Positions 1 to 32,000 of a stretch of DNA of 32,000 bases are shown here, in pieces. Position numbers and translations under genes: made by a program. The stretch spans positions 780,001 to 812,000 of the forward strand of contig NZ_CP007536.1 of the NCBI RefSeq assembly GCF_000698785.1, written 5' to 3'. The notes beneath the pieces were generated by a model that saw nothing but the letters and a program-made list of their open reading frames with translations, had not been told where the DNA came from and searched no databases. This DNA is from Nitrososphaera viennensis EN76 (lineage in GTDB: Archaea > Thermoproteota > Nitrososphaeria > Nitrososphaerales > Nitrososphaeraceae). Numbering within the stretch: position 1 is the stretch's first letter; every line of letters begins with the position of its first letter.

Positions 1-732
1 CGGGTCTGTGACAGAAACAACCTGGCGCTCCCAGAAAGCCTTGTCAAAGAAGCCGTGTACTGGGCAACCAAGATCACAAACGCGCTGGCATCAAAAAGGA
101 AAGAAGACCAAGTCAGGATAAAGGTCTCCCCTGCAGAGATATCCATATTCTCTATAAGAAAGGCCTGCAAAACATCAGGGATATCTTGCTCTACACAAAG
201 GCTGGTAGATGCACATCGGAGAATCGGATACAGCAACATTGCAGACAAGAAAATCCTCAAAAACCTGAGGAGAATCAGCTTTGTAACAGGAATAAAATAC
301 GAAACCCTTGCTCCCAGAGACTATGTCTTCAACCTCACAAACTGTTTGATCTCTGACGAAGGCACAAGGTCCAAGCTGGCAAATATTGCAAACCCTCTGG
401 ACTATATTGAAAGGAGAATCTACAGCAGGTCACTGGAGATACTTGCAGAGGTCCGCGGAGAGGGTAGAAACAATGTCATGATAGCCGCAGCCGCTATCTG
501 CATTGCCGATAAGATTGAAGGCGAAGTGCTGGGATCCAGCATGATAGCAAAGGCGCTCCACCTAGACAAATACAAGGTTTCTCTTGCAATAGAACGTATC
601 CTGAGCCAGATGCGCGAAGGAGGAAAAGAAGTGAAATTCCGGACCAATCCAGCTGCAGAGTACAGGTCGCAGGTTTCTGGCGAATTCGCAAGATTCGGGC
701 AACGATGGCGGCCGAATGAAGGAGAGTCATAA
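1..732 (+). CDS. TFIIB/TFB-like transcription factor, cyclin-fold region (5' end outside window)
   Basis: Frame 1 is open from nt 1 (RVCDRNNLALPESLVKEAVYWA...), so the listed ATG at 55 is probably internal. Motifs resemble TFB cyclin repeats: NLALPESLVKEA, LAPRDYVFNL, and GRNNVMIAAAAICIA (compare the G-x-P-x-x-AAAA-Y-A pattern of TFBs). Divergent. Confidence 0.55.
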   Translation, partial: RVCDRNNLALPESLVKEAVYWATKITNALASKRKEDQVRIKVSPAEISIFSIRKACKTSGISCSTQRLVDAHRRIGYSNIADKKILKNLRRISFVTGIKYETLAPRDYVFNLTNCLISDEGTRSKLANIANPLDYIERRIYSRSLEILAEVRGEGRNNVMIAAAAICIADKIEGEVLGSSMIAKALHLDKYKVSLAIERILSQMREGGKEVKFRTNPAAEYRSQVSGEFARFGQRWRPNEGES

Positions 733-1825
733 GGAGATAATCCATTTGAAATCTGCCGCCCTGTCAAAAAACAGCATACAGGCGATATCCCTCGACCAGC
801 TGAAAAAGAACGAATGGAACTGCAACACGATGACGAAGGAAGAGTTTGAATCCCTTAAAACCAGCATGAAAATCGAAGGTCAGATAAATCCGGTCCTAGT
901 CACTCCACGCGGTGACTATTTCCTCATAATAGACGGTGAAAAGAGGTTCGCTGCAGCGACGGACCTTGGGTGGAAGTCATTGCAGGCCATAGTCGAAGAC
1001 GGTGTTAGCGACGACCAGGTAAAAGTCAGGTGCTTTACATCGCACTACAACAGGGGATTTCTGGATCCGATAAAGACGTTCAATCTGTTTTATGGTGAAT
1101 GGGTGAGAGAAAGCAGCAAGGCCTATGATGATGGCGAAGATGAAGGCGGTAGCGGCAAAGAGAAGGTGACGACAAGGCAGCTGGAGCAAAAATACGGTGT
1201 GGACCATTCATGGATTGTTCGAATTCTTACAATAAGAGAAATACCCGAGCCCGTACGGAAGTATATAAGCTCTTTGGTGCCCCGGGCACCAAGGCGGTTC
1301 TCAATAAAACATGCATTGGTACTGGCAGAAAAAGCAAATGTCATCCCTGAAGAGGAATTGAAGAAGGTGGTCGATTACTTTTTCAGCGCACAGAACAAGA
1401 AGGTGGAAAGCTACACGGACTTGAGATTTCTTTTGGAAACTGTGGTACAGGAATTACGTAACAAAACTCCCAACGATGATGATGTTGCTGACGGCTCCAA
1501 TCGTCAAGACTTTGATGATAATGACCACAACGATGCGCCAGACAAAACCGGAAAAGAGTCTGCTGGTAGCCGCAACGGCGGTAGTTCTACAGCATCAAGA
1601 CCAAAATCAAGGCCTTATGTTGAGGGGAATTTCGACTGTGAAGGCTGCGACAGCCACTACGTGATTGACTGGAACAATAAAAGAGTGCTAAAGCTCACTG
1701 CTGAAGACACATTTGTAAGGGCCTCAGAGGTCCAAACCCTGCCCGCCAAAGTTACTGACGGGTGTCCCAGGTGCGGCAATCAAATATCCATTGATTTTGA
1801 GGGAAGAACTTTCAGGTGGAGTTAG
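716..1825 (+). CDS. ParB N-terminal (ParB/Srx nuclease-like) domain protein with acidic linker and C-terminal CxxC...CxxC zinc ribbon
   Basis: ISLDQLKKNEWNCNTM...SLKTSMKIEGQINPVLV...YFLIIDGEKRFAAATDLG...AIV matches the ParB-N box pattern (I-D/V-G-x-x-R-x-x-A-A). The C-terminus has CEGCDSHY...CPRCGNQ. The start overlaps the upstream gene's stop by 17 nt. Confidence 0.7.
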   Translation: MKESHKEIIHLKSAALSKNSIQAISLDQLKKNEWNCNTMTKEEFESLKTSMKIEGQINPVLVTPRGDYFLIIDGEKRFAAATDLGWKSLQAIVEDGVSDDQVKVRCFTSHYNRGFLDPIKTFNLFYGEWVRESSKAYDDGEDEGGSGKEKVTTRQLEQKYGVDHSWIVRILTIREIPEPVRKYISSLVPRAPRRFSIKHALVLAEKANVIPEEELKKVVDYFFSAQNKKVESYTDLRFLLETVVQELRNKTPNDDDVADGSNRQDFDDNDHNDAPDKTGKESAGSRNGGSSTASRPKSRPYVEGNFDCEGCDSHYVIDWNNKRVLKLTAEDTFVRASEVQTLPAKVTDGCPRCGNQISIDFEGRTFRWS

Positions 1826-1876
1826 CTGATCACCGTAATCAGCCAGAACAATACATCTTCCGGTTTGATTCCTATC

Positions 1877-1883
1877 TTTTAAA
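1877..1883 (+). promoter_or_regulatory. TATA-like box (TTTTAAA) upstream of the first pilin gene
   Basis: The A/T hexamer context CTTTTAAA lies about 36-42 nt upstream of the 1919 start. The same box type recurs upstream of the 2454, 17008 and 20900 starts. Confidence 0.35.
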
Positions 1884-1918
1884 CTCTTGGAAACCTCGCT
1901 TTTGGTGCACAAAGAAAA

Positions 1919-2371
1919 GTGAATCACCTAAACAAGCTGAAGTCAGACAGGAGGGCAATCAGTCCGATACTGGCAACAATAGTCCTTATAGCCATAACAG
2001 TGGCTGGAGGGCTGCTCGTCTACAACGTCTTTTTTGCAACAGCAGGGACGATAAGCGCCAGAACACAGGTAGAGATAGAGTCGGTCAACATGGTAAAGAC
2101 GACCAGTGGCGCAACGGTCTTTAGCATCACTCTGCAGAACACGGGCAACAAATTCCTCAACTCTGTTACATACACGGTAACAGGAGACACAGGAACACTG
2201 ACTGCCACGCTGAACAACATGCAGCCGGGACAGTCGTTGAGCGACACAAAGACAAACCCGGCGGGATTCTCTGTAACGCCCGGCAAGACGTATCCAGTAT
2301 CAATAACTGCCACTGCAAGCGACGGAAGCACAGCCCAGTATACGTCGTCGGTACTTGCCAGCTCTGGTTGA
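1919..2371 (+). CDS. Archaeal type IV pilin-like protein (class III signal peptide)
   Basis: The N-terminus KSDRRA|ISPILATIVLIAITVAGGLLVY is the archaeal pilin N-terminal pattern: a basic stretch, a small residue, then SP-hydrophobic helix. It is followed by a Thr/Ser-rich, beta-rich domain. GTG start. Confidence 0.8.
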   Translation: MNHLNKLKSDRRAISPILATIVLIAITVAGGLLVYNVFFATAGTISARTQVEIESVNMVKTTSGATVFSITLQNTGNKFLNSVTYTVTGDTGTLTATLNNMQPGQSLSDTKTNPAGFSVTPGKTYPVSITATASDGSTAQYTSSVLASSG

Positions 2372-2416
2372 GCCTACAACAAAGAAGAAGGCTTTCCACT
2401 CCCTATTTTTTTCGCC

Positions 2417-2424
2417 TTTTAAAG
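2417..2424 (+). promoter_or_regulatory. TATA-like box (TTTTAAAG), preceded by a T-run
   Basis: CTATTTTTTTCGCCTTTTAAAG: the oligo-T is a possible terminator of the upstream pilin gene. The box is about 30-37 nt upstream of the 2454 start. Confidence 0.35.
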
Positions 2425-2453
2425 ATTCACCGGCCGATTTTTGTGGGAATTGA

Positions 2454-2984
2454 ATGATGGCAGATTCTGATGACCAGCAAGTCCACAGCAACAACCCGTC
2501 CCGAGGTCCGAGGAAGCGGGGAAGGGCCAGAAGAGGCTCAAGCGAAGTACTTGGAGCAGTACTGGTCGCGGTCATTACCATGGGCGCTTTTTCTGTTTAT
2601 GCCAGTTATGCACTAAACCAGACAAGCAATGAAGCCCAGTCGGTCGTTCAATCGTTAAGGAAAGGCACGTTAAAGCAAGGCCAGCTTCTCAGCGTCGTTT
2701 ACCACTGGGAAAAGGTTCAGGGTACAAGCACCCAGGTAAAGATCAGCCTGTACAACTACGGCTATGCCGATGTCAATGTAAAATACGTATTCATTGACGG
2801 GGTACCTCAGGATAGCTTTAACCTTCTTGCACTAGACGGAAAGCAAGCTAGCGCAATAAAGGTAGGCTCGGTAACCAACCTTGTCGTCGACGTTCCCTAT
2901 GCTGTCAATCCAATAGTTTCCGGTCAGAGTTACGAGGCAGTCCTTGTGACCGATGACAGCCTTGTATATTCATGGGGGCTTTGA
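2454..2984 (+). CDS. Pilin-like / FlaF-FlaG-like protein with basic N-terminus and hydrophobic helix
   Basis: RKRGRARRG|SSEVLGAVLVAVITMGAFSVYA resembles a class III signal peptide and is followed by a beta-rich domain. It lies between two clear pilin-type genes. Its stop is 3 nt before the next start. Confidence 0.6.
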   Translation: MMADSDDQQVHSNNPSRGPRKRGRARRGSSEVLGAVLVAVITMGAFSVYASYALNQTSNEAQSVVQSLRKGTLKQGQLLSVVYHWEKVQGTSTQVKISLYNYGYADVNVKYVFIDGVPQDSFNLLALDGKQASAIKVGSVTNLVVDVPYAVNPIVSGQSYEAVLVTDDSLVYSWGL

Positions 2985-2987
2985 GCA

Positions 2988-5900
2988 ATGACAAATGATG
3001 ATAAACGCAATAACAGTCATTCTCGCCGAAACAAAGGGATCTCGCCAGTCCTTGGCACAATAATCTTTGTGCTTGTTGCAGTGGCAGCAATAGGCACAAT
3101 ATCCTTCATATTCGTGGCCCAAGACAATTACAACACCGCTGTAAAGAAGAGCACGGAATTAGTTGGAAACAAGGGAAAGGAGCAGATATCTGTAGCACAG
3201 CTGGAAGAAGCAAAATTACAGATAGCAAACGATGGTCCTGCAACATCCAGAATCATCGGACTGGTGTCGGCAGACGATTCAACTGGGAACCTCAGTCTGG
3301 AACCTCTCAATCTGGCTTTACCCTCTGCACAGAAACTGGACTACACGATGCCTGTCAGTACTACAGGAGGAGGCCTTGGCAGCGGCAAGATGGGTCTCCT
3401 TACATCTTTGGGAAATATCTTCTGGGTAGACTCTAAACCGCTGCAGAACAAACCCCTTCCAGATTTTGCAATAGCCGTTGCACCGGATTCGCTGACAGTA
3501 GAACAGGGCAAGACTGGTACAGCGTCGATAACTGTGAGTCCCCTGAATAGCTTTTCTGACACTGTATTTCTATCTGCATCTGGCCTTCCTCAGGCCGCAA
3601 GCTATCTAATCAAGCCGTCAAGTGGAAACCCTCCATACGCAAGCACTTTGACGGTGCAGGTAGGCTCGACTACTCCGGTCGGGGTTTACACAATCACAAT
3701 TACAGGCGATGACAAGAATGGCAGAGTGCATTCTGCCACCTTGACTCTTCAGGTCAATGCCGCGTCTAACCAAGATTTCACCATAGCTGTGTCAACAAAG
3801 ACTGTAACTTTGCAGCAGGGCTCGTCTGCTGCAACAAATTCAATTACAGTGTCGCCGGTAAACGGCTATGACAGGACGGTAACGCTGGAAACATCAGGCT
3901 TTCCTGCAGGGGTTACCTACAGCTACAGCCCTCTCAGTGCAAAACCGTCGTTCACAAGTACGCTGACCATCGGTTCAGCAGCAAACACACCGACCGGGAC
4001 GTACGTAATCACGGTGAAAGGAAGCGACGACACCGGCAAGGTACATTCAGATACCTTTACACTCCAAATAACTGCTCAGCCAGACTTCGATTTATCTGTC
4101 AACCCGTCATCATTGAATCTGCAGAGCGGAGGTTCCGGCTCATCCGTGGTATCTGTAACGTCTCTGAACGGTTACTCTGGGCAGGTCAGCCTGTCGTTAT
4201 CAGGACTGCCAAATGGCGCTACTGCATCATTTAGCAAGCCTTCTGGAAGTCCATCTTTTACAAGCGTCCTCGACATCAACGCAGGCACTGCAAACGCGGG
4301 AACATACAACCTCATAGTGACAGGTACTGGAAGCGGAGGCGGCAAAACAAAATCCACCCAGCTGACGCTTACCATCCAAGAAACATCGTTTGACTTTTCG
4401 CTGGCGTTGGGTTCGAGCAGCGTAAACATCCAGCAAGGCGGAAGCAGCTCCAACACTGTTACGATATCACCAATCAACGGCTACAACAAGATCGTAAGCC
4501 TGTCAGTGTCTGGGATTCCATCCGGCGTATCTGCCTCTTTCAATCCCCAAAGTGGTGTCCCTGCATTCACAAGCACAATGTCAATATCCGCATCAACATC
4601 TGCGACACCAGGCTCGTACCCTGTAACAGTGCAGGCGCAGGGACAGGACGGGAAAACACATTCAACAACCTTTACACTGAAAGTGCAGGCAAAATACAAG
4701 CTAACGATATCAGTCCAGACAGCCGGACCGTCCGTCGCACCAACGACTTTCACCTCAGACACATTCAGCACAGGTCTGGACGGGTGGTCATACTGGGGAG
4801 ACAGCGGTTATGCACTGGCCAGAGACACAGGAACTGGTAGCCCTGCCCCCTCGGCAAAGATCAGCGGAGATGCGTTCGCTACTGTGCACGGCATACAGAA
4901 GGTGGTTGACCTATCTTCATGGTCAAAGGCAGGAACCCTCACGTTATCTTTCAATTACAGGGCTGCATCAGATTATGCGGGCAGCACGGTAACCAATGCG
5001 TTTGTCCGCATATACAATGCAAACACAGACCTGATACTTTACGAGGAGACGCTTGTAGCCGGTGGAACGCAGGACACCGGTTGGAAATCCTACAGCAAAG
5101 ACATCACCTGCAGCGTGCTGTCATCGTCTGGAAGCAGCACTAACAAGATCAGGGTCGTCCTGTTTCTGGGAGACGGGTGGAGGGCAAACTGGAACCAGAA
5201 GAACTGGTATGACAACATAAAGCTGGAAAGCTCGACATCAGCTGCAACCTGTGGAGGCACGACCAGCCCGGCTCCGGGAACATACTCCTACGTCGAAGGA
5301 GAGAGTGTGCAGGTAACTGCTCTACCCAACGCAGGATGGAAGTTGTCTCACTGGAGCCTTGACGGAGTAAGCGTCGGGTCCCAGAACCCTGCTTCGGTTA
5401 CCATGAACAAGGACTATGCGCTGGTTGCCGTATTTGCACAGGGTCAGTCAGGCAGCGATTTTGTGGTCTCTGCAAGCCCCTCTTCTTTGAGCATTGCAAA
5501 AGGCTCTTCAGGCTTGACGACTGTTGCAGTAAACTCGATAAACGGCTATTCTACAGGGGTGAGCCTGAGCTTGTCAGGTCTCCCTGTAGGGGCATCCTAC
5601 TCATTCCAGCCATGGTCGTCAAATGCTCCGTTTACCAGTACACTGACGATAAATGCCGGTACAGCAAACCCCGGGACATACACACTTTCCGTCACAGGAA
5701 CAGGTTTGGCTGACGGCAAGATCAGAACAACCACCATTTCTCTTACTGTAACGCCTCAGTTTGATTTCTCACTGTCACTGAATCCGTCTTCTGGGACCGT
5801 GCAGCAGGGAGGATCGGTTCAAACAACCGTAACAACAACCTTGCTGAGTGGTACATCAACTTCAGTGAGCCTCTCTGCAAGTGGAGGACCACTTGGAACA

Positions 5901-8102
5901 TCGTTTACTTTCAGTCCTGCATCCGGAAATCCAACATTTGCCAGTACTCTGACAATCAATATTCCAAGCAACGTTGCTACTGGCACATACCAGGTAACTG
6001 TTGCAGGAAGTGGCGGAGGCGTCTCAAGAACAGCAACGTACCAGCTGACGATAAGCTCACAGACAGCGCAGCCATTCAACTATGCTCTATCCGTCAGTCC
6101 CTCAAGCCTGTCCATTGCCAAAGGTTCCTCTGCGCAGACGACAGTCTCTGTAGACCTGCTCGCAGGATCCTCCGCGCAGGCCGTCGCGCTGTCATCAACC
6201 GGACAGCCTTCCGGCGTCACCGTCTCTTTCAACCCATCGTCAGGAAACCCAACATTCAAAAGCACCATGAGCATAAGCGTGTCCTCCGCAGCTAATGCAG
6301 GTACTTATACTCTGACAATAACCGGGACTTCCGGTGCCCTGGCAAAATCCACAACGTTAACACTGACAATAGTCAACGCAGCCGATTTTGCACTGTCTGC
6401 AACTCCTGGTACTCTCATAGTACATCAAGGCTCAGCTGGTTCAACCACAATCAAGATCGATGCAGTAAATGGATACAGCAACACGGTGTCACTGTCGGCC
6501 ACAGGTCTGCCTTCAGGCGTTACCTGTGCATTCAGTCCATCAAGCGGCAAGCCGACTTTTTCAAGTACGCTAACACTCTCCGCGTCCCAGTCAGCTGCGA
6601 CTGGAACATTCACAGTAACGATCAACGGTGCAGGTGCCGATGGCAAAACAAGGACCACAACTCTGACGCTTACAATACCCAAGCAGACAACCTATCCGCT
6701 TGCAGTAGCTGTCAAGGACCAGTTCAACGCGCCGGTGAAGGGAATCACCGTTACGATAGACTCCTCATCATACACAACCGATACAAGTGGTCAGGTAACA
6801 GTACAGGTCTTACAAGGAACCCACACTATAGCAGTTCCCTCTTCTTACCTCCAGTCGTCAGGCACAAGGTACTTGTTTGACAAGTGGAGCGATGGCGGAG
6901 TAACAGCAAATCCAAGGACCGTTACGGTTAACTCTGCAGTGACTTTTACTGCCATTGAGAAGAAGCAGCATTACCTGACGATGCAGACATCTGCATCATC
7001 AGCTGGTACTGTGTCTCCCTCCAGTGATTGGTATGATTCTGGCAAACAGGTGGCGATTTCAGCATCCGCATCGTCAGGCTACAAATTCGATACATGGTCA
7101 GGCTCCGGTTCAGGCTCGTATTCTGGAACAGCTAACCCTGCCACGATAACGGTAAATGCGCCCATCACAGAAACAGCAAGCTTCCAGAAGGTATACACCG
7201 TCAGCGTGAAAACGCTGGCAACCTATGGAGGTCTTTCGGCATCACCGTTATCTGGCCTGAAGGTGAAGATAGGGACCACCACAGTCCAGACAGATTCAAG
7301 TGGCATGGCAGCTTTTGCGCTCCCTGCCGGCACCTATCAGGTGAGCATTGTTGATACATCCACGACAAAGTCGATAAGCAGCGTTGATGTCAGAGGCTTT
7401 GCGTTCAAGTGGTGGGACAACCTCTCGACTTCAAATCCAAGGACGATCAGTGTGAACGGACCCTCAACACTGGTGGCGTACTACCCAATCACTTGGCAGC
7501 AGTACACATTGAATCCAAATACGTACACTGCAGAGGTTGCTGACCCCTCGAAAACCGACTCCCTTGGAAACCCTGTCCTGAGGTCGGTATCTCTGCCGTA
7601 TGCAAAGTCTGCCAGCAACTGGCTTCTTGGGTGGGAGTGGAGCATGGATGTGAGGACGGACAGCAAGGGAGCATACTTCGGCGCTCATGATTATGCCGCA
7701 TGGGGGTACACCAAGGCCTTTACAACAAAGTGGAACTCAAAGCTGACACCTGCAACTCATTCGTATGCGGTAGACAAACTGGCGATAAGCTATTCCGGCT
7801 ACTTGAATGTGAAAGGCATAACCTCGGATTCAGACCAGGGGCTTTACTTCAGGTACAGGGACACTTACAACAACAAGGGAGACACAAGCCCGTCTGTTGA
7901 CTGGACAAATACAAAATCGTACAACGGGGTGGTTGGCGCGGCCAGAGTGTTTACTCCAAAGCAGGTGATAGTAGGAGACTTGATGGTATCAACATACCAG
8001 TGGGCCAGAGGCTCCAACTTTGACATGAGGTTCAGCAACGGGTATGGGTGGACTACAAACAACATGGTCGCCACGCTTTACTTTACGCCGACAAATCCGT
8101 AG
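2988..8102 (+). CDS. Giant (1704 aa) pilin-anchored adhesin: class III signal peptide plus 8 Ig-like repeats, jelly-roll/CBM-like, InlB-B-repeat-like and CarboxypepD_reg-like domains, and an aromatic-rich C-terminal domain
   Basis: The N-terminus is RRNKG|ISPVLGTIIFVLVAVAAIGTISFIF. There are eight roughly 102-aa repeats of the pattern DF-x-(L/I)S-x-x-P-x-S(L)-x-(I/V)-x-QG-x-S...V-x-S-x-NGY...V-x-LS-x-SGLP-x-G...SF-x-P-x-SG-x-P-x-FTSTLT...GTY...T. GTVSP...GYKFDTWSG type repeats appear around aa 750-815 and 1330-1400. Confidence 0.85.
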   Translation: MTNDDKRNNSHSRRNKGISPVLGTIIFVLVAVAAIGTISFIFVAQDNYNTAVKKSTELVGNKGKEQISVAQLEEAKLQIANDGPATSRIIGLVSADDSTGNLSLEPLNLALPSAQKLDYTMPVSTTGGGLGSGKMGLLTSLGNIFWVDSKPLQNKPLPDFAIAVAPDSLTVEQGKTGTASITVSPLNSFSDTVFLSASGLPQAASYLIKPSSGNPPYASTLTVQVGSTTPVGVYTITITGDDKNGRVHSATLTLQVNAASNQDFTIAVSTKTVTLQQGSSAATNSITVSPVNGYDRTVTLETSGFPAGVTYSYSPLSAKPSFTSTLTIGSAANTPTGTYVITVKGSDDTGKVHSDTFTLQITAQPDFDLSVNPSSLNLQSGGSGSSVVSVTSLNGYSGQVSLSLSGLPNGATASFSKPSGSPSFTSVLDINAGTANAGTYNLIVTGTGSGGGKTKSTQLTLTIQETSFDFSLALGSSSVNIQQGGSSSNTVTISPINGYNKIVSLSVSGIPSGVSASFNPQSGVPAFTSTMSISASTSATPGSYPVTVQAQGQDGKTHSTTFTLKVQAKYKLTISVQTAGPSVAPTTFTSDTFSTGLDGWSYWGDSGYALARDTGTGSPAPSAKISGDAFATVHGIQKVVDLSSWSKAGTLTLSFNYRAASDYAGSTVTNAFVRIYNANTDLILYEETLVAGGTQDTGWKSYSKDITCSVLSSSGSSTNKIRVVLFLGDGWRANWNQKNWYDNIKLESSTSAATCGGTTSPAPGTYSYVEGESVQVTALPNAGWKLSHWSLDGVSVGSQNPASVTMNKDYALVAVFAQGQSGSDFVVSASPSSLSIAKGSSGLTTVAVNSINGYSTGVSLSLSGLPVGASYSFQPWSSNAPFTSTLTINAGTANPGTYTLSVTGTGLADGKIRTTTISLTVTPQFDFSLSLNPSSGTVQQGGSVQTTVTTTLLSGTSTSVSLSASGGPLGTSFTFSPASGNPTFASTLTINIPSNVATGTYQVTVAGSGGGVSRTATYQLTISSQTAQPFNYALSVSPSSLSIAKGSSAQTTVSVDLLAGSSAQAVALSSTGQPSGVTVSFNPSSGNPTFKSTMSISVSSAANAGTYTLTITGTSGALAKSTTLTLTIVNAADFALSATPGTLIVHQGSAGSTTIKIDAVNGYSNTVSLSATGLPSGVTCAFSPSSGKPTFSSTLTLSASQSAATGTFTVTINGAGADGKTRTTTLTLTIPKQTTYPLAVAVKDQFNAPVKGITVTIDSSSYTTDTSGQVTVQVLQGTHTIAVPSSYLQSSGTRYLFDKWSDGGVTANPRTVTVNSAVTFTAIEKKQHYLTMQTSASSAGTVSPSSDWYDSGKQVAISASASSGYKFDTWSGSGSGSYSGTANPATITVNAPITETASFQKVYTVSVKTLATYGGLSASPLSGLKVKIGTTTVQTDSSGMAAFALPAGTYQVSIVDTSTTKSISSVDVRGFAFKWWDNLSTSNPRTISVNGPSTLVAYYPITWQQYTLNPNTYTAEVADPSKTDSLGNPVLRSVSLPYAKSASNWLLGWEWSMDVRTDSKGAYFGAHDYAAWGYTKAFTTKWNSKLTPATHSYAVDKLAISYSGYLNVKGITSDSDQGLYFRYRDTYNNKGDTSPSVDWTNTKSYNGVVGAARVFTPKQVIVGDLMVSTYQWARGSNFDMRFSNGYGWTTNNMVATLYFTPTNP
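3459..4691 (+). repeat. Tandem block 1 of four ~103-codon Ig-like domain repeats inside the adhesin gene
   Basis: aa 158-568. The repeats are diverged at the DNA level and clear at the protein level (PDFAIAVAPDSL..., NQDFTIAVSTKT..., QPDFDLSVNPSS..., TSFDFSLALGSS...). Confidence 0.8.
5451..6680 (+). repeat. Tandem block 2 of four ~102-codon Ig-like domain repeats inside the adhesin gene
   Basis: aa 822-1231 (GSDFVVSASPSS..., QFDFSLSLNPSS..., FNYALSVSPSS..., AADFALSATPGT...). Confidence 0.8.
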
Positions 8103-8188
8103 TATGCAAATAATTATCTTTCGATTTTGGTGCATAACAAGATGCAGTCAGACTAGGGGAAAGAATATTGCAATAGAATTAAGGAGGT

Positions 8189-9226
8189 CTAGACATCCGC
8201 AATGTGAACTTTGAATTTGTCTTTATTCTCTTTTTTAACTTGGACTGACCGTAGGAAAGTTACAGTTTTGTAGTTGCATTTGCCGCCATCAGAGCGACAG
8301 TCAATAGCAGATGCACTAATCACCACTGGTGTGAATGAACCGCCTTTTCTTGCATTGTTGACTGCAGTCGCAATCGTTTTTTCGAAAGCAAATTCAGGAT
8401 TTTCTGCGCTGGTTTTCTCATTTAGGAAGCGTCCAGTCGTTGAACGAGTTGCATCGACGAAGATGATACGTCCCCCTTGTCCTATTCCGTTGTCAATATC
8501 GCCTGCCACTTTATTCCTTTCAATAAATGACTTAATTTCACTTGTAATATCCTGTTCATCATGCTCCGGTCCTCTCGGTTCGTCATTGATGGCTTTCACC
8601 TCACACGGCAGATCATCAATTAGAAAGTCATGTTTCTTATGGAACGAGACTCGTAATCCTGCCTCACTTGCAAGGACCGGGAACTTTACTTCAGCAATGA
8701 CACTCCACAAGCCGGTTGGCAATTTTATGTAGAATTTCTCAAACTCATCATCATAGGGCTTGCCTCCTTTCACCTCAAACCTCTTTCCATAGTGGAGGCT
8801 AACCTTATATTGGCTGATATTACCGAGATCCGCCGACATCTCGCTTACGATTCTCGCCTTTTTCGTATCAAATGTACTCCTGTCTACTTGTGAGCATCTA
8901 TAGTACCAATAGCAAAATCGTAGGAGTTCCAAGATTATGGGCTCAGTTGCATACTCGAAACCGGGCGTCTTCCATTCTCTAATTGTCTCGAGGAAATATG
9001 GTTGGAAAAGTTCATCCATGGGCATTTCGTTCTGCAGCATCTTCCAGCCGTCTACAACTTCCGCAGCTTTTGCTGATTCATAGATAGCTGCGGATATCTT
9101 GATTTTGAAGCCACCGAACACGACTGTGTCAGAGTCGATTATTTGCGGTACTGAATCTTTGTCAGTAACTATACCTGATGTACGAATAGCAAGAAACCTC
9201 GCATCATCGATAAAGTCCACATCCAA
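8189..9226 (-). CDS. Hypothetical protein (345 aa), third gene of the AT-rich minus-strand cassette
   Basis: Long ORF with a TTG start and no family recognised by eye. The possible short D...E-x-K element (FLIDDLPCEVKAI) is not convincing on its own. Confidence 0.55.
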   Translation of the reverse strand: MDVDFIDDARFLAIRTSGIVTDKDSVPQIIDSDTVVFGGFKIKISAAIYESAKAAEVVDGWKMLQNEMPMDELFQPYFLETIREWKTPGFEYATEPIILELLRFCYWYYRCSQVDRSTFDTKKARIVSEMSADLGNISQYKVSLHYGKRFEVKGGKPYDDEFEKFYIKLPTGLWSVIAEVKFPVLASEAGLRVSFHKKHDFLIDDLPCEVKAINDEPRGPEHDEQDITSEIKSFIERNKVAGDIDNGIGQGGRIIFVDATRSTTGRFLNEKTSAENPEFAFEKTIATAVNNARKGGSFTPVVISASAIDCRSDGGKCNYKTVTFLRSVQVKKENKDKFKVHIADV

Positions 9227-9364
9227 ATTTGAGGTTCCCTTTCTAATTTCTGTCTTTTGGCATTTGCTGCGTTCTTTCTTTAATCACCTGTGTAGAAATA
9301 AAGGCTTTGACGCATTCGCCCGCACATATACACGCGAAATTAATGAAAAGCAGATCCTTTCTGG

Positions 9365-10039
9365 CTATATTATAGAGGCTTGATTCCAATTGTCATCGAA
9401 AGCCGATTCGGCATCTACAGATGATACCATTTTTGCAAGATAGCTATTTTTTGAACCAAAGTCTTTCAGTGAATGCCCAACAGACCAGCCTTCACCCCTT
9501 GTTAGAATAAATCTGTCATGTAAACCTGTACCTTTTCTCATCATCAGCTTGTTGCTTAATGTTGCTATTTCTTGCTTGACTTGGTACAACTCCTTAATGT
9601 TATCGGTTAAGAGTAGAATATCGATGTCGCCCTTTACTTTGGCTAACAGCTTGATAGTATCCACGGACACATAAGGGTCGCAAATTTTGACGTAAGTATC
9701 AAGCTGATTCTGGAGAATGCCAATAAGAGCGCTTTCGCCCTTCTGCCTTTCTCCAGCCCTAACAAACACATGGTCTTGGTATGACCCTTCTTCAATTACG
9801 AAAGACGTAACATTATTCCCTCCAATGGTGGACGACTTGACTTTTCCGACAATTGGCTCTGATAGTGTAACCGGCGATTTGCTCATGAGTACCCCTTCAT
9901 CAATGCTTCTACGTTGTGCGCCGGTAGTAATATTCTCAATTATAGTAACTCGAAGGGGTCTTTCATCATGGAAAGCACGCACAATCTTGATAATATCGCC
10001 CTTTCTAAGATCTATTGAACCATTAAACCAACATTCCAT
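9365..10039 (-). CDS. Two-domain protein: N-terminal beta-rich (OB/SH3-like?) region plus C-terminal MIT_C-type PLD-like domain (HDR variant of the HKD motif)
   Basis: The C-terminal half has ICDPYVSVDTIKLL (aa 119-132), IDILLLTD, and LHDRFILTRGEGWSVGHSLKDFGSKNS (aa 173-198). This matches my recollection of the MITD1 C-terminal PLD-like fold pattern: x-DPYI ... HDR-x-I-x-T-x-x-GW ... G-x-x-L-D/K-x-F. Confidence 0.55.
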   Translation of the reverse strand: MECWFNGSIDLRKGDIIKIVRAFHDERPLRVTIIENITTGAQRRSIDEGVLMSKSPVTLSEPIVGKVKSSTIGGNNVTSFVIEEGSYQDHVFVRAGERQKGESALIGILQNQLDTYVKICDPYVSVDTIKLLAKVKGDIDILLLTDNIKELYQVKQEIATLSNKLMMRKGTGLHDRFILTRGEGWSVGHSLKDFGSKNSYLAKMVSSVDAESAFDDNWNQASII

Positions 10040-10126
10040 AATAAGCGATTAATGTTGCAGAATTTTAGTTATTCGTCTGCTTGATATTGCACCTCGGCAC
10101 GCTTGCCAGCATTCTTGGAAAGTCGG

Positions 10127-12391
10127 CTAATCCTTTTCTATTTCAAATGCCTTTTCACTTGTAAGACCTGTTAGAATAGTTCTTGCTGCGATTTCCAACT
10201 GACCATCTGAAATCTTCTCGTAATATTGCTTATCACTATCAGTCGGTAGCTTCTCGATAAAATCATCTTGGAGGTATGCATAGAATGCTATCAATAACAC
10301 ATAGCGGTTTTGAATTATGCGCTTGGTAGCCTCCTGGTATTTGCTTCTGCGCAATGCACCGATATACCATTCATTTTCTACAGAAACGTAGATTACAACT
10401 TTGTCGGGAGACTTTTGGACATCTGCGACGTTCTTTTCAGTCCACTTGTTGCTAATGTAGTATTCGTGGTTCCGGTCAACAACCTCGATATAGGGCGCAT
10501 CGGTCTGAATATTGCTGGGCTTTTCCTTTTTCAAAAGAGGTTCTTCTATTACCGAATTCCTGCTATCGGACAGGGATACCTTTTCTGCCGATTCGTTAAT
10601 GGCGTTAAGCTGAATATTGAAAGGAAACTTGGTGAACAGAGGTGCGCCCTCCACCAGCCTTGTTACGATAAATATTCTGCCATTTCTAAAATCCTTTTGA
10701 AAGTATGATATCTTTACAAACTTTTGAGTTTCCTCTGCCAACGAGAAATAAGCGTTATTCCTTGCCAGAAAATTATTTGGTGCATCAGACAATATTTCAA
10801 TCCTTGTTGATTGATTTGGTCTAAAGACCAACGGGTCAGCCTTGTTCATTATCTTGATGAAGGTAGGAAAGTCCTTTAGCGAAACGTATTCTTCTACAAT
10901 TTGCTCTTCTATAGGCGGTTCTCGCTCCGTTTCAGGACTTGCAGGTTTCTTGTCTCCTTCTCCTTTGTTACCACCTTTTACGCCTATTCTGCCAGGCAGG
11001 ATTCTGTTTATCATCTCGGCTAGGTTTCTCCTCATCTCGTCTTTCTCCTTGGAGAAACCTTCGGAAAGAAAGTCCTCCTCACGTTGTCTGTTTAGCTCTT
11101 TTAGCTCCCTTGAATTCGAAAGAATTTCCACGATTGTTTTCTTGATAATTGCGGAACCTTCGCTGGTGATTGATTCCCTGGTCGAAGGGAAAAGGGCACG
11201 TCTTCCTACATCGTTGACCAAGTCGCAATCTATCTGAACTACAAGGTCTTTTTGCAGATAGGGTAACTGACATTCGTTCAAAAACCGCCTTGGCAATACG
11301 GAATGCGACTGACCGTAGTAAGTAACGACAATCGGATAGTCAGGGTCCACGAAAGTCATCTTTTGTGCAACATCTGTCTGTCTTTTGAATAGCCAGTACC
11401 GAAGGATTATTGTCCCATAGTCTATTTCCGTGGAGGGGACTTGGATTTCGTCTCTCCTCTCAATAAGGTCTGACCTGTTGAGTCTATCTCTACTTCCGTA
11501 TATCCGCCTTAGCCGTTCTTGATAGGCTCCGGCTTGCTGGTTTACTATCTTGAAAGGCAAAACAGGGTCAAACAGATAATACTGCAATTTCCCGTATAGA
11601 GTTAGCAAGTTCTGTTTGCCAATCTTGTAGTCTATGTGCCTAACAATGGTGTTAAAATCGATATCCAACGACTTGTCAGGGTTTGTAACGGTAAGGGGCA
11701 AGTTGTCCTCGCTGTTTACAAGGTAAACGTACTTGCCATCTTTTTCGTCTCTCGCTGGCGGCTGGAACTTTATGACAGTAAACGACATCTTGTTACTATC
11801 ATCAAATTTCCTGCTAACGAGAATAGTAAACTCAGAGAAGGCAAAAGTCGTGGAACCGCCTTGACCAAACCTGCCCATCAAGTACCATTTGGTAATCTTA
11901 TTTGACTGGTTAAGAGACAGAATGGTATTCGGAATTTCATCTTTTCGAAGACCTATGCCTCTATCAATAATATCAATTGTCGGAGTTTCGTCGGTATCCC
12001 CATCCCAAAGGATAACGTCAACCCCACTTTCCATTGCCGCTGTTTTCTTTCTCCTCTTGATTGTGTCGGCTATAACTCCTCCTTTGAACCCTAATGCCTT
12101 TTCGGAAAATACTCTAGGAGAACGGATATTCTTTAATTCGGGTCTTTCTTCCGCCAGTCGTTCAAAGGTGGCATCTATACCGTTGGTTATTCTTTCTACA
12201 AGCGAAACTTCTGGATTAGCAGTAAGGTGAACGGTTGCAAAGTTGGTTTCCCTGTCACCTAAAGTCCGCCATCTAACAGAGTCTCCTTTGTTGTTACTTG
12301 AATATAGCCTGTCAAGAATATCAATTACATCACTTCTTGTCCTTGCAACCAAGAGGGACTTTAATGCTCTCAGAGTCGCTTGCTCATTCAA
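10127..12391 (-). CDS. GHKL-superfamily (HATPase_c / Hsp90-MORC-like) ATPase with a ~550-aa uncharacterised C-terminal extension
   Basis: N-box ERITNGIDA (aa 66-74), G1 box IDIIDRGIGL (aa 139-148) and G2 box GRFGQGGS (aa 173-180) occur in canonical order and spacing. TTG start. A TTTATA box on the minus strand lies about 25 nt upstream. Confidence 0.7.
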   Translation of the reverse strand: MNEQATLRALKSLLVARTRSDVIDILDRLYSSNNKGDSVRWRTLGDRETNFATVHLTANPEVSLVERITNGIDATFERLAEERPELKNIRSPRVFSEKALGFKGGVIADTIKRRKKTAAMESGVDVILWDGDTDETPTIDIIDRGIGLRKDEIPNTILSLNQSNKITKWYLMGRFGQGGSTTFAFSEFTILVSRKFDDSNKMSFTVIKFQPPARDEKDGKYVYLVNSEDNLPLTVTNPDKSLDIDFNTIVRHIDYKIGKQNLLTLYGKLQYYLFDPVLPFKIVNQQAGAYQERLRRIYGSRDRLNRSDLIERRDEIQVPSTEIDYGTIILRYWLFKRQTDVAQKMTFVDPDYPIVVTYYGQSHSVLPRRFLNECQLPYLQKDLVVQIDCDLVNDVGRRALFPSTRESITSEGSAIIKKTIVEILSNSRELKELNRQREEDFLSEGFSKEKDEMRRNLAEMINRILPGRIGVKGGNKGEGDKKPASPETEREPPIEEQIVEEYVSLKDFPTFIKIMNKADPLVFRPNQSTRIEILSDAPNNFLARNNAYFSLAEETQKFVKISYFQKDFRNGRIFIVTRLVEGAPLFTKFPFNIQLNAINESAEKVSLSDSRNSVIEEPLLKKEKPSNIQTDAPYIEVVDRNHEYYISNKWTEKNVADVQKSPDKVVIYVSVENEWYIGALRRSKYQEATKRIIQNRYVLLIAFYAYLQDDFIEKLPTDSDKQYYEKISDGQLEIAARTILTGLTSEKAFEIEKD

Positions 12392-12473
12392 GCAATTCTC
12401 TTATTGTTATCAGCTATAAAAGTAGCTGTTCTTTTCAGAGTCTTCCTCTTTTTAATTCCAGATCTCATCATGA

Positions 12474-14066
12474 TTGATGAACATACCCAAAATCATTCCA
12501 AGAACGATGCACCAAATATTCCCTTTTATGGGTAAGGCCCGTAAGCCTCTGCATCAAGGTCCAAAGTTCAGGGCAGAGCCTCTTGTAGCTGTCGTAAGTG
12601 GAGAGATACTCGACAGATACGCAGTAGAGCAGTCGGCGGTTTATGTCGTTTTGGATGAAAACGACGGTGGTAGCAAAGCAAAATACGTAGTCACTGAACC
12701 CTCTTTAGACGAAGAGGAGCAGAGGGTTTATTCGCTTATAATGGAAGGTCTGTACTTCTCGCTGAAGCCTATTGCCAAGACCGAAGACCCACTTCAATAC
12801 ATAGAGGGATACATATGGGAAGTGGCAGAAAATCTAGGACTTGTTGAGCAGCTGGAAAAGGCGTATCAAAAGTACAGATATTTCATTGCAAGGGATGCCA
12901 TCGGTTACGGACCGATAGACATACTGATGAAGGATAACGACGTGGAAGAGATATCGTCAGAAGGCTACGACAAGCCTGTTGCGGTGATGCATCGGCGCTT
13001 TACAGAATACGACTGGATAGACACCAACGTCAGGTTTGCCAGCGAAGACAGCCTTCGTACATACGTCCAGAGGCTGGCTCAGAAAACAGGCAAGAGCGTC
13101 ACCGTCGCTGTGCCATTTGCCGACTCTATGACCTCTGACGGTCACAGGGTTGCAGTAACTTTTGCCGGCGAGGTCACGCTGCCTGGGAGTTCATTTGACA
13201 TCAGAAAATTCCCCAAAGAACCGCTGAGCATTGCACACCTAATAAAGTCAAACACAATGTCTGCGCTGATGGCTGCCTACTACTGGTTGCTTGTAGAGTC
13301 AAAGGGATTTGTGATGATTTTGGGAACCATGGGTTCTGGCAAGACTACGTCACTAAACTCGCTGTCAACAATGATAAACCCGTCTTCAAAGATTGCCACG
13401 ATAGAAGACACACCGGAGCTGCGATTGCCACACACCCACTGGCAACGTTTCAAGACAAGGAGGACCTATTCCATTACAGAGTCAAGGTTTGATGTCGATC
13501 TGATGGATCTCGTTATCCTTTCTCTAAGGTACAGGCCCGATTACGTCATCCTTGGAGAAGTCAGGGGCGCTGAAATCAGGGCGCTGATACAGGCGGCCGC
13601 GATAGGACATTCTGCGCTGTGCACAATGCATGCAGAAAGCCCTGAAGCGGCTCTTGTCAGGATGAGCTCTCCTCCCATGGACGTAAGCCTTGGAGGCAGG
13701 ATGCTGGTCTGGAACTTTCTCATGCTAAACAGGGTCAAAGACAGGCAGGGAAAAGTCATCAGAAGAACAGTATCTTCTACCGAGGTCATTCCTAGAGAGA
13801 ACCTTATGGAATTGAAACAGGTATTTGCATGGAATCCAAGGACAGACAGGTTTGCTCCAGATGGGGACAATGCTGCAGAGCATTTGGTAGAGACAAGTTA
13901 CAGGTTAAAGGAAATTGCAAAGCTTAGGGGCTGGACAGATTGCGAGGTAGTAGATCAATTAAAGGAAAGATGTAATCTGCTTACAGATCTTGTGGATGAA
14001 GACAAGCTGGCATACTCTGATGTCTCTAAAGCAATACAGTCGTTCTATCGAGATAACATAAGATAA
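12474..14066 (+). CDS. Type IV pilus / archaellum-type secretion ATPase (FlaI/PilB/GspE/VirB11 superfamily)
   Basis: The archaeal FlaI-type N-terminal signature is YVVTEPSLDEEEQRVY. Walker A is GTMGSGKTT (aa 284-292). The Walker B/Asp box region is PDYVILGEVRGAE, and the His box is HSALCTMHA. A TTTTTAAT box lies about 25 nt upstream of the ATG at 12477. Confidence 0.85.
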   Translation: MMNIPKIIPRTMHQIFPFMGKARKPLHQGPKFRAEPLVAVVSGEILDRYAVEQSAVYVVLDENDGGSKAKYVVTEPSLDEEEQRVYSLIMEGLYFSLKPIAKTEDPLQYIEGYIWEVAENLGLVEQLEKAYQKYRYFIARDAIGYGPIDILMKDNDVEEISSEGYDKPVAVMHRRFTEYDWIDTNVRFASEDSLRTYVQRLAQKTGKSVTVAVPFADSMTSDGHRVAVTFAGEVTLPGSSFDIRKFPKEPLSIAHLIKSNTMSALMAAYYWLLVESKGFVMILGTMGSGKTTSLNSLSTMINPSSKIATIEDTPELRLPHTHWQRFKTRRTYSITESRFDVDLMDLVILSLRYRPDYVILGEVRGAEIRALIQAAAIGHSALCTMHAESPEAALVRMSSPPMDVSLGGRMLVWNFLMLNRVKDRQGKVIRRTVSSTEVIPRENLMELKQVFAWNPRTDRFAPDGDNAAEHLVETSYRLKEIAKLRGWTDCEVVDQLKERCNLLTDLVDEDKLAYSDVSKAIQSFYRDNIR

Positions 14067-14122
14067 GGAACTTGCATTTTTGAAGAAAGGGTAAATAACA
14101 CAGAATGACCTGACCGTATGTA

Positions 14123-14650
14123 GTGGGCTTCTGGCCATACCTCGTGCTGTTTGGAACCCTGTTTGTCCAGTCATTCCATATGATCGAACACGTGGCACAG
14201 GTAACCGAGAAATTCGTTCTGCAATGGTCTCACCCTTATTGAGTTCTTGGTTCCCAACTTGACATAGAGCCGGTCCATTTCGTTTACAACGTGTCTTATC
14301 TGGCGCTAATTACGCTGACGTGGATTTTGTTCAAGAGTAGGATGGACAAGTACAGTGCGGCCATCAACGTACTTTTCCTCTCTGCCATGGCCCTCCAGTC
14401 ATGGCATTTTGTAGAACATTCAGTCAAGCTGGAACAGCATATCGTGCAGAGCTGCGCTTCCTGTCTTGGAATACTGGGCAACTATTTCGACCCGGTCGTC
14501 TTGCACCTTGTCTATAACATTGCGGTTTTTGCCCCGTTCCTGACGGCATTTGTACTCATTCAAAGGCCAGATGCGGTAGAAAAGGAACTGTCAGAGCCTG
14601 TGACCGGTCCAAAGAAAGACTTCGTTGAGGAGCAAGACGATCTTCTGTAA
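14123..14650 (+). pseudogene. Four-helix membrane protein with a duplicated Q-S-x-H-x-x-E-H motif, interrupted by an in-frame TGA at 14240-14242
   Basis: The upstream segment VGFWPYLVLFGTLFVQSFHMIEHVAQVTEKFVLQWSHPY* is in the same frame as ORF 14291-14650. It aligns without gaps to that ORF's second half (ALQSWHFVEHSVKLEQHIVQSCASCLGILG...). The stop aligns with a Gly codon (GGA at 14468-14470). Confidence 0.5.
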
Positions 14651-14729
14651 GATGCTTGCTCTTCTCATAGAGTGGTAGCGTCTTGTCCCACTTTCCCCCT
14701 TTTTACTGCTTGACCGATGGTAATTCTGT

Positions 14730-16880
14730 ATGGTCAAGGCAGATTCTAGGATCACCTACCTGATAATCGTAGCACTCTTGATAGCATGCTCGTATATAGG
14801 ACTGCATGTATTTGTCCAGTACTCTGCCTCGGGTTTTGTCTACACGCAGATAGCCGGAATTATGCTTGCAGGAATTGGCGTGGGCGGAGTGCTGGTGTTG
14901 CTGACATACGCCATAGAATTATGGAAGAAGCCACAGTATCTGGAATTAAGGCTCACGTGGCAGCCAAATCCCATTCTGGTATCTTACATAGCGTCAGCCG
15001 CCGTCCTTTATTTTGGCATAGGAGGGATGTTTGTGCTGACTCCCGTAAATGAAAACTATGCAGATACACTTGGTCTGGTTCTGACTGGAATCGGCGTCGT
15101 CTCCCTGACGATAACTGCTATTTTCCATTATAGGGGTGCTGCCAAAGCTAGGGGCTCTGGAAAGGGAGCAGGTAAAGAAGTCACAGTAAGGCCATTTGAG
15201 CATAACCTTGCACTGAGGGTAGTATCACGAAACAACATACTGTCAGCTATCTCAAAAGCTATGAGCGCGCATCTGCTGACACCAGAAGTCATCAAGTCTG
15301 GCATGCTGATAAACCCGCAGATCCTCTCAAGCAAGTACGTGTTCCTCTCCTTACTTGCTCTTGTCGCAAGCATCCCGTTAACGGTGGTCGTACTTCTTTC
15401 TTTACAAAGCTACGATGTCCCTTCGTTTCCAGCCCTTCTGTCCCTGCTTGCTCCATTGGCGATGCTAGTGATGCCTTACCTGAAACTAAAAAGTATGGCA
15501 GGGGACAGAAAGCGCGGCATAGAAGACGAGCTGCCGTTCTTTTGCACATATGCGTCAGTAATGCAGAGCGTCGGTCTATCGCTTTACAACAGTTTTGAGA
15601 ACATTGCGTCCAGAAACGTCTTTGCAAATCTGGAGAAAGAAGCACTGATGATACAGAGAAACGTGCAGTTCTTTTTCAAAAACCAAGTAGAGGCCCTGGA
15701 GCAGGCTGGAAGGGTACATCCAAATGAAAAGTTCAGGGGTCTGCTTCTTGGATATACAAGTGAATGGAGGAGCGGCGGGGATACAGTGCATTACCTTGAC
15801 GCAAAGTCAAAGGAACTTCTAAACGATATGCGTTTCAGATGGCAGCGCTACACGGCAATGGTTTCTGACATAGGCGAAGTCATGGTCAGCCTGTTCTTCA
15901 TAATGCCAGTGCTCATACTTACAACGGCATTCGTGTTTCCTTTACAGACCACGGTCATTACAGGAGCGGTTGTGGCTGTGTTGATTCCCCTGCTTACCGC
16001 AGTCGTTTTTATGATGATAAGCAACATGCAGCCAAAGACCTACGATCTAATAGAAGGCAAAACTACTTTCAGTGTAGTAGCAGCGATAGCAAGTTTTGCA
16101 GTAGCCTACTTTTTGTCTCATTCCACAGTCTGGATAGCGCTTGCAACATCCATCATATCCACAGGCGTGTTTTACGGCGCTTGGGTCATCGCGCAAAGAA
16201 GGGAAATAACGCAGGTCGAAAAGGCGCTGCCTCAATTCCTGAGGGATATTACAGAGTACAAAAAGATGGGCTACGACATAAACAGGTCTGTCTTCAAAAT
16301 TGCCGAAGAAAATTTGTACAACGCAACCTTTGACGCACTGCTCAAAAACACGGCAAAGCAGATGCGGATGGGCCTGAGGCTGAGCGACACAGAAATCAAG
16401 GTGAGGAGCTGGCTTGGCAGGCTGACCTTCTTCCTTCTGGGCGAAATTGTCAATAGTGGAGGCGGTACGGCATCTGCACTTGAGACACTGACAAACTTTG
16501 TGAGCAATGTGAATCAGATAAAGAAAGAAGCCAAGAGTACGATGCACCTGTACGAAGTTCTCACCTACCTTACACCGATTGGTCTGGCATTTACCGTCGC
16601 GCTTATGGCAAGTTTGATGACTGCATTCAGCTCGACTGTGGCATCAGCTTCGGAAGTCGGAATCTTGAAGCAGATATCGTCAGTCCCAGACGAATTGATC
16701 CAGACAACAAACATGATGATTGTGGCGGCATCTGCAAGCATGGCGTTTGTAGCAGGAAAGGCAATCGACCTGACTTCAAAAAACACCCTCAGAATAGCCG
16801 TGACCGTTGCTGTTGCAGCGATATCGATTTCCTTGTCAACAGAGTTTGTTTCAGGCATAATACGAATGGTGACAGGATAG
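14730..16880 (+). CDS. FlaJ/TadC/PilC-like polytopic platform protein (T2SS-F family) with an N-terminal 4-TM extension
   Basis: 716 aa with many TM helices and two cytoplasmic helical regions. DELPFFCTYASVMQSVGLSLYNSFENIA and LPQFLRDITEYKKMGYDINRSVFKIA resemble the duplicated T2SSF-domain motifs. It is located downstream of the pilus ATPase. Confidence 0.7.
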   Translation: MVKADSRITYLIIVALLIACSYIGLHVFVQYSASGFVYTQIAGIMLAGIGVGGVLVLLTYAIELWKKPQYLELRLTWQPNPILVSYIASAAVLYFGIGGMFVLTPVNENYADTLGLVLTGIGVVSLTITAIFHYRGAAKARGSGKGAGKEVTVRPFEHNLALRVVSRNNILSAISKAMSAHLLTPEVIKSGMLINPQILSSKYVFLSLLALVASIPLTVVVLLSLQSYDVPSFPALLSLLAPLAMLVMPYLKLKSMAGDRKRGIEDELPFFCTYASVMQSVGLSLYNSFENIASRNVFANLEKEALMIQRNVQFFFKNQVEALEQAGRVHPNEKFRGLLLGYTSEWRSGGDTVHYLDAKSKELLNDMRFRWQRYTAMVSDIGEVMVSLFFIMPVLILTTAFVFPLQTTVITGAVVAVLIPLLTAVVFMMISNMQPKTYDLIEGKTTFSVVAAIASFAVAYFLSHSTVWIALATSIISTGVFYGAWVIAQRREITQVEKALPQFLRDITEYKKMGYDINRSVFKIAEENLYNATFDALLKNTAKQMRMGLRLSDTEIKVRSWLGRLTFFLLGEIVNSGGGTASALETLTNFVSNVNQIKKEAKSTMHLYEVLTYLTPIGLAFTVALMASLMTAFSSTVASASEVGILKQISSVPDELIQTTNMMIVAASASMAFVAGKAIDLTSKNTLRIAVTVAVAAISISLSTEFVSGIIRMVTG

Positions 16881-16970
16881 GCTGCACAGGATGAAGTTGC
16901 GTAGATTACGACCTTTTCTTTTCATTTGGAATGAATAGTCGCCTAATTCCCGAATCCGCAATAATTCTGC

Positions 16971-16978
16971 CTTTTAAG
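16971..16978 (+). promoter_or_regulatory. TATA-like box (CTTTTAAG)
   Basis: About 30-37 nt upstream of the GTG start at 17008. Confidence 0.3.
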
Positions 16979-17007
16979 AACACAGGCTGGCTTTCTGATG
17001 AATACTA

Positions 17008-18837
17008 GTGTTGTTGGATCCAGCGCAGGCAATCCTCGCATTCCTGATGGTCGTCACTGCTGCCAGTGGCATCGTTGTTGACAGCAATAGTACCGACAGT
17101 ACTTCACAATCTGACTCCTCGCCACCAGTGCCGATAGCACCGGACCCTGTGTCGATTATGGCAGATGCCTTCGGACAGATGTTTGGTCTGACAGTAAAGG
17201 CGTTCACAGACGGCCTGGCAGGAGCTTTTGGCTGGATCCTTGACAGCGTCGGTGGCGAACAGGGCGTCTATTATTTTCTTGTGAAACTGCCGGTGGCCGA
17301 CCCATCAGTTAACAACGGCGGCGTCGAGGCTGCGATACTTGAAGTATATCCTTTGATTCAGAATGTTGCCCTTGTTTTCTTTGTGTTTGTGCTTTTGATG
17401 GCGGGCCTGAGCTATGCTGTCGAGAACTTTGGAATATTGAAAGAAGGGACCGCATCGCATATCCTTTCCAGCAGCCTGTTTACGCTTGTTGTACTTTTCC
17501 TGATTCTCCCAATCTACAATACAACTGCCACAATGTTCAACGTGATAACCGATCCATCTTCTGGGATGATACTGAAGAATGGGGAGATAACAGGGCTTTT
17601 GAAGGCAGCAATCAGCCCGGAGTTTGTCAACGTTCCTCAGGGCATCGTGCAGACCATACTGTCTGTGTTTGTGTTCATACTGGTTCTTGTTGAGCTGCTT
17701 GCCATCGCGATTCTTGGAACTCTCAGGATATTCTTTGTAGGAGCCATCCTGGTCATGATGCCCTTGATTCTGATTTTGAGGTTGATTCCTCTTACCAAAG
17801 GCGTAGCAGATTCGCTGATAGAGATGGAGATAGGGCTGATACTCGCCAGTCTTATAGCGGCGATATTTCTGAAGTTCGGCTATGAAGTTGCAACAGAATG
17901 GGGTGGCCTGCTATCTATCCTTGCAGCATTTGGAACTCTGGTCGCAACTGCTCTGATGCCGACTGTACTTGCTCCCAAAGTTGGCAGCGTGTTTTCAAGC
18001 ACTGTCAGCATGGTCACGACGGCTGGAACAGGGGCTGCCGTCATCGGTGCAATGACTGGAGGTGGGGCGCTGGCTGCCGGTGCATCGATTATGCAGACTG
18101 CAGGTGGCTTTGGCAAGGTGTTTGGTGCATCTACGAAGTTTGCAGGCGGAAGCCCGTTATCAGACATCGGCAACAGGGTTGTAGGATTCACAGACGGTCT
18201 GAGGATAATGGCACCGGCTATGACGCTTGGTGGAGCAAAAGGCTACGGTAAAGGTCTGCTGGAAGCCACCAAAGGCATTCGAATAGGTCCAAATGCATTG
18301 CCGGACAGAATCCAGGTTTCAAGACAGTCAATGCAAGGTCTCGATTCTATCAGAAACAGTGCACCTTACAAAACAGCATTGCTGCGTATGCAAGGGACAA
18401 TATCAGATTTGGCGTTCAAACCTGCAGATGGAGAGAGCGCAAAACATGGGTGGCAGTACATCCAGTCAATCTCTGACATGGATGATTCCAGAATAGCAGA
18501 AAGGCTTGTAAGAGTACTAGGACAACCTTCTCTTGCCAACAGACCAACTGAAACTGCGAAGACATTCCGCGACACTGTGATTGCGTTGAAGGCCCATCCA
18601 CAACTGGCGAGCAGAGTGGCATTGCACTTGAAAAGTTTTGAGGAACAAGGTTCTCCTACAAAAGAAAATGTTGCAAAGTTAATTGATTCCAGAAGTTCAT
18701 TTCAGAGGCAATTGAATCATGAAGTTACGAAATTACATCTAAAGAAACGTGCCAGTGAAAGCAACATGCGCATAAAAATGCAGGATTCTTATTCTGAACT
18801 GTTTACAGCCTTGTTTGGAGAAGCAAAGAAAGAGTGA
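17008..18837 (+). CDS. Large polytopic membrane protein with a Gly/Ala-rich segment; candidate VirB6/TrbL-like channel component
   Basis: It has a signal-like N-terminus, at least 6 hydrophobic helices (aa ~110-330), a G/A-rich stretch (TTAGTGAAVIGAMTGGGALAAGASIMQTAGGFG) and a soluble C-terminal tail. The function is inferred only from topology and its position next to VirB3/VirB4-like genes. Confidence 0.45.
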   Translation: MLLDPAQAILAFLMVVTAASGIVVDSNSTDSTSQSDSSPPVPIAPDPVSIMADAFGQMFGLTVKAFTDGLAGAFGWILDSVGGEQGVYYFLVKLPVADPSVNNGGVEAAILEVYPLIQNVALVFFVFVLLMAGLSYAVENFGILKEGTASHILSSSLFTLVVLFLILPIYNTTATMFNVITDPSSGMILKNGEITGLLKAAISPEFVNVPQGIVQTILSVFVFILVLVELLAIAILGTLRIFFVGAILVMMPLILILRLIPLTKGVADSLIEMEIGLILASLIAAIFLKFGYEVATEWGGLLSILAAFGTLVATALMPTVLAPKVGSVFSSTVSMVTTAGTGAAVIGAMTGGGALAAGASIMQTAGGFGKVFGASTKFAGGSPLSDIGNRVVGFTDGLRIMAPAMTLGGAKGYGKGLLEATKGIRIGPNALPDRIQVSRQSMQGLDSIRNSAPYKTALLRMQGTISDLAFKPADGESAKHGWQYIQSISDMDDSRIAERLVRVLGQPSLANRPTETAKTFRDTVIALKAHPQLASRVALHLKSFEEQGSPTKENVAKLIDSRSSFQRQLNHEVTKLHLKKRASESNMRIKMQDSYSELFTALFGEAKKE

Positions 18838-18855
18838 GGGTCGGCTAGCAAGCCG

Positions 18856-19596
18856 TTATCTTTCCGGCCACGTATCAGCAGCAATACTCTTGAACGGAAC
18901 GACTCCTCCGCCATAGAGCTCTTTGTCTATCAACTTCATCTCTTCCTTGATTTCTCCACATCTTTGTTTATTCTTGGATTTCTTGGCCTCGTAATATTCT
19001 GAGTGTAATCTATCCAATCTTTCGTCTAACACTACAGATTCTTTTTTCAATGCAAGCCACTCCTCCTTTGTCATACTATCAAGTCTTTCAGTACCTTGCC
19101 AGATGTGTTCTTCAGGGAATTTCCTCCAGCCTTCGACCTTTTTCCACGAAAGTGTTTTTGCATTTACATCTACAACTACGTCATTTACGTTCTGTCTGTC
19201 GTCCTGTGAGGATTCTATTCCATTTGCTCTGCCTTCAGTTGTCGATTTCGAATAGGCCAATTCTACTCCAGACGATATAGAGACATTGGATGTGTTTCGA
19301 AAATCTGCAATCCAGTCTTCACAGTTGCCTCCCTCTCTCATCTTGTACCTGTCCGTGAATATCTTGGTGCCGTCATCGTCCATATATGATACAGTGAATT
19401 CATGTTTCTTGACTGGAACTACAGACTGGATGGTGTACAGCACAATAAGCCTTGGCACAACGCCGTTCTCTGTTTCAAACATCAGTCTTGTGTTTGTAAG
19501 ATATAGCGTCCCATTGCCATATTTCCTTCCGTCATCACCAGACAGTTCGACCCTATCCTCTCTTACGAGTTTCTCGGTATCTTTCAATATTATCAT
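18856..19596 (-). CDS. Hypothetical protein with an N-terminal GRAM/bacterial-PH-like domain and a charged helical C-terminus
   Basis: GNGTLYLTNTRLMFE...VVPRLIVLYTIQSV resembles the PH/GRAM-like beta-sandwich start. It lies 23 nt downstream of vapC on the same strand. Confidence 0.5.
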   Translation of the reverse strand: MIILKDTEKLVREDRVELSGDDGRKYGNGTLYLTNTRLMFETENGVVPRLIVLYTIQSVVPVKKHEFTVSYMDDDGTKIFTDRYKMREGGNCEDWIADFRNTSNVSISSGVELAYSKSTTEGRANGIESSQDDRQNVNDVVVDVNAKTLSWKKVEGWRKFPEEHIWQGTERLDSMTKEEWLALKKESVVLDERLDRLHSEYYEAKKSKNKQRCGEIKEEMKLIDKELYGGGVVPFKSIAADTWPER

Positions 19597-19619
19597 ATTG
19601 GGATCACCATGGTTTACTG

Positions 19620-20033
19620 CTACCTCCTTGCACCCACTCTTTCGATCTGGACGTTATCGATACCATCGAACTCCGGGTCTGCACCGGTAACTAGCTTTGA
19701 CCTTAAAGTTTTTGCTGTTGCAGCTGCAAAAGCATCGGCCAAGGACAGCGAATGGTTTGCTTTCAACATGGCCGCTTCTTTCCATAATGCGTTATCTTTT
19801 ACAGAAACTATCTTGACACCAAAGCTCCTGACGTTTCTTTCCTTCTCCTCCGCCACTTTCTTGCTCTTTCTGCCAAGGATATAGTATAGTTCTGCCAGGT
19901 TAACGACATTCATGTATCCCTTTATCTTCCTGTCAAGAACCTGCTTGAGCAGGCCTGCAACATGTTCTGAGCCTTCCTCGCCCATGTAGAGGATAAGCAG
20001 GGCCTGAGTATCAAGTACTATGTTACTGCTCAC
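19620..20033 (-). CDS. vapC: PIN-domain toxin VapC
   Basis: IVLDTQALL (N-terminal Asp), NLAELYY (Glu), SLADAFAAATA (Asp) and LVTGADPEFD (C-terminal Asp) occur in the typical order. It overlaps the upstream antitoxin gene by 11 nt. Confidence 0.85.
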   Translation of the reverse strand: MSSNIVLDTQALLILYMGEEGSEHVAGLLKQVLDRKIKGYMNVVNLAELYYILGRKSKKVAEEKERNVRSFGVKIVSVKDNALWKEAAMLKANHSLSLADAFAAATAKTLRSKLVTGADPEFDGIDNVQIERVGARR

Positions 20034-20301
20034 TGCTTGATTTGCCGCCTCTTCTTAACAACTTCTTTTCTCTTTTAGCTTCCTCTGACCGGGCCTCCTC
20101 GATTAGCTCCTTGGACGTCTTGCCCTTGAAGAGCTCCTTGAGAGAACCTTTCTCCATCAGAGGGTCCGGAACCGGCTTCAGAAGCACACCTTCCTCCGTG
20201 TCCACGGCAAGGGCCTTTTTCCCTATCTTGTGCTTGTCTCTTAACTCCTTTGGTATTGTAGCCTGACCCTTCTTCGTTACTGTAACTACAGTCTCTACCA
20301 T
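20023..20301 (-). CDS. vapB: AbrB/SpoVT-fold antitoxin VapB
   Basis: VTVTKKGQATIPKELRDKHKI is the swapped-hairpin AbrB/MazE-type motif, followed by a charged C-terminal tail. Confidence 0.8.
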   Translation of the reverse strand: MVETVVTVTKKGQATIPKELRDKHKIGKKALAVDTEEGVLLKPVPDPLMEKGSLKELFKGKTSKELIEEARSEEAKREKKLLRRGGKSSSEQ

Positions 20302-20323
20302 TACCAGTAATATAATAGTTCAT

Positions 20324-20348
20324 GTAATACATAAAGATTGTGTATTAC
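20324..20348. promoter_or_regulatory. Perfect 8-bp inverted repeat (GTAATACA-N9-TGTATTAC) in the vapBC promoter region; candidate VapB operator
   Basis: Read directly from the sequence. It lies 23-47 nt upstream of the vapB start, next to an A/T-rich TATA-like stretch (TTATATTA on the minus strand). Confidence 0.45.
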
Positions 20349-20406
20349 TAATGCAATCCCTTCATCGTGATAAACGACGCAACCTTTTTCGTATCCAAAC
20401 AAGTCA

Positions 20407-20853
20407 ATGCTATCCCAAATGAAGGGTGTTTACGTCCTCCTGATGCATATTGGCAGGCCTGCTATCGCAAGAACCGGTTCCCTCGGTAGACTGCACTTTG
20501 AGAAAGGAGTCTACGCTTATGTCGGTTCAGCCCTCAATGGTCTAGAGCCAAGGATATCCAGACACCTGTCAAAAAGGAAGGAGAACATGCACTGGCACAT
20601 AGACTATCTTATAGGCTCTCCTTACGCGTCCACAGAATATGTGGTAATGGGAGACAAACAAGAGAGTCGAATGTAAAGTCAGCAAAGTGATTGCGTCTAA
20701 GCCATTCTCTAGCGAAGTACCTGCTTTTGGTTCAAGCGACTGTAGCTGCGACTCCATCTCTATAGACTTGATTCATCGATCGACGAGTCGCTACAAGATA
20801 TGAAAAAGATATTTTCTTCGCGGGAATTAACTCCTATTGTGTTGCACGTCTGA
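20407..20853 (+). pseudogene. DUF123 / Uri-superfamily (GIY-YIG-like) endonuclease gene disrupted by two compensating frameshifts
   Basis: Frame 1 encodes GVYVLLM...KGVYAYVGSALNGLEPRISRHL...HWHIDYL up to the stop at 20674-20676. Frame 2 (20648-20755) encodes ECKVSKVIA...PAFGSSDCSCDS. Frame 1 resumes at 20755 with HLYRLD... to the stop at 20851-20853. Joined together, these pieces reproduce my recollection of the DUF123 order: HWHIDYL ... EC ... FGSSDC-x-C-x-SHL. Confidence 0.55.
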
Positions 20854-20865
20854 TTAGATTCCTGT

Positions 20866-20873
20866 GTTTTAAG
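20866..20873 (+). promoter_or_regulatory. TATA-like box (GTTTTAAG)
   Basis: About 27-34 nt upstream of the ATG at 20900. Confidence 0.3.
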
Positions 20874-20899
20874 TCCTCGCAGTTTATGCTGCTGTATAC

Positions 20900-21601
20900 A
20901 TGCCTGAAGTGATAAGGTCGCTATGGTTTGAAGAGATAGGCTTCATTCATGAAAAGTTCTTTGACACGCCCATGGGAAAATTGACGGTAAGGCAGGTTGT
21001 CATAGTCTTTGTCTTTGGCATCTCTGCGTGGGCGGCATTTAACAGTGTAGGTGATGACATGCTAAAGGTTGCCATAACCAGCCTTCTTGTAATACTTGGC
21101 CTTGCATTTGCATTCCAGAGAATAAAGACCTTGACGCCGGAGCAGTCCATGATGTTTGCGCTATTTGCCAAAAGAATCGATGTTGGATCTGCAAGGAAGG
21201 AGAGCGCGGTACCGCCTTTTTCCACGCCGTCTGCGAGCGCAGGACAAGGTGGTACAGAAACCTTTGACATTTCTGTGCTGGATGCCGGCGATGACACCCA
21301 CGATACTCAGATACAGAAGCTGGTGGTCCTTGTTAGAGATCCCACGACCGGTAGCCCTTTGCCCAACAAGGGATGCGAGATACTGGTTGACGGTAAGAGT
21401 GCGGGAAAAAGATTAACAGACGAGGAGGGATTTCTCACCATCCCTTTTGTACCCGAGAAGCCGGGCATTAACACGATTGAAGTAAAACCAGAAGGGTATG
21501 CGGCAATTGTAAAGAGCATAACAGTCGACGTGCAGTTGCCGCAGCCGCGACAAGGTGGGCGGTTGCATGCTGCCAAGACCGGGCAGGGGATACAGAATTG
21601 A
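20900..21601 (+). CDS. VirB3/PrgI-like two-TM protein fused to a C-terminal Ig/CarboxypepD_reg-like domain
   Basis: EKFFDTPMGKLTVRQVVIVFVFGISAWAAF plus a second TM resembles the PrgI/VirB3 pattern (short cytoplasmic N-terminus, G-x-L-T-x-R-Q, two TM helices). The C-terminal part (VVLVRDPTTGSPLPNKGCEILVDGKSAGKRLTDEEGFLTIPF) looks like a beta-sandwich. Its stop overlaps the VirB4-like start (TTGA). Confidence 0.5.
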   Translation: MPEVIRSLWFEEIGFIHEKFFDTPMGKLTVRQVVIVFVFGISAWAAFNSVGDDMLKVAITSLLVILGLAFAFQRIKTLTPEQSMMFALFAKRIDVGSARKESAVPPFSTPSASAGQGGTETFDISVLDAGDDTHDTQIQKLVVLVRDPTTGSPLPNKGCEILVDGKSAGKRLTDEEGFLTIPFVPEKPGINTIEVKPEGYAAIVKSITVDVQLPQPRQGGRLHAAKTGQGIQN

Positions 21602-23481
21602 ACAATCCCGCCGGCTTTCTGACAGAATTATCGTGCAAAGACCGTTTCAAGTACATCTATGAAGTGCAGCCACTGAACTTTGTAATGCTGCCCAATTCGA
21701 AGCAGCAGGAACTTGTCGAGAGGTTCAGGCAGTTTCTCAATTCATTGAACAGCCGAATCCGACTTGTAGCCAAGAAGAGCAGCAAGGCAATTCCTATTGG
21801 CGACGGCTCATACCAAATGCAGTTCTACCGGTATTTTGTTGAAAGTGAGGAAAACATCGATGACAGGCTGTCAGGTTTCAGCCTGCTGTACAACAGAATT
21901 TCAGAAATTCCATCATATACAGTCGTGAGAAAGATGAGCGACAGGATAATACTCCCTGAAGGAAAGATGATCAGGACATTTACCCTGTACAAGCTGTCGA
22001 GCACTCTGGTCGAGGGTTTTGTTAGCGAGACGTACGGCATTGCCGACGAGGTTTCGATAGTAATTGTCCCAGTAATTCAGGAGCAGGCTACAGCAAAGAT
22101 GAACAAATACACGAAGTTCCTCAGCGGAATGATCCTTGCAGACCAGCAAAAGCGCAGAACATCACCTTACGAACTTGTCCAGAGGCATACGATGGCGCAG
22201 CAGACTCTGGAGCTCTTGACAAACGGCCAGACAAGATTGTTCAAGATAATAGTAAACTTTGTTGTCGGCGGAAAAGACAGAAAGGATCTAAACAGGAATG
22301 TGAAACTGCTAAAGAACACGCTGCAGGCCAGGCTGCTCTATCTCGACAGTCCGAGGTTTGTTCAAGGGCACCTGCTTGCCGGGAATCTGGGAAAGAGGCT
22401 TGTTGTAGATACGACTACTGCTGCTACGCTCTTTCCATTCGTGTCTGCCGACATCGTCGAATTGCCGGATGGCGTATTCCTAGGGGCAAACAAGCTCACC
22501 GGTGCTCCAGTCATTTACGACGTGTTCATGCATGACAACTATAACATATCGACTCTGGGCACAAGCGGCAGCGGCAAGTCGTTTTCAACAAAGATAATTG
22601 TGAGCAGGATGCTCCAGCGAAATCCTGATGCCGCCCTCTTTGTCTTTGACCCAGAAAACGAGTACATAAAGCTCGGAAACGTATTGGAAGCCAATGTTGT
22701 TAAATTTGATCCGCACTCAGATATGGGTCTGGATCCTCTGAAGATCTATTCTTCGATAGACGCTTCGGAGATAATCGCATCGATAACCAGCCTGCCGCAA
22801 GACTACCACGCCACGCTTCGCACCATTGCAAATAAAGCGGACGACATACAAGCGCTCTACAACAGCTGTCCTAGGAGCATGCAAGGCTATCTGAAAGATC
22901 TGGTTGATGATGGCACTCTGGCTCATGTTTTCAGAGGAAAACCGGTAGAGTTCACAGGCAGGATGATATTCTCGATGAAAGACATTGAAAGCAGCATCGA
23001 AAAGAACCTACTTTCCCTGCTGCTCTTTGGAAAGGTATGGAACATGATAAACGACGAATCACATTTGCCCAGGGCAGTACAGAAGATAGTCGTCGTAGAC
23101 GAAGCATGGCTTTACTTGGCAATTCCTGCCGCAGCCAGATTTCTGGAGAGGACCGCAAGGCTTGGAAGGAAGAGAAATGTCTGCTTCATAATCAACACCC
23201 AGAGGGCGGCAGATGTCCTTGGAGAGTCTGACGGAAAGCCGGGACTTGGAAGGTCGATAATTGAAAATAGCGCAACCAAGGTTCTGCTCAGGCAGGACGA
23301 GCTGTCTGCAGATGTTGTTGCAAGGGCTTTTGGCCTGTCTGAAAGGGAAAGGGAGCATCTTGTTGAGCTGGATTCAGGAAATGGGTTTTTGATAGCGCAG
23401 AATGTGCATGTTCCAATAAAGTTCATAGCATCGGAAGAGGAAGAGCAGATATTCACAACCAGGCCGTCGGACCAAGTATGA
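21598..23481 (+). CDS. VirB4/TrbE/CedB-like conjugation ATPase
   Basis: Walker A is GTSGSGKSFSTK (aa 321-332). Walker B is KIVVVDEAWLYL. The downstream RKRNVCFIINTQRAADV matches the conserved T-Q motif region of VirB4/TraC-type ATPases. The N-terminal half is non-ATPase, as in VirB4. Confidence 0.75.
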   Translation: MNNPAGFLTELSCKDRFKYIYEVQPLNFVMLPNSKQQELVERFRQFLNSLNSRIRLVAKKSSKAIPIGDGSYQMQFYRYFVESEENIDDRLSGFSLLYNRISEIPSYTVVRKMSDRIILPEGKMIRTFTLYKLSSTLVEGFVSETYGIADEVSIVIVPVIQEQATAKMNKYTKFLSGMILADQQKRRTSPYELVQRHTMAQQTLELLTNGQTRLFKIIVNFVVGGKDRKDLNRNVKLLKNTLQARLLYLDSPRFVQGHLLAGNLGKRLVVDTTTAATLFPFVSADIVELPDGVFLGANKLTGAPVIYDVFMHDNYNISTLGTSGSGKSFSTKIIVSRMLQRNPDAALFVFDPENEYIKLGNVLEANVVKFDPHSDMGLDPLKIYSSIDASEIIASITSLPQDYHATLRTIANKADDIQALYNSCPRSMQGYLKDLVDDGTLAHVFRGKPVEFTGRMIFSMKDIESSIEKNLLSLLLFGKVWNMINDESHLPRAVQKIVVVDEAWLYLAIPAAARFLERTARLGRKRNVCFIINTQRAADVLGESDGKPGLGRSIIENSATKVLLRQDELSADVVARAFGLSEREREHLVELDSGNGFLIAQNVHVPIKFIASEEEEQIFTTRPSDQV

Positions 23482-23667
23482 GGCCTCTCGGGGCAAGGTT
23501 TGTCAGAAATGACGGGTCGTTAGCGTGACCAGAGGTTCTAAATCTAGTGAGGGTGGGGGGCAAATCATGTCGAAACTGTCGGTACGAGCCACCAAGGCTA
23601 TGCAGCCGGCCTAGTCTTTTTATCGATGTTAAATATTCACGCAATATGTCCTTTTGGTGAAATATGA

Positions 23668-24063
23668 TTGTTTGTTGACGGTGCAATAACAGGTCTACTC
23701 TCGGCTCCGGCACTTGCCGTGTGGACGATGATTTCCCTCGCAGCTTCGTTGTTCCTGAGTCACAGGCTCACCTTTGTCAGGGGAGGCTCTGAGCAGGAAC
23801 AGGCAAAGGGACAGAGGATCATAGTTGGAGGAATACTTGGAGGTGTCGTGATGTACCTTGCACCCTACCTTGCCGCATGGCTGACAGGCATTGACTACAG
23901 AAATCCTCCTGCCAATCTACCGCCCCAGCTGGTATCGATGGTAGGAAACCTTCTGACTATGATCCAGTACATAGGAGTCGCGGTGATAATTGGTGGGATA
24001 ACGTGGGGCGCCATAGAACTCACTAGGAATAGACACACCTCAACAGGCGAACGACGAAAGTAG
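23668..24063 (+). CDS. Small hydrophobic protein (131 aa; signal-like segment plus two long hydrophobic helices); candidate VirB2/TrbC/CedA1-type conjugative pilin
   Basis: The call rests on topology only: ALAVWTMISLAASLFL, then IIVGGILGGVVMYLAPYLAAWL and VGNLLTMIQYIGVAVIIGGITWGAIEL, with a basic C-terminus. TTG start, uncertain. Confidence 0.4.
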   Translation: MFVDGAITGLLSAPALAVWTMISLAASLFLSHRLTFVRGGSEQEQAKGQRIIVGGILGGVVMYLAPYLAAWLTGIDYRNPPANLPPQLVSMVGNLLTMIQYIGVAVIIGGITWGAIELTRNRHTSTGERRK

Positions 24064-24079
24064 ACCAGGTCCTCCCAGA

Positions 24080-24598
24080 TTGGACATATCATCAGCTCCT
24101 CTCAGAGTGTTCCGAACATTCATGGCCATCTCTCTGGGCGCGCCCATCGTATTCTTTATTTATGATAGTTCCACTTCAGGTGTCCTTTTCTCATTCACAA
24201 GCTTCCTTTTTCTGTCGATATGGGCATCCGGGTTTTCACTCGATGTGTGGACCACCTACAAGTTCTACGCTGCAGACAGGGGGAACTTTTCAGTCAACGA
24301 GACCAACGCAGTATTTTCAAGGCTTGTAGAGCAATTTGGCTTTAGGAAGGGCTTGGCGGTGCAGCTGGTTCTTGTAGAAATTCCTGCAGCCATGGTGCTT
24401 GCTGTGCTACTGTATCCTGTATATCACACGTTTACTGAATATGGCTCAACTGGTATTGTGGCTGTTTTGAATCTGTCAGTTTCGTCGTTATCTTACCTGC
24501 CGGCTGCCCTGTGCCTGTTTGGAGTGGTACACATGATCGATGCCTTTGTGAACCTGAATGTGGAACGTAAAGAAAATCAAAGCAGGGTAAAACGATAG
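24080..24598 (+). CDS. Integral membrane protein (4-5 TM), unknown function
   Basis: Hydrophobic ORF in the T4SS-like block. The start is uncertain (TTG at 24080 or ATG at 24119). Confidence 0.55.
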   Translation: MDISSAPLRVFRTFMAISLGAPIVFFIYDSSTSGVLFSFTSFLFLSIWASGFSLDVWTTYKFYAADRGNFSVNETNAVFSRLVEQFGFRKGLAVQLVLVEIPAAMVLAVLLYPVYHTFTEYGSTGIVAVLNLSVSSLSYLPAALCLFGVVHMIDAFVNLNVERKENQSRVKR

Positions 24599-24647
24599 AC
24601 GGCACATCTGCTGACAGAATTTTCGTTTTTAAATGCAGGGGTGATGA

Positions 24648-25652
24648 ATGGATGGTTTTATGGTTATGATCGAGATCAGGCCATTCCAAATAAGCAGCTC
24701 CCAAAAGTATCCAAGTGATGGCTATATGGAACTATTGCAGAATTTGCATTCTAGTGGGAGAATCGGCAGGGTACTGTTGCAATGCGACAAATCTCAAAAC
24801 TACCCAGACAAGATATCCATCAGGTACTTCATAGACGTCGATGACGGCGGCAAAAGACAGGTTATAAGCAGCCTGTCAAAAATGCCAGTACAGGTTCTCT
24901 CCGGCTCCCCTCGACCAAGACGGTATGGCTATTTTGCAGAATTGAAGCTGAAAAGACCTTATCCTCTTCCCATGGTAGACCATTCTTCTAAAGCAGAAAA
25001 TAATTCAAACAACCCACTTTCCTCTGCAGCAGGAAACATAGCTGAATCACTGTATGGCGTGCCGTCAATGCTGGAGATAGTTTTCAGAGCAGACAGTCGC
25101 GCAGCTGTAAGAATATGGAACTACCTTGAAAAGTTCGAAAAGAAGTTGCCGTCTTCAGACATACTCTCGCAGCTGGCCAGTATGGGTGCAGGGTTTGCCA
25201 GCGAAGCAGCACGTTTTGGCTCGACCAAGAAAGGCGAATCCATGGGTCTGGCCAAACAAGACAAGGAGCTATCACTTTTTGAAAAGAACTTGCTTGAAGC
25301 CATGAAAATGAAGGCCAGATCGCACGCGTTATTCCTCTCAAAGATAACAGTATTCAGCATGAGCAGTGCCCACCTTGAAAACATAGTGAAGCAGTTTCCA
25401 AAGTGGCACAACGGATTTTCTGCAAAAGTAAAGAAGGTTGAACAGGCAGAAGGGCTTCTTCCGGGAGCTGCGCCGCCAGCGCTGTCACGATCCAAGGCAT
25501 CCCTTCTGCTTTCATTCCGCGAATACGGGCTTGCAATCCTCAGCATGGAAGAGATGCTGTCTATAATGGCAGTTCACCCATCACAACAGTCAGCGCATTT
25601 TGAGCAGGGCGTGTCAAGGCCTGGACCTGATTCCTCCATGCCGTCCAAGTGA
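24648..25652 (+). CDS. Hypothetical soluble protein (334 aa) immediately upstream of the coupling ATPase
   Basis: Long ORF ending 6 nt before the next start. No motif recognised. Confidence 0.6.
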   Translation: MDGFMVMIEIRPFQISSSQKYPSDGYMELLQNLHSSGRIGRVLLQCDKSQNYPDKISIRYFIDVDDGGKRQVISSLSKMPVQVLSGSPRPRRYGYFAELKLKRPYPLPMVDHSSKAENNSNNPLSSAAGNIAESLYGVPSMLEIVFRADSRAAVRIWNYLEKFEKKLPSSDILSQLASMGAGFASEAARFGSTKKGESMGLAKQDKELSLFEKNLLEAMKMKARSHALFLSKITVFSMSSAHLENIVKQFPKWHNGFSAKVKKVEQAEGLLPGAAPPALSRSKASLLLSFREYGLAILSMEEMLSIMAVHPSQQSAHFEQGVSRPGPDSSMPSK

Positions 25653-25658
25653 TGCCGA

Positions 25659-28361
25659 ATGGGATTATTCGAACGCATCAGAAAGAAGCCGGACGTAGAG
25701 AAGGAAGGCAAAATTCATGAAGAGTTTGACATTTCAAAATATCTTGAACCTAACACAGAACCGATATACCTGCTGGGCGTTGACAGTAACACCGGCGAGA
25801 GGAAGGGCCTGTACAAGAGCGACAGGGGACACACGCTCATAATAGGAAGGACGCAGTACGGCAAGACCACTCTCATAGAAACGCTGATACTTGAGCATGT
25901 ACAGGAAAACGAGACATTTGTCTACATTGACCCGTCCGGCGATTCTGTCAACAAAATATTGGCGTTGATACCTGACGAGAAGAGAAAGAACACGATACTT
26001 ATCGACCCTATGACAATACACACGCACGGCAGGGTGGTCAAGATTGATTTTCTGGAATATTCAAATAGCCTGTCACGTCTGAAAGTTGCGCAGGGCTTCA
26101 TTGACGCTGTGAAAAAGCTCTCAGGCGGGATGTGGGGGCCTCTGCTTGAAAGGATAATGAGAAACACCATCCTGCTTCTCATAGACCAGGAGAAAGGTTC
26201 CACCGACATAACTGACTGCTATTACGTGATAAACGATGTCGAGTACAGAGAGCGACTAATGAGAAACTGCTCAAACAAAGACGTCGTCAACTTTTTTGTC
26301 AACGACTTTGGCAGGATAAGGCCAGAGTCGCTTGAGCCAATCCTGACAAGGCTCAACACCATCCTTGTCGACCCTCTGGTAAAAGAGATGTTCCGGACCA
26401 AGAGGAAAGATGGCGCGGTAGTCAAGACTCTGGACCTGAGAGACGCCATAGACGGCGGCAAATTCGTCCTGGTCAACCTTTCAAAGGCAAGGCTTGGCGA
26501 CATGTCTGCGTTTATCGGCAGCCTGCTCTTGGACAAGATATTCCAGACTGCGATAAGCAGGGCAGACGAGCGAGTGAAGGAGAAAAGGAAGGCATGTTAC
26601 CTGTATGTAGATGAAGCCCACACTTTTGTAACAGACGCAGTGATAGACATATTGCGCGAGGTAGCAAAGTACCGCCTCTATTTCACTCTGGTTACCCAGT
26701 ATCCGTCCGGGTTTACCGAAGAGATAAAGAAAGCAGTATTTGGGAACTGCTCTACAATCATAACGTTCTCTGTAGGTCCTGACACTGCAAAGGAGATAGC
26801 ACCTTTCTTTGTTCCTTATGACACACAGACGATAATGCTCCTTCCGAGGTACGAGTTCATGGTAAGCACCAAGATGAAGGGGATACCGCTAAAACCATTT
26901 TCACTTTCGACGCATCACACGCAGATCAAGGATTTGGAATTGATCAAAAGGAGCGAAGAATGCATGGCAGAAAGCCTGCGTATATACGGACAGGAGGTAA
27001 GTTCGGACCCTCTGCAAGACAAGGCTGAGAGCAATGAGGTTATTGTTATCGCTCCGAAGAACGCTGCCTTTCCAAGGCCGCCATTCTTCACAACGCCAAT
27101 AAAGTGGTTTATCCAGACAAGGCTCTTTTTTGAGAGTAATGGAATGACTATGAAAGCCCTCTTTGAACAGGCAGTATCATCGCCCCATCACCACAAACCC
27201 TACGATTCAGGATTTCAGAAAGTAAAGGCAGTCTTGCACGAGATGGTAAGAGAAGGGCTGGTGCAGACTATTCAGGTAACTGCAGACGATCAATCAGATA
27301 AAAGGAGGTTCGCATTTATGCTGACGGAGTCAGGGCTGAAGCCTTTCTACGAAATACCAAAGGGTGCAAGAGTTGGTGGAAACATACATCTCAACTGGAT
27401 GGACCTCTTCCTCCACGCTTTCTGGAGGATGGGATGGTACTGCATTGCAGACAACGGGCGTCTCAGCGAAGGGCATTCGGACATCTATGCATTCTCGCCA
27501 AAACTGTCAGAGAACGGTTCAAAGCACGACCCGGACGAATGGGAAATCCCGCCGGCCTGGGCTGTGGAGTTTGAGGTCTACCCAGAACGACATCCAAACA
27601 GGACAATCGAGAACTATCTCCGAAATGCGTCCAGCAGGATAAAGACTGTCTTCATAACAGACAGCGAAGAGAGGAAAAAGAGGATACTGCAGGCATTGAA
27701 AGAGCACAGCATTTCTGCCTATGTGCCGGTTTTGCTTGTAAACAGGGCTGCAACTCATTCAGATGTAGAAAAAGTGGTCCATGCATTAACCGCAATCCAA
27801 GAACCTGTATTACTGGAACAAGCAATAGCCGAGGCAGAATTGCCCGATGTGAAAGAGCATGGAAATGAGAGCGTAAGGGAGGTAGAAATTATAGAAAAAC
27901 AAAATCTGACAGATGGAGGCCAGCAAAGAACAACATCGAGTGCGGCACACGTGGCTCCTCCAGTAAACATCAAAACAGAATCTGAAGGAAGGGATATTGA
28001 AGAGCAAGATTCAGGGGATGCAGGCAATGCAAGTATCCCTGGCGAAAATGAAGAAAAGACGCCTGATGAGGGCGGAGAGGAAGAAGACACCGCCACGACA
28101 GTTATGGAGATGCTGTATCAGGAACTTGCAGACGACGAATCCCTGGTCAGGATTCTTCGCGCAGTAAAGGAAAGTCCGGGTCTGAAATCGTCAGACATTG
28201 TAGCCAGACTGGGAATACCCCGGATGTCGTTTATGCGCAAGTCAGCAAAGCTGAAAGAACTGGGGTTGATATTTACAAAGGAAAGGATGCCAGGTTATGC
28301 GATAACTGACAGAGGGATGACGATTCTTGACAAGATCGACGAAAGGGATGATGGCAAGTAA
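25659..28361 (+). CDS. VirD4/TraG/FtsK-HerA-type coupling ATPase fused to wHTH, PD-(D/E)xK-like module, acidic linker and C-terminal wHTH
   Basis: Walker A is GRTQYGKTT (aa 63-71). Walker B is CYLYVDEAHTF (aa 313-323). The middle wHTH-like region spans aa ~480-560. The nuclease-like region has H-L-N-W...SDIYAF...WAVEFEV (aa ~575-690). An acidic low-complexity stretch spans aa ~730-815. The C-terminal MarR/TrmB-like wHTH is ILRAVKESPGLKSSDIVARLGIPRMSFMRKSAKLKELGLI...GYAITDRG. Confidence 0.7.
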   Translation: MGLFERIRKKPDVEKEGKIHEEFDISKYLEPNTEPIYLLGVDSNTGERKGLYKSDRGHTLIIGRTQYGKTTLIETLILEHVQENETFVYIDPSGDSVNKILALIPDEKRKNTILIDPMTIHTHGRVVKIDFLEYSNSLSRLKVAQGFIDAVKKLSGGMWGPLLERIMRNTILLLIDQEKGSTDITDCYYVINDVEYRERLMRNCSNKDVVNFFVNDFGRIRPESLEPILTRLNTILVDPLVKEMFRTKRKDGAVVKTLDLRDAIDGGKFVLVNLSKARLGDMSAFIGSLLLDKIFQTAISRADERVKEKRKACYLYVDEAHTFVTDAVIDILREVAKYRLYFTLVTQYPSGFTEEIKKAVFGNCSTIITFSVGPDTAKEIAPFFVPYDTQTIMLLPRYEFMVSTKMKGIPLKPFSLSTHHTQIKDLELIKRSEECMAESLRIYGQEVSSDPLQDKAESNEVIVIAPKNAAFPRPPFFTTPIKWFIQTRLFFESNGMTMKALFEQAVSSPHHHKPYDSGFQKVKAVLHEMVREGLVQTIQVTADDQSDKRRFAFMLTESGLKPFYEIPKGARVGGNIHLNWMDLFLHAFWRMGWYCIADNGRLSEGHSDIYAFSPKLSENGSKHDPDEWEIPPAWAVEFEVYPERHPNRTIENYLRNASSRIKTVFITDSEERKKRILQALKEHSISAYVPVLLVNRAATHSDVEKVVHALTAIQEPVLLEQAIAEAELPDVKEHGNESVREVEIIEKQNLTDGGQQRTTSSAAHVAPPVNIKTESEGRDIEEQDSGDAGNASIPGENEEKTPDEGGEEEDTATTVMEMLYQELADDESLVRILRAVKESPGLKSSDIVARLGIPRMSFMRKSAKLKELGLIFTKERMPGYAITDRGMTILDKIDERDDGK

Positions 28362-28606
28362 AGTACCGGAACAACTTTTGTCGTGCGGCGATGCCAATTT
28401 CCGCCTTTTATACCTCTAGTGTTCTGAACTAGTAGTTATCAAAAACAACAAGAAATAATCTCCCCCAACCGGCCGAACGAACGACCAGTACGTTTCAAAA
28501 AATGCATGCTGCGTGTGCGCATGCACCACCGGAGTGGCAAGGACCGCCACAAATTTTTCCTAGAGTAAATTTTCAGCAAGCATCTGCAGATGTGCGTTTT
28601 TGCATG

Positions 28607-28758
28607 AAAAGTGGTACCAGTGGTACCAAAAACAGGAAAAGTAGTAGGCGAAATTGGTACCAGAGCACGGTGTTTCTGTAAAAAGTGGTACCAGTGGTAC
28701 CAAAACTCGACCAAAGTGGTACCAGCGCACGCAAAACTGGTACCACTGGTACCAAAAC
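28607..28758. repeat. Iteron array with GGTACC cores: three double units and two single units
   Basis: There are 8 GGTACC hexamers between 28613 and 28753. The 25-mer AAAAGTGGTACCAGTGGTACCAAAA is identical at 28607-28631 and 28681-28705. The third double unit (28733-28757) carries the core in inverted orientation (GGTACCACTGGTACC). The single units GGTACCAG(A/C)GCACG lie at 28656 and 28718. Confidence 0.9.
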
Positions 28759-29108
28759 CAACGGCAGAATCAGAAAAGGACGGCGCCTATAGCAACGGCA
28801 AGTACTGAAAAACAGTTCGGCAAGAGACGACCCTTTCAGTGACCGAGTCAACAGGTTCAAACCATCAATACCCAGAAAAGGCCGACTCGGCGGGATGGTG
28901 TGGAACCAATGCAAGCTGGACAAAACTGACTCTAGCGTTTCGAGAGAGACGACCGCATCTACGCTACCATAACAGTCTGGAATTCAGTGCCAGATTTCTT
29001 TTGCTGTTGCGTTGCAATTCGAAGAGATGTAGTGTGGACTATCCTGGAGCGTGGGAGTTGGCGGGCTAGCTTGCAAACACGGCCCTGACACAACAAGGAG
29101 GTGATAAG

Positions 29109-29417
29109 ATGGCTGTGAAAAATATGAACTACAACGAGGACGGTGACAGCAGGAGGAACGGAACAGGTGGTGACGACGAAATCCTGTGCAAAATGTGGAT
29201 TGATGCAACGACAGAAACGAACTTTGCTGTAAACATGGCAGTAAGGAAGTACAGGAACTCCAAAGAACAGATAGACTATCTGGTAACGCTGGACAGTATC
29301 TTACTCAGGTACCAAGAGATAGTCACACAGACAGTAGCCGAACATGGCAGGCAGGCACAGGCAATTGCAGAAGAGATAAGCGGTCTGGCAGTGGCTGGAG
29401 GTGACTTCATGCTATGA
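29109..29417 (+). CDS. Hypothetical small protein (102 aa)
   Basis: The strong SD AAGGAGGTGA (29095-29104) lies 4 nt before the ATG. The stop overlaps the next start (ATGA). Confidence 0.6.
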   Translation: MAVKNMNYNEDGDSRRNGTGGDDEILCKMWIDATTETNFAVNMAVRKYRNSKEQIDYLVTLDSILLRYQEIVTQTVAEHGRQAQAIAEEISGLAVAGGDFML

Positions 29418-29851
29418 CCGGCAGCAACATCGACCGTAGGGAAGAAAAGTCTGGAATCAATCAAAGAAATCGAAGACAAACAACAACAAGAACCGGAACC
29501 GGAATGACCATGGAGCAGCTTATCCGAGAAACAAGGAAGGAGGTTTACAGAGCGCAGAAAAAAGAAGCAATCCCGAATAAAAACAAGGAGAAAAGTACCG
29601 TACGAAACTCAATGCAGCAGCAACAGGTCATTCCACACGAAATGCAGAGGTATCTGACCAGTGCAGTTGTGCAGGCAGATGAAAGTACGTTGACTGCACA
29701 CCTGCAGGAATTCTGCAGCAAGATTCCATCCGGCAGCTACAGGGTAAAGGTCCTTGTCAGAAAAAACAACAAGGTAACTGTAAGGATGACGTACAGAGGA
29801 GAACAACAGCCGTTACAACAACCAGACATCAGTACCCCGGCAAGCCCCTAG
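29414..29851 (+). CDS. Hypothetical basic/Gln-rich protein (145 aa)
   Basis: ATGA overlap with the upstream ORF suggests translational coupling. No family recognised. Confidence 0.5.
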   Translation: MTGSNIDRREEKSGINQRNRRQTTTRTGTGMTMEQLIRETRKEVYRAQKKEAIPNKNKEKSTVRNSMQQQQVIPHEMQRYLTSAVVQADESTLTAHLQEFCSKIPSGSYRVKVLVRKNNKVTVRMTYRGEQQPLQQPDISTPASP

Positions 29852-30025
29852 GATTTTTGTAACAATCTAGGGTGCAAGCCGTCAGCCAGCCTTTAAAACA
29901 TGCGTCAAAATCCTGGCTAGAACCATCAAGTTGATGGTGGGTTGGAGGTACATTGATGCAGGTATTTCTGTTCTGCAAAGAGCAGCGTGCCGGGCATCAA
30001 GACAAAACACTGGGAGGTGTTTAAA

Positions 30026-30334
30026 ATGCACAACACACACGAGGAATCAAGGAACGTTCTGTTGACGGTAGTAGAAGAAGCAAAAAGAGAAGTCGATAAG
30101 GAAAGGCTGCCAGTCGAGAAAAGTTCAGCAGAAGTGCCCCGAACCGCCGTTACTTTGCTGTCAAAGCTGAACGATTCTGAAAAGCATCGGGCTGCAAAGA
30201 TGGCCGCCATCGCTGTAGAAGTGGACGGAGAAATCTGTTTCAGGCAGATAAATGCGATAGTGCCAGAGACAGCGAAGGTCGTACGGGACAGTACAGGCGT
30301 GTTCGTAGGACTGCCGGCAGTAGTCGGCGGATAA
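30026..30334 (+). CDS. Hypothetical small protein (102 aa)
   Basis: The in-frame ATG at 30026 is preceded by GGGAGGTG (30012-30019). It is preferred over the 29987 start and over the antisense 181-aa ORF. Confidence 0.5.
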   Translation: MHNTHEESRNVLLTVVEEAKREVDKERLPVEKSSAEVPRTAVTLLSKLNDSEKHRAAKMAAIAVEVDGEICFRQINAIVPETAKVVRDSTGVFVGLPAVVGG

Positions 30335-30370
30335 TCCGCAATGATGCAATTTCTGTCCGGCAACACCCCC

Positions 30371-30489
30371 CGTTTTTTTAAAACCACTCTTTGAATGGGA
30401 CGTCCAAATCGACGGTTTTCCTGGTCCCTGCCTATCGATAGTGGGCAGAGTGGAGGTGACGACGGCAACAATAGAGGAGGGAATCTAAA
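30371..30489 (+). promoter_or_regulatory. Promoter/leader module, copy A (T/A-rich box, CCACTCT, GGACGTCCA, TCCTGGTCC, GGCAGAGTGGAGG, AGGAGGGA)
   Basis: It shares ordered blocks with copy B at 31317-31420: CCACTCT 30384, GGACGTCCA 30398, TCCTGGTCC 30419, GGCAGAGTGGAGG 30444 and AGGAGGGA 30475. Confidence 0.55.
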
Positions 30490-31008
30490 ATGACGAGCAA
30501 CAAGACTGTATTCAACAATGACGACGACGGAAAGAACAAGGAAAAGAAGAAACTGAAAGAGATACCTGCAATCAGGTCAATCAACGGCAAACTGGTACCG
30601 GTGATAGAAGTCTACGAAAGTTTCACAGGCTGGTACTGGTTTGTAACTGAAAGGACGCCAGACAGGGACAATCCTGACGAATGTTTTGGACTGGTCATCG
30701 GTCTGGAAAAGGAATGGGGCTACATAGACCCGCCTGCCATCAAGGCAGAACTTGGCAATCTCTTCTGGAAGGTGCACCAGAGGGACGTCTGGTCGATCTC
30801 GCACATAGAGATGGTCAAAGTGGAGGACTGCGCCGGCAACAGCAGTAACGACGTATGCCCGCTGTGCAACGAACCTGTAACGGAGTACCAGACAAGGTAC
30901 ATCGAGAACGGAAGGATCGTCCACGAAAAATGCACTGGCGATGATGCAGAGAACAACGATGTCAAGAGCGTAGACGACCCTGTGTCTGACAACCAAGGAG
31001 CTGAATAG
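30490..31008 (+). CDS. DUF2958-like protein with a C-terminal CxxC...HxxC zinc-binding tail
   Basis: SFTGWYWFVTERTPDRDNPDECFGLVIGLEKEWGYIDPPAIKAELGNLFWKVHQRDVWS matches my recollection of the DUF2958 pattern (T-W-x-x-T-E-x-D/P...FGL-x-x-G-x-x-E-x-GY-x-x-x-x-E-L...RD). The tail has CPLCNEP...HEKC. Confidence 0.55.
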   Translation: MTSNKTVFNNDDDGKNKEKKKLKEIPAIRSINGKLVPVIEVYESFTGWYWFVTERTPDRDNPDECFGLVIGLEKEWGYIDPPAIKAELGNLFWKVHQRDVWSISHIEMVKVEDCAGNSSNDVCPLCNEPVTEYQTRYIENGRIVHEKCTGDDAENNDVKSVDDPVSDNQGAE

Positions 31009-31013
31009 GGCCG

Positions 31014-31253
31014 TTGGCTGCAGGGACAGGAAGGCTTGAACTCTGGACCGACGAGCATGGCGAGCATTTTGCCATTAAGATATCCGGAGACGCAGATTTC
31101 AGAGCGGCAACGTCCAGATACGTCAAGTACGTCAGGATAGTCGACACAGGGCTTTACCTAGCTGACCAGACCTACCAATGGAAGTATACGCTGGACCAAT
31201 GGGTAAAGAACTACAAGAAAGACCTGCAAGAATCAGACGGCGACCGACAGTAG
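31014..31253 (+). CDS. Hypothetical small protein (79 aa)
   Basis: The ORF follows the previous gene after 5 nt. TTG start, unverified. Confidence 0.4.
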   Translation: MAAGTGRLELWTDEHGEHFAIKISGDADFRAATSRYVKYVRIVDTGLYLADQTYQWKYTLDQWVKNYKKDLQESDGDRQ

Positions 31254-31316
31254 TAACATCCAGAGCAGAAGGGGCCACATAATAATCGAACCGATGGCCA
31301 TCGGCAGCATCAGTTT

Positions 31317-31420
31317 CGTCTTTATTTTTTTCAAGCCACTCTCTAAGAAGGACGTCCAGGTCCTGGTCCTTTCCCTAGACGGCAGAGTGGAGGCAGCTGC
31401 AAGAAATCCAAAGGAGGGAT
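31317..31420 (+). promoter_or_regulatory. Promoter/leader module, copy B
   Basis: It has the same ordered blocks as copy A: CCACTCT 31336, GGACGTCCA 31350, TCCTGGTCC 31361, GGCAGAGTGGAGG 31381 and AGGAGGGA 31412. Confidence 0.55.
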
Positions 31421-32000
31421 TTGAAATTGTCTATAAACAACAACCGTACGAACGAAAACAAGAAAAACGCTACTGCCACAGAGGCAGTCAGGATCTACAA
31501 ACCTACGCTTCTCAAGGAGGATCCGTTGCCGCTTGACAGGGCGGAGCTCTCGTACGCAGAGAAGCTACTGCAGGCGTCAAGCAACGGTCTCATACCCGTG
31601 AAACTGGAGCAGGATGTGGTAATCCAGCGTATCTCGCACGACCTCTACGCCAATGCAGAATCTGGCTTTAGAGAGCTTTACAACAACGAAGCCAGGGCAT
31701 GCAGGATAGCAAGGAACCACTACGACGCAAGTCCAAGGATAGAGGTAACCCTCGTCCCGTCAGAAAGGAAACTGGTGATCCACGGGATAGACAGCACAGG
31801 GATGTCCCAGGAGAAATTCCTGACTGTGTACACTGTCCTTGGCAGAAGCGATAATTTCGACTCTACCGAGGTCGGACAATTCGGCATGGGGAGAGCATCG
31901 TACACATGCATGTCAGACATAATGGTGTTGGAGACGTACAGCAGGGAGACTGGGGAAAAGTACGCAGTCATGGGAAAGAACGGAATAGGCTACAACGTGC
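31421..32000 (+). CDS. Second GHKL-like (HATPase_c_3 / Hsp90-like) ATPase, 3' end outside window
   Basis: The open frame runs from TTG 31421 to the window edge. It contains FRELYNNEARA (a degenerate N-box), VIHGIDSTGMSQEKF (G1-like) and VGQFGMGRASY (G2 box, compare Hsp90 GQFGVGFYS). The SD AGGAGGGA lies just upstream. Confidence 0.55.
   Translation, partial: MKLSINNNRTNENKKNATATEAVRIYKPTLLKEDPLPLDRAELSYAEKLLQASSNGLIPVKLEQDVVIQRISHDLYANAESGFRELYNNEARACRIARNHYDASPRIEVTLVPSERKLVIHGIDSTGMSQEKFLTVYTVLGRSDNFDSTEVGQFGMGRASYTCMSDIMVLETYSRETGEKYAVMGKNGIGYNV

Follow-up and report, generated by a model that had tools for sequence, protein, structure and literature searches.

The window analysed here, a stretch of 32,000 nucleotides from the chromosome of the soil archaeon Nitrososphaera viennensis EN76, encodes a complete archaeal type IV pilus set and a type IV secretion system (T4SS) set. 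The former comprises three class-III pilins, including an adhesin fusion of 1704 aa, together with a FlaI-type ATPase and a platform protein resembling TadC/UpsF; the latter comprises VirB6-like, VirB3/PrgI-like, VirB4, VirB2-like pilin and VirD4-like proteins. Every pilus and secretion gene named in the original prediction was found where it had been placed, with support that differs between genes. The predicted co-orientation holds for the core genes, all on the plus strand, with the caveat that minus-strand blocks at 8189-12391 and 18856-20301 are interleaved. The features are:

55..732, plus strand: TFIIB homologue of the integrative conjugative element (ICE), C-terminal 225 aa (published arCOG01981)
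716..1825, plus strand: ParB-like protein, head of the conjugation region (ParB_N 40 bits; TIGR00180; published arCOG01875)
1919..2371, plus strand: type IV pilin, 150 aa, class III signal peptide, UpsA-like (TIGR02537 32.6 bits, cut-off 20)
2454..2984, plus strand: second pilin, 176 aa (hydrophobic segment aa 28-54; published arCOG11238)
2988..8102, plus strand: pilin-fused surface protein, 1704 aa, candidate adhesin (TIGR02537 23 bits, cut-off 20)
8189..12391, minus strand: inserted cargo of three genes (products of 345, 224 and 754 aa) that interrupts the pilus operon (GC low at 0.41-0.43)
12474..14066, plus strand: FlaI-type (T2SSE/VirB11 superfamily) pilus assembly ATPase (T2SSE 116 bits)
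14291..14650, plus strand: small ORF, 119 aa, inside a ~590-bp segment present only in N. viennensis
14730..16880, plus strand: TadC/FlaJ-type polytopic platform protein, UpsF-like (T2SSF 31 bits; 12 hydrophobic segments)
17008..18837, plus strand: candidate VirB6/TrbL-like channel protein (six hydrophobic segments; published arCOG07844)
18856..19596, minus strand: conserved 246-aa protein (GRAM/Vps36 matches, sub-threshold only)
19620..20301, minus strand: toxin-antitoxin pair VapC (PIN) / VapB (AbrB/MazE-type), occupying a variable slot (PIN 60 bits; MazE_antitoxin 26 bits)
20407..20676, plus strand: DUF123 (GIY-YIG/Uri-type) small nuclease-like protein, kept in N. gargensis (DUF123 61 bits; published arCOG00463)
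20900..21601, plus strand: VirB3/PrgI-like protein with two TM segments and a beta domain at the C-terminus (TM hairpin aa 28-68)
21598..23481, plus strand: VirB4-family ATPase (P-loop_TraG, AAA_10, DUF87)
23668..24063, plus strand: VirB2-like conjugative pilin (PF18895 T4SS_pilin 34.9 bits, cut-off 26.6; three hydrophobic segments)
24080..24598, plus strand: three-TM membrane protein, always 3' of the VirB2-like pilin gene and co-conserved with it (L027, L088, L092, L095, L096)
24648..25652, plus strand: soluble protein, 334 aa, belonging to the transfer module (Bathyarchaeia loci and L095/L096 have homologues)
25659..28361, plus strand: VirD4/TraG-type coupling ATPase (TrwB_AAD_bind 23.3 bits, cut-off 20.5; SXT_TraD 46 bits; MarR_2)
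28612..28754, no strand: eight exact TGGTACCA palindromes, candidate protein-binding site, in the gene-free gap 3' of the VirD4-like gene
29109..31008, plus strand: small conserved backbone ORFs (102, 145, 115 and 172 aa) downstream of the transfer module (same-order homologues in L095 and L096)

At the head of the region, the TFIIB gene begins upstream of the window (record 779776-780732) and its 3' end is overlapped by the ParB-like gene. A TFIIB homologue also precedes ParB in L086, a metagenome contig near-identical to the N. gargensis ICE NitGar-E3; the window part shares 91% amino acid identity with it, and Pfam scans of both gave no match.

All three pilins (1919-2371, 2454-2984 and 2988-8102) display a single N-terminal hydrophobic segment behind a basic stretch (RRAISPILATIVLIAITV, RRGSSEVLGAVLVAVITM and RRNKGISPVLGTIIFVLVAV, respectively). 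The first scored 59 bits with the UpsA model, under the cut-off of 130, and shows a dN/dS of 0.08 relative to N. gargensis, while the matches of the second to Pilin_N, BasA and UpsB are all sub-threshold. The 1704-aa protein features a pilin N-terminus, eight Ig-like repeats of ~95 aa each in two blocks (154-557 and 818-1221), B-repeat domains and a ~220-aa Tyr/Trp/Asn-rich C-terminal domain, and matches Flg_new_2 with 65 bits. Its N. gargensis counterpart (1710 aa) is 91% identical, with a dN/dS of 0.12, and homologues adjoin pilus genes in L088, L092 and L094.

The pilus ATPase scored 321 bits with the FlaI model and 317 bits with BasE, and in comparison with PDB entries 237 bits with 2OAP and 174 bits with FlaI. 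It is separated from the platform gene by 645 bp in N. viennensis versus 57 bp in L085/L086; the 119-aa ORF in this interval gave no match in family-profile searches. The platform protein reached 540 bits with NCBIfam UpsF, against a curated cut-off of 400, and 274 and 34 bits with BasF and ArlJ, respectively; the UpsF model was matched by all 15 members of the platform clade. The putative Ups link of the platform rests on this one curated profile; a characterised Sulfolobales UpsF for direct comparison was searched for and none was found.

Among the secretion genes, the VirB6-like protein had no direct match in Pfam searches and aligns (E 4e-39) with a 764-aa homologue in L093 bearing a weak TrbL_3 mark. 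The VirB3/PrgI-like protein has a weak PrgI match only (E 0.03); the stop of its gene overlaps the VirB4 start, it adjoins VirB4 in most archaeal loci, and its full length is fused to the VirB4 N-terminus in ten homologues of 829-859 aa. VirB4 scored 152 bits with the CD1110-type VirB4 model versus only 15 bits with CedB (cut-off 700), and is 28-29% identical over 96% of its length to proteins of Sulfolobus conjugative plasmids. The VirB2-like pilin is kept in the same five loci as the three-TM protein, for which no family match was obtained.

Homologues of the VirD4-like ATPase carry PF02534/PF12696, and hydrophobic-segment analysis revealed no TM segments in the window protein. Its C-terminal extension of ~450 aa runs from a winged helix through a conserved alpha/beta domain (aa 570-735) to a MarR-like winged helix, and the protein displays invariant H, D, D, ExE, H and R residues. 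AF2 models were examined, and Foldseek on the extension returned wHTH only, the middle domain being without significant match. Further downstream, the TGGTACCA palindrome occurs eight times versus 0.31 expected and nowhere else in the window; L095 has seven copies in the same place. Family searches gave no assignment for the backbone ORFs that follow.

All 27 gene ends in the window equal the Appendix S1 coordinates for NZ_CP007536.1 (PMC6563490) minus 780,000, so the whole window lies inside the published element NitVie-E3; the called gene starts agree likewise, five excepted. A second assembly, CP103305.1, is 100% identical to the window over 20.4 kb. Krupovic et al. 2019 (PMC6563490) mapped NitVie-E3 and annotated its individual genes, placing its limits and att sites at 744,889 and 820,479, with imperfect att repeats. 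The published attL lies 35 kb upstream of the window. We located attR (AAAGTGCGGGGGGTGGGAT) in the downstream flank, where, 4.8-8.5 kb beyond the window end, it is accompanied by a tyrosine integrase gene and a Peptidase_A24/Arc_PepC_II prepilin peptidase gene (window-equivalent 36805-37545). Both gene sets are within the limits of the element, given attL as published and attR as found here, and the element provides its own peptidase and integrase. That the locus is NitVie-E3, with both modules in one integrated element as predicted, is thus practically certain. The remark that the window holds no prepilin peptidase was accurate for the window and did not extend to the element.

An adhesive pilus and a DNA-transfer channel are indeed paired here, yet this combination has been described before. 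Thaumarchaeal ICEs were reported to conserve VirB4, VirD4, VirB6, VirB3, TadC, FlaI, prepilin peptidase and pilins (Krupovic et al. 2019, PMC6563490), and the text and Appendix S1 of that work already list the components of this window, its TFIIB-ParB head and the absence of a relaxase, which we likewise do not see in the window. The possible novelty raised in the original prediction is therefore lost, the same architecture being published for the lineage and for NitVie-E3 itself. The present analysis adds the recognition of two variable cargo slots, a colinear block in the N. gargensis ICE, linkage of the pilus clade to T4SS genes also in Bathyarchaeia and Desulfurococcales, and a platform protein that matches NCBIfam UpsF and is missing from Sulfolobus conjugative plasmids.

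NitGar-E3 has the gene order ParB-pilin-pilin-adhesin-FlaI-TadC-VirB6-m246-DUF123-VirB3-like-VirB4, as here. Amino acid identity across the colinear block is 68-96%, with dS of 0.32-0.61 and dN/dS of 0.06-0.23 in both modules; the modules travel together and both are under purifying selection. Relatives of the platform (41-48% identity) have VirB6, VirB2-like pilin, VirD4, VirB4 or ParB within 10 kb in five of six independent metagenomic/MAG contexts, so the co-occurrence is not due to chance; around one locus of the pilus clade, L090, T4SS genes are not seen. A Bathyarchaeota contig (L027) carries a compact co-oriented FlaI-TadC...pilin-VirB3-like-VirB4 cluster, and VirB3-like, VirB4 and FlaI genes lie back to back in a Desulfurococcales contig (L029). 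Many VirB4-clade loci (Nitrosopumilus, Nitrosarchaeum) have no FlaI/TadC within 10 kb, so a T4SS of this type need not be accompanied by the pilus.

Very probably, the window is the conjugation/mating region of the 75.6-kb NitVie-E3, with a proposed mode of operation as follows. The TFIIB-ParB head would turn on or organise the region, and the three pilins would be matured by the ICE peptidase. The FlaI-type ATPase and UpsF-like platform would then build a type IV pilus bearing the 1704-aa adhesin, which may seek and hold recipient cells (mating aggregation). In a single-membrane cell, the conduit for transfer would consist of the VirB2-like pilin, the VirB6-like channel, the VirB3-like protein and the VirB4 ATPase; the VirD4-like ATPase would deliver DNA to it by means of the DNA-binding extension at its C-terminus, with no classical relaxase involved. 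IncI plasmids, which combine a T4SS with a thin adhesive pilus, may offer a reasonable analogy, with no homology detected between the adhesins; the Ups pilus and Ced system of Sulfolobales are nearer, and Ups pili acting with Ced are an earlier archaeal example of DNA exchange assisted by an aggregation pilus (PMC9905601, PMC3892339).

We give an even chance to the more specific assignment as a mating-aggregation pilus, whose mate-finding role we infer. The pilus module could instead be cargo from which the host profits, for example in attaching to surfaces or forming biofilms in soil, with no part in transfer: ICEs carry much adaptive cargo, insertions are tolerated inside this pilus operon, pilus genes are missing near many related VirB4 loci, and the adhesin consists of generic Ig-like and B-repeat domains. 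However, the pilus genes lie in the backbone between the TFIIB-ParB head and VirB6, not in the variable slots, their dS is similar to that of the transfer module, and their linkage to T4SS genes recurs in Nitrososphaeria, Bathyarchaeia and Desulfurococcales, sometimes gene-to-gene; we consider this possibility rather unlikely.

The full pilus set with its dedicated peptidase, and the presence of a distinct VirB2-like pilin and its membrane partner protein, make it improbable that a single hybrid machine is encoded, in which the T4SS would use the FlaI-type ATPase as its VirB11 and class-III pilins would enter the conduit. FlaI and VirB11 do belong to one superfamily, and VirB4 adjoins FlaI in L029 and NitNCS1-E3, but the ATPase scores far higher with FlaI and BasE than with the VirB11 and TrbB models (87-92 bits). 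A DNA importer serving the host, like a domesticated Ced/Ted, in an immobilised remnant would accord with the missing relaxase, the imperfect att repeats and the VirB2/VirB4/VirB6-based Ced/Ted importers that act alongside aggregation pili. It is very improbable in view of the CedB score of VirB4 (15 bits, versus 152 for the conjugative model), the VirD4-type coupling ATPase, the intact integrase and attR, the near-identical modules in another species' ICE, and the nearest plasmid relatives, which are Sulfolobus conjugative plasmids. Those plasmids have no platform protein of this kind, unlike NitVie-E3.

Both minus-strand blocks represent variable slots for cargo. The first is missing from L086, in which 78 bp separate the adhesin gene from the ATPase gene, and N. 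gargensis has a different single gene in its place; in the N. viennensis block, the 224-aa protein matches PADLOC PDC-S05 and the 754-aa protein HATPase_c_3 (sub-threshold), and these genes are possibly defence genes. In the second, the 246-aa protein has a homologue with 68% identity at the corresponding position in N. gargensis and another in L095, where the VapBC slot is occupied by AbiEi/AbiEii.

The entire window is internal to NitVie-E3, the published integrative-conjugative element (ICE) of N. viennensis EN76, since its gene coordinates match those reported and the published limits are 744,889–820,479 (75.6 kb, intergenic; Table S2, PMC6563490). All 27 gene ends equal the NZ_CP007536.1 coordinates of Appendix S1 (PMC6563490) minus 780,000, the called starts agree likewise with five exceptions, and a 2.52-Mb chromosome, CP103305.1, is 100% identical to the window across the 20.4 kb compared. 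The published att repeats are AAGGTGCGGGGGGTGCGAT and AAAGTGCGGGGGGTGGGAT (Table S2, PMC6563490). The attR repeat was located at window-equivalent 40461–40479, 8.5 kb beyond the window end, while attL, positioned as in Table S2, lies 35 kb upstream. A tyrosine integrase (Phage_integrase) is encoded in the downstream flank at window-equivalent ~39117–40385, and NitVie-E3 thus displays both the integrase and the flanking direct repeats expected of an ICE. The same flank encodes a prepilin peptidase (Peptidase_A24 and Arc_PepC_II, window-equivalent 36805–37545); the reported absence of this enzyme is correct for the window, but the ICE carries its own. Measured from attL, the pilus genes are 35 kb within the element, and measured from attR, 32–38 kb, which rules out a chromosomal pilus outside the element and bears out the placement of both modules in one element. 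RNA gene scans of the window detected no tRNA and no Rfam family. The gene inventory of the original prediction proved correct by ORF list and family scans:

Gene content of the window (coordinates, strand, identification and basis)
55–732, +, C-terminal part of a gene entering from upstream (published arCOG01981, TFIIB)
716–1825, +, ParB-like protein (ParB_N match)
1919–2371, 2454–2984 and 2988–8102, +, three proteins with archaeal class III pilin N-termini (family scans)
8189–12391, −, three-gene block, GC 0.41–0.43 (ORF list)
12474–14066, +, FlaI-type T2SSE ATPase (T2SSE 116 bits, FlaI model 321 bits, PDB 2OAP/FlaI)
14730–16880, +, TadC/T2SSF platform (T2SSF above cut-off, 12 hydrophobic segments)
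17008–18837, +, VirB6-like six-segment membrane protein (topology, weak TrbL_3 mark in a homologue, published arCOG)
18856–20301, −, unknown 246-aa protein and VapBC pair (ORF list)
20407–20676, +, DUF123 protein (family scan)
20900–21601, +, VirB3/PrgI-like two-TM protein (topology, VirB4 fusion, weak PrgI match)
21598–23481, +, VirB4-family ATPase (P-loop_TraG, AAA_10, CD1110 model)
23668–24063, +, VirB2-like pilin (passes the Pfam T4SS_pilin threshold)
between 24063 and 25659, +, three-TM protein, then a soluble 334-aa protein (ORF list)
25659–28361, +, 900-aa VirD4/TraG-like ATPase (TrwB_AAD_bind above cut-off, SXT_TraD, homologues with PF02534/PF12696)

The architecture shows no difference from that published for NitVie-E3, namely TFIIB, ParB, pilins, FlaI, TadC, VirB6, arCOG02488, HerA/VirB4 and VirD4, with a prepilin peptidase and a XerC/D integrase downstream (PMC6563490). 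Appendix S1 of that work already labels the 1704-aa protein as pilin-family, 12477–14066 as FlaI, 14730–16880 as TadC, 17011–18837 as VirB6/TrbL, 21598–23481 as a HerA-type helicase and 25659–28361 as TraG/TraD/VirD4. Homologues of VirB4/TrbE and VirD4/TraG are present in most thaumarchaeal ICEs (PMC6563490, ICE section), and VirB2-, VirB4-, VirB6- and VirD4-like genes had been reported on such elements even earlier, in the Nitrosocaldus paper (PMC5797428). The architecture being annotated for this very lineage, the suggestion that it might be new therefore falls: the co-occurrence of pilus and secretion system (T4SS) on NitVie-E3 is known and adds nothing to the 2019 description. Our additions to the annotation are the putative VirB2-like pilin at 23668–24063, ‘hypothetical’ in Appendix S1 (PMC6563490), the fusion evidence for the VirB3-like protein, the recognition of the minus-strand blocks as insertions, and the match of the platform to the UpsF model.

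On the secretion side, the paired VirB4/TrbE-like and VirD4/TraG-like ATPase genes of an ICE are present (21598–23481 and 25659–28361), as is a conjugative T4SS core of VirB2-like, VirB3-like, VirB6-like and VirB4 proteins, the VirB3-like and VirB6-like calls having the weaker support. The VirB6-like protein is called from its topology, its published arCOG and its similarity (E 4e-39) to a protein carrying a weak TrbL_3 mark. The VirB3-like protein forms a two-TM hairpin and matches PrgI weakly (E 0.03); the stop of its gene overlaps the VirB4 start (21598), and the full 233-aa protein is fused to the VirB4 N-terminus in at least 10 homologues of 829–859 aa, including some from Hadarchaeales (P0045, P0060–P0065, P0067, P0069 and P0070). 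Bacterial VirB3 is also found fused to VirB4, but lacks the C-terminal beta domain present here. The VirB2-like pilin returned no match among PDB sequences. For VirB4, the best curated VirB4 model is the CD1110-type (152 bits), whereas the CedB and CedD models give 15 and 26 bits against cut-offs of 700 and 600; these scores rule out a Ced/Ted system and a CedB-type ATPase. The CD1110-type VirB4, the weak PrgI match and the VirB3–VirB4 fusion pattern are shared with Gram-positive-type T4SS and suit a single-membrane envelope. From the Gram-positive-type set, no peptidoglycan hydrolase, VirB8-like protein or relaxase was found. The coupling protein (25659–28361), whose P-loop domain belongs to the TraG/VirD4 family, differs from that type in having winged-helix domains and, unlike bacterial coupling proteins, has no TM segment.

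Upstream of ParB, the conserved ORF 55–732 overlaps the ParB gene and owes its TFIIB name to the published arCOG01981; Pfam matched neither the part within the window nor a homologue of 289 aa. A homologue of TFIIB is found in all thaumarchaeal ICEs, as a rule immediately ahead of ParB (PMC6563490).

On the pilus side, the FlaI/T2SSE ATPase, the TadC/FlaJ platform, the class III pilins and the prepilin peptidase (the last outside the window) together identify an archaeal type IV pilus. In all three pilins, a basic stretch precedes a single hydrophobic helix, and TIGR02537 recognizes the class III signal peptide above its cut-off in two of them. The third, 1704-aa pilin is a fusion that contains eight Ig-like repeats as well as B-repeats and ends in a distinct domain; it is a candidate adhesin, hereafter called the adhesin. 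The platform scores 540 bits on the NCBIfam UpsF equivalog NF046075 (cut-off 400); the BasF model gives 274 and ArlJ 34. By profile, the platform is hence of UpsF type. UpsF is also the best model in 15/15 members of the ICE-linked platform clade. The copy on a Bathyarchaeota contig (L027) reaches 371 bits, just under the cut-off. The pilins only resemble their Ups counterparts: the first aligns with UpsA end to end at 59 bits (cut-off 130), and UpsB gives 20 bits (cut-off 70). For the ATPase, the models of FlaI and BasE give equal scores.

Ups pili draw Sulfolobales cells into aggregates in which Ced mediates the exchange of DNA (PMC9905601, PMC3892339) and Ups-type clusters are confined to Sulfolobales in the literature; the profile match is therefore an interesting lead for what the pilus may do. 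It stays a lead because an exhaustive search for platform relatives (172 at E ≤ 1e-30) named no Sulfolobales member in the 20 clusters examined, leaving no Sulfolobales UpsF anchor, and because the 74 remoter relatives all score below the ICE clade on the UpsF model. UpsX, a cytoplasmic protein and no adhesin, does not correspond to the giant adhesin.

The two modules travel together. A platform relative 93% identical to that of the window lies in Ca. Nitrososphaera gargensis (CP002408.1, 1,546,350–1,568,503), inside the published element NitGar-E3, where the order ParB, pilin, pilin, 1710-aa adhesin, FlaI, TadC, VirB6-like, 246-aa protein, DUF123, VirB3-like and VirB4 is the same as in the window. 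This colinear block is 68–96% identical in amino acids and 83–90% in nucleotides. Pilus and secretion genes have diverged to a similar degree at synonymous sites (dS 0.32–0.61), which, with the shared gene order, argues that the block was inherited as a unit; dN/dS values of 0.06–0.23 throughout argue for purifying selection on both halves. Beyond VirB4, the sequence of NitGar-E3 departs from that of the window, and the 22 kb examined showed no VirD4 gene. One att-bounded element thus carries complete gene sets for a pilus and a monoderm-type T4SS, inherited together and both constrained.

The linkage extends beyond Nitrososphaera. Around distant platform relatives (41–48% identity), 5/6 independent contexts contain T4SS-type genes (VirB6-like, VirB2-like pilin, its partner membrane protein, VirD4 or VirB4) or ParB within 10 kb, the sixth stopping at a contig edge. 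A profile search of species-representative genomes with the VirB4 clade gave 74 loci, which were then scanned with the window proteins; the VirB4 protein alone recovered no relative among genome contigs, whereas the alignment recovered these loci. The VirB3-like gene sits beside VirB4 in most archaeal loci of this set, including nearly all those of Bathyarchaeia, and eight Bathyarchaeia-type loci contain prepilin peptidases. L027 bears a compact co-oriented cluster running from FlaI and TadC to the VirB2-like pilin, VirB3-like and VirB4 genes, and a Desulfurococcales contig (L029) has VirB3-like, VirB4 and FlaI genes back to back. In Nitrosopumilus and Nitrosarchaeum, neither FlaI nor TadC lies within 10 kb of VirB4, which makes the pilus a common companion but not a universal one. 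In a metagenomic relative (L094), the FlaI-type ATPase gene (7419–10004, 861 aa) bears a LAGLIDADG domain mark, which suggests an intein inside this pilus ATPase.

The modules had been described as co-oriented, and the core genes are indeed all on the plus strand, but two minus-strand blocks interrupt the backbone. Between adhesin and FlaI genes, the gap is 78 bp in a metagenomic relative (L086) and 4.3 kb with three genes in N. viennensis, while N. gargensis has one unrelated minus-strand gene in this slot. The N. viennensis block (8189–12391) has a GC content of 0.41–0.43, versus ~0.475 for the window; its edges showed neither a target-site duplication nor terminal inverted repeats. One of its three proteins matches the PADLOC candidate system PDC-S05, the sole PADLOC match, and the largest matches a GHKL-ATPase family below threshold; PHROGs gave no match to the block. 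From these family matches, a defence role is possible. The second block falls in a slot between the VirB6-like and VirB3-like genes (18856–20676) that holds VapBC in N. viennensis, AbiEi/AbiEii in another Nitrososphaera genome (L095, 2212–4844), and an acetyltransferase in place of VapC plus a VapB-like remnant in N. gargensis; the adjacent 246-aa minus-strand protein is kept in 3/3. Between the FlaI and TadC genes (14067–14729), ~590 bp are specific to N. viennensis, relatives having a 57-bp gap, and hold an ORF of 119 aa with one hydrophobic segment (14291–14650). The minus-strand blocks are hence read as insertions, and the ~590-bp segment and the VapBC/AbiE slot point the same way, to cargo. 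In L095 (FWWM01000182.1), VirB4 is spread over two separate ORFs (5864–7804); a frameshift, a pseudogene or faulty assembly may explain this.

As predicted, no relaxase is apparent: no window protein matches a Pfam or NCBIfam relaxase family, and relaxase candidates are lacking from the whole of NitVie-E3 and from thaumarchaeal ICEs generally, as in Sulfolobus conjugative plasmids (PMC6563490). The coupling protein has a conserved C-terminal extension of ~450 aa (aa 430–900) in which, according to AlphaFold models and Foldseek, two winged-helix domains, the second MarR-like, surround an alpha/beta domain (aa 570–735, 27366–27863; AF2 pLDDT 83). Seven residues of this domain (H577, D598, D608, E637, E639, H645 and R648) are invariant even in homologues 24–31% identical. 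In the model, strand order and a D...ExE pattern recall restriction-endonuclease-like nucleases; Foldseek gave no significant match to PDB folds (best E 0.27; BsaWI, FokI, AgeI and MUS81 at TM 0.40–0.48). BamHI has a D...ExE variant of the PD-(D/E)XK motif. This modelled extension is a possible stand-in for the missing relaxase.

Directly behind the coupling-protein gene, a 748-bp gene-free gap holds eight exact TGGTACCA palindromes within 143 bp (28612–28754), as three tandem doublets and two singles. The expected count in the window is 0.31, and no copy lies outside the array. Seven copies occur at the same place in L095; with the spacer as a whole 90% identical there, their retention does not demonstrate any constraint specific to the motifs. 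L096, another relative, has no copy of the motif. Candidate identities for the array are a transfer origin (oriT-like), a ParB centromere and a set of iterons.

Among known systems, Sulfolobus conjugative plasmids (pNOB8, pKEF9, pING1 and pHVE14) carry the nearest VirB4 of 72,556 plasmids (28–29% identity over 96% of the length). They share ParB, winged-helix regulators, an integrase and the lack of any typed relaxase family, but the platform protein has no homologue in any of the 72,556 plasmids, and the region of pNOB8 that was examined yielded no pilus genes. The original prediction likened the locus to bacterial IncI plasmids. The IncI1 plasmid R64, with a thin pilus and a T4SS, and PAPI-1-type ICEs, with a type IVb pilus, are conjugative elements carrying an adhesin-bearing type IV pilus, and in bacterial type IVb systems the adhesins are of PilV type and a shufflon is present. 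The functional resemblance stands, by analogy, in that an adhesin-bearing type IV pilus would accompany a T4SS on a conjugative element, but homology does not: no sequence relationship to these pilus systems was detected, the window contains no PilV-like match, shufflon recombinase or repeat system, and the adhesin matches only Ig-like and B-repeat domains.

A nearer parallel within archaea is offered by Ups and Ced of Sulfolobales, which set a cell-aggregating type IV pilus alongside a VirB2/VirB4/VirB6-type DNA conduit. Ups and Ced occupy separate chromosomal loci, are induced by UV and serve to take up DNA; the locus in the window is on an ICE in a thaumarchaeon, and its VirB4 fails the Ced models. 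That the ICE locus is a domesticated importer is highly improbable in our estimate.

We propose that the pilus, bearing the 1704-aa pilin fusion at its tip or on its surface, would make or stabilise donor–recipient contact, that the VirB2/3/4/6 set would form the conduit and that the VirD4-like ATPase would deliver the DNA. That the pilus instead is cargo benefiting the host is rather unlikely; the VirB4 loci that do without FlaI and TadC speak for it, and the recurrent linkage to T4SS genes beyond Nitrososphaera and the similar dS of both modules speak against it. A single hybrid machine in which FlaI would take the part of VirB11 appears quite improbable; the back-to-back genes of L029 speak for it, and the full complement of pilus proteins in NitVie-E3, platform and pilins included, speaks against it. 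Returning to donor–recipient contact by the pilus, its boldest form would make the ICE a self-contained archaeal mating kit, combining an Ups-type aggregation pilus with a coupling ATPase that itself replaces the relaxase, its extension binding and cutting the eight TGGTACCA palindromes behind its gene; taken jointly, these propositions are improbable. If an Ups-type pilus does reside on the ICE, a more ancient pairing of pilus and conduit, borne by ICEs, would have been domesticated and divided to give the Ups-plus-Ced pair of Sulfolobales.

The residue beyond published annotation is modest, namely the predicted pilus function, the Ups-like match and the extended coupling protein. The value of the analysis lies in these last two, together with the palindrome array, the division of backbone from cargo and the wider taxonomic linkage of the modules. 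To our knowledge, conjugation in archaea beyond Sulfolobales has never been shown experimentally, and we found nothing in the literature on expression of these N. viennensis genes. As N. viennensis is a cultivated ammonia oxidiser, NitVie-E3 is among the few thaumarchaeal ICEs amenable to bench testing; it bears on the question of relaxase-free DNA processing by archaeal elements and could also offer a route to genetic tools for thaumarchaea. With regard to the element ends, one Logan contig (L001, ERR1877478_9342, 70,303 bp) begins ~50 bp or less from the published attL, counting back from VirB4, an assembly break that might stem from integrated and excised copies occurring side by side.

Follow-up and report, generated by a model that had tools for sequence, protein, structure and literature searches.

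A two-state repeat array near the coupling ATPase gene of the archaeal integrative-conjugative element NitVie-E3: a candidate DNA-recognition site for conjugation

In the FtsK gamma domain/KOPS and SpoIIIE/SRS systems, the motor carries a tethered winged helix whose target is an 8-bp word. In Streptomyces conjugation, the TraB protein recognises the 8-bp clt repeats via its C terminus (PMC4447253). In archaeal conjugation, where the question is by what means an element selects and processes the DNA to be transferred, neither a relaxase nor an oriT has been identified for the plasmids of Sulfolobus (PMC9899855) or for thaumarchaeal integrative-conjugative elements (ICEs) (PMC6563490). The locus addressing this question that is considered here lies in a stretch of 32 kb from the soil archaeon Nitrososphaera viennensis EN76 (the window), which falls within the already published ICE NitVie-E3; the paper on this element reports no relaxase, and the term oriT is absent from it (PMC6563490). 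In line with that report, searching the window and the genes that follow it with Pfam, PHROG and NCBIfam revealed no relaxase family, and the preliminary description of this DNA was thus right in seeing no relaxase in the window. A tRNA gene and Rfam families are likewise absent.

The gene for the coupling ATPase and the domains that it encodes are located as follows:

25659 to 28361, plus strand: VirD4/TraG-like coupling ATPase of 900 aa, NVIE_RS04625, WP_075054245.1 (Pfam, tblastn)
27096 to 27353, plus strand: middle winged-helix (wHTH) domain, aa ~480-565 (weak HTH_27 match; H-H-H-E-E topology in the AF2 model)
27366 to 27833, plus strand: alpha/beta middle domain, aa 570-725 (AF2 pLDDT 86.7)
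28104 to 28361, plus strand: C-terminal MarR-like wHTH domain, aa 816-900 (AF2, Foldseek, sub-threshold Pfam)

In the ATPase, a P-loop T4CP core (aa 1-470) at the N terminus is followed by the middle wHTH and a nuclease-like domain, after which an acidic linker leads to the C-terminal wHTH. It had been described as FtsK/VirD4-like, of which the VirD4/TrwB-like part holds and the FtsK/TraB-like part does not, given the Pfam scores (TrwB_AAD_bind with 23.3 bits versus a cut-off of 20.5 and AAA_22 also above cut-off, FtsK_SpoIIIE with 18.9 bits under its 24-bit cut-off). It resides in a full T4SS with pilus, the set around the ATPase comprising VirB4, VirB6, a VirB2-like T4SS pilin, FlaI, TadC and pilins (type IV pilus). 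The tblastn matches are haloarchaeal and bacterial T4CPs on plasmids, the best PDB sequence match is the T4CP DotL/IcmO, and Walker A and B motifs read GRTQYGKTT and LYVDEAH, respectively; the published annotation is arCOG04816 (PMC6563490 Appendix S1). When the sequence is read by eye, residues 1-60 show no hydrophobic segment that might act as an N-terminal transmembrane anchor. The protein stands outside the FtsK/TraB family, and that it moves dsDNA is an assumption, which weighs against the preferred reading set out below.

Among homologues of about 30% identity, the alpha/beta middle domain has the invariant residues H577, D598, D608, E637, E639, H645 and R648, and its best Foldseek matches in the PDB are MUS81, VRR_NUC, BsaWI, AgeI and Nt.BspD6I, all of them weak (E >= 0.06). 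By its model the domain is possibly PD-(D/E)xK-like, but these fold matches are too weak for it to be claimed as a nuclease. The C-terminal wHTH that the preliminary description had proposed is supported by the AF2 model together with MarR-type Foldseek matches (MexR, SlyA, MarR, CggR), and it is these that carry the assignment, all Pfam matches of aa 826-897 being below cut-off (MarR_2 23.3 versus 27 bits, HTH_24 19.1 versus 21.9 bits, HTH_45 20 versus 25.5 bits). Within this domain, aa 844-851 form helix 2, aa 855-867 the recognition helix and aa 871-882 the wing. Proteins of the MarR family bind as dimers to palindromes of 16-20 bp.

Downstream of the ATPase gene lies an array of short repeats:

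28612 to 28754, no strand assigned: repeat array of eight TGGTACCA units, arranged as three doubles and two singles
28612 to 28628: double 1, TGGTACCA-G-TGGTACCA, in one of two identical 25-mers
28655 to 28662 and 28717 to 28724: the two single units, GGTACCAG(A/C)GCACG starting at 28656 and 28718
28686 to 28702: double 2, TGGTACCA-G-TGGTACCA, in the second identical 25-mer
28738 to 28754: double 3, the exact reverse complement

GGTACC occurs 12 times in the 32-kb window versus 3.55 times expected, and a recount places eight of the 12 at 28613-28753, the same eight hexamers in 141 bp that had been noticed before; the layout double-single-double-single-double and the reverse-complement third double match likewise. 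The real repeat unit, however, is the 8-mer TGGTACCA and thus longer than the hexamer. Its degenerate form TGGYRCCA is found eight times in the 32 kb (2.1 expected), every copy within the 143 bp of 28612-28754, a count reached in none of 100 shuffles, and not once in 21 kb more of the same element further upstream. Most units are paired as inverted repeats and few are unpaired, each double being a 17-bp palindrome with the consensus TGGYACCA-S-TGGTRCCA over both of the classes described below. The spacing between units (9, 34, 31, 9, 22, 21 and 9 nt) differs between the classes and is neither conserved nor helically phased, and the features of an iteron-type plasmid origin, that is, regular direct repeats of about 17-22 bp and an adjacent rep gene, are not seen at the array. 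GGTACC and GGYRCC are also words of restriction enzymes; since the flanks T...A(G) are conserved and the array co-varies with the wHTH as outlined below, a longer protein site is favoured over a restriction-site reading.

The array recurs in six related loci, so that seven arrays including that of the window were compared, all from Nitrososphaera-like elements and with 5-8 copies of TGGYACCA per locus. They fall into two classes. Class A comprises the window and L001, L005, L006 and L013, the latter four keeping the architecture with 5-8 units, and class B comprises L003 (N. gargensis) and L009, where each unit is TGGCACCA or, in the second half of the doubles, TGGTGCCA, which therefore preserves the palindrome. 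The doubles accordingly read TACCAGTGGTA in class A and CACCAGTGGTG in class B. Class A shows not one substitution in the unit columns, and between the classes 17 of 64 unit columns vary versus 81 of 102 spacer columns; in these alignments the units are thus held far more tightly than the spacers. The array is thus conserved and unique in the element, and its units switch in concert.

Searches for further arrays left the sample at seven, since neither the genomes nor the metagenomes nor the viral contigs added a locus: a search of genome contigs with the ATPase gave no confirmed relatives, a 27-mer of an invariant stretch downstream of the array (see below) had no match in the genome contigs, the metagenome search returned only loci already in the set, and viral contigs returned none. 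Three more loci with a class-B wHTH (L007, L008, L014) stop short of the array. A distant homologue, P0011 (L019), is followed immediately by TTCAGTAA doublets arranged as a 26-nt perfect inverted repeat; it was not counted as support, because P0011 has no C-terminal wHTH and a transposon might end in this repeat.

The co-variation of array and wHTH that the preliminary description had put forward for related elements is indeed observed, TGGTACCA going with a ARLGIPRMSFMRKSA helix in five loci and TGGCACCA with a PKLDMPRRTFMRKSL helix in two. When class-fixed differences between the window, L001, L005 and L006 on the one hand and L003 and L009 on the other are counted in bins of 60 nt, there are about 0 per bin up to 27839, 7-30 in 27840-28319, 13-21 in 28440-28679, and again about 0 in 28800-29879. 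This sharply delimits one segment:

27840 to 28760, plus strand: class-specific cassette of ~0.9 kb, comprising the acidic linker, the C-terminal wHTH, the 5' part of the non-coding block described below and the array

The acidic linker and the C-terminal wHTH of the ATPase are the only coding content of this cassette, and all 23-28 class-fixed amino-acid differences of the ATPase lie beyond aa ~733. Those in the wHTH are A849P, R850K, G852D, I853M, M856R, S857T, A863L, M877V and D884E, seven of which, M856R, S857T and A863L among them, belong to the stretch made up of helix 2, turn and recognition helix. For the middle wHTH, which could also have been thought to read the repeats, no co-variation with the array is seen (class-fixed differences zero), and the pilin, p172a and p334 have 0-2 such differences. 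In this comparison, which covered proteins within 10 kb (those further away, i.e. the TFIIB homologue, the ArsR and Sta1-like regulators and Cdc6, being represented by n=1 at most), the switch of the array tracks the coding sequence of the wHTH and of no other protein compared. The association is kept even though the class B loci carry 0.55-6.3 kb of cargo between wHTH and array. The position directly downstream of the ATPase that had been given for the array is therefore not a conserved property, as N. gargensis has a 6.3-kb insertion between gene and array; its array remains beside the TATA-like box and the downstream operon, to which we now turn.

What had been regarded as a gap between genes is not plain intergenic DNA. 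It proves to be a conserved non-coding block of ~700 bp with a mean identity of 84%, in and after which the following can be distinguished:

28398 to 28412, plus strand: TATA-like box TTTCCGCCTTTTATA, including CTTTTATA at 28405-28412, opening the conserved block
28503 to 28525, plus strand: inverted repeat/hairpin TGCATGC-N9-GCATGCA, stem kept in 7 of 7 loci, loop variable
28534 to 28559, plus strand: hairpin GTGGC-N7-GCCAC followed by five T, terminator-like in appearance
28839 to 28909, plus strand: invariant 71-nt stretch (alignment of six loci), holding the inverted repeat CCGAGTC...GACTCGG
28925 to 29108, plus strand: predicted structured leader, ending with the strong Shine-Dalgarno sequence AAGGAGGTGA before a 102-aa gene
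29109 to 29417, plus strand: 102-aa gene p102, NVIE_RS04630, first of a conserved downstream operon of uncharacterised proteins

The flanking elements listed in the preliminary description, namely the 12-bp palindrome CATCTGCAGATG at 28581-28592, the TGCATGC repeat, the 10-bp direct repeat AGAGACGACC at 28823 and 28945, and CTTTTATA, are all present, and they differ in conservation. The TATA-like box, identical across the seven loci except for one C/T difference, and the GCATGC hairpin are kept in 7 of 7, and AGAGACGACC is partially conserved. The palindrome CATCTGCAGATG, which is not conserved in L005, L013, L003 and L009, is probably incidental for this reason and was rejected as a functional element. 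A coding reading of the block was rejected as well: the only frame that is open across the invariant stretch has no conserved start and is disrupted in L006, the block has indels whose lengths are not divisible by three, and no conserved ORF is present in the 71 nt.

This arrangement might reflect a role in regulation, with the array as a set of operators in the long 5' leader of the downstream operon, where the ATPase tail or another regulator bound to the repeats would act as a roadblock or switch, coupling downstream expression to the state of the transfer machinery and choosing no DNA substrate. Regulation of transcription is the typical role of MarR-type domains. The nearly invariant TATA-like box, which by its sequence presumably has promoter activity, opens the block and moves with it in L003, and since 6.3 kb separate it from the stop codon of the ATPase there, it is part of the block and not of the ATPase 3' end; a terminator-like hairpin with its run of five T stands between box and array, the Shine-Dalgarno sequence is strong, the start of p102 has no TATA-like box nearby, and the leader fold is far more stable on the plus than on the minus strand (RNAalifold, -51 versus -29 kcal/mol). 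The array does sit in an apparently transcribed leader, a position that fits regulation at least equally well as the preferred reading. However, it is located 200-350 nt past the TATA-like box and 355 nt before the start codon, leaving the core promoter uncovered, eight sites are many for an operator, and co-variation with the array is seen in none of the five downstream proteins (p102, p145, p115, p172b and p79, with 0 class-fixed differences). A regulator domain on a hexameric transfer motor is moreover more easily explained by substrate capture. We therefore regard an operator array as unlikely, while noting that it would be compatible with the preferred reading.

Alternatively, the repeats might act in RNA, the doubles forming hairpins with a 7-bp stem and a 3-nt loop in a leader or non-coding RNA and the singles giving alternative pairings, in which case the concerted change would reflect either preserved pairing of bases or an RNA-binding factor that recognises the element. 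On the plus strand all changes in the doubles are structure-neutral (e.g., T4-A14 to C4-G14), variation at positions 9-10 (double 3 of the window, L013) falls in the loop, G3-C15 has changed to G3-U15 twice in L009, and the second single together with the third double could form an alternative helix of 11 bp. The upstream hairpins are conserved, the terminator-like one with a single compensatory change (C-G to U-A in L009), a structured leader is predicted downstream, and the strong positive AT skew runs unbroken through the block as in the neighbouring plus-strand genes. Yet the paired changes are equally predicted by a symmetric dimer site, the covariation in the leader is no better than in shuffles, with no Rfam match, and the array comes only after the terminator-like signal at 28534-28559. 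Furthermore, because the singles, which have no local partner, are conserved like the doubles and make the same T to C switch in step with them, maintenance of stems alone does not suffice to explain the switch of the array. An element acting in RNA thus appears quite improbable.

A replication origin of the ICE, in which the doubles would be mini-ORB-like boxes for the element's Orc1/Cdc6 homologue, is suggested by their centre, TACCAGTGGTA, which agrees with the core of the Pyrococcus mini-ORB, TTCCAGTGGAA (PMC1904270), at 9 of 11 positions. Cdc6 is encoded by both NitVie-E3 and NitGar-E3, N. viennensis and N. gargensis have different Cdc6 wings, and an origin is not obviously located upstream of the ICE cdc6, since repeats and AT-richness are lacking there. 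However, the TTCC and GAA motifs, perfectly conserved in ORBs (PMC1904270), are missing from the doubles, whether TACCAGTGGTA or CACCAGTGGTG, when compared with TTCCAGTGGAA. Besides, an AT-rich unwinding element is absent (the lowest GC content in 50-nt windows over 28200-29300 is 36%), the distance to cdc6 is 30 kb in NitVie-E3 and ~52 kb in NitGar-E3, the Cdc6 recognition helix VREYLLDLSRIGFLD is identical across both classes, and it is the ATPase wHTH and not cdc6 that lies inside the class cassette. The chances of an origin at the array are accordingly small.

Clusters of 16-17-bp palindromes are also typical of parS-type sites, and a ParB_N protein is encoded by the ICE in the same operon as the TFIIB homologue, so that a centromere-like partition site has to be considered. 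Here, the HTH of ParB is identical between class A (P0080, P0084) and class B (P0077, n=1), the window protein is 87% identical to the class B protein versus 74-78% to those of class A, the ParB tree cuts across the array classes, and parB lies 27 kb from the array. On these data, limited as they are to one class B ParB, the protein was rejected as partner of the array because its HTH does not follow the switch, and a partition site would be a most improbable reading.

The remaining reading, which we prefer and consider quite possible, if at somewhat less than an even chance, is that the array serves the C-terminal wHTH of the ATPase as cognate binding site and is thus a recognition locus comparable to clt or oriT. 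Each 17-bp double would, by its two-fold symmetry, accommodate two MarR-like wHTH domains, and the singles would be half-sites; with these domains tethered by acidic linkers of ~90 residues to a hexameric VirD4-like motor, the three doubles could take up to six tails. Contact between tails and array might capture the excised ICE at a single unique place and label it for the VirB4/VirB6/pilin apparatus as the DNA to be transferred, a role that in Streptomyces falls to clt with TraB and in bacteria to oriT with the relaxosome, here without a recognisable relaxase. Binding of the wHTH to the array, its stoichiometry and a role in transfer beyond regulation are what we infer from these comparisons. 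The co-variation itself, as far as the aligned loci tell, amounts to two states and effectively to a single switch in evolution, made by sequences that are physically linked, and because of this linkage a single import of ~0.9 kb from a divergent relative could mimic it without any coupling.

As the array is real, conserved and switches with the DNA-binding tail of the ATPase, it may be taken as the best current candidate for the site by which archaeal conjugation recognises its own DNA. A further-reaching proposal, which we regard as doubtful, would make it the first locus for DNA recognition in cis from an archaeal element of the T4SS type, with the reader carried by the ATPase, which might also process DNA through its nuclease-like domain, so that a single protein would replace the relaxosome and the ~0.9-kb cassette of wHTH and array would be exchangeable and set transfer-incompatibility classes of ICEs. 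The locus offers a small pair, a domain of 85 residues and an array of 143 bp, with a control supplied by the natural variant in specificity. If the preferred reading is true, it would define how archaeal conjugation recognises its substrate, provide a case of direct reading of DNA sequence by a T4SS coupling protein, and yield a mobilisation signal that could be carried over into genetic tools for ammonia-oxidising archaea, which to our knowledge currently lack such tools.

In comparison with known systems, the clt loci of Streptomyces (pSVH1, pIJ101, pJV1) share with the present locus repeated 8-bp words in non-coding DNA near a hexameric transfer ATPase, a C-terminal winged helix on the translocase, and the lack of a relaxase (PMC4447253). 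In contrast, TraB is an FtsK/SpoIIIE-family pump acting alone and without a T4SS, whereas the ATPase described here is VirD4/TrwB-like and resides among T4SS genes; the clt repeats are direct, whereas the units here are mostly inverted pairs whose adjacency to the gene is broken by insertions in class B; and binding and requirement in cis have been demonstrated for clt, whereas the array is known from its sequence. FtsK gamma/KOPS and SpoIIIE/SRS likewise combine an 8-bp word with a winged helix tethered to a hexameric motor, but KOPS and SRS are dispersed, polar and chromosome-wide, whereas here there is one local cluster and a genome-wide skew is not seen. MarR operators resemble the array in being 16-20-bp palindromes of the wHTH-dimer type, and the fold of the domain matches, but MarR is a free dimeric repressor, whereas here the domain is the tail of a 900-aa motor and the sites lie off the core promoter. 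The archaeal ORB/mini-ORB elements have a palindromic CCAGTGG core in several copies as the array does, but the TTCC/GAA motifs, the AT-rich unwinding element and the adjacent orc1/cdc6 of such origins are all absent at the array. Finally, with the VirD4/TraG/TrwB coupling proteins the ATPase shares the P-loop T4CP core and the Walker A and B motifs, and with bacterial oriT systems the locus shares a machinery of T4CP, VirB4 and pilin and a unique inverted-repeat site in cis beside the transfer genes. Bacterial oriT has a relaxase and a nic site, whereas no relaxase was found here, and bacterial T4CPs contact oriT via relaxosome proteins and without a sequence-specific domain of their own, whereas in NitVie-E3 the candidate reader is carried by the ATPase itself.

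Direct reading of the region 28362-29108 bore out the preliminary description, in which eight GGTACC hexamers at 28613-28753 form a double-single-double-single-double series with a reverse-complemented third double, and every flanking element that it listed was likewise recovered in place. Of the 12 GGTACC copies in the window (3.55 expected), eight fall in the cluster. The true repeat word is the 8-mer TGGTACCA: TGGYRCCA has eight matches in the 32 kb (2.1 expected), all inside 28612-28754, and no shuffled sequence reached this number. The units of the array are as follows.

28612-28628 and 28686-28702: doubles TGGTACCA-G-TGGTACCA, two units forming a 17-bp palindrome
28655-28662 and 28717-28724: singles
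28738-28754: third double, exact reverse complement of the first two

The window corresponds to genome positions 780,001-812,000 and lies within the 75.6-kb integrative-conjugative element NitVie-E3 (744,889-820,479, gene coordinates, Appendix S1), which has already been published together with its genes (Krupovic et al. 2019, PMC6563490); these authors found no relaxase candidates, and neither an oriT nor this repeat array is mentioned by them. The window's ATPase and VirB4-like protein are identical to WP_075054245.1/AIC15172.1 and AIC15168.1 of N. viennensis, respectively.

Window start: TFIIB homologue, overlapping the ParB-like gene
716-1825: ParB-like gene
Between the ParB-like and FlaI-type genes: archaeal pilins and a 1704-aa surface protein
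12474-14066: FlaI-type ATPase
14730-16880: TadC
17008-18837: VirB6-like
19620-20301: PIN-MazE pair
21598-23481: VirB4-like
23668-24063: T4SS pilin
25659-28361: 900-aa TraG/VirD4-family (coupling) ATPase

The 3' part of the TFIIB homologue shares 17 nt with the ParB-like gene (55-1825), an arrangement consistent with the TFIIB-ParB operon that has been reported to be specific for thaumarchaeal ICEs. Between VirB6 and VirB4, N. viennensis carries the PIN-MazE toxin-antitoxin pair (19620-20301) and related elements carry AbiEi/AbiEii (L001 2931-4844, L005 2432-4351); this looks like a fixed slot for the exchange of defence or addiction cargo. Two large ICE proteins, encoded at 10127-12391 (- strand) and from 31421 onward, have GHKL/HSP90-like N-terminal ATPase regions as judged by HATPase_c_3 and weak NCBIfam HSP90 matches; the latter protein (767 aa) is present at full length in L001 (15764-18067).

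Nine proteins with 81-87% identity to the coupling ATPase were found in public data, and comparison of their contigs revealed a conserved non-coding block 3' of the ATPase gene (mean identity 84%, alignment A1), through which no conserved reading frame runs and for which no Rfam match was found. In the window it comprises, besides the array:

28398-28412: TATA-like box TTTCCGCCTTTTATA, invariant, start of the block
28503-28525 and 28534-28550: conserved hairpins, the second followed by five T
28839-28909: 71-nt stretch, identical in all six loci
28925-29108: ~180-nt foldable segment with a predicted long-range helix (+ strand -51, - strand -29 kcal/mol)

This last segment ends in a strong Shine-Dalgarno sequence 5' of a 102-aa gene, and covariation in its predicted leader helix was no higher than in shuffled controls. 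The TATA-like box is unusual, has no second copy in the window and could be read by the element-encoded TFIIB. The hairpins and T5 run come 90-150 nt after it, in a stretch (28398-28559) that differs between the array classes described below and may represent either an attenuated leader or the gene of a small RNA of ~120 nt. The 71-nt stretch, within which the inverted repeat CCGAGTC...GACTCGG lies and across which no ORF is conserved, is identical in the six loci despite flanking proteins of only 75-90% identity.

The array itself is kept in the relatives and falls into two classes. In class A (window, L001, L005, L006, L013) there are five to eight TGGTACCA units in unchanged order, with half of one double lost in L001 and a mere double-single-double with the variant TGGTACCAGGGGTACCA in L013. 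Class B (L003/L004, the N. gargensis element NitGar-E3, and L009) has the same architecture, but each unit reads TGGCACCA, and since the second half of its doubles is TGGTGCCA, each double is still a 17-bp palindrome. Within class A not one substitution is found in the unit columns; between the classes 17 of 64 vary, which is accounted for by the switch, by the deletion in L001 and by a single C-to-T change occurring twice in L009. As 81 of 102 spacer columns vary and spacer lengths are unlike between the classes, the units are discrete, strongly constrained and freely spaced, and they change in concert; for such a pattern they must either share a trans-acting partner or pair with each other. 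Some 130 nt after the gene of the distant homologue P0011 (L019 4973-5283; 32% identity), TTCAGTAA doublets form a perfect inverted repeat of 26 nt, its arms 259 nt apart; as P0011 has no C-terminal wHTH, this repeat is not counted as support.

In the coupling ATPase, the domains beyond the core were delimited on an AF2 model of residues 470-900.

aa 1-470: T4CP P-loop core, at most 28% identical to T4CPs of plasmids; TrwB_AAD_bind scores above its cut-off
aa ~480-565: winged helix
aa ~575-715: alpha/beta domain
aa ~728-811: disordered acidic linker
aa ~816-900: C-terminal wHTH, nearest solved folds MarR, MexR, SlyA and CggR

The C-terminal wHTH proposed in the preliminary description is upheld, and of its label FtsK/VirD4-like for the ATPase the VirD4 part is supported; the FtsK/TraB family is not. 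In the alpha/beta domain (27366-27833; pLDDT 86.7 when modelled separately), H577, D598, D608, E637, E639, H645 and R648 are kept in homologues of only ~30% identity. Its top fold matches are nucleases, type II restriction enzymes among them (MUS81, VRR_NUC, BsaWI, AgeI, Nt.BspD6I), all weak (E >= 0.06) and hence a lead rather than a finding; with this domain the ATPase may carry its own nuclease, in a system that lacks a relaxase.

Class A (window, L001, L005, L006) was compared with class B (L003, L009) for fixed differences in bins of 60 nt. Per bin, these are essentially zero at 25920-27839, number 7 to 30 at 27840-28319 and 13 to 21 at 28440-28679, and are again zero at 28800-29879. The diverged cassette of ~0.9 kb thus runs from the boundary of alpha/beta domain and linker to the end of the array. 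Accordingly, all of the 23-28 class-fixed amino-acid differences in the ATPase lie past residue ~733, those in the wHTH affecting helix 2 (A849P, R850K), the turn (G852D, I853M), the recognition helix (M856R, S857T, A863L), the wing (M877V) and D884E; none of these residues varies inside either class (five sequences each). Elsewhere, class-fixed differences are absent from the five proteins encoded 3' of the array and number 0-2 each in the pilin, p172a and p334. With ParB homologues allotted to elements according to the length of their contigs, the window ParB is 87% identical to the class B protein versus 74-78% to class A proteins, and its HTH stretch is the same in both classes.

Unit core and C-terminal wHTH therefore switch together, and the most economical account of these sequences would make this wHTH the partner of the array, since it is the only coding sequence within the switch-carrying cassette, it changes in its DNA-reading helix, and it belongs to a palindrome-binding fold family. 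Proteins of this family bind palindromes of such size as dimers. An arginine is gained where the recognition helix begins and the site goes from T:A to C:G, a combination that would fit a base-contact change. A single imported patch would, however, give the same pattern, as only one switch, between sequences that are linked, underlies the co-variation. The sample is of only seven arrays and, apart from ParB and Cdc6, the proteins compared are encoded within 10 kb of the array. Regulatory and RNA-level readings, either of which may coexist with DNA binding, also stay live: the array lies inside an apparent transcribed leader, and all changes in the doubles are neutral for a + strand hairpin. 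On balance we lean slightly towards binding of the array by the wHTH, whatever its purpose.

Adjacency of gene and array is not required for this pairing. The preliminary description placed the array directly after the ATPase gene, which holds for the window; in class B, cargo of 0.55 kb (L009) or 6.3 kb (L003; a HEAT protein, two helicases and a pRiA4-ORF3-like gene) separates the ATPase stop from the block, which picks up ~10 nt upstream of the TATA-like box. In class B elements this spot is a hotspot for insertions (window 28362-28397; L003 12701-19060; L009 2437-2990; after the ATPase gene in L007, L008 and L014), with cargo including HEAT proteins, SF2 helicases, the pRiA4-ORF3-like gene, Mrr-like nucleases, a PIN-MazE pair and an IS.

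With respect to a replication origin, the ICE cdc6 is distant from the array, by 30 kb in NitVie-E3 and by about 52 kb in NitGar-E3, no repeats were found in the GC-rich region upstream of it, and no AT-rich segment was found in the array region (minimum GC 36% in 50-nt windows). At 9 of 11 positions the centre of the doubles agrees with TTCCAGTGGAA, the mini-ORB core of Pyrococcus; TTCC and GAA, the motifs described by the authors of that core as perfectly conserved, are absent from it. Between the classes (one sequence each), Cdc6 shares its recognition helix and differs in the wing.

If the wHTH does bind the array, the six tails tethered to a hexameric motor would meet three palindromic doubles, the array would capture the motor on the excised element, and this capture would designate the element for transfer. 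Such a clt/oriT-like role is put forward tentatively, as somewhat less probable than binding as such, with Streptomyces clt/TraB (PMC4447253) as the proposed functional analogue, the motor here being of VirD4 type. No claim is made that the system belongs to the TraB/clt family, as tests of ATPase family and of single-protein transfer mode supported neither. In the literature searched, no description was found of the array, its two specificity classes or the wHTH-plus-array cassette. The reading of short repeats by a winged helix carried on a DNA-transfer motor is known from FtsK and already from Streptomyces; what is new is the setting, in which the system is an archaeal T4SS, the motor is of VirD4 type, the units form inverted pairs and the cassette is swappable.
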